From assembly GCA_963663965.2 (NCBI GenBank), contig CAXXFK010000006.1, forward strand, positions 128,001 through 192,000: a stretch of DNA of 64,000 nucleotides, written 5' to 3'. Under the pieces are notes generated by a model. It worked only from the letters and a program-made list of their open reading frames with translations, was not told the DNA's origin and did no database searches. The stretch's first letter is position 1; the number at the start of each line of letters is the position of its first letter. Position numbers and translations under genes: made by a program. Shown in pieces: positions 1 to 64,000 of this stretch. This DNA is from Sedimentisphaerales bacterium (lineage in GTDB: Bacteria; Planctomycetota; Phycisphaerae; Sedimentisphaerales; SM23-30).

Positions 1-342
1 CATGAAATAAATTCAAATGACATTACTTATAAGCAGGATTGGATGTTAGTCGGGGAATCTTATGAAATTTCTCCCGATGAATTCATTGTACAATGTCTGC
101 AACAGGCTTATGAGACAGTTACCGGCCGTCCGCTGGCCATCAAGGGGCATAGCAGCGTGACCGATGCCTGTCGGCTGGTGAGTCAGGGGCATATCCCAAC
201 GGTTCTCTGTGGATTTGGCACGGAAACCGGCCATGCTGATTTTGAGTATGTTACTGTCGAGCAAATAGTGACTTCCTGCCGCATCGCATTCATGACAGTA
301 TGGTATTATCTCCATCAGTATGTAAGAAGGGAACCGATATGA
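1..342 (+). CDS. M20/ArgE-DapE family metallo-deacylase, C-terminal part (5' end outside the window)
   Basis: Frame open from base 1. C-terminal M20 pattern 'SSVTDACRL...IPTVLCGFG...GHADFEYV'. Stop overlaps the next ATG (ATGA, 339-342). Confidence 0.75.
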   Translation, partial: HEINSNDITYKQDWMLVGESYEISPDEFIVQCLQQAYETVTGRPLAIKGHSSVTDACRLVSQGHIPTVLCGFGTETGHADFEYVTVEQIVTSCRIAFMTVWYYLHQYVRREPI

Positions 343-1349
343 AAGCTGTGGTATGGACAGGCAATCGACAATTTGAACTGCATCAGGTTTCCGAACCGGA
401 GATTCAATCTCAACAGGTTCTGGTGAAGGTTAAAGCCGCTTCAATTTGCACATCCGATTTTCATTATGATGATTATAATTGTGTACCGCCGATTATTCCC
501 GGCCATGAAATTGCCGGGATTGTACATGCCGTTGGCGCCGGGGTGGTTTCGTTTCAGGTTGGTCAGCGAGTTACGCTTGATCCCGTCCAGCGCTGCGGAC
601 AATGCCGTTGCTGCCAAGATGGCATCGAACATTTGTGTTTAAATGTTCGACATCTGGGCGGCACTGGGATTCCGGGGGGATGGGCGGAATATGTAGCGAT
701 TGACGCACAAAACGCATATCCTATTCCAGAATCGATATCATTTGAACAGGCCGCGCTGACCGAACCGGCGGCTGTCTGTCTGGAGAGTTTTCAACGTGCT
801 CGTTTTAAAAATGGGCAGACCGTAGTAATTATGGGGGATGGAACTTTTGGATTTATCCATGCCATGTTTGCGAGAATTCTGGGAGCCCAAATTATTATTG
901 TGGCCGGACATTACCCTGAGAGGCTCAGCCGCATTGCCAAAAATACCGGAGCAATCATCTGCAATACCCATGATGAGCCGCTCGATACCTGTTTAAATAA
1001 GATGGGTATTGATTCGAGTGTTGATCTGGTAATCGAAGCTACGGGAAGCAGGACGGTTCCCAATACTGCCCTGAACGTATTGCGACCTCAAGGGGTGTTG
1101 ATTCTGTTTAGTTACATCTGGGATCCTGAACCGTTGGATCTCGGTCTGATTCATATGAAAGAACTCAATGTCCTGGGGGCGTGCCGGTCATCGCATTGCT
1201 TTGAAAAATGTCTGGAGTTGATGGATCAGGGATTATTGGATCCTGGCGAGTTGATAGATATCGAAGCGCCGCTGCAGGAGGTTGGAATGGCCATGAAATT
1301 ATTGGTAGTTGACAAAAAAAACCGGTTTAAGGCGGTTTTGATTCCTTGA
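339..1349 (+). CDS. Zinc-dependent alcohol/sugar dehydrogenase (MDR family)
   Basis: ICTSD, GHE, structural-Zn cluster CGQCRCCQDGIEHLC, Rossmann-type GDGTFG. Start placed at ATG 339 (MKAVVW), coupled to the upstream stop. Confidence 0.92.
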   Translation: MKAVVWTGNRQFELHQVSEPEIQSQQVLVKVKAASICTSDFHYDDYNCVPPIIPGHEIAGIVHAVGAGVVSFQVGQRVTLDPVQRCGQCRCCQDGIEHLCLNVRHLGGTGIPGGWAEYVAIDAQNAYPIPESISFEQAALTEPAAVCLESFQRARFKNGQTVVIMGDGTFGFIHAMFARILGAQIIIVAGHYPERLSRIAKNTGAIICNTHDEPLDTCLNKMGIDSSVDLVIEATGSRTVPNTALNVLRPQGVLILFSYIWDPEPLDLGLIHMKELNVLGACRSSHCFEKCLELMDQGLLDPGELIDIEAPLQEVGMAMKLLVVDKKNRFKAVLIP

Positions 1350-1365
1350 AACAGATGAGGTAAAG

Positions 1366-2118
1366 TTGAAGGCAATACAGGACTATACGATTTCTCCCGA
1401 CCAGGCAGTTCTGCAATTTCTTGGGCAGGCAGGATTTTTGATTCATTCCTGCGGACAAACGATTGTTATCGATCCCTATCTGAGTGATTCTGTGGCGAAA
1501 GTATCTCCCGGACTGACGCGGCTAACGCCGCCGCCAATTTTGCCTTCGCAATTGAATGCGGATATTTATATCGTCACGCACGATCATCTGGATCATCTTG
1601 ACCCCGAGACCCTCAAGGGGTATTGTTATGTTGAAACGACGACTTTTGTTGCCCCCCGACTGGCATGCGACACATTGAGACGGCTGGGAATTCCGGAGAA
1701 AAATATCATACAAATTGACAGTGGTCAGAGGAACATTCTGAAAGGAATCGAAATTAACGGAATCTACGCAGTGGCCAGTGAGCCGTCGGTGATCGATACG
1801 ACCGGATATCTGCTTAAATTTCCCAATGGGCGCAGTGTTTATCACAGTTCCGATACGAGTTATTCTGAATTACTGTTACAGTGTGCGCCCCGAGCTGAAG
1901 TCGCATTGGTCTGTATTAATGGACAATGGGGTAATCTGAATATCGAGCAAGCCGCCCAGCTGGTCAACGGTGTCAAGCCGCGTTATGCCATTCCGCACCA
2001 TTATGATGTCATGGCTTTGAATGCAAAAAATCCTGAAACGTTTAAATATCAAATGAATTATGTCAATCCTGAAGTTGAGGTTGTCATATTGAGCCAGTTA
2101 GAAACGTTCATCTGGTAA
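1366..2118 (+). CDS. MBL-fold metallo-hydrolase, UlaG-like sugar lactonase
   Basis: 'FLGQAGF', 'IDPYLS', THDHLDHLD, 'YHSSDT', 'IPHHYD'. TTG start after GAGG. Confidence 0.85.
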   Translation: MKAIQDYTISPDQAVLQFLGQAGFLIHSCGQTIVIDPYLSDSVAKVSPGLTRLTPPPILPSQLNADIYIVTHDHLDHLDPETLKGYCYVETTTFVAPRLACDTLRRLGIPEKNIIQIDSGQRNILKGIEINGIYAVASEPSVIDTTGYLLKFPNGRSVYHSSDTSYSELLLQCAPRAEVALVCINGQWGNLNIEQAAQLVNGVKPRYAIPHHYDVMALNAKNPETFKYQMNYVNPEVEVVILSQLETFIW

Positions 2119-2146
2119 AAATCGTCAATTATAAAAATAAAACAAA

Positions 2147-3910
2147 ATGGAAAGTCCAAGCCTGTTAAATACCGAATCATTACGACTGGATATATTAGAT
2201 TATATCTCATTTGGGTTATATTTTGTTGTCCTGTGTGTGATAGGCATCTGGTCAGGCAGCAAAAGAAAGACCGGCAGTGAAGACTATTTTCTGGCCGGGC
2301 GTACCCTGCCGTGGTATGTCGTGGGTACTTCATTTATTGCGTCTAATATCAGCAGCGAACATTTCATCGGTATGATTGGCGCGACGTTTATATATGGAAT
2401 ATCCGTGGCGATGTACGAATGGGGGAATATTAATTCTTTTACAGTGCTGATCTGGTTATTTATTCCCTTTTTGCTGGCAACCAAGGTGTTTACCATTCCA
2501 GAATTTCTGGAAAAACGATTTAATAACACATTACGGCAGTTTTTTGCCTTTCTGACTGTTGTCAGTAATATTATCGCGTTTCTGGCTACTGTATTATATG
2601 GTGGGGGATTGGCCTTGCATGCCTTGTTTGGCTGGCCGCTATGGTTTGCGATCATTACGCTTGGAATTGTCGCCGGTTCCTGGGCGATTTATGGCGGTTT
2701 ACGATCAGTTGCCTGGACTGATTTTTTTACGGTAATTATTATGATCGCCGGGGGATTGATGGTAACGATCCTGGGACTATATATGTTATCCGGGCCCGAA
2801 CATTCACTGGTTAAGGGATGGGAAGTAATGATCCGGAATAATCAGGCTCATGATGGAATCTGGGCTGAGGCCGTCGTCCAGAATGCTCAAAATATAGTCG
2901 CTCAGGATACTTATGACCGATTATCCGTTATTCAGCCGGCGACCCATAAAATCGTGCCGTGGCCTAGTTTGATATTTGGCTTTCTGACTTCCGGTATCTG
3001 GTATTGTGTTTTAAATCAATTTATGATCCAGCGTGTTCTGGGCGCGAAAAATATGTATCATGCCCGGATGGGGATCGTGCTTGCCGGGTATTTGAAAATT
3101 TTGATGCCGGTGATTGTCGTGGTTCCTGGTTTGATTCTGTTTGCTAAATATCCTGAGGTGATGCTGCAGCCGTGGGATGATATAAAGCAGGCCGCGGATA
3201 AAGGTTATGTCCATATGCTACAGACGCTGGTTCCGGCCGGACTGCGCGGTCTGTTTTTAGCCGCATTATTTGGCGCGATTCAATCTACGATCAATTCCGT
3301 ATTGAATTCGTCGGCAACGATTGTCACGCTGGATATTTATCAACGCATTTTCAACAAAAATGCCGCAGAACGAAAACTGGTATGGGTTGGAGTGATGTCG
3401 TCAATTGTCATATTGATGTTTTCTATTATCATGGCGATGTTCATAGGGAAGTGGGGTGAAAGTCTATTTGTCTATATCCAGACACTTTATGCCTTTTTCG
3501 CGCCACCATTTGCCGCGGTTTTCCTGTTGGGTATCTTATTCAAGCGGATTAATGCCCTTGGAGCCACAGTGGCAGTTTTTGCCGGATTTGCTTTTGGGAT
3601 ATTGCAGAAAATGTATCTGATGCTCTGGCCGGACCTGTTTGGGCCGACAGTGTTACACCTGATCGAGCCGTTCAGTAACCAGGCCCTGATCCATTGGGGA
3701 TTCTGCGTTTTGGTCTGTATTATTGTCAGCCTTCTATCGCATCCTCCCAGGCCCGAACAAATTACAGATCAACTGACATTGAACTGGAAGAAGCTGAATA
3801 TATTTTCGGATCTGGGTGGTACATGGTATCAAAGCGTTATTTTATGGTGGGGTCTATTTGCCACCGGGATTATCGGTTTAATCATTAGTTTTTCTAATAA
3901 AATGCATTAA
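2147..3910 (+). CDS. Sodium:solute symporter (SSS/SLC5), probable sugar transporter
   Basis: 'EDYFLAGR', 'ASNISSEHFIG', 'YGGLRSVAWTD', 'NQFMIQRVLGAK', many transmembrane segments. Confidence 0.95.
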   Translation: MESPSLLNTESLRLDILDYISFGLYFVVLCVIGIWSGSKRKTGSEDYFLAGRTLPWYVVGTSFIASNISSEHFIGMIGATFIYGISVAMYEWGNINSFTVLIWLFIPFLLATKVFTIPEFLEKRFNNTLRQFFAFLTVVSNIIAFLATVLYGGGLALHALFGWPLWFAIITLGIVAGSWAIYGGLRSVAWTDFFTVIIMIAGGLMVTILGLYMLSGPEHSLVKGWEVMIRNNQAHDGIWAEAVVQNAQNIVAQDTYDRLSVIQPATHKIVPWPSLIFGFLTSGIWYCVLNQFMIQRVLGAKNMYHARMGIVLAGYLKILMPVIVVVPGLILFAKYPEVMLQPWDDIKQAADKGYVHMLQTLVPAGLRGLFLAALFGAIQSTINSVLNSSATIVTLDIYQRIFNKNAAERKLVWVGVMSSIVILMFSIIMAMFIGKWGESLFVYIQTLYAFFAPPFAAVFLLGILFKRINALGATVAVFAGFAFGILQKMYLMLWPDLFGPTVLHLIEPFSNQALIHWGFCVLVCIIVSLLSHPPRPEQITDQLTLNWKKLNIFSDLGGTWYQSVILWWGLFATGIIGLIISFSNKMH

Positions 3911-3919
3911 AGGGCAGAT

Positions 3920-6664
3920 ATGAAAGCAAGATATATTATGGGCACCTCTAAAAATTCATTTTGGGCTGCAAGCGGTCTGATTTTCCTTTGGACTGCGTCA
4001 CAAAAAACCGTGAATATTTACAAATATGCCCGGTTCTTTGTTACTTGCCAGAAAAAAATCATCCTCGCTTTCGCCTCTAAAGCAATTATTAGAGGTACCC
4101 TTATTATTTACAGTGTTCTATGTTTTCTGTTTATTGTCAGCAACGTATCGGGCGTCACGGTCGAAAGTGGCGAGTTTACAAAAATTTACGATCCGAGTGC
4201 AGGTGAAAAAAACGACTGGTATATCAACGATCATTGTTTTATTCGTGGCCGGGACGGTATCTGGCATTTGTTTGGCATTACCCATGCTGAACCTTTGGAT
4301 CCCATGGATGAAGATAATCTGGCCCATGCTACAGCAGGGGCGTTGACCCAATGCCCCTGGCGGAAACAACCATTTGCCTTGAGTGTCGAGCCAGTCTGGA
4401 ATGAAATCCATTTATGGGCGCCGCATGTGATTGAACATGAAGGTGTTTACTATATGTATTATTGTGCCGGCGATACTAATCATACCAAATATAAGATTCA
4501 TCTGGCTATTTCCCATGATCTTACGAATTGGGAACGCCATCCTGATAATCCTGTCATCGTTGACGGTTTTGATGCCAGGGATCCGTATATTTTCAGGCAT
4601 GAAGATGGCTGGATTATGTATTATACGGCCACATCGGATCCGGTAAAGGGCAATCATATTGTTGCCTGCCAGATCAGTAACGATCTGATACACTGGTCCG
4701 ACCGCCGGGTTGTGTTTGTCGACCCATCCATTGGTACCTGGGGCGGCCCAACTGAATCGCCTACGGTGATACGCCGTGGTGACAGTTATTATTTATTTAT
4801 TGGTCCTCGAGACCATTATCAAGGCACCTGTATTTATCGGAGTTCGAATCCATTTCATTGGGAAATAGACGATCTGGCCGGTCAAATAAACGCTCATGCC
4901 GCTGAAGTGATTCGGTGTGGACAGGGGAACTGGTATGTCAGTCATTGCGGTTGGGGTCAGGGAGGGGTGTACCTGGCGCCGTTAATCTGGAATGATGATT
5001 TGAATAATACGGACACTTCATTACAGCCGGGTAATGGTATTCGTCTGACAGAAAAGGCTGATAGGGCTGATATGGTTAGGTTGCCCATGACGGAATATCG
5101 CGATAAAATGATGGCGGGCTGGCTGGGGCAGATGGTGGGTGTGGCGTGGGGATTTCCGGTGGAATTTAAATATCTGGGCCAGATGATTCCGGAAAATAAG
5201 GTGCCGCAATGGAAGCCGGATATGATTAATGACGCTTTTGAGCAAGATGATTTGTATGTGGAGATGACATTTTTACGTACGTTACAGCAATATGGATTTG
5301 ATGTGTCCGGGCGACAGGCGGGTATCGATTTTGCCAATACCTTGTACCCACTCTGGCACGCGAATAATGCCGGACGTATTAATTTAAGGCAAGGTGTCGC
5401 TCCGCCTGATTCGGGGCATCCCAGATATAACTCGCACGCTGATGATATCGACTATCAGATTGAGGCTGATTTTGCGGGATTGATCAGTCCGGCGCTGGGT
5501 AATCATGCTATTGAACTGGGAAATACTTTCGGGAGAATAGTCAATTATGGCGATGGATTGTATGGAGGGCAATTCGTCGCGGCCATGTATAGTCTGGCTT
5601 TCATTGAAAAAGAACCTGAAAAAATTATAACCGGGGCGCTGGATTATATTCCCAAAGACAGTCAATACGCCCAGGCGATTTGTGATGTATTGAAATGGTA
5701 TCGGGAATATCCACAGGACTGGACCCGAACCTGGGAATTGATCGACCAGAAATATCAGCGGAATCCTGACTATCGCAAATTCAGCTGTGACCGGGGGAAA
5801 TTCAATATCGACGCGAAAATCAATGGCGCTTATATAGTGATGGGTTTGCTTTATGGAGAAAAGGATATCGCGAAAACTATCCAGATTTCGATGCGTTGCG
5901 GACAGGACGCGGATTGCAATCCATCCAATGCCGCCGGTATTCTTTTTGCGACAATTGGATATCAAAAGCTACCTGCTATTTATAAAGCATTTGATCCAGA
6001 TCGTCAGTTTATCCATACGCCTTATGATTTGCTGAATTTATTTGATGTCTGTGAAACGCTGGCCCGGTTGTCCGTATATCGATTGGGTGGGTATACCGAA
6101 TCGGATGGGGCTGGCAATGAAATTCTGGTGATACCCCAATTACAGCCTAAGCCCAATCCATTAGAAGAATCATTTCAACCGGGTCCGGTAGCGGATAGCC
6201 ATTACTCCATGGCAGAAATGGCTAAGATCATAAACGGTTTACAACTGACTGGCGGGCCGGTCGCGCCGGGGTGGATGATTAAAAATTGCGGCGCTGATAT
6301 GGCTCCGGGTTATTATAAGGGCTTTAATGGCCGGACGGATGTACTTGTGACACATCCACTGGATCAGGATACGGGGTGTTCCCTGAGCAAAGAAATTCCA
6401 ATACCTAAGGATGGCAAAACCAGTTTGTTATTGACTGTTGGTCATCATGCCCAGGGAGATTGGGTATTGATTGTCAAGGCCAATGGGAAGATTATCCTCA
6501 AAAAGGAGGTTGATGCAAAAAATGCGCCGGATGGATATATGAATATCGAGGTAGAGTTATCGGCTTATGCTGGTCAAAAGATCCTTCTTGAAATTATCAA
6601 TCAACCCAATGGCTGGGCCTGGGAAGGTGGGTACTGGGATCGGATTGAAGTGGTGACGCGATAA
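3920..6664 (+). CDS. Fusion: five-bladed beta-propeller glycosidase (GH32/GH43-like) + ADP-ribosylglycohydrolase-family domain + C-terminal beta-sandwich
   Basis: N-half WYINDH / LWAPHV / ARDP / TESP propeller acidic motifs. C-half 'AGWLGQMVGVAWG', 'QDDLYVE', 'GQDADCN' ARH-type motifs. True start may be downstream of 3920. Confidence 0.75.
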   Translation: MKARYIMGTSKNSFWAASGLIFLWTASQKTVNIYKYARFFVTCQKKIILAFASKAIIRGTLIIYSVLCFLFIVSNVSGVTVESGEFTKIYDPSAGEKNDWYINDHCFIRGRDGIWHLFGITHAEPLDPMDEDNLAHATAGALTQCPWRKQPFALSVEPVWNEIHLWAPHVIEHEGVYYMYYCAGDTNHTKYKIHLAISHDLTNWERHPDNPVIVDGFDARDPYIFRHEDGWIMYYTATSDPVKGNHIVACQISNDLIHWSDRRVVFVDPSIGTWGGPTESPTVIRRGDSYYLFIGPRDHYQGTCIYRSSNPFHWEIDDLAGQINAHAAEVIRCGQGNWYVSHCGWGQGGVYLAPLIWNDDLNNTDTSLQPGNGIRLTEKADRADMVRLPMTEYRDKMMAGWLGQMVGVAWGFPVEFKYLGQMIPENKVPQWKPDMINDAFEQDDLYVEMTFLRTLQQYGFDVSGRQAGIDFANTLYPLWHANNAGRINLRQGVAPPDSGHPRYNSHADDIDYQIEADFAGLISPALGNHAIELGNTFGRIVNYGDGLYGGQFVAAMYSLAFIEKEPEKIITGALDYIPKDSQYAQAICDVLKWYREYPQDWTRTWELIDQKYQRNPDYRKFSCDRGKFNIDAKINGAYIVMGLLYGEKDIAKTIQISMRCGQDADCNPSNAAGILFATIGYQKLPAIYKAFDPDRQFIHTPYDLLNLFDVCETLARLSVYRLGGYTESDGAGNEILVIPQLQPKPNPLEESFQPGPVADSHYSMAEMAKIINGLQLTGGPVAPGWMIKNCGADMAPGYYKGFNGRTDVLVTHPLDQDTGCSLSKEIPIPKDGKTSLLLTVGHHAQGDWVLIVKANGKIILKKEVDAKNAPDGYMNIEVELSAYAGQKILLEIINQPNGWAWEGGYWDRIEVVTR

Positions 6665-6682
6665 TAGCATGAGGAAAATATA

Positions 6683-7810
6683 ATGAAAATTGTGAAATAC
6701 ATATTGATCATTTCTGTGGTGGTTTTGATGTTAGCTGGCTGCGCGACTGATCCGTTGCGAGTCAAGCCGTCTGAAATTGTGTCTCCGGTTGGATTTGTCA
6801 AAGGTTTCTCCTGGGGTTGGATCGGCTGGCGTGGTCAGTATGAAGGAGAGGCGCCCAGGGAATCGATGCAGAAGCTGGCGGCTACTAACGCGAACTGGGC
6901 ATGTCTGGCTTTTGGGGCGGAAATGGAAACATTTGATTCACCCAGGATACTGTGGTCTGTTGGTAATCCTAAGATGGTCACCGATGATGAAATTCGGCGG
7001 GCGATTCGTCTGGCACGAGAAAATGGGCTAAAGATTATTTTAAAACCGGTGGTTAATGTACGAGATGGGACATGGCGGGCCTGGATCAAGTTTGAAAAAG
7101 AAGATGGCGCGAAAGATCAAGCGGCATGGGAAAACTGGTGGGGTGATTTCAGGGCCATGTTAATCCATTATGCCGAAATTGCCCGAGATACCCAATGTGA
7201 AATGTTGTGTCTTGGTTGTGAAATGGAAGCGACAGAGGATTCAGCAGACAAATGGCGCTCCTTAATTGCAGATATACGGAAGGTTTATCCTGGGGTGATC
7301 ACTTATAACGCCAACCATGGGAGGGAAGATAAGATTGGCTGGTGGGACGCTGTGGATGTGATCAGTATCAGCGCATACTATCCGGTGGGTACTGACGCTC
7401 TGGATCAGGCTTTGGCGGATGATTTGAGTAAGGTACCGCCTTCGGACAACTCTCTGGCAGCACTTAAGCGCCGATGGTTGCCCCGAAAAAAGGCGCTGGC
7501 GGCATTAAGCGCTCAATTAAACCGCCCAATTTTGTTTATTGAACTGGGGGTATGCAGTGCACGGGGATTCAGCGCCGCGCCGTGGACTCATCATCAGCCG
7601 ATGGCCGTGTATGATGGGGATGAACAGCGGCGTTATTATCAAGCCACAATAGAAACTTTCTGGGATGAACCCTGGTTTATCGGTTTTGCCTGGTGGGCCT
7701 GGGAGCCGCAATTGTATTCGCTGGAAGAGGCGAAAACGGACACGGGATTCTGCATTTATGGAAAACCCGCGGAAAAGCTGGTGACGGAATGGTATCGAAA
7801 ACCAAGATAA
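6683..7810 (+). CDS. GH113-like (beta-mannanase-type) TIM-barrel glycosidase, lipoprotein
   Basis: Lipobox LAGC; 'LKPVVN..DGTWRA', 'GCEM', 'TYNAN', 'ISAYYP', 'PILFIELG'. Confidence 0.8.
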   Translation: MKIVKYILIISVVVLMLAGCATDPLRVKPSEIVSPVGFVKGFSWGWIGWRGQYEGEAPRESMQKLAATNANWACLAFGAEMETFDSPRILWSVGNPKMVTDDEIRRAIRLARENGLKIILKPVVNVRDGTWRAWIKFEKEDGAKDQAAWENWWGDFRAMLIHYAEIARDTQCEMLCLGCEMEATEDSADKWRSLIADIRKVYPGVITYNANHGREDKIGWWDAVDVISISAYYPVGTDALDQALADDLSKVPPSDNSLAALKRRWLPRKKALAALSAQLNRPILFIELGVCSARGFSAAPWTHHQPMAVYDGDEQRRYYQATIETFWDEPWFIGFAWWAWEPQLYSLEEAKTDTGFCIYGKPAEKLVTEWYRKPR

Positions 7811-7846
7811 AACACTCTAAATAACCGATCATTAGGAGATAAGACT

Positions 7847-9196
7847 TTGAAGCTTACGGAAAGACAAATCAGCCTGTTAAAGAATACTTTTCTGGATTAT
7901 CAGCAGACATCGGCGTTTATAGAGGCCCCTTTGGTACTCGAGAAAGCGGAAGGATTGTATTACTGGGATGCCGATGGTAAACGTTATTTTGACGCGATAG
8001 GTGGTATATTTGTAGCGTCACTGGGGCATCGGCATCCGCGCGTAATCGAGGCGCTCAAGCGTCAGGCTGATATAATTACTTTCGCGCCGCCCCTGCATGG
8101 GATTGCCAATGTGACGCTTGATTTTATTGAGAAGCTGGGGGCAGTTACGCCGGAGAATCTGAATTATATTAAGCCGTATAGCGGCGGTTCGGAATCAGTG
8201 GAGAGCGCGCTGAAGTTTGTGCGTCAGTATTACAAGCAGACCGGGCATCCGGGTAAATACAAATTTATCTCGCGCTACTTCGGATATCATGGCAGCACTT
8301 ATGGCGCAATGGCGGCGAGCGGCACCGGGAAACGAAAGACCAAGTTTGAGCCCCAGATGGCGGGATTTTACAAAGTGCCGCCACCGACTTACTGGCGGGA
8401 TCGGTTTACTTCCTGGGAGGAGTGCAATCGATTTTCGGCGCAGGCGATCGAAGATGTGATCTTGAACGAAGATCCGGAAACGGTAGCGGGGGTGATTTTA
8501 GAGCCCGTGGGTAATACCGGTGGGGTCATTACTCCAACCCAGGAGTATTATCAACTGGTGCGACAGATTTGCGATCAGTATCATGTCAAGCTGATCTTCG
8601 ATGAGATTATTACTGGATTTGGCAAGACGGGAGCCATGTTCGCGGCCCAGACTTATGACGTGACACCCGATATCATTTGCAGCGGCAAGGGTTTATCCAG
8701 TGGGGTGTTGCCGTTGGGTGCGATGATGGCGCGTGAGGAAATGGGGGATGCTTTTTATGGTGAAGCTGAAGCGGATGTGCAATTCGCGCACGGCAATACA
8801 TTCGCGGGCAATCCGCTGGCATGTGCTGTTGGGATGGCAGTGATCGATGAGATTGTGGAGAAGCGACTGGATCGAAAGGCACAAAATCTGGGGGCGTATC
8901 TGTTTGGCAAGCTGGAACGACTTAAGAAATATGAGGTGGTGCGTGAAGTACGCGGCAAGGGGATCCTGCTGGGCGTGGAACTGGTGCGGGATACCCTGAC
9001 GAACCAACCGTTTCCCGAATTGGGCAAGGCATTGAAGCGGACCAGTTTAGAGAACGGATTGATATTACGCGTGGATCCAAGCTGGTTTGCGGTGGCACCG
9101 GCCCTGATCGCGGAAGAATCCGATCTGGATGAGATGGTGGATCTGATCGACAAGAGTTTGAAGCAGGCGCTCGATCTTGTAAGACAAAGATCGTAA
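7847..9196 (+). CDS. Class III PLP-dependent aminotransferase
   Basis: 'SGGSESVESALK', 'GYHGST', 'IFDEIITGFGKTG', 'PDIICSGKGLSSG', 'HGNTFAGNP'. Confidence 0.95.
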   Translation: MKLTERQISLLKNTFLDYQQTSAFIEAPLVLEKAEGLYYWDADGKRYFDAIGGIFVASLGHRHPRVIEALKRQADIITFAPPLHGIANVTLDFIEKLGAVTPENLNYIKPYSGGSESVESALKFVRQYYKQTGHPGKYKFISRYFGYHGSTYGAMAASGTGKRKTKFEPQMAGFYKVPPPTYWRDRFTSWEECNRFSAQAIEDVILNEDPETVAGVILEPVGNTGGVITPTQEYYQLVRQICDQYHVKLIFDEIITGFGKTGAMFAAQTYDVTPDIICSGKGLSSGVLPLGAMMAREEMGDAFYGEAEADVQFAHGNTFAGNPLACAVGMAVIDEIVEKRLDRKAQNLGAYLFGKLERLKKYEVVREVRGKGILLGVELVRDTLTNQPFPELGKALKRTSLENGLILRVDPSWFAVAPALIAEESDLDEMVDLIDKSLKQALDLVRQRS

Positions 9197-9274
9197 CCAG
9201 CGAGTCCGTTTTGTCTCACTTTGTGATCAGCATTAACCGAAGGGGTCCCAAAGAGACTTATCTCTCTCCTGTGA

Positions 9275-10780
9275 GTGCCAAAATTAATGTCCCATAATTT
9301 CCATGAATACAGACACTTAAATAACGTTCGGATGAACCTAAATGCGGATTTCTTGCTGATTTGATAGATTTTGGGACTATGAAACAGCGGATATGGATCA
9401 CCTTGTGACGTATATGGCCTACTGCATCAATAAAGAACTCTATCAGGCGATTGAGTATCTCAAAACTCAGGTGGAAGTCTTGATTGAACAACAGGAGCAA
9501 CAGAACAAACGCATTCTGTTGACCAATCCTCAACGGACAAGAATGGCAGCTAAGGCTAAACAACTCAGTCGAAAGATGCTGGAACAATGTACGGTATTGT
9601 TTACCCCCGACACGGTGATGCGATGGTATCATAAACTGATCGCAGAAAAGTATGATGGCACTAAGCAGCGTGGCAAGCCGGGGCGACCACAAATCTGTTA
9701 GGACATTATCCAGCTGGTCATTCAAATGAAGCAGGAGAATCTCCGCTGGGGTTATCAGAAGATTACTGATCAGGTTGTGTACCTGGGTTATGAAATCAGT
9801 AAGTCCACAGTCAAAAATATTCTGTTTGAAAATGGTTTCGATCCTGAACCGGATTTAACCATCCGATCCGCCTGGCATGAATTTATCAGAAGTCATTGGG
9901 AGGTATTGGCCGCCTGCGACTTTTTCACGATGGAGCTTCTCGTGGACACTAAACTGGTCCGTTGCACGGTTTTCTTTGTGATAGAGCTGGCTTCCCGGAG
10001 AATCTGTTTTGCACCCATCAAGCTTCAGCCGGATGGCCCGTATATGCGTCAGGTGGCCCGGATTTTAACCGATAGTGATCAGGGCTTCCTGAATGGTAAA
10101 CGCTATCTAATCCATGATCGGGATCCGTTGTATGCCTCTGAGGGATTTGTTGAGCTCTTAAAAGGCTCAGGAGTCCAGACCCTGAAGTTGCCGGCCCGAA
10201 GTCCAGATTTAAATTGCTACTCGGAACGCTTCGTGAAATCCGTCAAATCCGAATGTTTAGATCACCTGCTATTGTCATCGGTTGAGCAACTGAAATATGT
10301 TCTGACCCAATATGAAAAATACTATCATCACGAGAGAATTCATCAATCATTGGGAAGAATCATTGATCCAAAGCATCCGGTGGATGGCACCTCAGAGATT
10401 CAGTGCATAGAGCGACTGGGTGGATTGCTGAAATCGTATCATCGATTGGCGGGTTAAGTCTTTATCATTTCGACAGATCCTCCCTAATTGCAGATAGAAT
10501 CTGCGCTCAGGGAATACATTTCAATGGCGGATCAATTCTAAGGTTATTTACTCGCCACTTTCACTCTTAATGGTCGAGTGAAAACGCTCCAATTTCGGCT
10601 GATTTTCTGAAAACTAACTGGTCGTATGAACATAAATTTAACTGCGGATGAATTTTTGCGCTGTAAGAGATGCGCCGGAAGTGGAATGTATTGGGAAGGG
10701 AAAGGCTCATAAGCAATATAAGTTTGGTTGTAAAGTCAGTGTCTGTTTTCAAGGAAATTATGGAATGTTAATTTTTGCGC
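9275..10780 (+). mobile_element. Insertion sequence (rve/DDE integrase-core type) bounded by imperfect ~44-bp terminal inverted repeats
   Basis: Left end 9275-9318 GTGCCAAAATTAATGTCCCATAATTTCCATGAATACAGACACTT matches the reverse complement of 10737-10780 at about 36/44 positions (counted by eye). The repeats enclose a DDE transposase. No clear target-site duplication. Confidence 0.8.
9379..10457 (+). pseudogene. Disrupted integrase-core (DDE) transposase
   Basis: DDE motifs 'AACDFF', 'IHDRD', 'YSERF'. In-frame TAG at 9699-9701 separates ORFs 9393-9701 and 9726-10457, which share a frame. Probable extra 1-nt deletion near 9402 (ATG 9379 reads MKQRIWIT, then shifts into LVTYMAY). Confidence 0.8.
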
Positions 10781-10835
10781 CATAAGGCCTCATTTTAATC
10801 TTGCGGTATGCCTTTTGGGTGGAAAAAACATGTTT

Positions 10836-11702
10836 TCATTTTGTGCGGTCTCTACGCATCTGCTGAAACTTGGCAGGGGATTCGCTGGTAATTTTCTTGA
10901 AGATTCGGCTGAAGTAGTTCCGATTGGGAAAGCCTGTTGATAGCGCTATCTGGTCGATCGTTTCATTGCTGTGGAGCAGTAAATGGGATGCCTGTTTGAT
11001 GCGGATCTGGGTAACATAGGCTGCCGGTGAGGTTCCGAGGTGGTTTCTAAACATTTTTGAAAGCCCTTCGATACTCATGCAGGCTATTTCAGCCAGATGT
11101 GAATTGGACAGATTCCGGCCGGTGTTTCTTTCGATATACTGCAACAGTTCTTTAAGTATCCCTGGCCGGTCTTTCATCCAAAGGATGTCCGAATGGGCCA
11201 TGACCACATTCAGCAGGGCAAGGCTGTTACGGTAAATGGCATCTGTTGGCTCATAATTCGTGTTTTGGGCAATCAGTTTTTTGATGTCGCCAATCAGGGA
11301 TAATTCCGTTTTTGTCGGTTTAACTAGAATGGGCAGGGCCTGGGTTGGGCTGACCGAGAGGTTTACGCTGAATGATATCCAAAAGGTTGGAACCGGGTTG
11401 GCTCCAAGGCAATGAAAGAGCTGGTGGTCCGGGATCAGCATGATGTGGTCAGGAGTGATCTCATGGAACTCATCGCCAAAACTTACGCAATGGCCGGATT
11501 TTGAATTGTAATAGAGTCGCCAGAACGGACTGAATACGCTGGGGAAATTCCAGTCTTTGTTGTCGGGTAAAAAGCCGGCTTCATGTATCAGTAAACCGGT
11601 ATGGTCAAATTCTATTCCCAGGGGGTAATATTCTATGCCCACACCGGAAAAGGGTTGGCTGTACGCCCCAATATTGATTCGCGTAAGTGCAGAATAAGAC
11701 AT
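10836..11702 (-). CDS. AraC-family transcriptional regulator, divergent from rhaM-rhaT
   Basis: C-terminal double HTH 'LAEIACMS...LSKMFR...GTSP...GFPNRNYFSRIFKK'; N-terminal cupin-like domain. Confidence 0.92.
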   Translation of the reverse strand: MSYSALTRINIGAYSQPFSGVGIEYYPLGIEFDHTGLLIHEAGFLPDNKDWNFPSVFSPFWRLYYNSKSGHCVSFGDEFHEITPDHIMLIPDHQLFHCLGANPVPTFWISFSVNLSVSPTQALPILVKPTKTELSLIGDIKKLIAQNTNYEPTDAIYRNSLALLNVVMAHSDILWMKDRPGILKELLQYIERNTGRNLSNSHLAEIACMSIEGLSKMFRNHLGTSPAAYVTQIRIKQASHLLLHSNETIDQIALSTGFPNRNYFSRIFKKITSESPAKFQQMRRDRTK

Positions 11703-11829
11703 AAACTATAATATACCAGACATAGATTTTCGTGTCAAGATCTATTATACTTGATTCTGGAAAGGTTCGATGCCACGATTGGACCTGGCGTTTCACTTGA
11801 TTGAAAAATCCACAAATCTGGAGATTGAA

Positions 11830-12168
11830 ATGAAGCGTTATGGAAGTGTTGTTCAGGTCAAAGCAGAAAAACTGGATGAGTATGTAAAACTGCACGCGGA
11901 TGTCTGGCCCGGAGTTCTCAGTATGATCAAAGCATGCCATATCCGGAACTATTCGATTTATCTGCGAAAACTCCCCGACGGCAAGTACTATTTATTCAGT
12001 TATTTTGAATACACGGGACAGGACTTCGACGCGGACATGAAAAAAATGGCCGCAGACGAAACCACAAATAAATGGTGGGAAGTCAGCAAGCCGTGCCACG
12101 AACCGTTGCCTGACCGCGCTGAAGGTGAATGGTGGGCGTCGATGGAAGAGGTGTTTCACTCGGATTGA
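11830..12168 (+). CDS. rhaM: L-rhamnose mutarotase
   Basis: 'EYVKLHADVWPGV...IRNYSIYL...LFSYFEY...WW...MEEVFH'. Start placed at ATG 11830 after GGAG. Confidence 0.88.
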   Translation: MKRYGSVVQVKAEKLDEYVKLHADVWPGVLSMIKACHIRNYSIYLRKLPDGKYYLFSYFEYTGQDFDADMKKMAADETTNKWWEVSKPCHEPLPDRAEGEWWASMEEVFHSD

Positions 12169-12216
12169 GCGAGCGTTCCGTATGCAATGTTCAGATAATC
12201 AATAGAGAAAATACTA

Positions 12217-13293
12217 ATGATAGGCATCACTCCCAATCCATTGCTGGGCACAGGGCTTCACGGAATCGGCGCGATACTGGCGGCAAACTGCTACGCGCCG
12301 CAGAAACTGATCCGCCGCTGGTCATGGGAAATTTTCTGGATGGTGCAGGCGGCCTGGTGCTGGCTGTTGTGGCCGGTGATCGGGGCGATCCTGACGATTC
12401 CGGATCTACCCAAAGTAATGACTGATGCCGTCCGGGAATGCCCAATGGCGCTGGTGTGGTCGTTTTTGTTCAGCATGGCCTATGGTGTAGGTGTTATCGC
12501 ATTCAATTTGTCCATTCGATATATCGGTTTTGCGCTGACCTATGCCATTGCGGTGGGGCTTTCGGCAATATTGGGTACTCTGGTGCCGCCGTTGGTTCGC
12601 GGCAAGTTTGGAGCCATTTTATCAACAAACGGATCAGGCTGGGTCTTGGCCGGTGTGGCGGTCGGTGCGCTGGGGATCGCAGTCTGTGGTATTGCTGGAC
12701 GGTTCAAGGAACGCGATCTGACCGCGCAAAGTGCCGAAAACAGCCAGTTTAACCTGCTCAAAGGATTGGGCCTGTCGCTGGTGGCCGGCGGACTTTCGGC
12801 GGTTTATGGTTTTGCCCTGAATGTGGCCGGCCCGGTCGCCGACATCGCCGAGTCTTACGGGGCCGGACACTGGAAGGGAAATGTGATTTATCTGACCGCC
12901 AATACCGGCGCGTTTGTCACCTCAATGATTTATTGTTTGTTTCTGGCTGCTAGGAATCGTTCGTTCGGCGAATTTGTCCGTCTGCAAGATGGTACCCGGA
13001 GCGCCGGTCTGTGGAGCAATTATATCCTGGCTGTAATGACCGGCACGCTGTGGTACGGTCAGTTTTTCTTTTATAATCTGGGTCATGTGCGCATGGGCCA
13101 CTATGCATTCACAAGCTGGGCCATACATATGATCTTGCTGGTGCTGTTCAGCAATATGACCGGCATTGTCTTTCGCGAGTGGAAAGGATGCCTGTTGCGC
13201 ACGCGTATCGCGATTACGGCCGGTCTGCTGGTGCTGATCGTCTCGGTGCTGTTGGTGACTTATGGAAACAACCTTGGCCAACATGCGGGCTGA
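12217..13293 (+). CDS. rhaT: L-rhamnose/proton symporter RhaT family
   Basis: 'WSWEIFW', 'GLSAILGTLVP', 'WYGQFFFY', 'SWAIHM', 'FREWKG'; about 10 transmembrane segments; adjacent to rhaM. Confidence 0.88.
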   Translation: MIGITPNPLLGTGLHGIGAILAANCYAPQKLIRRWSWEIFWMVQAAWCWLLWPVIGAILTIPDLPKVMTDAVRECPMALVWSFLFSMAYGVGVIAFNLSIRYIGFALTYAIAVGLSAILGTLVPPLVRGKFGAILSTNGSGWVLAGVAVGALGIAVCGIAGRFKERDLTAQSAENSQFNLLKGLGLSLVAGGLSAVYGFALNVAGPVADIAESYGAGHWKGNVIYLTANTGAFVTSMIYCLFLAARNRSFGEFVRLQDGTRSAGLWSNYILAVMTGTLWYGQFFFYNLGHVRMGHYAFTSWAIHMILLVLFSNMTGIVFREWKGCLLRTRIAITAGLLVLIVSVLLVTYGNNLGQHAG

Positions 13294-13349
13294 CAGAGTA
13301 GGGGGGTGGATTGGACTTGATAAAAACACAATGATTTGGAGATATTCAC

Positions 13350-14545
13350 ATGGGCATGTTTGATACAGTTGGAAAGAACGGTCCGGCTCTGGACCGCAAC
13401 GACAATACGCTTAAAAAGCTGAAACGCATAAAAACAGCTTTGAGCCATCAAGAACCCGATCGTGTGCCGATCAGCGATTTTTTCTGGGGCGGTTTGTCAA
13501 ACGCTGGCGAGCGGAGTTGGGACTGCCCCAGGATGCGAATCCGTACTATTATTACGATCTGGATTGGATCGTGACGGTGCCGAATATGGATCCGAAAATT
13601 CAGTCGTTTGAAATGCTGAAAGAAGATGATAATGAGGTCGTTGTCAAGACCGGCTATCGTGCCACTTTGCGTAAAAAATTTGACGCGCCGATGCCGGAAT
13701 TTATCGGTTTCGATACGGACTCGATCGACAAACTCGAAGCGTTTGAGTTTGACGACGCCTATGACAGGCGTCGCTACTACGAAGCCGGTGACAACCAGAT
13801 CGCCGGGGTCGGGGACGGGTTCGAAAGAAATTCGCCCGCGTGGATCGAAACGGTAAAATCTCTGTATCCAGACTTTCCGGTATTCGGCAGTATTACCGAA
13901 GTTAATGAGTGCCTGACCCGGTTGATCGGCCCGGAAAACAGCATGCTTTGGATTGGCATGTATCCGGACAGAATGGGCCGGCAGATCAATCGCATCGGTC
14001 AGTTTTATCTGGACTGCGCCAAAGCGCAGATCGACGCGGCCGGCAATATGCTCGACGGATTTGTCATCTGGGGAGATATCGCCTATCGCAACGATATGTT
14101 TTTCTCGCCTGATTACTGGCGCGAATATTTCAAACCGTGGGTAAAGGCGATTGCGGATTATATGCATTTAAAAGGATTGATGGTTATTTATCACGGTTGT
14201 GGAAATATCAATAAAATTTTCAAGGATTTCATTGAAATCGGAATCGACGCAATGAATCCGCTGGAAGCCAAGGCGGATCTGGATGTCGTTGAATTGCGGC
14301 AGAAATATGGACAAACCTTTGGTGTTTGCGGAAACAGCAACATCCAAATCTGGGAATCGGGCGATCGAGACGCGATTCGCAAGGAAGTCCTGCGCAAGCT
14401 GAACGCAGCCAGAGGGGGGGGGTATATCTTCCAGTCCGATCATTCGGTGGCCAGTGATGTGTCCGGCCAAACCTACGATTATATTGTCAAACTGGTTCGT
14501 GAATATGGAAGCTATCCGCTTAATCTGGATAAACTTGTTTTTTGA
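13350..14545 (+). pseudogene. Uroporphyrinogen decarboxylase / MtaA-CmuA methyltransferase superfamily protein, frameshifted (pseudogene or sequencing error)
   Basis: 'HQEPDRVP' N-terminal motif in ORF 13350; 'WGDIA', 'YHGCG', 'GGYIFQSDHS' in ORF 13517. Adding one T at ~13493-13496 (GGTTTGTC to GGT TTT GTC) restores a continuous ...WGGFVKRWRAELGLPQD. Confidence 0.75.
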
Positions 14546-14569
14546 ATGTCAAGCCTGGATTGGCCTGCC

Positions 14570-14670
14570 ATACCCATCGGATACGATTCTGTCCGGCCAC
14601 GTGGCGGGAAATGGTGCAACGCGGCCATTCTTCTCACGGTTCGACGGACAAAAGCAATCGTGAAAACCAT
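14570..14670 (+). repeat. Intergenic palindromic repeat family, copy 1
   Basis: ATACCCATCGGATA...TGTCCG...TCACGG-N15-CAATCGTGAA; closest to copy 3. Confidence 0.75.
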
Positions 14671-14700
14671 GTAAAAATTTACGTACGAAAAGGAATTAAA

Positions 14701-17415
14701 ATGAAGCTACGGCGATCATTATTCGTGTTGTTCATGCTGGCTGTCTTATCTTCCATTGGGAAGACCATGGCTTATGATTTCTCATCCTATAGCATCACCT
14801 GGGATACGCCATCTCGGGATTCCCTGGATTCCATGCCTCTGTCCGGCCGTCTTGGGGCCGGCGCAAACGTCTGGGTTCAGGATGGTTCAATCTGGCTTTA
14901 CCTGGCCCACAGCGGGGCATTCGATGAGCGGGGGCGCTTACTCAAGCTGGGCTGCGTGCGTCTTACTCCCCAAGGTGTCGATCTTGGCGAAACCGGTTTT
15001 TCCCAGACTCTCGATTCCGGCACCGGTACGATCACAATTGTTCAGTGCGACTTCAAGGCCAAACTCTGGTTTGCTGGCGCGACACTGGTTTTTGAGGCGG
15101 AATCAGCAACCGCCCATCCGCTCGAGGTGGCCTATGGTACCTGGCGGGAGAAAACCAGGGAAGGCATCCGCAATGACATGATGGGTGCAAAGGCCACCTT
15201 TTTGGGCGACCATGTTAAGGCCTCTCCCAGTGGTTTTCTCGCCTTTCATCGCAATTCCGATGACGCTATCGACCTAGCCGGGAAGGCCCGGGGCCAGGGG
15301 ATCGCACCCGAATCCCTACCTGATGTCACTGCCCGCCGGATTTCCGGTTCTGCTATTGCCATCGAGGGCGGCCTGATCGGCCAACCGTCCGAAGCCGCGG
15401 TATGCTGGCAGTTTTGGGATGGGAAGGCCTGGACCGGCATGACTCTGGCACGCCGGCAGCATGTCGTTACCATGCGCCTGGCCGCCGCGGTCGATGCCGA
15501 TCCGGAGAAATGGACAGCCGAAGTCAAGGCGATGCTGGATCCCGCGCAGCGCAAGGCCGCCAAGGCCGACGAACTGAAACGCTGGGAGGAATTCTGGTCG
15601 CGGAGCCATATTGTTATTAATTCCGGACAGGGCGGGTCCGATCCCGGTTTTCTCATCGGTCGCAACTACCAACTTTTTCGTTATATGCTTGCCTGCAACC
15701 GCGACGGTGAGCTGCCCCTGTTGTTCAATGGTGGCATTTTCACAGTCGATAACAACGGGCGTATAAAGGGCAACAACAACGATGAACTGCCCACCTTCGA
15801 GGGCGAGCCGGTTACCCCGGACTTCCGTCGCTGGATGGGATGCTATTTCATGTCCCAAAACCAGCGCTGGCTTGGCTGGCCCACCGTGGCCGCCGGTGAT
15901 AGCGACTTGCTTTCCCCGACCACCCGTTTCTACCGCGATCGTGCGGGTGTCGCCGCCGACCGTGCCAAAGAACAGAACGCAGAGGGTGTGGTTTATACCG
16001 AGCCGCTCGATATCTGGGGTCTTTGTCCGGTGGGTCCGCGACAGGATGGTCTTTGTGGCGCGACCCATCTGACCTACCACTTCTCGATGGGGTTGGAGAA
16101 CGCCTGGATGAACCTGCAGGCCCACTTTAACACCGGTTACCCGATCGATAAGGATCTCAAGTGGATGATCGGCACGGTTTGTTTCTATGACTCCTTCTAT
16201 CGCGTCGAGACCCGAAAGCGCACCGGCAAGGAGCTTGGCGATGACGGCAAGCTGCTGCTTTACCCGCTCAATGGATTGGAATATGCTTCCGGGGCCACCA
16301 ATTCAATCGATGCCGTCTGCGGACTTCGCCGGGTGACCGAAGGCCTGCTTAGTTATTCCAACTTACCGGTGGCCGACCGCGTCCGGCTCGAAAAGATCCA
16401 GGCCATCCTGCCGGAGATCCCCACCGGGATGCGCCAGGGACGCCTGTCTTTGCTGCCGGCCCGCTCAATGGAAGGAGAGTATAACAAGTGGGAACCGATC
16501 GAGATGTATGCTTACTGGCCCTACCGCCTGGTGGGGATCACGCAGCCTGACACCCTGCAATTGGCACGCGATACCTGGGAAACTGTCCCGGCCGACCGCG
16601 CGCGTCTGTGCAAGCAGGATTACTCGTGGATGGCCAATGTCGTGAACATGGCCGCGCTGGCCTGGCCGGAAAAGGCGAAGGATCGCGCGATTTACAAGAT
16701 GGCAAATACCGCCGCGCCGCAGGCCCGTTTTCCGGCATTTTTCGGTCCCGGTCATGACTGGCTGCCCGACCACAACTGGGGCGGCGCGGGTATGACGGGC
16801 ATTCAGGAGATGATTCTGGCTCCGGAACCGGGGCCGAACGGTAAACTGCACCTCTTTGCGGGTTGGCCGACGGAATGGGATGTGGATTTCAAACTGCACG
16901 CCCCCGGCCCGACGGTGGTCGAGGGCGCGCTTGAAGGCGGAAAACTCAAAGCACTCAAAGTCACCCCGGCATCGCGCGAGAAGGACATCGTCAACTGGCT
17001 GGGCCGACAGCCCGCCTATACACCTCCGCCCGTCCCGATCAGCGCCGGCAAACCCATTAAGGCTTCGAGCATCTTTGATGAGCCAGGTTATGATCCGGCC
17101 AGGGCGAATGATGGCGACCTGACCACGCGCTGGGCATCGGATTTTCAGGCCCGCTCCGGCTGGCTGGCCGTTGACCTCGGCAAGGAGGTGGAAATTGATC
17201 ATGTCTGGATTTCTGAAATTGAATGGCGTGAGACTCGTGAGTTTACCATTGAAGTCAAAACGGGAGATAGCTGGAAGGAGGTCGCCCGGGGAACCACGAT
17301 AGGCCCGGACAAGCGCATTGAGCTTACTGGGATCAAGGCGCGGGAGGTGCGGCTGAATGTTCACAAGGCGGAACGGCCGATCAATATCAATGAATTCCAG
17401 GTATTCAGTCGTTAA
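14701..17415 (+). CDS. DUF5703 / GH95-GH139-like (alpha/alpha)6 glycosidase (possible alpha-2-O-methyl-fucosidase) with C-terminal F5/8 (CBM32) domain
   Basis: 'ITWDTPSRDSLDSMP', 'RNYQLFRYMLACN', 'FNGGIFT', 'RFPAFFGPGHDWLPDHNWGGAG'; C-terminal 'ANDGDLTTRW...WLAVDLG'. Signal peptide from ATG 14701 after AAGGA. Confidence 0.7.
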   Translation: MKLRRSLFVLFMLAVLSSIGKTMAYDFSSYSITWDTPSRDSLDSMPLSGRLGAGANVWVQDGSIWLYLAHSGAFDERGRLLKLGCVRLTPQGVDLGETGFSQTLDSGTGTITIVQCDFKAKLWFAGATLVFEAESATAHPLEVAYGTWREKTREGIRNDMMGAKATFLGDHVKASPSGFLAFHRNSDDAIDLAGKARGQGIAPESLPDVTARRISGSAIAIEGGLIGQPSEAAVCWQFWDGKAWTGMTLARRQHVVTMRLAAAVDADPEKWTAEVKAMLDPAQRKAAKADELKRWEEFWSRSHIVINSGQGGSDPGFLIGRNYQLFRYMLACNRDGELPLLFNGGIFTVDNNGRIKGNNNDELPTFEGEPVTPDFRRWMGCYFMSQNQRWLGWPTVAAGDSDLLSPTTRFYRDRAGVAADRAKEQNAEGVVYTEPLDIWGLCPVGPRQDGLCGATHLTYHFSMGLENAWMNLQAHFNTGYPIDKDLKWMIGTVCFYDSFYRVETRKRTGKELGDDGKLLLYPLNGLEYASGATNSIDAVCGLRRVTEGLLSYSNLPVADRVRLEKIQAILPEIPTGMRQGRLSLLPARSMEGEYNKWEPIEMYAYWPYRLVGITQPDTLQLARDTWETVPADRARLCKQDYSWMANVVNMAALAWPEKAKDRAIYKMANTAAPQARFPAFFGPGHDWLPDHNWGGAGMTGIQEMILAPEPGPNGKLHLFAGWPTEWDVDFKLHAPGPTVVEGALEGGKLKALKVTPASREKDIVNWLGRQPAYTPPPVPISAGKPIKASSIFDEPGYDPARANDGDLTTRWASDFQARSGWLAVDLGKEVEIDHVWISEIEWRETREFTIEVKTGDSWKEVARGTTIGPDKRIELTGIKAREVRLNVHKAERPININEFQVFSR

Positions 17416-17435
17416 ACCATTGTAAGGAGCGTCTT

Positions 17436-19223
17436 ATGACCTATAACGCAGTCTGTAAAAGCATGCTTATTTCCGGCTGCATATTTACATTAAATATATC
17501 GTCGGTTTTTGGGGAGTCCACCTTTGCTCCATCCGCCGGGTGGGCGTTGGATGCCGCGCCCGCCGTTCCTGCTCCGTCGGCAGTGGACAGCAAGCCGCCG
17601 GCCGCTCCGGAGGGCTGTCAGGAAGTCAAAATGGATTTTCAAATTGCCGCCGGACCGATTAAGCCCACCTGGGATTCGATCCGTCAGCATCGCCCCGGCG
17701 CTCCCGATTGGTTCCGGCAGGCAAAGTTCGGCGTATTTGTTCACTGGGGGCCTCAGGCCTCGGGCCGTAGCGGTGACTGGTATGCCCGCAATCTTTACCG
17801 GCAAGGCCATCCGGCCTATAACAACCACCTGACGCATTTTGGGCATCCGTCAGAGTTTGGTTACAAGGATGTCCTTAACATCTGGAAGGCTCCAAAGTGG
17901 GATCCGGCGGTTTTGACACACTATTTTTATGATGCCGGAATGCGTTTCATGATGGTGGTCGGTGTTCACCATGATAACTATGACCTTTGGGATTCGGCTT
18001 ATCAGCCATGGAATTCCGTCAATGTCGGTCCCAAACAGGATATGATTGGCGGCTGGTCACGCGAAGCCCGCCAACTGGGCATGCGGTTCGGTATCACCTT
18101 TCATCATGAATACAGTTGGTGGTGGTGGGCGGATGCGTATTCGGCGGACCAAACCGGTCCGAAGGCAGGGATTCCCTATGACGGACGCCTCTTGCTTGCC
18201 GATGGCAAGGGAAAGTGGTGGGAGGGACTCGATCCCCGGCTGCTTTACAATATCTATCTGCGCGAATACTACCAGGTTGCCGAGATACCGTTTACCCGCA
18301 AAGGTGTCTTTCAGGATCATCAGGACTACGCCAAATGGTATGCCGAACGCTGGGCCCTGCGCATCATGGATGCGATTGACAAATACGATCCGGATATGGT
18401 CTATACCGACGGCAACTCTCCTGAACCGTTCAGCGGTACCCGCAGCGGTTCCGGTTTCAAATGCGATGCCGGGAGGCGGGTGGTTGCCCACTATTACAAT
18501 CGTTCACTGGCCCGGCATGGGAAGGTTGATACGCTGGCTCTGATCAAGTTTCAGGGCGGCAATCCAGCCGTTGGCTTGACCTCAGAACTGAATGTTCCGG
18601 GTGACATCAAGCGCGACCAGCCCTGGATCGGTGAGAATCCGATCGGAGACTGGTATTACGGCCCGGGATACTACTACCATGCCGTCAACCTGGTACGCAG
18701 CCTTCTGGAATACGCCTCACGGGATGGTAATTACGCGTGCGCCGTGCCGATTGATCCTGAAGGCGGACTGGAGCCCGAGTGCGTGGCCATGCTCAAAGAT
18801 ATAGGGGAGTGGATGGAGATCAACGGCGCAGGGATTTACGGCAGCACCTCCTGGAAGCGGTGGGGTGAAGGTCAGGTCATCAACGGCCGGCCGCTGGTCC
18901 ACCAGGGCCGACTCTCAAGGGCAACGGCTGAACTGCCGTTCAATACAACGGACTTCCGGTTTACTGTCGGCCGTGACGGCAGCCTGTATGTCTGGTGTAT
19001 GACCGTGCCCAAACCCGGTGAAATTCTGCGGGTCCTCTCGCTGGGTTCCGATTCCGGGCTGCTGGATCGGCCGGTCAAGATGGTAACCCTGATGGGTGGT
19101 TTGGAAGTTCAGCGTAATCAGAAAACCGATGCGCTTGAAATTACCTGTCCAGATTCCATGCCCTTCCGACATGCGGTTGGTTTCAAAGTTACATTACGGC
19201 AGAGGAATTTAGCGTTTCAATAG
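17436..19223 (+). CDS. GH29 alpha-L-fucosidase family
   Basis: 'PDWFRQAKFGVFVHWGP', 'HHDNYDLWDS', 'WNSVNVGPK', 'YTDG'; signal peptide. Confidence 0.9.
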   Translation: MTYNAVCKSMLISGCIFTLNISSVFGESTFAPSAGWALDAAPAVPAPSAVDSKPPAAPEGCQEVKMDFQIAAGPIKPTWDSIRQHRPGAPDWFRQAKFGVFVHWGPQASGRSGDWYARNLYRQGHPAYNNHLTHFGHPSEFGYKDVLNIWKAPKWDPAVLTHYFYDAGMRFMMVVGVHHDNYDLWDSAYQPWNSVNVGPKQDMIGGWSREARQLGMRFGITFHHEYSWWWWADAYSADQTGPKAGIPYDGRLLLADGKGKWWEGLDPRLLYNIYLREYYQVAEIPFTRKGVFQDHQDYAKWYAERWALRIMDAIDKYDPDMVYTDGNSPEPFSGTRSGSGFKCDAGRRVVAHYYNRSLARHGKVDTLALIKFQGGNPAVGLTSELNVPGDIKRDQPWIGENPIGDWYYGPGYYYHAVNLVRSLLEYASRDGNYACAVPIDPEGGLEPECVAMLKDIGEWMEINGAGIYGSTSWKRWGEGQVINGRPLVHQGRLSRATAELPFNTTDFRFTVGRDGSLYVWCMTVPKPGEILRVLSLGSDSGLLDRPVKMVTLMGGLEVQRNQKTDALEITCPDSMPFRHAVGFKVTLRQRNLAFQ

Positions 19224-19278
19224 GATTGAGCGCCGTTTATAATCTTGACAATAAAATTAATTAAGGCAGAGTAAAACA

Positions 19279-22200
19279 ATGAAACTACAATTTATCCAGG
19301 CGGTCCTTTTCTCGGCGGTTTTGACCGCTGTTGGCGCTGAACCTTCCCTAGAAGATATGTTCGAGAATCCCCCGATTGCGGCCCGTCCGTATGTGTGGTG
19401 GCACTGGATGGGGCCGAATTATTCAAAAGAGGGAATCACCAAGGATCTGGAGGCGATGAAGGCGGCGGGGATTGGCGGGGCGACTATTTTCAATATTGCC
19501 TCGGCAGTGCAGGAAAGCCATGCGCCTACGGAGGATAATCCTTGGCCGGAGCAGACCTATCGCAGCCCGGCGTACTGGAAGGCGCTGCGGCACGCGGCCA
19601 GGGAGGCGGAGCGGCTGGGTCTGGAGATCGGTCTGCACAACACGGCGGGTTATTCAACGACGGGCGGGCCTTGGGTGAATGAGGTACGAGGAATGCAGAA
19701 GGTGGTGTGGATGTCAACGGTTATCGAAGGCGGCAAGCCGGTTTTGATGGAACTGCCCAAGCCGGAACAGCCCAGGTATTCGGGGTGGGGCAGCACAGGG
19801 CAGGTATCGGTCTACTATCAGGATATTGGCGTGGTCGCACTGCCGTCGGGAGATGGACCGGTTAAACCGGAGACGATTGTTGACCTGACAGATCGGTTTA
19901 ACAACGGCCGTCTGGAGTGGGATGTTCCTGCGGGAAAGTGGACGGTGATTCGCTTCGGTCATGCGCCGGCAGGAACCAATCCCCACCCGCTGCCGGATGA
20001 TCTGATCGGCAAATCACTGGAGATCGACAAAATGAGCGTCGAGCAGAGTCGATTTCACTGGATGCAAGTGATTGAGCCATTTAAGGAGCATCTCGGGCCA
20101 TATTTGGGCAAGAGTTTTCGGCATTTTCTGATTGACAGTTATGAGGCGGGACACCAGAGTTGGACACCGGGTTTCCGCGAAGAGTTTAAGAAACGCAAGG
20201 GATACGATCCGCTTTTGTGGATGGCCAGCCTGACACCGTCAGTGACGGGGGTGGCAAAGGGCAAGATCGGCCGGATGGTCGGCAGCGAGGATCTGACAAA
20301 CCGGTTTGAATGGGATTACCGTGATATGCTTAATCAGCTGTATTTTGAGAACGGTTGGCAAATTGGCAAAGCGGCGATAAAATCCATCGGTTGTGATCTT
20401 CAGTTTGAGCCTTATGGAGGGCCGTTTGATACGATCGAGGGCGCTGAACTGGCGGATTTGCCCATGGGTGAGTTCTGGACCGGCGGTCGGGGCGGCATCA
20501 GTAACAAGGTCGTGGCCGGCGGGCGTGCGGCCGGGCGGACGGTGATCGGGGCCGAGGCCTTTACGGGTCGGCCTGAGGTGAGCAAATGGACGGAGACGCC
20601 GGGATTCCTGAAACTGTCGGCGGACGGCAGCTACGGAGTGGGTGTTAACCGGATGATCCTGCATCACTGGGTTCATCAGCCGTTCAGTGACAAATACCAG
20701 CCGGGAATGGGCATGGGCTGGTGGGGGACGCACTTTGGCCGTAACCAGACTTGGTTTGAACCGGGCAAGGCGTTCTTCCTTTATCTGGGGCGGGTGCAGG
20801 CAATGCTGCAGCGTGGTGAAACTCCGTCTGATTTTGTCAGTGTAGAATCCGTGCGGGGTGGGAGCGATGTTATGTCCTGGTCCGCGTTTCGTAAAGATGT
20901 CTCGGTTAAAGACGGCCAGATCGTACTGGCCAGTGGCCGAACATATCCTTTCCTGTCGATTCCGCATTCGGGAGCGATGCTGCCGTCGGATGTGCGGCGG
21001 ATTGGCGAGCTGCTGGACCAGGGTGCGGTGATTGTTTGCAGAAAGCCGTTGCGGTCTCCGAGCCTGGCGGATTACCCCAGCTGTGACAGCGAGGTGAAAC
21101 AGCTGGCCGAGCGGATCTGGAGCAGCGACAGCCGGCCGGTCCGCAGCGTCGGGAAAGGCAAACTGTATGCCTCAGGCGATGTGGAAAAGGTATTAAGGGA
21201 TTTGAAGATCAATTCCGCTTACGAGATCCGCAGTGCCGATCCCGGTGATATTCGTATTCAGCATCGAATCGATGGAAATACCGACATTTTCTTTGTGGCC
21301 AATGTCAACGATTCACGGCGGAATGCGACCGTCTCGTTTCGTGTCGCGAAACGGCGGCCGGAATTGTGGGATGCCGAAACCGGGACGATTGCTCCGGCCG
21401 GTCTCTGGCGTCAAAAGGAGGGGCGAACCGAGGTTCAGGTTGATCTGGAGGCTGCGAAGTCTGTTTTTGTTGTTTTTCGGGAGGAAAATTTGACGCAAGA
21501 CCATGCGGTTGCAATCGAACAGGCGGGGCGATCTAAGCTTCGTATTCTCTCAGCGCGGTTCGGGACAGAACAGACCGGCTTCTGGAAGGACGCCTCGGCA
21601 CGGATTCAGGAATTGGCAGCGAGAGGATGGCTGGATATCGAAGTGAACCTGTCTACATTGGCCCTGGGCGATCCGGCTCCTAACATTGTCAAGTCATTGG
21701 AAATTGACTATGATCTGGATGGAAAAAAAGGGAGCATTCTCCGTAAAGAAGGAGAAAAGATTACCCTCGGCAAACATGCGGACGGGATCCTCGAGGTAAA
21801 GGGACTCACCGACGGAGGCGTCAATCTGTTTTCTCATGAGCCGGTTACCGGAAACGTGATTTTTGCGTCCGGCAGAAAGCGGCCGTTTGAATTATCCGCT
21901 TCTCGAGAGGTAGAAATCTCCGGCATGTGGACGGTTGATTTCAATTCTCCAGTGGACAAACCGTCTTCGCAAAAAATGACGGTCTTGCGGTCATTGAGTC
22001 AAAGCGATGAGTCGTCGGTCAAATATTTCTCAGGTACGGCCGCTTATTCCAACACCTTTACCGTGGACAGAATTGCCCCGGCTGAACGGGTTTTGCTGGA
22101 TCTGGGCGACGTTTATGACATGGCCGATGTAACGGTCAACGGCATATCCCTCGGGGTGCTGTGGCATAGGCCCTTTGTTGCGGATATTACTGGTTTTGTC

Positions 22201-22548
22201 AAGGATGGCGAGAATCAGCTTCGGATTGCCGTGACCAATACCTGGCACAACCGCCTTGTGGGCGATGAACAATACCCGGCGGATTTTGAGTGGGGGCAGG
22301 ACCGCGGAGTGACTATGGGACGGGCCATGAAAGCATACCCGGAATGGTTCCTCAAGGACCAGCCCCGCCCGTCGCAGGGTCGCAAGGGTTTTGTGATCTG
22401 GTACTACCATCGGGCTGATACGCCGCTGTTACCGACGGGATTGGCCGGGCCGGTGCAGGTCCGAATTGAGGATGGGCAGGTGGTTTCACCGGCCTTGTCA
22501 GACGAGATACGAGTTTCTCATGGTTATGATGTTGATATCTGCAATTAA
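19279..22548 (+). CDS. GH106 alpha-L-rhamnosidase family
   Basis: 'RPYVWWHWM', 'GITKDLEAM', 'IDSYEAG', 'PMGEFW', 'GAEAFT', 'HWVHQP', 'NTWHNRLVGD'. Confidence 0.9.
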   Translation: MKLQFIQAVLFSAVLTAVGAEPSLEDMFENPPIAARPYVWWHWMGPNYSKEGITKDLEAMKAAGIGGATIFNIASAVQESHAPTEDNPWPEQTYRSPAYWKALRHAAREAERLGLEIGLHNTAGYSTTGGPWVNEVRGMQKVVWMSTVIEGGKPVLMELPKPEQPRYSGWGSTGQVSVYYQDIGVVALPSGDGPVKPETIVDLTDRFNNGRLEWDVPAGKWTVIRFGHAPAGTNPHPLPDDLIGKSLEIDKMSVEQSRFHWMQVIEPFKEHLGPYLGKSFRHFLIDSYEAGHQSWTPGFREEFKKRKGYDPLLWMASLTPSVTGVAKGKIGRMVGSEDLTNRFEWDYRDMLNQLYFENGWQIGKAAIKSIGCDLQFEPYGGPFDTIEGAELADLPMGEFWTGGRGGISNKVVAGGRAAGRTVIGAEAFTGRPEVSKWTETPGFLKLSADGSYGVGVNRMILHHWVHQPFSDKYQPGMGMGWWGTHFGRNQTWFEPGKAFFLYLGRVQAMLQRGETPSDFVSVESVRGGSDVMSWSAFRKDVSVKDGQIVLASGRTYPFLSIPHSGAMLPSDVRRIGELLDQGAVIVCRKPLRSPSLADYPSCDSEVKQLAERIWSSDSRPVRSVGKGKLYASGDVEKVLRDLKINSAYEIRSADPGDIRIQHRIDGNTDIFFVANVNDSRRNATVSFRVAKRRPELWDAETGTIAPAGLWRQKEGRTEVQVDLEAAKSVFVVFREENLTQDHAVAIEQAGRSKLRILSARFGTEQTGFWKDASARIQELAARGWLDIEVNLSTLALGDPAPNIVKSLEIDYDLDGKKGSILRKEGEKITLGKHADGILEVKGLTDGGVNLFSHEPVTGNVIFASGRKRPFELSASREVEISGMWTVDFNSPVDKPSSQKMTVLRSLSQSDESSVKYFSGTAAYSNTFTVDRIAPAERVLLDLGDVYDMADVTVNGISLGVLWHRPFVADITGFVKDGENQLRIAVTNTWHNRLVGDEQYPADFEWGQDRGVTMGRAMKAYPEWFLKDQPRPSQGRKGFVIWYYHRADTPLLPTGLAGPVQVRIEDGQVVSPALSDEIRVSHGYDVDICN

Positions 22549-22658
22549 TCGTTTGTGCCGAACGGAACCTTGTGGCCATAGTGCACCGGATCCGCATGAA
22601 AGCAGAGATTGGTTATAACAGATCAATACATTTATCCTGGTTCAATGGAGTTGTCATA

Positions 22659-24587
22659 ATGTTGAAAAAAAGTCACATAGCTCTTCTGGTATTTACTATC
22701 GCCATTATGGCAAAAGCCGGGGATCTGCCAAAGGCGCAGGCTTTCAAACTGAGTCGAGTACGGTTACTAGATGGCCCATTCAAACGGATTCAGGAACTGC
22801 ACCGCACAGGTCTCCTGGGGGGATTGGAGCCGGATAAGCTGTTGTTTCCCTTCCGCAAGAATGCCGGACTTCCGCAGCCGTCTGGTGTGACGGGGAGCTA
22901 TGGAGGGTGGGATGATATGTTTATTCGCGGGCACTATTGCGGACATTATTTGAGTGGCGCCGCCCGCATGTATGCCGCCACGGGTGATGTTTCTTTCAGA
23001 GAGAAGGCCGACTACATTGTAACCGTCCTGGCGGAGTGTCAGGGAAAGCTTGGCAATGGGTATCTTTCGGCTTTTCCCGCCACACAGTTTGACCGGCTGG
23101 AAACGACCCCGCGAGCTTCCTCAGTCGAATATTACACCATCCACAAAATTATGGCCGGTCTGGTCGATGCGGCTGACTACTGCGACAACCAGCAGGCCAT
23201 GGAGATTGCCGCCAGGATGTCCGATTATTTTGCCGGCCGAATCGCAAAATTGTCATCTGAACAGATCGAACTCATGTTGCGAACAGATTACACCGGCAAC
23301 CCGGTCAATGAATTTGGGGGTATGGCGGAGGCCCTGAGCGATTTATACTGGCTGGCTCGAAAAAAAGGCGATCCCAACGCAAACCGGCATCTTAAGCTTG
23401 CCGCGGTCTATAACCGGGATTGGTTTATCGATCCGTTACTCCAGGGCCAGGATCGACTAAATGGTCTTCATGGCAACACCCATATCGCACAGGCTGCCGG
23501 GCTTGCCCGTTATGCTTTTGTCAGTAGCGATGTTCGCGCCGGCAAGGCCGCAGGAGCTTTCTGGAATCTTGTTGTTCAAGAGCATTCATTTGTAAATGGC
23601 GGCAATACATTTCATGAAAGGCTGCGAGCGCCGGGGATCGAGGTTACGGGATCTGGCGATTCGCTCCTTAGCCCGCTGACGGCTGAATCCTGTAACACCC
23701 ACAACATGCTGAAGCTCACCCGCACTCTCTTTGAATGCTCGCCTTTGTCTGCCTATGGGGATTATTACGAAAATGCCTTGTACAATCATATTCTTGCAAC
23801 CATAGCTCCCGATCATGGTAAGGTGATGTATTACCTGTCGTTGCGTCCCGGCGATTATAAAGTCTATATTGATGAACCGTATTGCTGCCAGGGTACAGGC
23901 ATTGAGAATGCAGCGCGTTTCGGCGAGGCGATCTATTTTTATTGTGACGATAATCTCTGGGTCAACCTGTTCATCGCTTCCACACTCGACTGGCGTGAAC
24001 AGGGTATCAAACTCCGGCTCGACACACAATATCCAGAAAATGGCCAGATCCAGCTGAGTCTGAATGCAGACAAACCCAGGCATGCAAGGCTTAATATACG
24101 CATCCCCTCCTGGCTTGAGGGTCGGGCGGAAGTGAAAATAAATGGCCAAACGGAAACTGCCGATGCTACTCCGGGCGCATTTCTATCACTGGCACGAACA
24201 TGGAAGGATGGGGATGTCGTCACCCTGGAGCTGCCGCTCGCGGTTCGTATCAGACCGAGTATGGATGATCCAACTGTGTTGTCATTGTTCTATGGCCCTG
24301 TCCTGATGGCGGGAAAACTTGGCCGGGAAGGCATGCCGACCACAGATATGGGAAGTCATATGGCACTTAATGATACTCCGCCCTGGGCAGTTCCGATGTT
24401 TGAGAGTGAAACGATGAACGATCTGAAACTGGACATTAAGCAGAATGCCAACACGCCGCTGCTGTTCAGGGCTAATATGATTGATCCCGCTGATCTGAAG
24501 CCGATGGCTGTCGAATTGGCACCATTATACCTTGTTCATCATCAACGATATGCGGTCTATTGGAAAGCAGTCAGCACAGAGCAGTAA
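22659..24587 (+). CDS. GH127/GH146 beta-L-arabinofuranosidase family
   Basis: 'YGGWD', 'GHYCGHYLS', 'EFGGM', 'HGNTHI', 'ESCNTHNMLKL', 'CCQGTG'. Start placed at ATG 22659 after GGAG. Confidence 0.9.
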   Translation: MLKKSHIALLVFTIAIMAKAGDLPKAQAFKLSRVRLLDGPFKRIQELHRTGLLGGLEPDKLLFPFRKNAGLPQPSGVTGSYGGWDDMFIRGHYCGHYLSGAARMYAATGDVSFREKADYIVTVLAECQGKLGNGYLSAFPATQFDRLETTPRASSVEYYTIHKIMAGLVDAADYCDNQQAMEIAARMSDYFAGRIAKLSSEQIELMLRTDYTGNPVNEFGGMAEALSDLYWLARKKGDPNANRHLKLAAVYNRDWFIDPLLQGQDRLNGLHGNTHIAQAAGLARYAFVSSDVRAGKAAGAFWNLVVQEHSFVNGGNTFHERLRAPGIEVTGSGDSLLSPLTAESCNTHNMLKLTRTLFECSPLSAYGDYYENALYNHILATIAPDHGKVMYYLSLRPGDYKVYIDEPYCCQGTGIENAARFGEAIYFYCDDNLWVNLFIASTLDWREQGIKLRLDTQYPENGQIQLSLNADKPRHARLNIRIPSWLEGRAEVKINGQTETADATPGAFLSLARTWKDGDVVTLELPLAVRIRPSMDDPTVLSLFYGPVLMAGKLGREGMPTTDMGSHMALNDTPPWAVPMFESETMNDLKLDIKQNANTPLLFRANMIDPADLKPMAVELAPLYLVHHQRYAVYWKAVSTEQ

Positions 24588-24698
24588 AAAAAACGGCGTG
24601 CCGACTTGGGGATATGCGTCATCGAGAATAATAAATAAAATTATTCGAATATTGTCAGCTTGAGTAGCCAGGCATGTTGATCCCACAGGAACAATATT

Positions 24699-24840
24699 GG
24701 CGTAACGTCGTTAATAGAATGTACCCAATGGGTATGAAAATTCCCGATCGCTCGCAACAAAGTAATGACTCGTAAAAGACTTCATTCACGGCCCAGCGGG
24801 CATTTTCAATCGTAAACGGCATATATGACAGGCGTTGGCC
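24699..24840 (+). repeat. Intergenic palindromic repeat family, copy 2
   Basis: Core 24721-24822 TACCCAATGGGTA-TGAAAATTCCCG...TCACGG-N15-CAATCGTAAA. 24785-24816 is identical over 32 nt to the reverse complement of 48355-48386. Confidence 0.85.
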
Positions 24841-24921
24841 CATGAATTTTGCGAGCTCATTGTTTTTAGCGCATGATGTAAGAAGTATTAATAATGACAG
24901 CGAAAACAAGGACTAAAAGCA

Positions 24922-27036
24922 ATGGATATAAAAAAAGCAATCGAGTTAAATGAATCCTATCAAAAAATGATACCTATGCTGGTGCAGATGGGGTGCATAT
25001 CGGTTTGTCTCTGGGGGGCGGCCTTGGCCGATGTTGAGACAAGTAAGTCGCCACAAATCAGCGCGGGACTGGGGTATTATTGCATCCTGCCCAATAAAAT
25101 ACTGCTGGCCAGCATGATTCAGGCAGATAACTCCTCCGTCCTGACATGCAAATGGAGCCTATTGAGCGGTCCGGGTAGTGTTGTTTTTGAGAGGCCCAAT
25201 GATCCCATTACCTATGCCATGACAGCCGTGCCCGGCAAATATGTCTTTAAGATCACGGCGGGTATAGATCCGCATATCTCCGAGGCTCAAACAACGGTCA
25301 ATGTATATGCCCCGGGAGCATATACCGGCAATCCCATCCTGCCGGGCATGTTCCCGGATCCACATGTTTTATACGATAATGGCCAGTTTTACATTTATGC
25401 CACCTCCATGGAAAATTCCGATGGGGCTTACGGCCGTGCTTCAGTCTGGATTTCTGAAGATTTTATAAACTGGCAGATGAAACTGACCAACTGGCCAGTA
25501 TATGGAAAGTTTAACGGTGACATCTGGGCCCCGGACATCATTAAAAACGGTGACAGATATTATCAATTCATTACACGTTCAGGAGGATACGATACCTGGG
25601 TTGCCGTGGCCGAACATCCGGAAGGCCCCTGGAAGAATCTGAGAGAAAACAACACGCCGCTAGTCAGCGGCGGCGGGAATGCCGGCAGAATTGTCGCGGC
25701 CTACAACATGGATTCCAATCCATTTATTGATGATGACGGCCAAGCCTATATGTATTGGGGGTGGTCGGAGGCAATGGCGGCAAGGCTTACGCCGGATTTC
25801 AGGGATATCGATGGCCCGGTTGTCTTTTTGAAGGGAACGAAATGGTTGCCCGATGGCGGAAGTTTGCCGCAATGGCTGACAGTGGATCTTGGCGAGTCTG
25901 TGACGGTGACCCGAATCGTGACCCGCCCGGAATTTCGCCATGTAACCTATGGTTACAAGATAGAAATCTCCGACAATAACAAGGACTGGACTATCTGGGC
26001 AGATCGTACTGTCAATCCAGCCCGGAAGGCCGGCGATGGATATATCGATATCGCCGAAGGCAAGGGCCGGTATGTTCGGATCACCATGACTGCCTGTGAG
26101 GGCAACTGGGCGGGATTATATAGTTTTGATGTTTTTTCCGGTGACAAACTGGTTTCCCGGAACAAGACCACAATGGCTTCCTCGGTCCGGGGGAAGGGTT
26201 CGGAGCCGGCTAACGCGGTGGATGATTCGGACGGTCCGTATCTGTCCGATTTCGTGGAGGGGTCTTACCTGATTAAGCGTAATGGCATATATTACCTGCT
26301 CTACTCGACCGGCGCTTTGCATGACGGCAGCTATTCGGTGCATTACGCCATGGCCAAACACCCCTTGGGGCCGTTTATGACTCCGGCTGACAATATTGTG
26401 CTTGAAATGAATGAGGAAAAGACCACCAAGGGGCCGGGCCATAACTCTGTTTTGAAGTTTAACGACCAGTACTATATTGTTTATCATCAGCATAACCAGC
26501 CTCACGAGGAAGCCGGCGGGGTCTTTCGACAGACCTGCGCTGATAGAATGAAATTTAACGCGGACGGCACCATAAAAAAAGTTATTCCCACGCAAACAGG
26601 AGTCGGACCTTTGAATCCGCTGAAGGATCAGGGCGTTGATGTGGCTCGTGGCAAATATGCCCGGGCAACCGGTGTAAAAAACGGGTATTATTGTGCGGAA
26701 TACGCCCTTGATCACAACTTTGCCAGCAAATGGCGGGCTGCAGACAATACTTATCCGCAAACGCTAACGGTGGATTTAGGCGGAACTTATGATATTGGCC
26801 GCATTGAAACCAGCTTTGAATATCCCACTCTTTCCTATACGTATGCGATCGAGACTTCGCTGGAGGGTAAAAAATGGGATATCTATGCCGATAAAACCAT
26901 GGAATTCCCAATGGCAGTCAGTCCGCATATTGACACAGGTAGAGCGCAGGCAGCCTTTGTCAGAATTGTCATAAAAGGGTGTCAGCGGCCGGAAAACGGG
27001 GCGGGTATCTATACCTTGAAGGTCTTTGAGAAATAA
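24922..27036 (+). CDS. GH43 glycosidase with N-terminal PKD-like domain, inserted F5/8 domain and C-terminal F5/8 (CBM32) domain
   Basis: 'GNPILPGMFPDP', 'IWAPD', 'MDSNPF', 'FVEGS', 'GPGHNS'; two 'LTVDLG...VRI' F5/8 signatures. Confidence 0.88.
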   Translation: MDIKKAIELNESYQKMIPMLVQMGCISVCLWGAALADVETSKSPQISAGLGYYCILPNKILLASMIQADNSSVLTCKWSLLSGPGSVVFERPNDPITYAMTAVPGKYVFKITAGIDPHISEAQTTVNVYAPGAYTGNPILPGMFPDPHVLYDNGQFYIYATSMENSDGAYGRASVWISEDFINWQMKLTNWPVYGKFNGDIWAPDIIKNGDRYYQFITRSGGYDTWVAVAEHPEGPWKNLRENNTPLVSGGGNAGRIVAAYNMDSNPFIDDDGQAYMYWGWSEAMAARLTPDFRDIDGPVVFLKGTKWLPDGGSLPQWLTVDLGESVTVTRIVTRPEFRHVTYGYKIEISDNNKDWTIWADRTVNPARKAGDGYIDIAEGKGRYVRITMTACEGNWAGLYSFDVFSGDKLVSRNKTTMASSVRGKGSEPANAVDDSDGPYLSDFVEGSYLIKRNGIYYLLYSTGALHDGSYSVHYAMAKHPLGPFMTPADNIVLEMNEEKTTKGPGHNSVLKFNDQYYIVYHQHNQPHEEAGGVFRQTCADRMKFNADGTIKKVIPTQTGVGPLNPLKDQGVDVARGKYARATGVKNGYYCAEYALDHNFASKWRAADNTYPQTLTVDLGGTYDIGRIETSFEYPTLSYTYAIETSLEGKKWDIYADKTMEFPMAVSPHIDTGRAQAAFVRIVIKGCQRPENGAGIYTLKVFEK

Positions 27037-27084
27037 TGAAATGAGGCCGTTGAAGGGGTAAATTATTGTCTGAGTACGCCTAGG

Positions 27085-27208
27085 CTTATTGATGTTAGAC
27101 ACGGTTGTATCTTTCTGGCCGATCGCCTGCCGGGAAATGGCTCAACGCCGCCATTCTTCTCGCGGCTAACGAGAGAAATTCAATCGTGAATATTTTTAGC
27201 ACCATAAG
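27085..27208 (+). repeat. Intergenic palindromic repeat family, copy 3
   Basis: CCGATCGC...GGGAAATGG...GCCATTCTTCTCGCGG-N15-CAATCGTGAA; shares internal blocks with copy 1. Confidence 0.75.
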
Positions 27209-27219
27209 GAAAATAACAC

Positions 27220-29310
27220 ATGAAGACAGATAAAATAATAGAAATCGAATTTGTCAGAAGAATGAGTTTTCGAGTCATCCGGACGTTGTTTTTTTGGATC
27301 AATAACAGAGTGAGCATGATAAGATATATATGGCTGATGACAGTGTTGGCTGTCCTGAATTTACCGGTCCGGGGCGAGTCGGTGGCTCTGTCTTCGCTGG
27401 ATCTGACACAAATCAGCCAGGGTTGGGGGCAGGCGAAGAAGAATCTCTCCTGTACCGGCGGAAAACTCTTGATTGCTGGTGAAGAGTTCGAAGATGGCGT
27501 TGGAACGCATGCTTATAGTGTCATTCGTATCGACCTGGATGGAAGGGCTGATCGTTTTAGAGCGCGTTGCGGCGTGGATGACGGTTCAAAAAATCCGCAG
27601 GGCAAGGGAGGTACAGTGGCGTTTCGGGTAATCGGTGACGGTCGCACCCTCTGGAAGGGTTCTGTTATGAGTGTTGGAGACAGGGCTCAGCATGTCGATG
27701 TCGATCTGAAAGAGATCCGGCAGCTGCTGTTAATTGCCAGTGATGGCGGGGATGGCTTAAACAGCGATCATGCCAACTGGGTCGAGGCACGCCTGGAAAT
27801 GGCCAGCGGTTTGCCGCGAATGGTACCGCCACCTCAGGAGCAGGCGATCCGGCTGACTCCCAAACCGGGCCCTGAACCAAGAATCAACGGCCCGAAAATC
27901 TACGGCGCCCGGCCGGGCAATCCTTTTCTTTATCGCGTTCCCTGTACGGGTAGTCATCCGATGACATTTGTCGCAAACGGACTGCCCGTAAGTCTGCGAT
28001 TGGATCCGGATAGCGGTATTATTACCGGGACAACACCGGCCGGAGGCGAATATGATGTAATTCTCACCGCTAAAAACAACGCGGGTCAAACTCAGCGGGC
28101 TTTTAAAATTGTGGCCGGGGATACCCTGGCGCTGACTCCTCCGATGGGCTATAACCATTGGTACGCTCATTTTAATCGCATTAAGGATGCCATGATGCGT
28201 CAGGCGGCAGATATTATGATCTCCAGTGGCATGGCGGATGTCGGGTATCAATTCGTAAATGTGGATGATTGCTGGATGAACGCGGCGGGAGTCAGCAGAT
28301 ACATGACCGACGAGACGCGGGTGGGGCCGACCCGCGATGAAAATGGAAATATCGTGCCAAACAGGCATTTTCCGGACATGAAGGGCCTGGCGGATTATAT
28401 CCATGCCAAGGGCTTGAAAGCCGGTTTGTATACCTCGCCGGGTGTGTCCACCTGCACGGGGTGTGCCGGTTCTTACGGCCATGAGGTTCAGGACGCTCAA
28501 CAGTTTGCCCGGTGGGGTTTCGATTTCTTGAAGTATGACTGGTGTTCATACAGCCGGGTAGCAGGTCGCGATCCGGACTTGGACGCGATGATGACACCCT
28601 ACCGACTGATGGGTGAGGAACTGAAAAAACAGAAGCGGGATATCGTTTTAAATTTGTGTCAGTATGGAATGGGGGAGGTATGGAAATGGGGCCGCATGGT
28701 GGAAGGTCACTCGTGGCGTACCAGCGGCGATCTTGGTTTTGAATTGAACCGCATTCTCGATATCGCTTTGAAAAACGCCGCACTGGGCCCCTGGAACGGT
28801 CCGGGCGGCTGGAATGATCCGGATTATCTCCAGATCGGCTGGATTGGCGCCCAGCAGGGCCAGACTTTTCAACCGCCTCACCCGTGTCCGCTGACTCCCG
28901 CTGAGCAATATTCATTCATGTCGCTCTGGTGTCTGCTGCCGGCCCCTCTTTTTTATAGCGGCGATATGACCCGCCTGGACGATTTTACCATTGGCATTCT
29001 TTGTAATCCTGAGATGATCGAAGTGAATCAGGACGCCCTTGGCAAGGCCGCGCGTGTGGTGCGGCTGGAAGAAGAAGACACCTTCCTGATGATCAAGGAA
29101 CTTGAAGACGGATCTCAAGCCGTGGGGCTCTGTAATCGAGGCGAATGTGAATTTCAGGTTACCGCAACCTGGTCACAACTGAGTATAACGGGCAGGCAAT
29201 CGGTTCGAGATCTCTGGCGTCAACAGGATCTTGGCGTTTTCACCAAAGCATTCTCTACCATCGTCCCTCGTCATGGTGTTGCTGTTATGAAAATTACCCC
29301 TTTGCAGTAA
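27220..29310 (+). CDS. GH27 alpha-galactosidase family with NPCBM and putative Ig (He_PIG) domains
   Basis: NPCBM 'GVGTHA...DHANW'; 'LALTPPMGYN', 'VNVDDCW', 'DFLKYDWC', 'WRTSGD', 'WNDPD'. Alternative start ATG 27316. Confidence 0.92.
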   Translation: MKTDKIIEIEFVRRMSFRVIRTLFFWINNRVSMIRYIWLMTVLAVLNLPVRGESVALSSLDLTQISQGWGQAKKNLSCTGGKLLIAGEEFEDGVGTHAYSVIRIDLDGRADRFRARCGVDDGSKNPQGKGGTVAFRVIGDGRTLWKGSVMSVGDRAQHVDVDLKEIRQLLLIASDGGDGLNSDHANWVEARLEMASGLPRMVPPPQEQAIRLTPKPGPEPRINGPKIYGARPGNPFLYRVPCTGSHPMTFVANGLPVSLRLDPDSGIITGTTPAGGEYDVILTAKNNAGQTQRAFKIVAGDTLALTPPMGYNHWYAHFNRIKDAMMRQAADIMISSGMADVGYQFVNVDDCWMNAAGVSRYMTDETRVGPTRDENGNIVPNRHFPDMKGLADYIHAKGLKAGLYTSPGVSTCTGCAGSYGHEVQDAQQFARWGFDFLKYDWCSYSRVAGRDPDLDAMMTPYRLMGEELKKQKRDIVLNLCQYGMGEVWKWGRMVEGHSWRTSGDLGFELNRILDIALKNAALGPWNGPGGWNDPDYLQIGWIGAQQGQTFQPPHPCPLTPAEQYSFMSLWCLLPAPLFYSGDMTRLDDFTIGILCNPEMIEVNQDALGKAARVVRLEEEDTFLMIKELEDGSQAVGLCNRGECEFQVTATWSQLSITGRQSVRDLWRQQDLGVFTKAFSTIVPRHGVAVMKITPLQ

Positions 29311-29342
29311 ACAGGCGCAACAGGTTTTCGGCAGCAATTCTC

Positions 29343-31094
29343 TCAATTTGAGGGTTTGGCTTTGGGCGCAAACAGCGAGAATTCCCAGATGGTCGGACCG
29401 TCGGTTGTTTCCGAAAAGTTCAATCGGACCAGTTGTGCCGTTACCGGATCAAAAGAGACATTCAGAGTGACATCCAGATTCTCTCCCTGATAACAGGCTT
29501 TCCACTGGTCATCCTGCCAGTATTCGATGGCAAACTTTCGGCAGCGTTGCAGTTCAGGATAGGCTTGTTCGATAACGGCCTGGCCGATCAGTGTGGGGCG
29601 GCCCAGATCCACCTCAAGCCAGGCGACCTTGATGCCCGAATCGGTGGCCCAGCGGGTTTCCAGATTGCCGTCAACGGCCTTATCCGGGCCATATTGCATA
29701 TTGCCCTGATAGATATTTGAGGCCTTTGCTTTGCCATTGGTTGTCAACGACAGCTTGACTGCCGGCACGGGTATCGGTTTGATGGCCCTGGCCGGTTGGT
29801 CCAGTTTTAACGCGACAATGGTGTCAAGCGCATGGCGGCTGGCTTTGGGAACGTAGATTTCAATAACGTCATTTTCCTGGGTGACTTTCACCTGACCGCC
29901 TGTTAGAGCGACACTGTATAAGATCCTGGCGGGAATGGCTGGCAGGGTCAGTGTGTCCTCGGGCCACTGCTGGATGTGCAGATAAATAGTCTTGTCTTTG
30001 CGGGTGGAAACGCCGCATCGTCCCGGCATGAACGGTCCGCCGCGTGTCCCGTAGATGCTGTCGCCGTATTTTGATAGCCAATTGCCCATCTCACGCAGCA
30101 AGCCGGCCTGTTCCGCAGCGATCTCGCCTGTTGGAGTCGGTCCGACATTGAGCAGGAGATTGCCATCTCCGCCGGCGCATCGGATCAGCATGTTCAGGCA
30201 ATCAGCCGTGGGTTTGACGCCGTCTTTCGTGCCGCCCCATGCCCACTGGTTTCGTCTGGAAACGGTCATGCAGGATTCCCAGGGGGCCTGGTCATCGTAA
30301 GCGCCCACGACCTGTTCGGGTGTATAATAATCCGCAAAGGGTGACAGGATCTGGCGGTTGTTGTTTCCGACGCTCAGGTCGAGCCGGTTAGTCAGCAGGA
30401 TAGATGGTTGAAGAGATTTGACCAGCGCGTAAGTATTGGTCTGGTCGTACACTGCCTCACGGCCGTCATAATCGAACCAGAGCATGTCAATAGGACCATA
30501 ATTGGTTAGCAGTTCGCGGATTTCACCTTGCATTCGCCGCAAAAAGACATTGTTACGGTCGGTACGAAAATCCGGATCGCGCCAGTCCATTGGTGAAAAA
30601 TACCAACCAATACGCATGTCGGCTTCGTGGGCAGCCTGGGCCAGTTCGGCGCAGACATCGCGTTGAAATGGGGTGTTCATGATGTTGTAGTCATCGGTTT
30701 TCGAATCCCATAGCAGAAAACCATCGCAATGTTTGGCGGTCAATATCATGTATTTCATCCCGGCCGCGCGTGCAAGGTCGACCCAGGCTTTGGCATCGAA
30801 TCGGATTGGATTGAACTGGCGGTAGAGGTTGTCATAAACCTCAACGGGAATCGGGCCCTTGTTGGGACATTTGGGATTGGAGTTGGCGCGTGACCAGCTG
30901 ATTTCGGTTTCTTTAAGGCTTACTGGTCCCCAGTGAATAAACATGCCAAACCGGGCATCGCTCCACCATCGCATACGCGCGGCGCGTTGTTCAGGGATTT
31001 CGTGTAAAACCGTATTACTTTGCAGATCCGCTGCGTAAGTCTCGGTGTTCATCATGACCCAGGCCAACACGACATAAAACATGACCTTTTTCAT
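29343..31094 (-). CDS. GH29 alpha-L-fucosidase with C-terminal F5/8 domain
   Basis: 'WWSDARFGMFIHWG', 'TAKHCDGF', 'LWFD', 'WESCMT', 'GNLLLNVGP'; 'AVDGNLETRW...WLEVDLG'. Confidence 0.93.
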   Translation of the reverse strand: MKKVMFYVVLAWVMMNTETYAADLQSNTVLHEIPEQRAARMRWWSDARFGMFIHWGPVSLKETEISWSRANSNPKCPNKGPIPVEVYDNLYRQFNPIRFDAKAWVDLARAAGMKYMILTAKHCDGFLLWDSKTDDYNIMNTPFQRDVCAELAQAAHEADMRIGWYFSPMDWRDPDFRTDRNNVFLRRMQGEIRELLTNYGPIDMLWFDYDGREAVYDQTNTYALVKSLQPSILLTNRLDLSVGNNNRQILSPFADYYTPEQVVGAYDDQAPWESCMTVSRRNQWAWGGTKDGVKPTADCLNMLIRCAGGDGNLLLNVGPTPTGEIAAEQAGLLREMGNWLSKYGDSIYGTRGGPFMPGRCGVSTRKDKTIYLHIQQWPEDTLTLPAIPARILYSVALTGGQVKVTQENDVIEIYVPKASRHALDTIVALKLDQPARAIKPIPVPAVKLSLTTNGKAKASNIYQGNMQYGPDKAVDGNLETRWATDSGIKVAWLEVDLGRPTLIGQAVIEQAYPELQRCRKFAIEYWQDDQWKACYQGENLDVTLNVSFDPVTAQLVRLNFSETTDGPTIWEFSLFAPKAKPSN

Positions 31095-31283
31095 ACTTTA
31101 TTTTCCTGACTGATTAATGGTGATGGATTTCAGTTTACCAGTAATATCATTTCGAACTTTGCCGGATACCGGACCGACATGTCGTTGACGGACCTGATGG
31201 TCATTCAGGCCGATAGATTCTTAAATCAGGGGCATTCCTGTGAACTTCCTGGATAGAAATTGTTTTATGATGTAAAAATCTGG

Positions 31284-33371
31284 TCAGGGATTATAGCTGA
31301 AGAGCCATCTGGAAGAGACATCCATCATATCGAACATGTCTACCTGATAATCTTTAATGCCGTATTGCCCGTTAATGTCGGTCGGGCTGGCTGTCAGGAA
31401 AGAATTGCCTTGGATCCAGTCGGAAAGCAGGGCTAGAAAATCCTGGATATCAACGATGCCGTCAGCCTCGCCCAGCAGGCCGGTAATATCCCCGTTGATG
31501 GAATCACTGGTATATAGTGCTTTGCCGATACTCAAGACAAATTCCTGCAAATCTTGTAATTCGGCCTGGTTCAGTCCGGAGGTGATGCCATGTCGGTTAT
31601 TGGGATTGTGGGTGGTAAGGACTTCCATGATAGTGGCTGCTCCACCGTTTTGTAAATAAGGGGCAGTTCGCCAGGCCTCGGCCAGTGTGGGGACATCCAG
31701 CGGGCGGGTATCGTCCGGGCGGTTGGTGCCGACATCATACTTTATTTCCGAGATATAATCATCATTGGCAGAAGGATCGATGTAGAGATCGCCCTGGTGA
31801 CAGAATCCGCAGTGGGCTTTGCCGTAAAAGATGTTTCGACCGCGCTGGGCGCTCAGGGAATAATTGCCCCGCACCAGATGGGGACTTGGAACCGGGCGCT
31901 CAGAGCGCAGCCAGGCATTGACCGCAGCTTCTTTTTCCACCGGTATAGACATGAACTGAATGAACTTGAATCCGGCGTTGATCGCAACTTCCGCATTGGC
32001 TCGAATACCGGTGATCATTGCCGGCGCCGAATAATGAGCCAGGAGGAGGCTTTTGACATTGCGCGGGCTGCCCATGCCGTCATTCATCAGGTCCCAGTTG
32101 AGACCATCCATTCGACCATCGGGATGGCAACTGGCGCAACTGAGCCATTTCTGATAGCAGGTGTTGCCGTCATTGAAATATTGTTCACCCAGTCGGGCCA
32201 GGCTTGGTTGCTGAGGCTGGCCAAGCAGGAGTTTTTCCGATCTGGGATAGGCTTCAGTCAAATCAAAAGTATCCAGCGATTCAGAAAAATAATTGCCGAC
32301 CCAGACACTGTTACCGGCCAGGGCCAGGCTGCGGGGGCCGTTGCCCGTAAGCTGTACTCTTTTACGCAGACCGGCAAGAAAACCAAGGTCGCCGGGAACA
32401 TCATCGGCAGAGCTGGAAAAACCGCACGGAACCGCAGCGCCCGCGGCAACGCTGTCCAGCCGCTGATGCAAAGCGGGCCGGTCGATAACGCTGACTTCCA
32501 TTGAGCCGCTATGGGTGACACAGAGATAGTTGCCTTCACTGCTGCAGGCAATGGCCCATGGATTGGCCGCGCCGGCATAAACATCATCAAGCAGAACCGT
32601 ATTGACTTTTGTGCCATTGGCTATCTTGATAATACTGACAGCGTTATTCCACATCCAGCCACGTTCCAGTTGATTCGTAGGCATCTTGTAACGGCCGATC
32701 AAATGAGTGATATAAGCATATATTCCATCTGGAGACACGCAAACGCCTCGACCGCCCGAGGCGCCGTCATAAAGCGGGATGGTATTTATTATAGATCGGG
32801 TCGCGGTATTGATAATGGAAACCGTTATACTGGAATAATTATCGTCGGACGGTCCTTCGGGCAGATGGTGCACTACCACCAGCCGGGTTTCATCCGGAGT
32901 TAGAGCCAGCGCGATAGGCTCACGGCCAACAGCAATTCTCGCTATTTCCTGGTTAAGGGATAGGTCAATGCAGGAGATACTATTGTCAAAACGGTTGCAG
33001 ACAAAAAGATTCTGGTTATTCAGGACCGGCGACATGGGCGTGTGACCCACCGGGATAATATGGGTGATGCCCTGGCTTGGATCCAGAACGAAGACTGCGC
33101 CGGAACTAACTCCTGCGGTTATATAAACCAGCCCGCTTTCCGACTGGGCGGTGATCCCCAATGGAGACGCCGGCAAGGGAAAGACGCAGGTAATCTGGCG
33201 CGTGTCAGTGGCGTATTCCAATATCTGGCGGCCGGTTTTATCTGCAATATAAAGCGTGTTGGCATCCAAGGTCATGCCTGCAGGGGAAATATAATCATCG
33301 GCCTGAGTTGTGAGTGTCAAGATCATTATATAGATCAGGCTGAGCAATAATGTCCATTGGGTCGGTTTCAT
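31284..33371 (-). CDS. Secreted YVTN-type beta-propeller + diheme cytochrome c peroxidase-like domain (HzsB/HzsC-like architecture) + dockerin-like C-terminus
   Basis: Signal peptide; YVTN-like repeats (VGHTP, VGREP, GNGPR); two CxxCH motifs (CASCH, CGFCH); CCP-type 'VPTLAEAWRTAPYLQNG'; C-terminal D-x-x-G...VDxxD...WL repeats. Confidence 0.82.
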   Translation of the reverse strand: MKPTQWTLLLSLIYIMILTLTTQADDYISPAGMTLDANTLYIADKTGRQILEYATDTRQITCVFPLPASPLGITAQSESGLVYITAGVSSGAVFVLDPSQGITHIIPVGHTPMSPVLNNQNLFVCNRFDNSISCIDLSLNQEIARIAVGREPIALALTPDETRLVVVHHLPEGPSDDNYSSITVSIINTATRSIINTIPLYDGASGGRGVCVSPDGIYAYITHLIGRYKMPTNQLERGWMWNNAVSIIKIANGTKVNTVLLDDVYAGAANPWAIACSSEGNYLCVTHSGSMEVSVIDRPALHQRLDSVAAGAAVPCGFSSSADDVPGDLGFLAGLRKRVQLTGNGPRSLALAGNSVWVGNYFSESLDTFDLTEAYPRSEKLLLGQPQQPSLARLGEQYFNDGNTCYQKWLSCASCHPDGRMDGLNWDLMNDGMGSPRNVKSLLLAHYSAPAMITGIRANAEVAINAGFKFIQFMSIPVEKEAAVNAWLRSERPVPSPHLVRGNYSLSAQRGRNIFYGKAHCGFCHQGDLYIDPSANDDYISEIKYDVGTNRPDDTRPLDVPTLAEAWRTAPYLQNGGAATIMEVLTTHNPNNRHGITSGLNQAELQDLQEFVLSIGKALYTSDSINGDITGLLGEADGIVDIQDFLALLSDWIQGNSFLTASPTDINGQYGIKDYQVDMFDMMDVSSRWLFSYNP

Positions 33372-33425
33372 GGTATTCTCCTTGATATATCACACAATGA
33401 TAATATTTTCAGTTGTTATCCGGTT

Positions 33426-36400
33426 TTATCTATGCCATTCAGGGGCGTACATACTGGTAGCCTCTTCAAAAGTCGGTCTGCGACGAAAATGGGGATCAGA
33501 GGACCAGTAGGAACTGTGTTTGCCGTAATAAGTGGAATAGAACTGATAATTGGTATCCATCCAGCGGCACAGTCTCATCAGTTCGATATCGGTCAGGAGT
33601 TTGTAATGTTGACTGGCGATGTCGGTGGTCAGCATTTTTGGCAGCAGTTTGTTCTTGGAACTGTAACAGCCCAGCGATCTGGGGGGTAGATAGTCTCCAT
33701 TGTCATTGCCGCCGCCCACACCGGGTGTTATGGAGCTGAATTCAGGAATGGCCCGGCCGGCGATTTCCTTTGAAAGCAGCTGCTGATAGGAAATGCTGTA
33801 ATTGTTTGTCAAAGTACCACTGAGGTCCAGGCTGCCGGAAGGAGTGGCACCGCTGTGACAAGTAATACAATTTTTGTCAAAGATGGGCTGAATATCGGTT
33901 GGATAGTGAATAACCTGTTCCGGCCGGCCGTCACCGCCGTTTTCCGCCAGGTCACAGGGTTGGGGCTGGGATTGACTGGGAGAGCGCAGTACTGCCAGGG
34001 GCGCTTCTGTGGGTATGGTTGAAGCGGCTCGTCCCGTTTGTTCATGGCAACCGGTACAAGAACGGATTTCGCCGGGTTTGTAATTTACATAAGTGCGTTC
34101 CCGCTGAATTTCGCGGAAATCTTCATCCAGCGCCTGGAAGAAAATATTCCGGTCGGCAGGGACCATGAAATTGGCTGAACCGTCTGGTTCAACCGGTACC
34201 ACTCCCCATTGCACCCTGGTCCAGAGCGCGGAATACCAGCTATTGCTGGTAAAGTCGTTGGACCAGCGTCGTCCGGTATCCCAGTAACGCGGTATGGCTT
34301 CATTAATTCGCAACCATTTTATCTCGCCGGGCTCCACACCATCCATGCCTTCGTAGACATTGACCATGATACACTGTGCCTGATTCTGTGCCGCGTAAGT
34401 CGGATGTCGGAAGCCATATATAACTGGCGGTTCTGGACGGGGTACCACCGGAGTGGGCTGCCAGCATGAAGTTGTTCCATCGGGATCACGGTAAACATAT
34501 CGGTGTTTGCCGTCCAAGTCGATCAGGAAAATGGAATATGCGCCGGGGATATCGCGATAATGGTTGTTCCAGTTTTGTTTATAGGTGACCAGGATCTGGG
34601 TGGGATTGATTGGATAGGGATAGGAATAGAGAGGGCCGCCTACACCGTCCAAGTGCAGGGTGGAAAAATTATCAAACGAAAAATACCATCCTTCCTGCGC
34701 AGATCCCATCCGGACATCGGGCGTGATGTTGGTCAGACCTGCGGATGACCGATTGTCTTTGTTCAGATCGAATATCTGAATGGGACCCAGCACGTTGCCT
34801 TGGGGATAGTGCTGGGCGCTGACGAAAACAATCCGGCCGTCATTGCCGGGCATTTCCTGCGGGAACATATGTGAGCCGGTATTGTAATAGGAATTGGAAA
34901 TGCCAAAGAGTTCCTGGCTCTTGCTGCCGTCCGGATTCATGGTCCAGATGGTTTTGGGAGTACGATGGCCCTTGTCAATGTATTCCCAGCGGTGGTACAT
35001 CACCCGGCCGTCGGCAAGGACTGTCGGACAGAATTCGCTGACCAGGCTTCTGGACAGCTGTTCCAGTCCGGATCCATCGGGATTCATGCGGTGCAGCACC
35101 GGGGCCACCAGATGGGCCGATCCGCCGCAGAGTATGGTATGTTCGCAACGGCTGGAGGAGAAAATGATGCTGCCGTCGGGCAGATAAGCTGGTTCAACAT
35201 CGTCGGTATGAAAGTTCGAGGCATGGTTCCAGCGGTAGATTTTTTCCGCTTCGTCGACCGGGGGTTGAAGCACCTGCCGCAGGCCGCTGCCGTCCAGATT
35301 GCATTCCCAGATACGAAAGCCGGCGCCGGTATTATCCCGGTAGTCAAAGACGGCTTTTGTCGCGTCAAACGACAGCGTGAATTTATTGATGATTCCTTTG
35401 CCGCTGCCGGGAATATCTGCCGCGGTAATGACCGGCCGTTCCTGTCCGGTGCGGACATTATACAGGTAGAGACCGTTTTCACTGGAAAACACCGATGAAG
35501 GAGTGCCGTTATTGATGTAGGTATAGTAATGGTCAGAACGCAACGGCACATGTTTGTTGAAAATGATTTCGTCGAAGCCCAGTTCATCCGCTGTAACCGG
35601 ATTGGGTTCGGTTTCAAAACTCCACTGTCTGCCGCGGATTTCCTGGCCGTTCATGGTGACATCGACACGCCAGAAATAGCGGGTGTTTTTGGCCAGCGGG
35701 GACGGCGTGGGCAGGCATTCAGCGGTTTCGATGGTTCCCCCAAACCATTTAAAGTTGAGGTATGCCTCGGTTTCCCGCCGTTCCTGATCGGTCAGCGCCC
35801 GGTCATAAATGATAATCTCGGCGATCTGCTGGCCGCCGGAGCGGTAACGGTTACGGTCGCTGCATAGATTACTGGCTTCCACATTACCGGTGGTCACCAG
35901 ACTGATGACCGAATAATTTTCGGGAAGCGGCGTGCCTGAGCCGTTAACAGGGCTGCCGTTGAGCCAGGTTGAACCGTTTTTGATATTGACATGTGTGTAA
36001 GTGGCGTGCCAGATATTGGAAGTTGCCTCGGTTTCCGGTGTGGCCCGGTGAAAATGATAGGTATTGTCATCGCCCAGCAGGAAATTGCCGCCTTTCAATA
36101 CCCAGAACACCGTTCGAATGGCGCTGATGTTCAGATTGGCGCCGTCGGCGTTCATAAACTGCATGGACATGCCGGTATAGTCGCTGAGAGCCGGCCCGAA
36201 ATTGACGATAGACTTGCCATTGATGGTGGCGCCTGGATTGTAGGCCGGTTGTTTGGCGGCATCGGTCTGAACGGCATAGTTGCCGTCACCGGTGACATTA
36301 TCCCAGCGGCTGACTTTCTGGTTGGCGTCTATGGTCAGGGTATCCATATTAGAGGCATCCAGCCAGAATACCGGATTGGCTGCCGGAGAGGCGGTCCCGT

Positions 36401-37169
36401 CGCCGGTGTCCGATACCGCAAATTCGTGGATCAGCTCGAGGTTGTTCGATTCGGTTCCGAAATAAACTTTCTGATGGGTGGTCAGGCTGTGATAATCCCA
36501 TTTCAAGCTGGTTGCGGACGATACCATCGCTGCATTGTCGACCGGTTGAGGATCGAAGGCCGGGACCAGTTCATATTCGTCATAGGTAAGATACTGGCCG
36601 TGAATGACGGCCGGAGTGGTCGAGGTGTCGCCGGGAATATCCCAGGCGACAGCCATGTTGTCGCCTCCGGTGTTTTCCTTGTGCAGAACCTGCAGATAAT
36701 ATTTCTGGCCGGCAACCAAATCAATCGTTGCCGATTTTTGCGAGCTGTATTTATCCCATACATATTGACCTGTCCACCCATAAACAGAAGCGATCTTGAC
36801 CATATTGACTTGTGACTGGTCTGTGCTGAGCCACAGTTCGCCATAATCATCACAGGCCAGCCAAAAGGTATATTGGCCTGTCACAGGAGCAATCAGATAG
36901 CCATACACTATTTCGCCATAGGTTTCGGCCCAGTTCATGGTAACGGTAGAATCGCTCCAGGATACCGCTTCCAGTCGGCTGAGCGTGTCGCGCCCATCTG
37001 GATTCATTGGGAAGTTCGCATTGGAAGTCAGGCTGGTTATATTGACACCGGATATGCCGGTCCACCATGCCCGGCGAATACCGGCGGGATCAGCCTGCAG
37101 GGTGTCATTGATTAGAAAAACTGCCATGCCCAGCGTAAGTAAAACCAGTCTTCTCCTGAGAGTGTTCAT
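33426..37169 (-). CDS. Secreted hydrazine-synthase-alpha-like diheme protein with PA14 and LamG-like modules (paralogue 1)
   Basis: PA14 'GQYTFWLACDD...KENTGGD'; propeller 'DDVEPAYLPDGSIIFSSSR', 'GRVMYHRWEYIDK'; middle domain 'VPVEPDGSANFMVPADRNIFFQALD...PGEIRSCTGCHE'; 'IQPIFDKNCITCH'. Start placed at ATG 37169 after AGGAG. Confidence 0.82.
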   Translation of the reverse strand: MNTLRRRLVLLTLGMAVFLINDTLQADPAGIRRAWWTGISGVNITSLTSNANFPMNPDGRDTLSRLEAVSWSDSTVTMNWAETYGEIVYGYLIAPVTGQYTFWLACDDYGELWLSTDQSQVNMVKIASVYGWTGQYVWDKYSSQKSATIDLVAGQKYYLQVLHKENTGGDNMAVAWDIPGDTSTTPAVIHGQYLTYDEYELVPAFDPQPVDNAAMVSSATSLKWDYHSLTTHQKVYFGTESNNLELIHEFAVSDTGDGTASPAANPVFWLDASNMDTLTIDANQKVSRWDNVTGDGNYAVQTDAAKQPAYNPGATINGKSIVNFGPALSDYTGMSMQFMNADGANLNISAIRTVFWVLKGGNFLLGDDNTYHFHRATPETEATSNIWHATYTHVNIKNGSTWLNGSPVNGSGTPLPENYSVISLVTTGNVEASNLCSDRNRYRSGGQQIAEIIIYDRALTDQERRETEAYLNFKWFGGTIETAECLPTPSPLAKNTRYFWRVDVTMNGQEIRGRQWSFETEPNPVTADELGFDEIIFNKHVPLRSDHYYTYINNGTPSSVFSSENGLYLYNVRTGQERPVITAADIPGSGKGIINKFTLSFDATKAVFDYRDNTGAGFRIWECNLDGSGLRQVLQPPVDEAEKIYRWNHASNFHTDDVEPAYLPDGSIIFSSSRCEHTILCGGSAHLVAPVLHRMNPDGSGLEQLSRSLVSEFCPTVLADGRVMYHRWEYIDKGHRTPKTIWTMNPDGSKSQELFGISNSYYNTGSHMFPQEMPGNDGRIVFVSAQHYPQGNVLGPIQIFDLNKDNRSSAGLTNITPDVRMGSAQEGWYFSFDNFSTLHLDGVGGPLYSYPYPINPTQILVTYKQNWNNHYRDIPGAYSIFLIDLDGKHRYVYRDPDGTTSCWQPTPVVPRPEPPVIYGFRHPTYAAQNQAQCIMVNVYEGMDGVEPGEIKWLRINEAIPRYWDTGRRWSNDFTSNSWYSALWTRVQWGVVPVEPDGSANFMVPADRNIFFQALDEDFREIQRERTYVNYKPGEIRSCTGCHEQTGRAASTIPTEAPLAVLRSPSQSQPQPCDLAENGGDGRPEQVIHYPTDIQPIFDKNCITCHSGATPSGSLDLSGTLTNNYSISYQQLLSKEIAGRAIPEFSSITPGVGGGNDNGDYLPPRSLGCYSSKNKLLPKMLTTDIASQHYKLLTDIELMRLCRWMDTNYQFYSTYYGKHSSYWSSDPHFRRRPTFEEATSMYAPEWHR

Positions 37170-37219
37170 CGCATTCTCCTGCAAACTTATAGAGAGGTAA
37201 AATTGGAGTTCTTTATCGA

Positions 37220-40200
37220 TTACTTATGCCATTCCGGAGCAAACATACTGATCGCTTCTCCAAAAGTCGGCCGCCGTCTGAAATTGGGGTCTGAAGCCCA
37301 GGAATAATGATGTTTGGAGTAATAAGTGCCGTAGAACTGGTAGTTGGTATCCATCCACCGGCATAATCTCATCAATTCCATATCGGTCAGAAGATTGTGA
37401 TGCGGGTTGTCCGGATCATCGGTCAGCATTATGGGCAGCAGCTTATTCTGAGGGCCGTAGCAGCCCAGGCTCTTCGGCGGCAGATAAGCTCCGTTTTCGT
37501 TGCCCCGGTCTCCGCCTTGAATCTGGATGAATTCAGCTATGACTTTGCCGGCGAGCGATTTGGAGGTTAGTTGTTGATAGGAATTATTATAGTATAAAGT
37601 CAGTGTGTCAGAAAGATCTAGGCTGCCGGAAGGGGAGTCGCCGCCGTGACAGGAAACGCATTTGTTATTGAAAATCGGCTGAATGTCGGTTGGGTAATGG
37701 ATCACCTGTTCCGGTCGGCCGTCACCGCCGTTTTCTGTCAGGTCGCATGGCTGGGGTTGGAGCTTGCTTGGAGCCCGGGTCATCGCTATCGGAGTTTCTG
37801 TTCCGATGGAAGAAGGTGTTCGTCCCGATCGTTCATGGCAGCCGACACAGGAGCGGATTTCGCCCGCCCGGTAGTTGACAAAGGTTCTTTCGCGTTGGAT
37901 TTCGCGGAAATCTTTATCGAGCGCCTGGAAGAAAATGTTCCGATTGGCCGGAACCATGAAATTGGCCGAACCGTCGGTTTCGACGGGTACAACGCCCCAT
38001 TGCACGCGCGGCCACAGAGCCGATACCCATCCTGAACTGGATACGGACGGAGACCAGCGGCGTCCCGTATCCCAGTAACGCGGAATGGCTTCATTGATTC
38101 GCAGCCATTTCACTTCGCCGGATTGAATGTTATCCAGGCCTTCATAGACATTGATCACGATACATTGGGCCTGATTCTGGGCCTGGTATACCGGATGGCG
38201 GAAACTGAAGATGGCCGGCGGAGTCTTACGGGGACGCAGCGGGGTTGGATGCCAGCAGGACACCGTGCCGTCGGGATCCTGATAGACATAGCGGTGGTTG
38301 CCCTGCAGGTCGATCAGGTAGATCGCGTAGGCGCCCGGCACATTGCGATAGTGGGCGTTCCAGTCATGTTTGTAGGAAACCAGGATTTGTTCTGGATTAA
38401 CCGGATAGGGATGGTTGTAAAGCGGGCCGCCAACGCCGTCCTGATGCTGAGCGGAAAAATTGTCATAAGAGAAGAACCAGCCCGCTTCAGTGTTCTTCAT
38501 GGAGACATTCGGTGTAATATTGGTCAGCGGCGCCGAGGTGCGGGTATCTTTGTTTAAATCGGCGATCTGGATAGGGCCGACACAGTTGCCCTGCGGGAAG
38601 TGGGGGCCTGTGACAAAAACAATCCGGTTGTCGTTGCCGGGCATTTGCTGGGCGAACATGTGGGCGCCGGTATTCAGGTTCGAATCGGAGAGCCCAAAGA
38701 GCTCCTGGCTTTTGGAGCCGTCCGGATTCATTGACCAGATGGTCTTGCCAACCCGGGCGCCTTTGTCGATATATTCCCAGCGGTGGTACATCACGCGGCC
38801 GTCGTCCATAACTACCGGCGAAAATTCGCAGACCAGGCTCTTGGAAAGCTGTTCCAGATTCTGGCCCTGGGGGTCCATTCGGTAGAGGGCCGGAGAGGAA
38901 AGATGGGCCGAGCCGCCGCATAGAACCGTGTGTTCGCACCGGTTCGAAGAGAAAATGATATCGCCGTCAGGCAGATACGCCGGATCGATGTCATCGATAT
39001 GATAATTGGAGGAGCGATTCCAGCGGTAGATTTTTTCCGCTTCATCTTCAGGTTGCGCCAGGATCTGCCGCAGACCGGTTCCGTCCACATTGCACTCCCA
39101 GATCTTGAAGCCGTCTCCGGCGTGGTCACGGTAATCGAAGATGACTTTTGTGGCGTCGAAAGACAGAGTGAATTTCCCGGGAACACCTTTACCGCTGCCG
39201 GGAATCTGGGCGGCGGTTATGACGGGCCGTTCCTGTCGGGTCCTCAGATTGAAAATGTAGATTCCGTTTTCGGGCTGGAACAGCGAGCTGTTAGTACCGT
39301 TATCAATCACAGTATAGTAATGGTCCGAGGAATAAGGACGCCGTTTGATGAAAATGATTTCATCAAATCCCAGCTCTTCCGCGCTGACAGGCGCCAGTTC
39401 GGTCTGGAAAGACCATTCTTTTCCGATAGCGGTCTGATCGCCTCGCGATAGATCCACACGCCAGTAATAGCGGGTATCAAAGGCCAGTGGTGTCGGGTTG
39501 GGCATTATCTCCGCGGTTTGATAGGCGCCGCCAAACCATTTAAAGCTTAGGTAGGATTCGGTATCCAGCCGTTCCTGTTCGGTCAGGACCCGGTCATAGA
39601 TAATCACTTCGGCCACCTGCTGGCCGCCGGAACGGTATTGGTTACGGTCATTACATAGATTGCTGGCCTCTACATTGCCAGTCGTCACCACGCTGATAAC
39701 CGAATAAGTGTCCGGCAGCGCCGTTGACACGCCGTTGACGACTTGGCCGTTGAGGCATGTAACACCGTTTCTGATAGAGGCGTTTGCATAAGCGCCGCTC
39801 CAGATCGGCGCCGTCGAGCTTACATAAGGATCGCCCCGGTGAAAATGATAGCTGTTGTCATCTCCCAGCAGGAAATTACCCCCCTTAAGCACCCAGAATA
39901 CGGTTCGGATAGTATTGATATTCAGGTTGGTCCCGGCGGCGTTTTTAAACTGTAACCACGGACCGGTATTGTTGGCCAGAGCCGGGCCAAAATCGACAAT
40001 GGCATTGCCGTTAAGACTATCGGCTGCATAAAGGGGCTGCTTGTCGGATATGGTTTGTTCGGCATAGTTGCCGCTGTCTGTGGCGTCATACCAGCGGCTG
40101 ACCTTCTGTTCAGCGTCTTTCACAATCGTGTCTGACTTTGCCGCGTCCAGCCAGAACACTGCATGGGCAGCAGGAGTTCCGCCGCCAGTTCCGCCGCCGT

Positions 40201-41014
40201 TTAAAGGTCTTTCATCAATCAAAGTCAGATTGTCCGATTCCGTCCCAAAATAGACACGCTGATAGCTGGATGAACTGTGCCATGTCCATTTCAGACTGGT
40301 GTTAATTGAAGTCATGACGGCTTGGTTTTCCGGTTCAGGATTAAGCGCCGGGATTGGAGCCGAGCTGGCGCCCAGTTGATGAATGACCAGTCCGGTAACC
40401 TGGGGAGCCTTGCCGTTTGGATCCGATGAAATTGTGCAGGTTATCCCGGTAGCACCGCTAATCGTCGCGGTCAGCAGGGCAAAGGTCATATTTCCTCCGC
40501 CGAAATTATAGTCGATTCCGACCTGAGCGCCGGTGTTGTCAGCCAGTGTAATCAGACCCTCGTCAAATAATATATTCGAGCGCGGTTCATAGTTCATGAA
40601 TTGTAATCGGTAACTCTGGCTGCCGTCGAGGCCCGTAATGGTGACTTTAAGATTCTGGTCGCTGTTAGAAACATAGGCTTCTGTCGGCCAGACCGCCGGG
40701 CCCGAAGTGTTCAAATTATAATATCGAAAGCTGGCACCGCTGCCGGATTCCAGTTTAATGGCCAGGTTATCACCCTGAAAGACCGAACCACTGGTTAGCG
40801 GTTTCCAAGCTGTGAACGGTATGCCATCAAGGGTCGAATTAGCGCTGCCGCCCATATCAACCGCCTCCAGAAGCAGGCCGGTGTTGTCAAGTACCGGTTG
40901 TGAGTTGGATCCGTTGATCAGCGGAGGGGCATCAATTACGCCATGAACAGAAGTTAATAACACAGTCAGGATAAAACAAATGGCGATAATAGTACGATTT
41001 ATGATATTAGTCAT
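37220..41014 (-). CDS. Secreted hydrazine-synthase-alpha-like diheme protein with a novel N-terminal module and LamG-like module (paralogue 2)
   Basis: Collinear with paralogue 1 over the C-terminal ~1000 aa; CVGCH and CVSCH motifs; different N-terminal domain. Confidence 0.82.
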   Translation of the reverse strand: MTNIINRTIIAICFILTVLLTSVHGVIDAPPLINGSNSQPVLDNTGLLLEAVDMGGSANSTLDGIPFTAWKPLTSGSVFQGDNLAIKLESGSGASFRYYNLNTSGPAVWPTEAYVSNSDQNLKVTITGLDGSQSYRLQFMNYEPRSNILFDEGLITLADNTGAQVGIDYNFGGGNMTFALLTATISGATGITCTISSDPNGKAPQVTGLVIHQLGASSAPIPALNPEPENQAVMTSINTSLKWTWHSSSSYQRVYFGTESDNLTLIDERPLNGGGTGGGTPAAHAVFWLDAAKSDTIVKDAEQKVSRWYDATDSGNYAEQTISDKQPLYAADSLNGNAIVDFGPALANNTGPWLQFKNAAGTNLNINTIRTVFWVLKGGNFLLGDDNSYHFHRGDPYVSSTAPIWSGAYANASIRNGVTCLNGQVVNGVSTALPDTYSVISVVTTGNVEASNLCNDRNQYRSGGQQVAEVIIYDRVLTEQERLDTESYLSFKWFGGAYQTAEIMPNPTPLAFDTRYYWRVDLSRGDQTAIGKEWSFQTELAPVSAEELGFDEIIFIKRRPYSSDHYYTVIDNGTNSSLFQPENGIYIFNLRTRQERPVITAAQIPGSGKGVPGKFTLSFDATKVIFDYRDHAGDGFKIWECNVDGTGLRQILAQPEDEAEKIYRWNRSSNYHIDDIDPAYLPDGDIIFSSNRCEHTVLCGGSAHLSSPALYRMDPQGQNLEQLSKSLVCEFSPVVMDDGRVMYHRWEYIDKGARVGKTIWSMNPDGSKSQELFGLSDSNLNTGAHMFAQQMPGNDNRIVFVTGPHFPQGNCVGPIQIADLNKDTRTSAPLTNITPNVSMKNTEAGWFFSYDNFSAQHQDGVGGPLYNHPYPVNPEQILVSYKHDWNAHYRNVPGAYAIYLIDLQGNHRYVYQDPDGTVSCWHPTPLRPRKTPPAIFSFRHPVYQAQNQAQCIVINVYEGLDNIQSGEVKWLRINEAIPRYWDTGRRWSPSVSSSGWVSALWPRVQWGVVPVETDGSANFMVPANRNIFFQALDKDFREIQRERTFVNYRAGEIRSCVGCHERSGRTPSSIGTETPIAMTRAPSKLQPQPCDLTENGGDGRPEQVIHYPTDIQPIFNNKCVSCHGGDSPSGSLDLSDTLTLYYNNSYQQLTSKSLAGKVIAEFIQIQGGDRGNENGAYLPPKSLGCYGPQNKLLPIMLTDDPDNPHHNLLTDMELMRLCRWMDTNYQFYGTYYSKHHYSWASDPNFRRRPTFGEAISMFAPEWHK

Positions 41015-41116
41015 TATGGTATTATATCAAAATGGGGGGTGTTGATTCAATAGGATTAAAAAGCCAATCGAATAATCAAGGAATAAAACGAGAACGCAAG
41101 ATGGTGTAGCAAGGTA

Positions 41117-41146
41117 AAGCCGGCGGTATGCAGTTACCGCCGGCTT
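41117..41146 (-). terminator. Stem-loop (weak intrinsic terminator or mRNA stabiliser) inside the minus-strand cluster
   Basis: AAGCCGGCGGTA-N6-TACCGCCGGCTT perfect 12-bp stem, ~30 nt after the stop of the 41176 gene; only a short U-run on the minus strand. Confidence 0.6.
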
Positions 41147-41175
41147 GGTATTGAAGTAGATTTAACATGTGGTCA

Positions 41176-43308
41176 TCATGGGGTGGCCCATTTCTCCTTG
41201 AGATAATTCTGGACGATGATGCGTTCCGGATCCGTCAGCGGACGATTGAAGATCAGAATTTCCGCGATCTGCTGGCCGCCGGTACGGATATTACCGCGGT
41301 CGCAGCATAGACGGCTGGCTTCCACATTACCGGTTGTAACCAGGCTGATCTGGGAATAGTTGGTGGCAGACAGACGGGTGTTCGTACCATTTACATTCGT
41401 GCTGTTCAGATAGGTCTTGCCGCCGCGGATATTACCCGAAGCATGGGAGCTATGCCAGATATAGCCATCGGGATTAATTTCGGTGGCTCCGCGATGGAAA
41501 TGATAGGCATCGTTGTCACCCAGCAGGAAGTTGCCGCCTTTCATCACCCAGAATACACTGCGGATGTTTTTCAGATCAGTGTCAGCGCCATCCGTATTTT
41601 TGAGCTGCATCCATTTGCCCGACGCGCTGTTGGCGTAGGCCGGGCCGAAATCGACAATACTCTTATCATTCAAACCGTCCGACACATAAGTCGGATTGCC
41701 GGCCGAACCGGCGGTGGCCATATAATAGCCGTTACCGGCCTTGTCATTCCAGCGGCTGACGCCGTTGGCGCCATCGATGGTCATCGTAGACGTGTCCGAG
41801 GCATCCAGCCAAAGCAATAACTCCACCTCGTTCAGAGTACCGGGATCGAACACGATATTCTCTTCGGCGTAATTGTGTTCCAGCCATTTGGCCGCGAACA
41901 GACTCATGTCGGTAAGATCCTCGATACAATCTTCATTGAAATCGTAGGCCAGATTCACATAGGGGACATTGGGATTGTGATGGGCGGCCTCGCAGGCGTC
42001 GGCATAAACGGTGATCTGGATCATATCGGTCTGATTAGGATTGACACCATCCGACCCTACCACCTTGAGCAGGTAAACGCCGGTATGGGTAATAAATACC
42101 CTGGGATTCAAAATGGTACTGTCTTCAAAAGTGACCGGAGGATCGGGAAATTCCGGGAAGTTAGAAGGAATGACTGACCAGGCAATCATTTCATCACCCT
42201 CGACTGGGTAGGCCAGGAAAGGTTTGTCCAGCACCAGCCCCGTTTCGGTTTGGGCCAGCCAGGTGACAATACTGGGACCTGCTTCAACCCGGGCCGGACT
42301 GTTTTGTGATTCGGTCTGGAAAGACCAGATCGCGCCGGTAATGGTGTTGGGATCGGGATTCCCGATAAGTTTGAACTGGGTATCCACTTTCCAGTAATAA
42401 ACCGTATCAAAGTCCAGATCGCCGGCTGGATCGAAAGAGGTTGCGGCATTGAAATCCCGGGTGAACGCACATCCGCTCCCGGCTTCTACTTTAGCCTGGT
42501 TGGGATCCAGGTAGACGCGATACAGGACAGAGTCGGCATCGACCAGTGAACTGCCTGAATCGTCCCACGAGAGAACCTGTTCAACCTTCACCGGGGTAAA
42601 CAGTGGATCATAGACATTGCTTGACAATCCCTGTCTGTCCGCCGGCACAGGTGTGTTGGCGCCGCCGGTTACATCATGGATGACCAGGCCGTCAAGCTGC
42701 GTACTCTTGCCGCTGACGCTGGCCGGCATGATAATGGTGAAACTGGTAGCCCCGTTGACCATGGCGGTCAATAATCCAAAGGCGTCGTTCAGACCTCCGA
42801 AGTTATAATCCACATCCACCGAAGCGCCTGTGCTGTCCTGCAAAGTAACTACCGGCACACTGTATACATGCGCGCCATTGCGACCGTCGTAATTCATATA
42901 CTGAATACGGTAAGCTTTGCCGGCATCGAGACCACTGATAATGGTTGTTATGGGGCCGTCAACATTACCGACATAATTTTCTGATCTCCAGACCGGAGCG
43001 CTGCCCAGGCCGGTATAGGTGCTGAAATTGCCACTGTAGCCATTGGTCACCGTAACGGTCAGATTCATGCCGGTATAAACCGCGCCGCTGGCCGCCGGAC
43101 TCCAGCCGTCAAAAGGAATGCCATCCAGTACGGTATCGGCCGTATCGCCAAAATCGATCGCTTCCAATAATGTACCGTTACTTTGCAGCACGGGTTGGGT
43201 TGCTGTGCCGTTGATAATGGATGCCACCTTGATATCCGCCCGGGCCCCGAGTGACAGGGATAATAGAAGGGTTAAAAACGCAATGATTGCATTCATTCTT
43301 CTTTTCAT
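41176..43308 (-). CDS. Secreted modular non-catalytic protein (N-terminal module, Ig/PKD-like, internal dockerin-like motif, C-terminal LamG-like module), paralogue A
   Basis: Signal peptide; 'YYWKVD...IWSFQT' linker; 'DFNEDCIEDLTDMSLFAAKWL'; C-terminal 'LWLDAS...IAEILIFNRPL...YLKEKW'. Confidence 0.75.
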   Translation of the reverse strand: MKRRMNAIIAFLTLLLSLSLGARADIKVASIINGTATQPVLQSNGTLLEAIDFGDTADTVLDGIPFDGWSPAASGAVYTGMNLTVTVTNGYSGNFSTYTGLGSAPVWRSENYVGNVDGPITTIISGLDAGKAYRIQYMNYDGRNGAHVYSVPVVTLQDSTGASVDVDYNFGGLNDAFGLLTAMVNGATSFTIIMPASVSGKSTQLDGLVIHDVTGGANTPVPADRQGLSSNVYDPLFTPVKVEQVLSWDDSGSSLVDADSVLYRVYLDPNQAKVEAGSGCAFTRDFNAATSFDPAGDLDFDTVYYWKVDTQFKLIGNPDPNTITGAIWSFQTESQNSPARVEAGPSIVTWLAQTETGLVLDKPFLAYPVEGDEMIAWSVIPSNFPEFPDPPVTFEDSTILNPRVFITHTGVYLLKVVGSDGVNPNQTDMIQITVYADACEAAHHNPNVPYVNLAYDFNEDCIEDLTDMSLFAAKWLEHNYAEENIVFDPGTLNEVELLLWLDASDTSTMTIDGANGVSRWNDKAGNGYYMATAGSAGNPTYVSDGLNDKSIVDFGPAYANSASGKWMQLKNTDGADTDLKNIRSVFWVMKGGNFLLGDNDAYHFHRGATEINPDGYIWHSSHASGNIRGGKTYLNSTNVNGTNTRLSATNYSQISLVTTGNVEASRLCCDRGNIRTGGQQIAEILIFNRPLTDPERIIVQNYLKEKWATP

Positions 43309-43377
43309 AATAATATCTCCATATTAGTAAATAAGCTTGATTCGTTAATCAATTGATGTTCTCAGATTGACCGGTTC

Positions 43378-45519
43378 TCAGGGCGTGCCCCATTTGGCTT
43401 TAAGGTAAGCTTCCACTTCAAGCCGTTCCTGGTCAAACAGAGGACGATTGAAAATCAGAATTTCGGCAATCTGTTGACCACCGCTACGATAAGTACGGTC
43501 ACTGCACAGGCGGCTGGATTCGATATTGCCCACGGTTACCAGACTGATCTGCGAGTAATCTACCGGAAGTCGGGTAGTGGTGCCATCAATCAGTTCGCCA
43601 TTTAAATAGGTGCTGCCGTTGCGGATGTTGCCAGACGAATAACTACCGCTCCAGATATATCCATCCGCTGCGGTTTCGGACACCCCGCGATGAAAATGAT
43701 ACGTGTTATCATCGCCCAGCAGGAAGTTGCCGCCTTTCATCACCCAGAATACCGTACGAATGTTGGAAATATTCAGGTTGCTGTCGTCTGCGGGATTCTT
43801 GAACTGCATCCATTTCGAGCTGGCATTGGCAGTGGCCGGGCCGAAATCGACAATGCCTCTGCTGTTCAGGGCGTCAGCCACATAGAGCGGATTGCCCGCA
43901 GTGCCGCCTGCGATCAGATAATAACCGTTGCCGGACTTGTCATTCCAGCGGGTGACTTCGCCGGTATTGGGATCTATGACCAGTGAAGAGGTGTCCGCGG
44001 CATCCAGCCAGAGGCTCAGGTCTTTTTCTGCAAGGATCGGATTAAAGTATACGTTCTCTTCGAGATAATTATAAGTCAGCCATTCGGTCGCCAGCAAGGT
44101 GAAATCAGACAGGCTTTCAATGCAGTCATTGTCGAAATCAAATTCCAGCTTCTCATAAGGCATTGCCGGATTATTCCGGGCCGCTTCGCAGGCGTTGGCA
44201 TAAACACGGAACTGCATCAGATCCGATTGATCCGGATTTTCACCGTCACTACCCATTACTTTGAGGGTAAAGGTGCCTGTCTGAGTTATGAATACTTTAG
44301 GATGCAAGGCGCCGGAATCGTCGAAAGATACATAATCCGAGGCTGATTCCATAAATCCAGGGATTATACCTGAAACGCACGACCACGCGAACGATTCATC
44401 ACCCTCGACAGGATAAATGAGAGAAGATCGATCCAGCACAATGCCTGTCTGACTGGCTTCCAGCCAGGTGATCAGACTCGGTCCGGCATCAATCATGGCT
44501 GGGTTGTTCAACGGTTTGGTTTTGAATGACCATATCAATCCGGTCAATTCGTTGGGGTCGCTCTGGTCGACAAATTTCAGCTTGACATCCACCCGCCAGT
44601 AATAGGTGGCACCGTTGACCAGGTCGGAGGGGGGATCGAACATTGTATTGGCGGAGTAATCCTGGAAATAAGTACAGTTGGCTGCGCCATCCTGAACTTT
44701 CACGACATTGGGATCGAGATAGAGCCGGTAATTAACCGGGTAGCCCGGATCGATTGCCGTGCTGCTGGGACCGGTCCAGGATACATTTTGAGAGATTTCC
44801 ACTTTATCAAACAGGGGAGAGGTTGGATCGGTAGCCAATCCCTGGCCATCTACCGGAACAGGGTTGGTCGCATATCCGGTGATTTCATGAATAACCAGGC
44901 CATCAAGCTGTGTGCTCTTACCGCTGGAACCAGCCGGCATGATAATCGTAAAACTGGTGGCCCCCGTAACCGTAGCGGTCAATAATCCAAAAGCATCAGC
45001 CAGCCCACCGAAGTTGTAATCCACATCCACTGAAGCGCCCGTACTGTCCTGCAGGGTAACTAACGGCACACTGTACACATACTGGCCATTGCGACCGTCG
45101 TAGTTCATATACTGAATGCGGTAGAGTCGGCCCGCATCGAGGCCACTGATAAGGGTGGTGATCGGACCGTTAGCGTTGCTGACATAATTCTCCGATTTCC
45201 AGACCGGGGCGCTGCCCAGACCGGTATAGGAGCTGAAATTACCCCCATAGCCATTGGTCACCGTCACGGTCAGATTGGCACCGGTATACACATCACCGCT
45301 GATCGCCGGGCTCCAGCCGTCAAAAGGAATGCCGTCCAGTACGGTATCGGCCGTATCGCCAAAATCGATCGCCTCTAATAATGTACCGTTACTTTGCAGC
45401 ACGGGTTGGGTTGCTGTGCCGTTGATAACGGGGGAAACATCGATCGATCCCTGTACGCTGAGAGTTAGTGTCAGCAGTACATAAAACAACATCATCATTG
45501 CACTCATTCTTCTTTTCAT
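43378..45519 (-). CDS. Secreted modular non-catalytic protein, paralogue B
   Basis: Fully collinear with 41176-43308; same module order. Confidence 0.75.
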   Translation of the reverse strand: MKRRMSAMMMLFYVLLTLTLSVQGSIDVSPVINGTATQPVLQSNGTLLEAIDFGDTADTVLDGIPFDGWSPAISGDVYTGANLTVTVTNGYGGNFSSYTGLGSAPVWKSENYVSNANGPITTLISGLDAGRLYRIQYMNYDGRNGQYVYSVPLVTLQDSTGASVDVDYNFGGLADAFGLLTATVTGATSFTIIMPAGSSGKSTQLDGLVIHEITGYATNPVPVDGQGLATDPTSPLFDKVEISQNVSWTGPSSTAIDPGYPVNYRLYLDPNVVKVQDGAANCTYFQDYSANTMFDPPSDLVNGATYYWRVDVKLKFVDQSDPNELTGLIWSFKTKPLNNPAMIDAGPSLITWLEASQTGIVLDRSSLIYPVEGDESFAWSCVSGIIPGFMESASDYVSFDDSGALHPKVFITQTGTFTLKVMGSDGENPDQSDLMQFRVYANACEAARNNPAMPYEKLEFDFDNDCIESLSDFTLLATEWLTYNYLEENVYFNPILAEKDLSLWLDAADTSSLVIDPNTGEVTRWNDKSGNGYYLIAGGTAGNPLYVADALNSRGIVDFGPATANASSKWMQFKNPADDSNLNISNIRTVFWVMKGGNFLLGDDNTYHFHRGVSETAADGYIWSGSYSSGNIRNGSTYLNGELIDGTTTRLPVDYSQISLVTVGNIESSRLCSDRTYRSGGQQIAEILIFNRPLFDQERLEVEAYLKAKWGTP

Positions 45520-45692
45520 AAGTAGTTCTCCAATTTATAAGTCAAAACACACACTATTATCCGCTGTTTACATTACTTTCTGATACAAAATCCTCCTTAT
45601 TAAGTTTGTTCATTTTTATGACAATCGAAACATCTCGCTGTCTTTGTCAGTCGTATTTTTGTTATACTTAATATTGATTATCAGAGTGCCAT

Positions 45693-47387
45693 TTATTCCA
45701 GTTCCAGTCTGGGTTCGGCAAAAAACCCCCAGTCATTGCTGACAGACAGGTCAGAATCGGTGCTGACCAGCGTTAAAAAACGATCTTCTGGTTTTAGTTC
45801 CACCGCTATCTCAAGCAAACCCTGCTCAGGAGTAACATTTTTTATTGACTTCCGCTCCTGGCCATCCACCAGCACCCAGAAATCTTCCTGTGGTTTGAAT
45901 TGATCGTACTTCAAAGCGTCTTCGGTAATGCCGCAACTAGCTCGGAACCGCACAATTTCATATCTGGCCAGCGTTCTGCGGATCGTTTTAAGATCAAAGG
46001 TAATGCCAGCATTGGTATGGAGAGCCAGGGCCGGGTGTTCCCGGGTGCCATAATTCTGGCCGTTTGCAATCAAATTATGAGCATAAATACCGGGCATTTC
46101 ATGCCCGTTATAGATATTTTCATAAAATATCCCGCTGGTATTCGGGCAGTTCTTCCAAAAATGACCGGCGGAACTGACTTGAACAGGACCGTTTTCACCA
46201 TCCGGCGAAAAAACACCATCTACACCTAATATATTGCTGATTTCATGGTACAGATGATCTGACTGAGAATTTAATGGCCCATTTTTACGGGAAAACCTTG
46301 AACCAATCTGACCATTACAGAGGTCTGTCCATTGGTTGAGCTGACCACTGCCATAGCCATCCCCATTCCCATAAATATCTGCAAGATCGATAGATACAGG
46401 GCTACGCCAATAGCGATTCACACCCGAACTCAAATCCCGGATAAACAGGTTTTCCTGGATGGGGATTGGTTTTGTCTTCATTTCTTCCCCATTCATTTCA
46501 ACCGCGTTTCCGGATGTAATTGTTTCAAACTTGCTAGTCTTTTTATTCTGACCGGTTAGCATCATGACTTTACCTTTGAGAACATGCAATTCCAGATTGC
46601 CATTAACTCTCTCCTCCAGACCAAATTCGGTGCCAAGGTCAATGAATTTGGAGCGACTGGTTTTTACCGTGAAACCCCGCGCTTCCACAGGTACGGTTGA
46701 ATAGATTTTTCCGTAAGACAGATACATCGTATCTTCTGACTGTAAAGTCCACTGGGCTGGACCTTCAATCACTACCTGAGCGCCATTGTTAAAATGAATT
46801 TTCGCCAGTCCGGATTTCAAACCATAATGATCCTGAACCATGGCGCCGTTTTCTCGAGGCATTCGCAGGTATGTATCCCATTTTGCTCCAATCTCATCTT
46901 CCAGGCGAGCTACAACCTCACGGGTATGAACCGCCGATTCCCGCATCAACCACCGGTCCAAACCGATCAGTGCTAAACCGAAAAACAAGATAGCGGCCAT
47001 ATTGACCAAACCAAGAAAAACTTGCCTGCGGGTAGGGCGTTTACGCTGCAGTGCGAAATTTTGCTGTAACTCTTTTTCTGATAACTCGTTATTTACCTCC
47101 TGTTTAATGGCCCGTCGTATGACCGAATCGTCCAGATCTTTCTCTACTATATCCATGAAGCCCAGTTTGTCGGTTAACTCCATAGGCAATGACATCACTT
47201 CGGTAATACCACGATTTTTCTTTAACTTGAGATAAGTTGCCAGGAATTCCATGTAGTAATACCGGGCCGCCTTATTGTCGCGTAAAAGGGTTCCCATCTG
47301 CTGCCGTTCTTCTACCGTAATTGATCCATCCAGAGACCGGACTATCCATACGGCCAGGTCATTGCGGTTTACCCTCTGGTCATTCAT
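45693..47387 (-). CDS. FecR-like anti-sigma factor with C-terminal NPCBM domain
   Basis: Single transmembrane segment; FecR 'GAQVVIEGPA...GFTVKT...IDLGTEFG...HVLKGKV'; NPCBM-like 'HTNAGITFDL...RFLTLVSTD...FAEPRL'; overlaps the sigma gene. Confidence 0.85.
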   Translation of the reverse strand: MNDQRVNRNDLAVWIVRSLDGSITVEERQQMGTLLRDNKAARYYYMEFLATYLKLKKNRGITEVMSLPMELTDKLGFMDIVEKDLDDSVIRRAIKQEVNNELSEKELQQNFALQRKRPTRRQVFLGLVNMAAILFFGLALIGLDRWLMRESAVHTREVVARLEDEIGAKWDTYLRMPRENGAMVQDHYGLKSGLAKIHFNNGAQVVIEGPAQWTLQSEDTMYLSYGKIYSTVPVEARGFTVKTSRSKFIDLGTEFGLEERVNGNLELHVLKGKVMMLTGQNKKTSKFETITSGNAVEMNGEEMKTKPIPIQENLFIRDLSSGVNRYWRSPVSIDLADIYGNGDGYGSGQLNQWTDLCNGQIGSRFSRKNGPLNSQSDHLYHEISNILGVDGVFSPDGENGPVQVSSAGHFWKNCPNTSGIFYENIYNGHEMPGIYAHNLIANGQNYGTREHPALALHTNAGITFDLKTIRRTLARYEIVRFRASCGITEDALKYDQFKPQEDFWVLVDGQERKSIKNVTPEQGLLEIAVELKPEDRFLTLVSTDSDLSVSNDWGFFAEPRLELE

Positions 47388-47943
47388 ACAAATCCCCTTT
47401 TTGCAGTTGTCGCCTCAAGCATTCCAGCAAGTTGTCATGGATGCGGGCGATTGTGCGATAAACCGTTTTCAGATTTCTACCCGTTCGGGATGAGATGTTT
47501 TTAATCGAATGATCTTCGAAATACCGCAAATAAATCAATTGTTGATCATTTTTACAAAGCTTGTCCAGGCATGCTTTTAAAATATCCAGGCTAGAATCGC
47601 TTTGTTTTATCATGTACAAAGAATCGGCTTCAAGGGCCTGTAGTACCTCGTCGTCAAAGAACATCATTGATTTCTGGCGCTTACGGGCGTCCAGCACTTC
47701 ATAACGGGCGATCGCCATGCCCCAGGCGACAAAATCTGTGCCCATTTCGAATTGCTTGAACTTTCTCCACATGACCATTGTGGTTTCCTGCATCAAATCT
47801 TCTGCATCAGTTTCGTTGGGTACCAGGCTGAGAATATATGCCAGTATCCGATAATGACACGTTGCATATAAATGAAGAAAAGCTTCGACTGTAGCATCTT
47901 GCCCATCATATTTACCCTCAGATTTTATCGATACATCTGACAT
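47380..47943 (-). CDS. ECF sigma-70 factor (planctomycete/verrucomicrobial type)
   Basis: 'DAEDLMQET..VMWRKF..F..GTDFVAW...IAR', region 4 'LRYFED.SIK.I'. Alternative start 47985. Confidence 0.92.
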   Translation of the reverse strand: MSDVSIKSEGKYDGQDATVEAFLHLYATCHYRILAYILSLVPNETDAEDLMQETTMVMWRKFKQFEMGTDFVAWGMAIARYEVLDARKRQKSMMFFDDEVLQALEADSLYMIKQSDSSLDILKACLDKLCKNDQQLIYLRYFEDHSIKNISSRTGRNLKTVYRTIARIHDNLLECLRRQLQKGDLYE

Positions 47944-48327
47944 CTTGACCGGTTCTTGATAATTAACAAACTCAACACGAAACATGTAATTGTATTTGCA
48001 TTATACTCAATTTGCAAACACTAAAGACTTATTCCCGGCATTTTGATTATGACAAATCCTATTTCTGAACCAAAAATATAATTTGTCATCCATTTCAAAT
48101 GAAACCGAGATATTGACCTAAGAATTTAGGCGTTATCCTACCATAAAACAGTTTTGCACCTCTTCAAACGGATCCGATTGGCAAGAACAGGTTCATCAGG
48201 TGCAGGTATTAATTAAACGGGAAAAAACATGAAAAATTCTCACATAATCTCGAAAAAAAATTGAAGATACTTTTTTCAGAGAGCAATAACGAACCTAAAC
48301 AAATGCCATCCCACCGTTTGGAATGTC

Positions 48328-48473
48328 AATGACACAGGGGCCCTATTTATACCATTTACGATTGAAAATGCCCGCTGGGCCGTGAACTAAGTATTTTGCG
48401 AGTAAAAACTTAACTTACGAGCGATCGGACAATTCCATACCCGATGGGTATAGAATATGGCCCCTGTGTCATT
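48328..48473 (-). repeat. Intergenic palindromic repeat family, copy 4, with perfect 15-bp terminal inverted repeat
   Basis: AATGACACAGGGGCC (48328-48342) / GGCCCCTGTGTCATT (48459-48473) enclose a core homologous to copy 2 in the opposite orientation. Confidence 0.85.
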
Positions 48474-48488
48474 TTTGAAAAGCTCTGC

Positions 48489-50942
48489 TTATTCATATGT
48501 GAATAGGACTGTCGCGATTGTATCCAAATCGCTGGTGGCGCGTATCCAGTAAGCGCTAAAGCCATCCGGGAAGGCATAGTCAACCGTCTTGCCTGCTTTA
48601 AGACTAAAAGCTCGATATGGCACCCATAATCCGGTTCCGTCAACATCTACTTCCAGGGTGATCGTCGCTTCGACAGATGAAGTTAATGCGACTTTCTTTT
48701 TATCGTAACCGGTCATCAGATAGGGGTCGGAGGGTTGGTGAGCCTTGATTTCCATGTCTTTCCAAGGTCCGCCGGTACCCCTGGGTTTGCCAAGTTTCCA
48801 CAGGTCGTCTACCACGCCTGCCCAAACGGCTGCTTTTCCGTCATCACTGCGGAAAATGTTTTTGCTTTGGGTCTTTGGATCGATGCCGGTAAATAGCAGC
48901 AGGCCCATATGAGAGCAAAAATCATGAATAATCAGGTTGTGCGTGGCGATCGGGCGAATCTTGGCCAGGCCTTGCGCGTTCCGGGCCGGCAGTTCATAAA
49001 AGGTTCCATTCATGTTCAATAAATCGCGCTCGGTGGCTACTTCCCGACACATCCGTGGTGTACCAAAAGGCATTTCAGCTTGTGTATGTTTCGGCAAACG
49101 ATACCGTTTATCATCTTCGACAATTAAAACAGAAGCGGCGTCCTCCTGATACACCTCCTTCGGCGGACTGGCTGCTTCAATCAAATTCTTCATTGCCGCG
49201 GCATCGTCAACAGGGACCAGTTGCATGTTCTGATTTAATTCATAATAACCGCAAGGCTTGCCATTGGTGTCAAACGCAGTCAGTCCGAGTTTGCTGTGAC
49301 TCAGGCTTCGCATCAGACCGCCGGAAGACGCGGGTTTTTCGATGGTAGCGACTCCGGCGAAAATCGTGTCGGCCAGGGTCGGGCGATTGTCTTTATTGCG
49401 ATAATGAAAGTGTGCTGTAACACCAATGGCCTCTTTGTCGGTTTTTATGCGAATCCATGCGCCGCGGTCTTTGCTGTTGAATATCCGGTTGACGGCGCCT
49501 TTGGCAGGGACCATTATTTCACACAGCGGAGTCCATTTATCCGTGCCGTTCCTGTCTATCTCAATCATGAAAGTCACCGCTGTTTCTGTTTTGTGGCTGA
49601 GATTTAACTGGCGATAATCATATCCTGAAAACAGATAGGGTTCACTGGCGACTCCCGCTTTGACAGCATCGCGCAGCCAGATGGAACCGCGGCCGATAAC
49701 CGGTCCCAACTGATCAAGCTGTTCGGGGCGAATAAACCAGAGATTGGAATTCGATTCCTTGGGGCCGCCATATTCAGACTTAAAAGACCGTTTATTATAA
49801 AATTCAGATTTGGCCGAATCATCGCAACCAAAGACGATATGGTCGTTTAATCGGCAGAAGTCTCCGATGACTTTCAAATAGTTGGAGCGTGGGGCAATCC
49901 CTGTGGAATGGTTCTTTGAAAAGGTTGCCGGAAACCGCCAAAAGGTGCCGTGCATGGTTGCCAGAAGATCTTTTTCTCCGATCTCGCGGATCCGCGGCCA
50001 TTCCGTATTCCAGCCATGCGATCCGTCATAACTGTGACTGCCTTTGGGCAACCGGTAATAATGCCATTCATTATTATCTAATAATGCCAAAATGAGTGAG
50101 CGAGCATCCCACCCCATGGACCAGATTGGATCTGTTTCAGGATTCCGGCTGCCGTAAATGCCGTCTGGGCCGGTAACCTCCGTAAACTGATTTCGCCGAA
50201 CAAGTTGCCAGTCGTCCTGGCCGAACCACTGGGCCAATGCTCCGGATGTCAGGGTGGGGTCAGTGGTTACATTGGAATGGCGCTCACCGTTGTTGGCATA
50301 GACAACCCGCCTCTGTCCCGAATACATACCTTTGCCATGGTAGCCGGGCAGTTTCGTTATGATGCCAGCGTCTGGAGCGCCTCTGTTCCCGTCCCGGATA
50401 ATACAGGTTACTTCCAAGGTGTTAACATCTACTTCGTAGAGCCCTTCTTCCATGGTGGCATAATAGATTTTGTTTTCAGGATCAGTCAGGTGGCGGGCGT
50501 TAGCGGTCAGGCGGCCAAACATTCTATCCGGCCCGAGAACACGGATATTCTTTTGATTATCAATCAGATATGGGCCGATAATCAGTTGTCCGGATTCCGT
50601 GTGGATCATACGGTTGGCTGGAGTCCCTCCAACACTGCCGGCAAATATTTTCTGCTGCAAATCCTTTGTTATCTCGTAGAGTTTATCGGTAGAGCCGCCC
50701 GGGCAGTGGGGGGCATAGGTGATGACCCATAAACTGTTCTGCCATGGCACAATGGCCCCGGCGCCACACTCCCCTTCGGCATTCCACATGGTCAGATGAG
50801 GGTAGATGCCGGAGATGTTCAATCGATCCTCAATGGAATGGGTTGCCCTGGGATTGCTGATAGCGGCAAGGCATATCGGTTGAATTAAAAGTGCAAAAGT
50901 CAAAAGCCATAGGTATAAAATTTGAATTCTGTTACAGGTCAT
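48489..50942 (-). CDS. Conserved secreted protein of unknown function ('SGIYPHL...GGTPANRMIH...EWPRIRE' family)
   Basis: Long ORF with signal peptide; collinear with the C-terminal ~750 aa of 59449-62970. Start placed at ATG 50942 after GGAG. Confidence 0.75.
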   Translation of the reverse strand: MTCNRIQILYLWLLTFALLIQPICLAAISNPRATHSIEDRLNISGIYPHLTMWNAEGECGAGAIVPWQNSLWVITYAPHCPGGSTDKLYEITKDLQQKIFAGSVGGTPANRMIHTESGQLIIGPYLIDNQKNIRVLGPDRMFGRLTANARHLTDPENKIYYATMEEGLYEVDVNTLEVTCIIRDGNRGAPDAGIITKLPGYHGKGMYSGQRRVVYANNGERHSNVTTDPTLTSGALAQWFGQDDWQLVRRNQFTEVTGPDGIYGSRNPETDPIWSMGWDARSLILALLDNNEWHYYRLPKGSHSYDGSHGWNTEWPRIREIGEKDLLATMHGTFWRFPATFSKNHSTGIAPRSNYLKVIGDFCRLNDHIVFGCDDSAKSEFYNKRSFKSEYGGPKESNSNLWFIRPEQLDQLGPVIGRGSIWLRDAVKAGVASEPYLFSGYDYRQLNLSHKTETAVTFMIEIDRNGTDKWTPLCEIMVPAKGAVNRIFNSKDRGAWIRIKTDKEAIGVTAHFHYRNKDNRPTLADTIFAGVATIEKPASSGGLMRSLSHSKLGLTAFDTNGKPCGYYELNQNMQLVPVDDAAAMKNLIEAASPPKEVYQEDAASVLIVEDDKRYRLPKHTQAEMPFGTPRMCREVATERDLLNMNGTFYELPARNAQGLAKIRPIATHNLIIHDFCSHMGLLLFTGIDPKTQSKNIFRSDDGKAAVWAGVVDDLWKLGKPRGTGGPWKDMEIKAHQPSDPYLMTGYDKKKVALTSSVEATITLEVDVDGTGLWVPYRAFSLKAGKTVDYAFPDGFSAYWIRATSDLDTIATVLFTYE

Positions 50943-51447
50943 TGGATCTCCTGATAATACCATGGATTGTTAATATTATTTGCTGATTAGTAAAAAGTTT
51001 TTTATCAATATACTCAAGTTCGCTTTGATCTCCATATTATAATAACATCAGGGTGTTGCAGGGCAATTCAATTTTTGGGGGTGCGGCATCATCCCTATCC
51101 GCTAGTACCCGTGTATTCCGATGAATTGCAGGGGCCAAAGTTGCCAATCGATCAATGGCTCTGGGTAAACATGCCTTTTCGCGCGTCCATTGTTGGCAGT
51201 CAGGATTGACTTTACCATAAGGTGGATGCAGATTTTTGCCCCTTGTCTTGCCCGAAATCGCCGGATCTTTGGTCAATCGGTTTGATTTTACGGCTACGGT
51301 TCGACGCGAGAGCCTGCTTTGGCATCAGATTTCTTCCGATATTCTGCCTAATCATAAGAGCGTACCCTGGCTCGAACATTCCCCGAAGCTGGAATAATGG
51401 GTGATGCCACATTATTCTTTATGGAATATGGTTGTTGTGGGATATAT

Positions 51448-51484
51448 AAGAAAAGCAGGCCGGCCATCAGGCTGGCCTGCTTTC
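51448..51484 (-). terminator. Rho-independent terminator
   Basis: AAAGCAGGCCGGCC-ATCA-GGCTGGCCTGCTTT hairpin followed by a U-tract on the minus strand, ~30 nt after the stop at 51514. Confidence 0.8.
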
Positions 51485-51513
51485 AAAAAGCTAAATTGAA
51501 ATCAAGCTGGGGA

Positions 51514-53577
51514 TTACTGGCAATTATCAACCGGGTAAACACCACAAGTGAGCCAGCCGGTGGTCATTTCAGCCAGGTCCAGCAGATTCACCACGCAGTC
51601 TCCGTTAATATCGCCTGGGCCAACCTTCTCAGGATAAAGACAGGGGGTGATATCTGGGTCTACCAGGCGGTTGTATTCATCAACCACATCCGCTGCGCTG
51701 ATGGCATAGTTGTAAATCCGCAGGTCGTCGATTGCGCCATTGAACCAGCGGTCGGGATGGTTTTCGGCCCGGCCAATCCAGATGGGATCATTAACGCCGG
51801 CGCCAAAAGTGAAGTTACCGGTACCCGCCTGCAAACCGTTGACATAGGCGCGTGTGACGTCAGATCCCACAGTCATGCAGATGAATTCCCATTGGTCAAC
51901 ATGAATGGTTACATTAGGACCATAACTGTTGTTGCGATACCACTGCAAGACGGCTTGATTATTGAGGGTACGCCATGACCAGCAATTGGTGGTGCCCCAG
52001 GAATCGGCTTTGCCGATAATACCCTGGTATCCCCCGACATTGGACATTTTGACCCAACAACTGACAGTAAGCTGGTTACTGGTGCTGGATGGATTCCAGG
52101 CGCCGGCGTTGGCGACACTGGCGGCATCCATCTGGATGGCATCACTGTCGATACCATCGACATAAGTCAGGACATGATTGGGATCAAGCAGCAAACCGTT
52201 GTGGTCTTCGGCCGAGTCGGTGTATATACCGGCCTGATCGGTGTCACGGTCAAATTTCCAATGGGCCATCAGCCGTTTAACGGTCAACGACGCCTTGTCA
52301 GAACCCGGATCGGCAGGACCGGCACCGTTTTGCGGCACGCAGTGATACCAGCCTTCATCGGCATTGTCAATGGCCAGAACCGTCAAGGCGTTGGTGTCGG
52401 CGCCGGTGTAGCCTGCGTCGCTGGCCAATATCAGCGTATCATTCTTGTACCACGCGTACGAGGCGGCGTCTGATGCCGTGACGCTGAAAGTCGCATCGAT
52501 GCCCGGATCGGCCAGAACGCTGACCGGCTGCTCGATCACTACCGGGGTAGGCGGCAGAGTGGTGAAGGACCAGATAGTCCCTTCAGTCATCAGGGGGGCG
52601 ATATCATTGGGTTCATAGGTGTCTACGCGCCAGTAATAAGTGGTGCCTTTGAGTAACGTGGTTCCCCAGGGACTGGTCGGGCTGGCGGGGTCGATCTCGG
52701 TGACATTTTGCATGTTGACCAGTTGTTTGCAAGTGGCGCCTGGGGTCAGGTTGGGATCAGTGCCGAACCAGACATCGTAATAGAGTACCGGGTACTCAGA
52801 CGGGATAAATTCCCATTTCAGCATGGTATCCAGCGGTACATTCTCCGAACCGGCACCGGCGCCCGGTTCAATCTGTAAAATGGTGGGTTTGTAATTGATT
52901 TGAATATTATCGACCCGCAGGGCATCGTTGGCGGAAGTGAACGCGAAATAGGTTGTTTCAGGCAGGGTAATCGTTGCCGTCATAGAACTGACGACGGTTC
53001 CGTCAGCTTTGGTTACATTATTGCTGAAAGTACCGGTAGTGCCGCTGGTGGGAACCCAGGTGAAAGCGCATTGATACCAGGTATTCCAGGAAATCTGGTT
53101 ACCCCCTTGAGCCAGAACGGGAGCGTTTCCTGACGGATAAGCGCTTTTTTGTATTACAGCGGGATATCCAGAACCATTATTCTGGTACTTTACATAGAAA
53201 AAGTCAGTAGTGTACCCGTTCAGGATATCGCCGAACAACATTATACCGTCGGTAAAAGCTCCTTCATCCTCCAGTTTGAAATCATAGCTGCCATTGATGG
53301 CCAGCGCCGGATTGAGTCCGGTCGTGTTGAGCAGGTATCCCGGAGCGTAGATCGAGTTAACGACGACATCGCATTTAACGCGCCCGACATTGCCGCCATT
53401 GTCCGCAACCACCTCATAGTAGGTTCCGGCCTGACTGACTACATTGACGAAAGTCCAGCCGGCCGGCGGTTCGTTTTTGGAAGGGATCGCCTGACCCTCA
53501 AAATCCTCGCTGAAACCCCATACTGCCGGACTGGCAACCAATAAAGCCCAAATCAAAAATCGCACATTCTTCTTCAT
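51514..53577 (-). CDS. Secreted lectin-like + Ig + LamG domain protein with dockerin-like C-terminus
   Basis: Ig 'YAWYKN...DEGWYHC'; LamG 'LTVSCWVK...YVNG...FNGAIDDLRIYNYA'; C-terminal 'GDINGDCVVNLLDLAEMTTGWL'. Start placed at ATG 53577 after GGAGG. Confidence 0.82.
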   Translation of the reverse strand: MKKNVRFLIWALLVASPAVWGFSEDFEGQAIPSKNEPPAGWTFVNVVSQAGTYYEVVADNGGNVGRVKCDVVVNSIYAPGYLLNTTGLNPALAINGSYDFKLEDEGAFTDGIMLFGDILNGYTTDFFYVKYQNNGSGYPAVIQKSAYPSGNAPVLAQGGNQISWNTWYQCAFTWVPTSGTTGTFSNNVTKADGTVVSSMTATITLPETTYFAFTSANDALRVDNIQINYKPTILQIEPGAGAGSENVPLDTMLKWEFIPSEYPVLYYDVWFGTDPNLTPGATCKQLVNMQNVTEIDPASPTSPWGTTLLKGTTYYWRVDTYEPNDIAPLMTEGTIWSFTTLPPTPVVIEQPVSVLADPGIDATFSVTASDAASYAWYKNDTLILASDAGYTGADTNALTVLAIDNADEGWYHCVPQNGAGPADPGSDKASLTVKRLMAHWKFDRDTDQAGIYTDSAEDHNGLLLDPNHVLTYVDGIDSDAIQMDAASVANAGAWNPSSTSNQLTVSCWVKMSNVGGYQGIIGKADSWGTTNCWSWRTLNNQAVLQWYRNNSYGPNVTIHVDQWEFICMTVGSDVTRAYVNGLQAGTGNFTFGAGVNDPIWIGRAENHPDRWFNGAIDDLRIYNYAISAADVVDEYNRLVDPDITPCLYPEKVGPGDINGDCVVNLLDLAEMTTGWLTCGVYPVDNCQ

Positions 53578-53702
53578 ACTTGCGTCCTCCAAAAAATTGG
53601 ATAAGAGATTAATAAATGCTCAAGTATAACTACATTCCTGCATGCAGGATTAAATGGCATTTGTTCAGTCTAACGGTACCTTACGTGTTCAAATGTATCT
53701 GA

Positions 53703-53770
53703 AGTATAAGGTCATTTCGGTTGTACAGCAACGCCATATTGCGAAAAATAATCGCCAAAATGCGAACGCC
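53703..53770 (-). promoter_or_regulatory. Putative XylR/AraC-type operator (two TTCGCA-N4-GG repeats, 21-bp period) plus -10 box TATACT
   Basis: Minus-strand TTCGCA starting at 53766 and 53745; TATACT starts 37 nt after the second repeat; same geometry as 55043-55106. Confidence 0.7.
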
Positions 53771-53844
53771 AAGGGGCGTTATAGTATAAGGAGGGATGGC
53801 AGGTTCTGAAATGAAGGAGGGGGAAACAGGGCCGAATATTCGGA

Positions 53845-54996
53845 TCATATACGGTGAATTTTGCGGTATTGAAGTGGGGTGATCCCCATAATTTTGCTGA
53901 AGGAGCGGGAAAAATGGTTATCGGACGGATAGCCGGCGTTGCGGGCGATTTCCGCAATCGACAGGTTAGTTGAGACCAGCATCTCGGCCACCAGGTGCAA
54001 TTTAACCGATACGATTTCGTCATAGATTGATCTTTTCAATAGTTGTCGAAATCGCTTTTCAAGAATTCGTCGCGACAGACAGGTGGCCCGTACCACATTG
54101 TCCACCCCAATTGGCTCGCGGGCATGATTGCGTATAAAATTAATGGCGGCAGCAAGTTCGGGATCTTCTATGGCGAGAATATGGGTGGATTGACGCGTTA
54201 CGACATGAGTTGGCAGGGTAACGATTTCCAATTCGCCGACCGACTTGCCACACATCATACGATCCAGCAATTCGGCGGCCAGAAAACCAGTCTTTTCAAA
54301 ATCCAGCACGATACTAGACAGCGGTGGATCAGACAATTCACAGATTTGCGGATCGTTGTCAACTCCCAGAACAGCCACTTCTTCAGGAATGTTAATTCCG
54401 GTGATTTTCCCTGCCTCCACAATCTGGCGGGCCCGGTCATCATTACAGGTAAACAAGCCAATCGGCTTGGGTAATGACTGGAGCCATTTAGCCAGTTGGC
54501 CCTGTTCCGTCTGGACTGATATGCGTCGTTGGTAATGTGGCGATTGATAGATTTCAACGGAATAACCAGCCTGACGTACCTGTTTTTCAAATAAGGTTTT
54601 CCGTTCATCTGACCAATCCACCTGATTAAAACCACAAAAGGCAAATCGGGTAAATCCACGTTGGATAAAATGTTGACAAGCCATCGTGACAATTTTGCCG
54701 GAATCGGCAGAGATGTGGGGACAGTTGGGAATGGTCAGACCACGGGTTACCGCAGGCAAACCGCTGGCGATGATTTTGCGGGCAGTGGTATCAGTGGGAT
54801 TATGAGCGATGATGCCATGAGCCCCCCAATTTTTCAGTTTAGGAATGGAGTTTTGGCGGCCACCCGGATCGCTATAAAATGACCAGGGGCCATGCAGCCG
54901 GGAATAGCGGGCTATCCCGCAGGCCAGCGAGCGATCCACGCCTCGGGCCATCTCCAAAATCAATATCACTTTTTTTACGTCGGCCATATTTGCCAA
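53845..54996 (-). CDS. XylR-type regulator (periplasmic-binding-protein-like domain + AraC HTH)
   Basis: 'LPKPIGLFTCNDDRA', 'IPEEVAVLGVDND', 'PPLSS', 'VVTRQST', C-terminal AraC HTH. Confidence 0.92.
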   Translation of the reverse strand: MANMADVKKVILILEMARGVDRSLACGIARYSRLHGPWSFYSDPGGRQNSIPKLKNWGAHGIIAHNPTDTTARKIIASGLPAVTRGLTIPNCPHISADSGKIVTMACQHFIQRGFTRFAFCGFNQVDWSDERKTLFEKQVRQAGYSVEIYQSPHYQRRISVQTEQGQLAKWLQSLPKPIGLFTCNDDRARQIVEAGKITGINIPEEVAVLGVDNDPQICELSDPPLSSIVLDFEKTGFLAAELLDRMMCGKSVGELEIVTLPTHVVTRQSTHILAIEDPELAAAINFIRNHAREPIGVDNVVRATCLSRRILEKRFRQLLKRSIYDEIVSVKLHLVAEMLVSTNLSIAEIARNAGYPSDNHFSRSFSKIMGITPLQYRKIHRI

Positions 54997-55042
54997 TATA
55001 TCTCTTTAGCCAGATAAAGTCCAGTTATTAATTCATTTTATA

Positions 55043-55106
55043 TTCGCAAATTGGAGAAAATGTTTCGCAAAGTGGTGTGGTTTTCTCAGAGGAAATGGCG
55101 CATAAT
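55043..55106 (+). promoter_or_regulatory. Putative XylR/AraC-type operator (two TTCGCA-N4-GG repeats, 21-bp period) plus -10 box CATAAT
   Basis: TTCGCA at 55043 and 55064; CATAAT at 55101, 37 nt after the second repeat. Confidence 0.7.
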
Positions 55107-55194
55107 ACATATGTAAATCTACGATTTTGTTATTAATAAAACCGGCAAGCTGGCAACTGCAAAGCCAATAGAGCTATCGTTTGAGGGACTTGAT

Positions 55195-56022
55195 ATGAGA
55201 CAAAACTAGGTTTTGCCTTAATTGAGCTTTTGGTGGTGATTTCGATTATCACCTTGCTGGTGCCGATTTTAATGCCGGCATTGGGCAAGGAACGTGACTA
55301 GGCCAAGAATTCATTGTCTGGCCAATATGCATCAATGGGGAGTGATATTCAACATGTATACAAATGACTACGATGGCTCCTTCATGCGAGGCTATGTCAA
55401 TGGTCTGGCTGATGTCGTCGATATGTGGGTGTATGCCACACAAAAATATTATCATGATCCCAAAATTTTATTATGTTCACGTGCTGACAAGACTGAATAT
55501 GAAGAGGGGCGACTGCCTTGGGCGACCTGGTATTTCAACAACGATCCAACCCTGAGACCAAGCTTTTATAATAGTCCCTTGTCCCAACCGGGCAGCAAAT
55601 TGATTAATATCCCAGGGAGCTATGGTATCAATTGGTTTATTAACAATCGTAATGTCGATGCAGGTGTTTATAAACACACGTTAAACTGGAAAAAATCCAA
55701 TCAAAGGAACGGTAATAATATTCCGGTTCTGCCCGATGCTGGATTTCCACTGGCCCGTCCGAGTGACACTGACAGCCCCAGTGGAGATGAAAAGGGTGAT
55801 TATATCTGGCCCCCGACAGGCGGTGAAATAAACCGTGTATGTCATAACCGACATTTCGGGGGAGTGAACGTTTTATTTCTGGACTGGTCGGTCCGCAGAG
55901 TATCGGTCAAGGAGCTATGGACACTAAAGTGTCATCGGGAGTTTGACACCCAATCTTGGAGTACTGTCCCATGGAAATGGCCCGACTGGATGAACAAAGT
56001 GGATGGATCGCTGTCCAAATAA
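55195..56022 (+). pseudogene. Prepilin-type N-terminal cleavage/methylation + H-X9-DG-like protein, disrupted
   Basis: Out-of-frame 'GFALIELLVVISIITLLVPILMPALGKERD*AK' at ~55209-55307 upstream of 'HCLANMHQW'; C-terminal 'RHFGGVNVLFLDWSV'. Two frameshifts and one TAG are needed to join it to ATG 55195. Confidence 0.8.
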
Positions 56023-56209
56023 TGGTTGGCTAAATGTGAAGACCATTTTGACTGGAATTTATGGCGAGTATCTTGCTTGCCAAATGTCCGACCAAGCCAT
56101 AGAATGAGGAGCGATCCCAATGCCGTTAAAATGACGATTCTTTTTTCTGATTGCCTATACCCATAAATGAAAAGAGAATAACCGGTTTGATTTTAACAAA
56201 GGATTTGTT

Positions 56210-58425
56210 GTGTTAATTTTGGTAAAACCGACTGATAAAAACAAACTTAAAACCGTTAACCTGACCTGCGATCTGGCCATTGCCGGCGGCGGTTTGGCGG
56301 GTGTTTGCTGCGCAATTACAGCGGCCCGCGCCGGACTCAATGTGGTGTTAATTCAAGACCGTCCGGTTCTGGGGGGCAATTCTTCCAGTGAGGTACGGCT
56401 CTGGGCCCTGGGTGCAACCTCCCATATGGGCAATAACAACCGCTGGGCGCGAGAAGGTGGGTTGATCGATGAAATTTTGGTCGAGAATTTATATCGCAAT
56501 TCCGAGGGCAATCCGGTTCTTTACGACACTGTATTGTTGGAAAAGGTAATGGAAGAGTCCAATATTACCCTGCTGTTGAATACCGCTGTTTACGACCTGG
56601 AAAAGTCGGGCCCAGATACCATTCAGACGCTTTTGGCGTTCTGCCCTCAGAATTCCACCCGTTACGAAGTAAGATCACCGCGATTTTGCGATGCCAGTGG
56701 CGACGGGATTGTGGGGTTTCTGGCGGGGGCGGCGTTTCGCATGGGGGCAGAAACCCTGGCGGAGTTTGGCGAGAAGTTCGCACCCTCGCAGGAATATGGT
56801 GCCCTGATGGGCCACTCGATCTTCTTTTATTCCAAGGATATTGGGGTGCCGGTCAACTATGTGCCGCCCAGTTTTGCATTGAAAGACATCACCCAGATAC
56901 CGCGTTATCGTCATTTCAAGAAAAACGAGCATGGCTGCCAGTTGTGGTGGATTAAATACGGGGGCCGGCTGGATACCATTCACGACAGCGAAGCGATCAA
57001 GTGGGAACTCTGGAAGATTGTTTACGGGGTTTGGGATTACATCAAAAACTCAGGTGAGTTTCCAGACGCGCGGACCATGACCCTGGAATGGGTGGGTACC
57101 ATACCGGGCAAACGGGAAAGTCGCCGGTACGAGGGCGATACCATTCTAACCCAGTTGGACATTGTCGAGCAACGTACCCATTACGACTCGGTTTCGTATG
57201 GCGGGTGGGCGATCGATCTGCATCCGGCCGACGGGATTTACAGTAACAAGCCAGGTTGCGATCAATGGCATTCCAAGGGGATCTATCAGATTCCCTACCG
57301 CTGTCTCTACAGCCGTAATATCGCCAATCTGTTTCTGGCGGGTCGGATTATCAGCGCTTCCCATGTTGCTTGTGGTTCGACACGTGTGATGATGACCTGC
57401 GCACATAACGCCCAAGCAGTGGCAATGGCGGCGGTTCTCTGCAAGCGGGACAATCTGCTTCCACGCGATCTGAGCGCGCCGGAGCGGATCGGAACATTGC
57501 AACGGGAATTGCTAAAGCGGGGTCAATATATTCCCGGAATACGTCTTAACGACCCTGAGGACCTGGTACGAATGGCATTGATATCGGTCAGTAGCGAATA
57601 TCGGTTGGACGTTTTGTCGCCGAATGGCCCCTGGCTACCTCTGAACGATTCCCGGGCCATGTTGCTGCGGTCAAGCCAGGCAAAATATCCCGATTTCACC
57701 TTCTCGTTCAGGTCGCCCATCCGGCAGAACTTGAATGTGAACTGCGAGTATGCAGCCGCGTTGACAGTTTTACGCCGGACACCATTTTGGAAACCGTTCG
57801 AGTCGCCCTCAAGCCTGAAATTCAGCATGACAAAGTGATGGTGGTCAGTCCTGTCACCAATCGGAAGGCTCAGGCCCCAGAATCGATGGACAATCACCCG
57901 GTCCAGATGGAAATTGCGGAAAGCACAGATTTAATCCGGGTGCCCAAGACCGCCGTTCAAACCATGACGATCGAATTTTCCACCCGGATCGAAACAGAGC
58001 AATATGCATTTGTCTGTCTTAAGGCGAACCGGGATGTCTCGGTGGCCACCGGCCAGATGCGGGTGACTGGAATCATGGCGCTGGCTTTTCAATCCAATGA
58101 CCGGGTCAGTAAAAACATGGTACAGAAACCTGAGGGCGATATCGGGGTTGACACCCTGGAATTCTGGATTCCCCAGCGTTATCCCGAAGGGCGCAATTTG
58201 GCCATACGATTCGATGAGCCGCTTGCCGGTTTTGGTCTGGACAATCTTATCAACGGCATTATCCGCCCGGTCGGCCGGCCCAATGCGTGGGTGGCCGATT
58301 CCGCCGATCGACAGCCTACCCTGACGCTAAGCTGGATTGAGCCTCAGGCGATTCGGCGCATCGAGCTGGATCATCCCGGCAGTGGATGGCCGGCCGCTTT
58401 GTTTGAGGTTCGCTGTTATGCCTGA
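56210..58425 (+). pseudogene. FAD-dependent oxidoreductase (FAD_oxidored type), frameshifted
   Basis: GGGLAG, 'DRPVLGGNSSSE', 'GKRESRR', 'IPYRCLYS', 'STRVM'. Frame switch near 57668 (CTG CGG to CTG CCG G restores MLLPVKPGK...FTPDTILETVRV, continuing into ORF 57787-58425). Confidence 0.78.
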
Positions 58426-58534
58426 TCGGCAGTGCCGGGCCCGACATAGGTTTTTTCTGGCAGATTCCCTGTCCAAACTATTGACTGTTTGACGCTGGAT
58501 CTTTACAGGATCTGGTTCACAGGACTACTATAGC

Positions 58535-59452
58535 ATGCAAGTTTCTGATTATATTGTTCTGATTTGTTACCTGCTGGGTATACTGGCGGTGGGGATGGTT
58601 TTCACCGGCAAGAATAAGAGCGCTTCGGATATGTTTGCTGCCGGCGGCCAGTCGCCCTGGTGGACCAGTGGTCTCAGCGCTTTTATGACCATGTTCTCGG
58701 CCACTGCCAGTATGGTCAGTTCCCAGTTAAATGTCTTTTCCGGCGTGCTCACCAGCGATATCTATCGGCCGTTCAAATCATTGGCGCCATCTGATGCCCA
58801 TAGGGTTTGGGCCGGCCGGTTCTTTACTATTCTGCTGGGTATCTTGCTGATCGGGCTCGCTTTGCTGATTCGGCATCTGGGCGGCGCCGAAAAGGTGATT
58901 GTGTCGATTACCGAAATCATGTCGGTAGCCCTGCTCGCGCCGACTCTCTGGGGGCTTTTCAGCCGCAGGGTCAACAGCAGTGCGGTCTGGATTACTGCCG
59001 CCGTCGGTTTTCCGGTTGGTTTCCTGGTGAGGTTTGGTTTGGCGCAGGATGGTTTTCTGGCCGATACCCCCGCTTTTTCCGGTCTGGCCGCCTGGGTTCA
59101 AGCCAATATGTCAACGGCCAAAACCTTTACCGGCGTTGTTTTGCCGTTGGTCATTCTTGCGGTCATTCAGATGGGGGCCGCACAGCGGATGGATGAAGTT
59201 TTTTTACGAATTCAGCAATTAGGAACCGCCGAATTGGCGCTGGAAAGCAATGGGCGCGTCAAGGCCAGCCGGCTGCCGGCCATTGTTGTTGCCTGGAGCA
59301 TCGGGCTCTGCGGTCTGATGATGGCGGTCCTGGCTGTCGTTGATGGCGATTCCGTTCGGATTATGGGGATCGTTGCCGCGGCGTTGTTCATTATAACCGC
59401 GGCTATTGGACTGGGTGTGAAACTGTTACCGAAGGAAACGAAAGGAAAATGA
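58535..59452 (+). pseudogene. SSS-family symporter with a large in-frame internal deletion
   Basis: N-terminal 'MFAAGGQSPWWTSGLSAFMTMFSA' joined directly to the late SSS motif 'TASMVSSQLNVFSGVLTSDIY'. 305 aa versus 587 aa for the intact SSS at 2147. Confidence 0.75.
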
Positions 59453-62400
59453 TGGTGAATCGTTTACGAAAACAAATGGTACTGATAGCCGTATGGCTCA
59501 TATGGAATTCCTGGGCTCAGGCAATGATACTGGATGATTTTGAATCGGGCGCTTTTGATCCCGGTTGGGCCGCCACTTCCAGAGCTGTAGTGCAGTTCAA
59601 TCCAGGAAATGCGAGCGATGGCAGTGATTATTATGCCGTTATGACCAACGCCGCCGAAAATGGCGATGCGCTGGGCGCCTGGCTGGGTCGGGACGCAGAT
59701 GAAACCTGTGCCGACTTCAGCATAGCATTCGATTTCCGCTTTACTGATACCAATCAGCGTCAGATGAATATCCAGATTGGCCCTTCCAGTGTGGCGGTCA
59801 ACAATAATACCGGCAGTAATATTTGTATCAATTTTGCCTATGATGGTGTGGATAACCGATTCGAAGCTTACAATGGCTCCTGGCAGCCCTTGACCAGTCT
59901 GCCCACGAACCTGCCGGATAATGTCTGGCATCGTGTTGTGATAACCGGTCGCCATTTCGGCACCAATGGCGCTCAATACGATATTACCGTAAATGGCATT
60001 ACCCAGACTGGAATAACTTATTTTCACGGAGCTGTCGTTGCACAAACCCATCAGATTGGAGGTTTCAATTTTAATGACCGGTTCGGCGACAATCCCGGAT
60101 TCGATGTTGATAATGTCAAGGGCTGGGCTGTTCTGCCGCCTGCCGTATCGGTGACAGAAACCGCAGGCGGCACCAAAGTGTTCGAAGCGGGTGAAACTTC
60201 CGATACTTTTTCATTGTCTCTTACCGCGCAACCGAAAGCCCCGGTTACGGTCACTCTAAAGATTCTGGATCATCCGGATCAGGTGAACCTGGATAAAACG
60301 GTTCTGACATATACTCCTGACAACTTTCGATATTTCCAGGTTGTAACGGTAACGGCGATCGATGACGCCGTCGCGGAAGCCCGCTATCATAATGTCCGAA
60401 TTGGCTTTTCCGTTACCAGTGCGGACCCTGATTATCATAATATGGGGGTTGCCGATCTGCCGGTGACAGTCGTCGACGATGAGACCGGGCCGGATTTTCC
60501 TGGCTTCAGTGGAATCTATCCCCATCTGGCGGTGACCAACAATACCGCCAATGAATGCGGGATCGGTGCGATTGTCGCCTGGGCCGGTTCGCTCTGGTAT
60601 GTTACCTATTCACCGCACGCGCCTGCCGGCAGCAGCGGAGACAAGCTTTATCAGCTTCGTACCGATCTGGAGCCGGTTATCCGGCCCGAAAGCATAGGCG
60701 GCACACCGGCCAATCGCATGATCCATCCGGAATCCGATCAATTGATCATTTCCAATTATCTGATTGACGGCCAGGCCAATGTCCGGACCATTCCTTTTAC
60801 CTCGCTTTATGGCCGCATGACCGCCAATGCCCGCCATCTGACCGATCCGGCCAATAAAGTGTATTACTTTACAATGGAAGATGGTTTGTATGAAGTGGAT
60901 GTCAATACCCTTGCCGTGACGGAACTGCACCGCGACCGCAACCGCGGCGGCGATGATATGGTTCCGGGCGATCACGGTAAAGGCGCATATTCGGGGCAGG
61001 GCCGGCTGGTGGTTGCCAACAACGGTCTCGATAACGGCGGCGACGGCACGCTTTCGGAATGGAATGGCGTGGGCGATCCGGATACGCCGTCAAGCTGGGT
61101 CGAAATCGACCGCAATCAATATACCGAAGTGACCGGTCCGGGAGGAATCTATGGCAACCTCAATAACGACGATCCGCTCTGGAGTCTTGGCTGGGATCAT
61201 AAATCCGTACTGCTTCAAGTCTGCGACAACGGTGCCTGGAAACAGTTCCGGTTGCCCAAGGGCAGTTATACGCAGGATGACGCTGACGGCTGGTATACCG
61301 AGTGGCCCCGCATCCGCGAGGCGGCCCCGGACCGGTTGATGATGGATATGCACTGCCTTCTTTATGAGTTTCCCATTACTTTCAGACATGCCAATACGGC
61401 CGGAATTATGCCGCTGTCTTCCCACCTGACGATGATTGTCGATTGGGAACAGTGGAATGACCGGCTGGTTCTGGCTTGTAACGATGTCTCGCCATTCGGT
61501 TCGTCTCTGCTTGGTGGTATCACCCAATCTAATCTCCGTTTTACCTCGATGGATGAACTGGATGGACTGGGCCGCCCCCTGGGGTGGGGCGGGCCCTGGG
61601 TCAAAGAACCGGTGGCGGCCAACCAAGCTTCCGAACCGTTTCTGATCAACGGCTTTACCCACCGCGTCATTCACTTTGCCCATACGAATCCGGTATCGGT
61701 GACTTTATCCATTGAACTGGATCGGAACGGCGATAGTCAGTGGGTTGATTTCGATTCTTTTGCAGTTGGTCCGGCCGGTTATGGTTATTATCTTCTGCCC
61801 GCGGACTTACAAGCTCAATGGATTCGTTTCAGGATCGATACCGCCGTTAACTCGGCCACCGTATTCCTCTATTGCAGCACGGATTCACAAAAGGTGGATG
61901 GCTCCATGTTCCGAAGCCTGGCGGATAGCGGAACGGCCCGTTCTTATTCATCGGGAATTCTGCATCCAATCAACAGCAGCGATTTAAAGCTTGAATTTGC
62001 CGCTGATATTGTTGACGATTCCGGTAATATTATCGAAACAGGTTATTATGTTGTCGGCCAGGATATGAAACTGGCCCGCGTTGACAATCCGGTCGCGGAA
62101 TCGGCTGTCCGTACCAGTTTTAAAACCCGGCTTGAGTTTTCCGAAGATGATGCCTCCGTTATCGTGGGCGGATTCCGGTTGCCCAAGTCCGATCCGGATT
62201 ATGCAAGTCCCTTTGCTTCCGGCTGGCCTCGCGGCATTCGCGAGGTGGTTACCGAGCGGAATCTCATGAATATTCACGGTACTTTTTATGAATATCCCAC
62301 CGCGCTAGACGGTACCGATGTCTTACTGAAGATTCGTCCGATTACCACGCATCATAAAAAGATTTTCGATTTCTGTTCCTGGCGCGGCATGCTGGTTCTA

Positions 62401-62970
62401 TCCGGCAATTTCGCCGCCGCCGAAAACGACGTCCATTATGTGCCTTCCACCGATGGCAAAACCGGGCTTTGGTTTGGCAATGTTGACGATCTGTTTGCGC
62501 TGGGTGTTCCCGGCGGATGGGGTGGCCCCTGGAAGAATACACCGGTTTTAGCCAATAATCCCTCCGATCCCTATCTGATGACCGGGTACGACCATAAGCG
62601 GGTCAGTTTATCTCACAATCTGGACGAACCGGTAACCATGACCATCCAGGTTGATTTCCTGGCCAACGGCACTTGGTGCGATTATGGTTCTTTTGTTGTA
62701 CCGCCCGGCCAGACGGTTGAGCATGTTTTTCCCGATGGCTATCAGGCCCATTGGGTGCGGCTCAAAACCAACAAAGCCAGTACCGCAACCGCCTGGTTTG
62801 TTTATAATCCGCCATGCGATGGCAGCGAGGGGCTGGCTGATCTGGTGTGTCTGGCCCGACAATGGCTCTCGGCCGGCTGTGGTTACTGTGAAGGTGTCGA
62901 TCTGACACTGGATGGCCGGGTCAATCTGCAAGACTGGGCGGTAATGGCCCTCCACTGGTTGCAAATTTGA
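59449..62970 (+). CDS. Secreted multidomain protein: lectin-like + Calx-beta/Ig-like + unknown-function family domain + dockerin-like C-terminus
   Basis: 'VTVTAIDD...VTVVDDE' Calx-like segment; 'SGIYPHLA...GGTPANRMIH...EWPRIRE...SDPYLMTGYD'; C-terminal 'DLTLDGRVNLQDWAVMALHWL'. Confidence 0.78.
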   Translation: MMVNRLRKQMVLIAVWLIWNSWAQAMILDDFESGAFDPGWAATSRAVVQFNPGNASDGSDYYAVMTNAAENGDALGAWLGRDADETCADFSIAFDFRFTDTNQRQMNIQIGPSSVAVNNNTGSNICINFAYDGVDNRFEAYNGSWQPLTSLPTNLPDNVWHRVVITGRHFGTNGAQYDITVNGITQTGITYFHGAVVAQTHQIGGFNFNDRFGDNPGFDVDNVKGWAVLPPAVSVTETAGGTKVFEAGETSDTFSLSLTAQPKAPVTVTLKILDHPDQVNLDKTVLTYTPDNFRYFQVVTVTAIDDAVAEARYHNVRIGFSVTSADPDYHNMGVADLPVTVVDDETGPDFPGFSGIYPHLAVTNNTANECGIGAIVAWAGSLWYVTYSPHAPAGSSGDKLYQLRTDLEPVIRPESIGGTPANRMIHPESDQLIISNYLIDGQANVRTIPFTSLYGRMTANARHLTDPANKVYYFTMEDGLYEVDVNTLAVTELHRDRNRGGDDMVPGDHGKGAYSGQGRLVVANNGLDNGGDGTLSEWNGVGDPDTPSSWVEIDRNQYTEVTGPGGIYGNLNNDDPLWSLGWDHKSVLLQVCDNGAWKQFRLPKGSYTQDDADGWYTEWPRIREAAPDRLMMDMHCLLYEFPITFRHANTAGIMPLSSHLTMIVDWEQWNDRLVLACNDVSPFGSSLLGGITQSNLRFTSMDELDGLGRPLGWGGPWVKEPVAANQASEPFLINGFTHRVIHFAHTNPVSVTLSIELDRNGDSQWVDFDSFAVGPAGYGYYLLPADLQAQWIRFRIDTAVNSATVFLYCSTDSQKVDGSMFRSLADSGTARSYSSGILHPINSSDLKLEFAADIVDDSGNIIETGYYVVGQDMKLARVDNPVAESAVRTSFKTRLEFSEDDASVIVGGFRLPKSDPDYASPFASGWPRGIREVVTERNLMNIHGTFYEYPTALDGTDVLLKIRPITTHHKKIFDFCSWRGMLVLSGNFAAAENDVHYVPSTDGKTGLWFGNVDDLFALGVPGGWGGPWKNTPVLANNPSDPYLMTGYDHKRVSLSHNLDEPVTMTIQVDFLANGTWCDYGSFVVPPGQTVEHVFPDGYQAHWVRLKTNKASTATAWFVYNPPCDGSEGLADLVCLARQWLSAGCGYCEGVDLTLDGRVNLQDWAVMALHWLQI

Positions 62971-63001
62971 ATTGAAACAACGGCACAAGGAGTCCGCTTA
63001 A

Positions 63002-64000
63002 ATGAGACCTTTCACACTGACTTGCCATTTGATTACTGCGATCATTCTGGTCGGTATTGGACTTGTCAACGCCCAATCCGGTCCGGTTCCCATCGCGCCG
63101 GTATCGGCGACCGCGAGCAGCAGTCGTGACTCTTATCCAGCCGCCAAAGCGATCGATGGCAAAATCAGCGATGCATCCCGTTGGGTCAGTGAGGCCTCGG
63201 CCAGTCCAGCTTGGCTTGAGATTGATCTGGGTGCCAGTCGCAAGTTGGCGGGCATTCATCTTTATTCCGGTTACGGCGACCGGGATCCCATCCAGGATTT
63301 TGCGGTTCAGTTTTGGACCGAGGGGCAGTGGCGCGACATCCCATCCGCTCAAATCAAAAATAACAGATCCGTGGCGCTGGCGATTCCTTTCGATGATACG
63401 CTGGCCGTAACAGCCGACCGGATTCGTCTCTGGATTACCGCCAGCCATCAGGATACCGCGCGTGTCAAAGAGGTGGTGATCTGGCCGGCCGGACAGGGTG
63501 ATTTGCCGCCCATACTGCAGGCCAACAACCCATCCGGCGAAGTTATGCCTCCTCTTATCTATCTCAACCAGAGCGGTTTTGACAGCGGCAAACCCAAGCG
63601 GTTTACCGCGCCAACCCTGCCGGATGGCACCTCTTTTTCGATCCAGGTTGCCGGGGGTGGGCCTGACCTGTTCGCGGGGGTAATCATCAAGCACATTGGG
63701 GATTTTTCCCCCTTTGAACCCAATGACAACCGGGAGTATGCGGTGGTGGCGGCCGGTATCCGCTCGGTTCCGTTTCGCATCGGCAACTGGTGGCTGGAGC
63801 GGGTGACCTATCAGAACGCCGTCAATTTTATGATTGACAGCCGCCACTATGTCGGCAATGAACGTGCGACTTGCGCCGGTTCTTTCGGCTGGCGCGACGA
63901 CCATCATTTTGGCTGGGAACTTCACACCCTGATACCCCAATATCTGTCCAACCCCTCCGCCTATGACCGCATGCCCCGTCAGGTCCGTTATGAGCAGCCG
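63002..64000 (+). CDS. Secreted F5/8 (discoidin) domain protein with following Ig-like domain, partial (runs off the window; absent from the ORF track)
   Basis: ATG 63002 after AAGGAG. My translation: MRPFTLTCHLITAIILVGIGLVNAQ...ATASS...AIDGKISDASRW...WLEIDLG...IYLNQSGFD; no stop before the window end. Confidence 0.82.
   Translation, partial: MRPFTLTCHLITAIILVGIGLVNAQSGPVPIAPVSATASSSRDSYPAAKAIDGKISDASRWVSEASASPAWLEIDLGASRKLAGIHLYSGYGDRDPIQDFAVQFWTEGQWRDIPSAQIKNNRSVALAIPFDDTLAVTADRIRLWITASHQDTARVKEVVIWPAGQGDLPPILQANNPSGEVMPPLIYLNQSGFDSGKPKRFTAPTLPDGTSFSIQVAGGGPDLFAGVIIKHIGDFSPFEPNDNREYAVVAAGIRSVPFRIGNWWLERVTYQNAVNFMIDSRHYVGNERATCAGSFGWRDDHHFGWELHTLIPQYLSNPSAYDRMPRQVRYEQP

Follow-up and report, generated by a model that had tools for sequence, protein, structure and literature searches.

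Within the 64,000-nucleotide stretch of a Sedimentisphaerales genome analyzed here (the window), we lean toward reading one locus as a PUL-like cassette whose cargo is an exported, sugar-acting c-type heme oxidoreductase of the hydrazine synthase (HZS) superfamily. The best reading is of a periplasmic or surface enzyme that acts on a sugar, or a substituent, freed by neighboring glycosidases, and a carbohydrate-derived substrate is itself rather probable. The architecture of an α protein with a fused β-γ partner outside anammox bacteria, noted in the initial annotation, had already been described with no function assigned (PMC12758564, PMC10732223), and this locus is one clear example of the family, not the first. 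The main value of the locus is the testable frame it provides: many α proteins per β-γ, a defined pocket of conserved residues, and host organisms already in culture.

The locus and its cassette

All seven co-oriented genes of the initial annotation were found on the minus strand. The unit opens with an ECF sigma factor of the Rhodopirellula/Verrucomicrobium type (47380..47985), which matches Sigma70_r2 and r4_2 and scores 135 bits with TIGR02989 (cutoff 124.55); the start given previously, 47943, is the second ATG and possibly the true one. It is followed by a 564-aa membrane anti-sigma factor (45693..47387) with a single transmembrane helix starting at residue 123 and weak Pfam matches to FecR (22.3 bits) and, at the C-terminus, NPCBM (20.0 bits), each slightly below cutoff. 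Its orthologue at a relative's locus, L076, is 34% identical and scores above both cutoffs. Two secreted modular proteins, s2 (43378..45519, 713 aa) and s1 (41176..43308, 710 aa), are 63% identical and share a plan of N-terminal, Fn3-like, PKD-like, dockerin-like, and LamG-like modules; neither matched a family in the Pfam search, and s1 was assigned from an Atlas lead (0.83) to LamG/Fn3 clusters. The Fn3-like module of s2 is present in 92 genes of the genome. Two HZS-α-like proteins and a fused β-γ-like protein complete the set, and neither an electron acceptor nor a membrane anchor is among the genes of the locus. A co-oriented gene for a GH29 α-L-fucosidase with an F5/8 module (29343..31094, minus strand; Pfam E 1.4e-76), not mentioned before, lies 189 bp downstream of the β-γ gene and is probably an eighth gene of the unit. 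At L076, the order is sigma, FecR, LamG protein, α, β-γ, and GH29 (33% identical to the one here), then a transporter and a mutarotase. The polysaccharide context was borne out by Pfam, with two GH29, GH106, GH127, GH43, GH27, and RhaT found in the window and neither SusC nor SusD there.

The sigma/anti-sigma pair placed over the locus is present but is not specific to it. Its anti-sigma factor is one of 34 FecR matches in the genome, which have a sigma gene upstream in 31 cases and a module protein no more than two genes away in 26. The sigma/FecR/LamG unit occurs in about 30 copies, often with glycosidases. Among 20 cassettes examined, a GH, BNR, or esterase gene lay within three genes in 10 and an FAD oxidoreductase in two; LamG was also found on four cargo enzymes, and some cassettes carried non-CAZyme cargo. 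Such a cassette would consist of an ECF sigma factor, a FecR anti-sigma factor, a secreted LamG-type protein of ~700 aa, and the cargo, and at this locus it may be induced by carbohydrate.

The α and β-γ proteins and their relation to hydrazine synthase

The two α-like proteins are tandem duplicates, a2 (37220..41014, minus strand, 1264 aa) and a1 (33426..37184, minus strand, 1252 aa; ATG 37169 is the likely start). They are 68% identical in amino acids and 72% in nucleotides and are sisters in the α tree. Both match Pfam HZS_alpha (70 bits for a2 and 77 bits for a1, cutoff 26.6), and each has two CxxCH motifs. In a2, an N-terminal module of the s1/s2 type and a LamG-like module (286-493) precede the core (541-1264), which comprises a six-bladed propeller, a middle domain, hemes at C1056-H1060 and C1119-H1123, and a distal H1205; in a1, PA14 (45-189) and a LamG-like module (272-480) precede a core with CxxCH at 1043 and 1106. 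The core of the AF2 model of a2 (pLDDT 84.9) superposes on Kuenenia HZS α, 5C2V_A (Foldseek TM 0.65; VIA Z 34.0, rmsd 3.4, 573 residues aligned). Family-invariant residues (C699, R745-W746-E747-Y748-x-D750, and H805) lie on one propeller face. Even among the 62 α proteins outside the nearest group, the non-heme Cys and Y748 are kept in all and W746 in 60, and the tree of the family contains deep paralogous subfamilies.

The accessory modules, previously described as PA14, LamG-like, and dockerin-like, fared unevenly. PA14 was confirmed (E 2.4e-10), with a1 as its sole carrier; the LamG-like assignment comes from an Atlas lead (0.83), with no Pfam match on the locus proteins, and the dockerin-like tail scores 26.2, below the cutoff of 29. 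Glycan-binding-type modules are present here but are not typical of α proteins, since 109 of the 118 nearest orthologues are 733-829 aa long and lack them. The modules of a2 are 43-55% identical to s1/s2. The α proteins acquired their accessory modules from adjacent cassette genes, and the modules are local decorations.

The fused β-γ-like protein (31284..33371, minus strand, 695 aa) matches 5C2V_B (E 4e-20) and 5C2V_C (E 1e-19), and profile comparison with HZS gives E 2e-42 for β and 6e-35 for γ. It joins a seven-bladed propeller to a diheme domain (CxxCH at 412 and 521, distal H594) and a weak dockerin-like tail (628-683), and an α/β-γ pair has four CxxCH sites. The β insertion loop aligns to HZS gap-free and is near-invariant in 120 relatives. 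For the γ part, labeled diheme CCP/MauG-like, the kinship of fold stands, with weak MauG-family matches, but CCP_MauG itself scores 24.7 bits against a cutoff of 25.6. Features of c-type cytochromes include invariant CxxCH motifs, N-termini that are Sec-like by eye, and a maturation pair in the genome, CcsA preceded by a membrane gene that overlaps it and was read as ResB-like (G000:C10:289300).

Homology to HZS α, β, and γ was upheld by sequence, profile, and fold matches to the 5C2V chains, and so was the view that this is not an anammox system. The α and β-γ proteins are almost certainly not hydrazine synthase, because they score far under the cutoffs of the NCBIfam equivalogs NF052339-NF052342, none of which was reached (49-54 against 800, 121 against 1250, 79 against 560, and 70 against 625), and because Tyr591, Cys303, His144, and Cys165 are missing. 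The position of Tyr591, the heme αI ligand, is G1064, with N, G, S, or T in 110 of 120 rows; Cys303, which forms the zinc site with His587, aligns to S776 in a register (chain offset 27) derived in the analysis. His144 aligns to I453 and a deletion spans Cys165, the third link of heme γI, in a register (offset 39, likewise derived) that comes from a profile alignment and is uncertain at Asp168, which we take to be a residue at the heme γI site of HZS. Cys303 is absent in Scalinduaceae too (PMC12758564). H1205 (120/120 rows) and H594 (118/120) align with the distal His of HZS hemes αII (His772) and γII, and bis-His ligation of both hemes appears to be kept. A functional hydrazine synthase of a cryptic anammox organism would agree with the complete α and β-γ fold set, and the possibility was raised for some Phycisphaerae MAGs (PMC10732223). 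We consider it extremely remote given the equivalog scores and lost residues, the HAO/HDH models, which matched none of the 12 genome proteins scanned (multiheme ones included), and the saccharolytic nature of a genome in which 15 paralogues lie dispersed, with a copy also in Bacteroides thetaiotaomicron. A PF13447 search of the genome, which is 94.6% complete, gave zero matches, with the positive control likewise silent.

Partnership, context, and proposed function

That α and β-γ belong together, as first proposed, is supported by their tight co-occurrence across relatives. Of 40 relatives, 11 have both and the remaining 29 have neither, a profile that overstates the association because kin are not independent; CcsA is in 36 of the 40. 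Every genome with a nearest α orthologue has β-γ somewhere (30/30). At 80 β-γ loci, α was seen in 30, co-oriented and adjacent or fused in 27 of those 30, and it was seen at 19 of the 29 loci with both flanks of at least 2.5 kb; L152 is a natural α-β-γ fusion. It is very probable that α and β-γ work together and likely that they form a stable complex. The ratio of α to β-γ copies is 15:2 in this genome, 19:1 in G005, and 13:5 in G013, and with 15 α-like genes to two for β-γ, the latter looks like a common partner. The α proteins adjoining β-γ are drawn from clades across the entire α tree. Since the subfamily at this locus has β-γ nearby in 1 of 80 loci, the three genes seen together here represent a local arrangement within a many-α, few-β-γ system.

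Sugar-catabolism genes are modestly enriched beside α genes, in keeping with the carbohydrate neighborhood proposed earlier. One lay no more than two genes away at 8 of 13 own α paralogues (Fisher p 0.027), 15 of 32 paired loci (p 0.076), and 14 of 26 orthologue loci (p 0.032), against 4 of 20 random windows, all from this genome and two of them overlapping; categories were set post hoc, thresholds ranged from 1e-6 to 1e-10 across searches, and counting one gluconolactonase moves the control to 5/20 and p to between 0.067 and 0.15. The remaining 5, 17, and 12 loci, respectively, had no such neighbor, and when the neighbors at 80 orthologue loci were clustered, each family was confined to nine loci at most. 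GH29 lay within two genes of the α/β-γ pair at 4 of 32 other loci. In Fulvitalea, a cultured member of Bacteroidota, α directly follows sigma-FecR-SusC-SusD, and in cultured Parabacteroides distasonis there is an operon of β-γ/α/ccsA/DhaK/DAK2/LsrF/MFS/GH130; sugar kinase and aldolase operons recur in several lineages. Aureibacter is another cultured host, and B. thetaiotaomicron has an HZS_alpha match.

In the mechanism we propose, each α would be a substrate-specific subunit. Heme αI would be a normal His1060-ligated c-heme whose distal pocket is lined by the family-invariant residues, hemes αII (H1123/H1205) and γII (H525/H594) would be bis-His electron relays, and β-γ, which retains the loop that faces α in HZS, would be the common docking and electron-transfer partner of many α proteins. 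The complex would oxidize (reduction being less likely) a monosaccharide or glycan substituent without using O2; the neighboring fucosidase and rhamnosidase set may supply the substrate, and electrons would pass to an acceptor encoded outside the locus. More tentatively, HZS-α-like proteins could form a large unrecognized class of O2-independent c-heme carbohydrate-active oxidoreductases of anaerobic glycan degraders, in which a panel of substrate-specific α proteins with an invariant Cys/Arg-Trp-Glu-Tyr-Asp/His site shares one or a few β-γ and anammox HZS is a specialized offshoot. In the boldest version of this idea, which we judge improbable, β-γ would equip α with a cofactor derived from the protein itself. 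No reaction has been assigned to the HZS relatives outside anammox bacteria (PMC12758564). Should these turn out to carry out sugar redox chemistry, the ancestral chemistry of the key anammox enzyme would be named, an oxygen-independent heme class would be added to the carbohydrate-active enzymes, and false anammox marker calls in metagenomes would be explained.

The substrate might instead be a non-carbohydrate (an N-O or peroxide-type compound, enol ether, imine, or aromatic), with the CAZyme setting due to a CAZyme-dense genome and a module-shuffling cassette. Roughly half of the loci being without sugar neighbors would fit this, as would the non-CAZyme cargo of some cassettes, a γ fold akin to peroxidases, a nitric-oxide reductase gene near α at two loci (L037 and L241), and the commonest β-γ neighbor, a chorismatase/RidA-like gene (16 loci, absent here). 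Against these stand the enrichment over random windows, the GH29 synteny with L076, the sugar kinase/aldolase operons, and the missing inter-heme His/Trp, and we regard this reading as rather unlikely.

Few β-γ for many α proteins, the conservation of the non-heme Cys, W746, and Y748, and the weak MauG-family matches could also suit a role for β-γ as a MauG-like maturase instead of a stoichiometric subunit. It would then build a protein-derived cofactor or cross-link (e.g., C699 with W746 or Y748) into many α proteins, which would be lone dehydrogenases. MauG uses Tyr and Trp, but here the distal ligand of the second heme is almost always His and 103 of 120 rows have I, S, V, or M at the inter-heme Trp site (position 453); the retained β loop and the L152 fusion also speak against a maturase, which we judge improbable. 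A role in conducting electrons without catalysis, or in redox sensing while tethered to glycans, is equally improbable: two probable bis-His hemes, surface-type modules, and lost HZS catalytic residues would accord with it, but an invariant polar cluster (C, R, E/D, Y, D, H) occupies the propeller face that meets heme αI in HZS, and the deep subfamilies fit enzymes with different substrates.

Comparison with known systems

Kuenenia stuttgartiensis HzsA/B/C (5C2V) and the fused HzsBC of Scalindua have in common with the locus proteins the α fold, the propeller plus diheme domain, four CxxCH motifs, the distal His of hemes αII and γII, and the β insertion loop. The locus proteins differ in their own invariant set (C699, RWEYxD, and H805), accessory modules, and many α proteins per β-γ. 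With the CCP/MauG/BthA superfamily, β-γ shares a two-domain diheme fold with equally placed CxxCH motifs, whereas it lacks the inter-heme Trp, has His distal at heme 2, and is fused to a propeller. The heme 2 distal ligand is Met in CCP and Tyr in MauG. The inter-heme Trp of MauG is given in PMC12758564. Bacteroidota PULs under ECF-sigma/anti-sigma control likewise have a sigma factor, a FecR anti-sigma factor, and a secreted binding-type protein ahead of the enzymes, but this locus has a ~700-aa LamG-type protein, sharing modules with the cargo, in place of SusC/SusD.

The closest comparison is with published homologues. Suarez et al. 2023 (PMC10732223) reported hzs-like genes, and Hagglund et al. 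2025 (PMC12758564) described non-anammox HZS homologues encoded by co-located genes and assigned to clades I-IV, Anaerohalosphaera lusitana having two clusters of clade IV; the words "carbohydrate," "glycos," and "sigma" are absent from the main text of the latter. As in those homologues, α lies upstream of a fused β-γ, each has two CxxCH motifs, and key HZS residues are lost. Clades I-III have Trp at His144, unlike the locus protein, and clade I lacks His772, which the locus α keeps. As in clade IV, FG-GAP and ABC genes are absent nearby, and, judged by gene context, the locus proteins likely belong to that clade.

The locus and its relation to hydrazine synthase

All seven co-oriented genes described in the initial annotation were found, on the minus strand from 47985 to 31284, and the assignment of the ECF sigma gene is firm. 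PA14 was likewise present but on only one (a1) of the two HZS-alpha-like proteins, a1 and a2, and the FecR, NPCBM, LamG-like, and dockerin-like calls were weak or indirect. The polysaccharide setting was borne out by GH29, GH106, GH127, GH43, GH27, and RhaT genes around the unit, with a co-oriented GH29 gene 189 bp downstream. Among named relatives, the closest are MAGs from the Planctomycetota, and many of these belong to Sedimentisphaerales or to other Phycisphaerae. A scan for promoters and terminators was uninformative, with 28 and 23 sites where 23.9 and 18.4 would be expected. Between a2 and s1, one of two secreted ~700-aa modular paralogues (s1 and s2), a GC-rich inverted repeat spotted by eye (41015-41175) may lower transcript level ahead of the haem genes. 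Two further secreted-looking paralogues of 824 aa (48489-50963) and 1173 aa (59449-62970) are 43% identical and fall in no Pfam or NCBIfam family; a third lies at C10:214026. Pfam also identified a GH43 and ADP-ribosylglycohydrolase fusion (3920-6664), an insertion-sequence transposase (9393-10457), and a partial sodium:solute symporter of 305 aa (58535-59452).

Both alphas score above the Pfam cut-off for HZS_alpha, as had been anticipated, and each carries two CxxCH motifs. HZS alpha was the sole match when a2 was searched against PDB sequences. The a2 core was modelled with AlphaFold2 from an alignment of 120 relatives (pLDDT 84.9), and the model superposed best on the alpha chain of the Kuenenia structure, 5C2V_A (Foldseek TM 0.65; Z 34.0, rmsd 3.4, 573 residues), the next fold being TolB at 25. 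The proposed beta plus gamma architecture also holds, in that the 695-aa beta-gamma protein matches HZS beta and HZS gamma alike; this comparison used sequence profiles, as a single-sequence AlphaFold2 model gave pLDDT 35 and was left unused. Complex prediction with a2 925-1264 and beta-gamma 26-620, omitting the alpha propeller for size, gave 0.02, 0.45, and 0.01 in its runs, with controls unfolded, and was counted neither for nor against a complex.

This architecture is what a true hydrazine synthase would have, and the alignments show that the beta insertion loop is retained, together with His772 (as H1205) and the distal His of haem gII (as H594). The same alignments place G1064 and S776 of a2 at Tyr591 and Cys303, and I453 of beta-gamma at His144, with the stretch of Cys165 deleted (chain offsets of 27 for alpha and 39 for gamma were derived from printed alignments). 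Asp168 is a further residue of this HZS gamma haem site, and the distal ligand of the second haem is Met in CCP and Tyr in MauG. Hydrazine synthase identity was rejected by NCBIfam equivalog scores of about one tenth of cut-off or below. No HAO or HDH was found among 12 scanned proteins of the source genome, the multihaem ones included; genome searches with NF052339 and, for HAO and HDH, PF13447 had no matches anywhere, their positive controls being likewise silent. Judged from sequence, the window proteins are not hydrazine synthase, and a true enzyme of that kind is scarcely credible here.

Many alphas and a probable common partner

Alpha-like genes number 15 in the source genome, counting 14 places with HZS_alpha and one gene cut at a contig end, while beta-gamma genes number two. 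Relatives are numerous for both, with 803 alphas at E 1e-30 among 7985 candidates and 2598 beta-gammas at E 1e-20 among 7999. Across 40 related genomes, many of them incomplete MAGs and the kin not independent, both proteins occurred in the same 11 and were missing from the same 29; CcsA was found in 36. Beta-gamma was also present in all 30 tested genomes holding the nearest alpha orthologue (30 of 80 loci submitted). At 30 of 80 beta-gamma loci an alpha could be seen; in 27 of these it is either fused or lies next to beta-gamma in the same orientation, and often two or three alphas precede one beta-gamma. Since the paired alphas are scattered across the whole tree of 72 alpha cores (FastTree, midpoint root), these counts lead us to regard beta-gamma as a common partner of many alphas. 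A fixed adjacent pairing for the window's own alpha subfamily was rejected: beta-gamma was nearby in only 1 of 80 orthologue loci and a1 and a2 arose by tandem duplication, so the window trio is a local grouping. At L152:1351-5760, alpha and beta-gamma are joined naturally in one protein of 1470 aa, which has four CxxCH. At two other places in the source genome, L003 (G000:C22:16861-20270) and L013 (G000:C40:35900-39700), two alpha paralogues adjoin or are broken by transposase genes.

The source genome has the machinery for cytochrome c maturation that the initial annotation wished to see checked, in the form of a CcsA gene that overlaps with a ResB-like gene next to it. Cytochrome bd is present; COX1, for a haem-copper oxidase, was not found in a search that detected 9 of 14 controls. 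At L008 (G000:C21:144544-146000), the nrfA following nrfH is frameshifted, either in the organism or in the assembly.

Sugar context and proposed activity

To survey carbohydrate genes, we scored catabolic GH/PL/CE, sulfatase, sugar kinase, aldolase, isomerase, Gfo/Idh/MocA, and ThuA/3-keto genes within two genes. Such a neighbour occurred at 8 of 13 own alpha paralogues, 14 of 26 alpha orthologue loci (26 of 30 eligible), and 15 of 32 paired loci (of 37 known, 33 passed the ORF filter, one of them lacking any neighbour), compared with 4 of 20 random windows of the source genome, or 5 counting a gluconolactonase. The expected co-occurrence thus exceeded random windows, but with Fisher p from 0.027 to as high as 0.15, and because the categories were chosen after the data were seen, its support for a glycan link is suggestive only. 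No gene family recurred in more than 9 of 80 loci of the window's alpha subfamily.

Cultured Bacteroidota provide independent-looking backing. In Fulvitalea an alpha directly follows sigma-FecR-SusC-SusD, and in Parabacteroides distasonis the operon reads beta-gamma/alpha/ccsA/DhaK/DAK2/LsrF/MFS/GH130 (beta-gamma UNS60_RS02750, alpha RS02765); two further records have weaker sugar context and one has none. Cultured Bacteroidota and metagenome loci (L238:17105-34541; L239:16247-28711; L100, L111, L112, L142, L175, L182) have in common an operon made up of beta-gamma, alpha-FGE, DhaK/DhaL, an LsrF-like enzyme, and two unnamed proteins, a gene set that may point to cleavage of a small phosphorylated sugar to DHAP. 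The commonest beta-gamma neighbour is a chorismatase FkbO/RidA-like gene (L014:7249-8373, at G000:C22:59245, and 16 beta-gamma loci), which is not at the window locus. In several relatives (L012, L098, L106, and L177), genes for LacI, a membrane protein, an iron alcohol dehydrogenase-like enzyme, DeoC aldolase, and FGGY kinase lie near the alpha; the source genome's copy of this type is cut by a contig end. A nitric-oxide reductase gene is near alpha in two unrelated loci (L037:6828-9233; L241:8969-11254).

C699, R745, and Y748 (a2 numbering) never vary among 62 alphas taken from beyond the nearest group, with E or D at 747 in all 62, W746 in 60, and D750 in 55; H805 is kept in 39 of the 62 in one alignment and in at least 90% in another. 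The resulting RWEYxD motif is absent from HZS. The strand order of the a2 model places these conserved residues in the B-C loops of three neighbouring blades, on the face that in HZS also bears the Cys303 loop, and we infer that they would line the distal side of haem aI. We give slightly better than an even chance to a glycan-induced cassette in which a glycan would act through the anti-sigma, and a sugar or substituent, bound by the exported alphas between propeller and haem aI, would be oxidised with no need of O2, electrons passing through haem aII and the haems of beta-gamma to an acceptor whose gene lies elsewhere. A non-sugar substrate we consider possible but rather unlikely. Beta-gamma acting as a maturase and a non-catalytic conduit are each improbable, and equally so.

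Non-anammox homologues with the alpha and fused beta-gamma genes at one locus have been sorted into four clades, which include two clusters in A. lusitana; their key HZS residues are reported lost and they are given no function (PMC12758564); the terms "carbohydrate", "glycos", and "sigma" are absent from the main text of that paper. Elsewhere, hzs-like genes were noted in Phycisphaerae and alternative substrates suggested (PMC10732223), anammox genes could not be confirmed in such genomes (PMC11266412), and the HZS mechanism is summarised in bioRxiv 10.64898/2026.02.25.707902. Titles and abstract openings, from few subscription journals, yielded no function or glycan link for non-anammox homologues. 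The locus is real but less unique than first claimed, belonging to a family already published without function; its value is in framing a testable question on the role of non-anammox hydrazine synthase relatives.

Sigma/FecR cassettes and shared modules

The sigma/anti-sigma pair proposed for the locus is present but generic here, as the unit of sigma, FecR, and module protein recurs in the genome: a sigma gene lies upstream of 31 of 34 FecR-like genes, and a module protein at most two genes away from 26. Within three genes, 20 cassettes examined had a LamG protein in 15, a GH, BNR, or esterase gene in 10, and an FAD oxidoreductase in 2 (examples are window 41176-47985 and L198-L217, all in the source genome). 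Accessory modules were rejected as a family hallmark and are best seen as decorations, because 109 of 118 nearest orthologues are only 733-829 aa and lack them. In a set of 42 long alphas, LamG, F5/8, NPCBM, or PA14 is found on 11, and an FGE-like domain on 16. The s1 N-terminal module was found in s1 and s2 only, in a weak search among longer proteins; in the Atlas it falls in unnamed clusters, with a strong lead to a putative galactose-binding-like domain. Identity between the a1/a2 modules and the s1/s2 modules is 43-57%, and cargo alpha and local 700-aa protein share an N-terminal module in the window (43%), L076 (51%), L098 (44%), and L012 (53%), a locus-specific tagging perhaps worth separate study. 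At L076, the gene order of the window is repeated down to the GH29 gene. The cassette of sigma, FecR-NPCBM, and ~700-aa LamG-type protein resembles a PUL analogue without SusCD.
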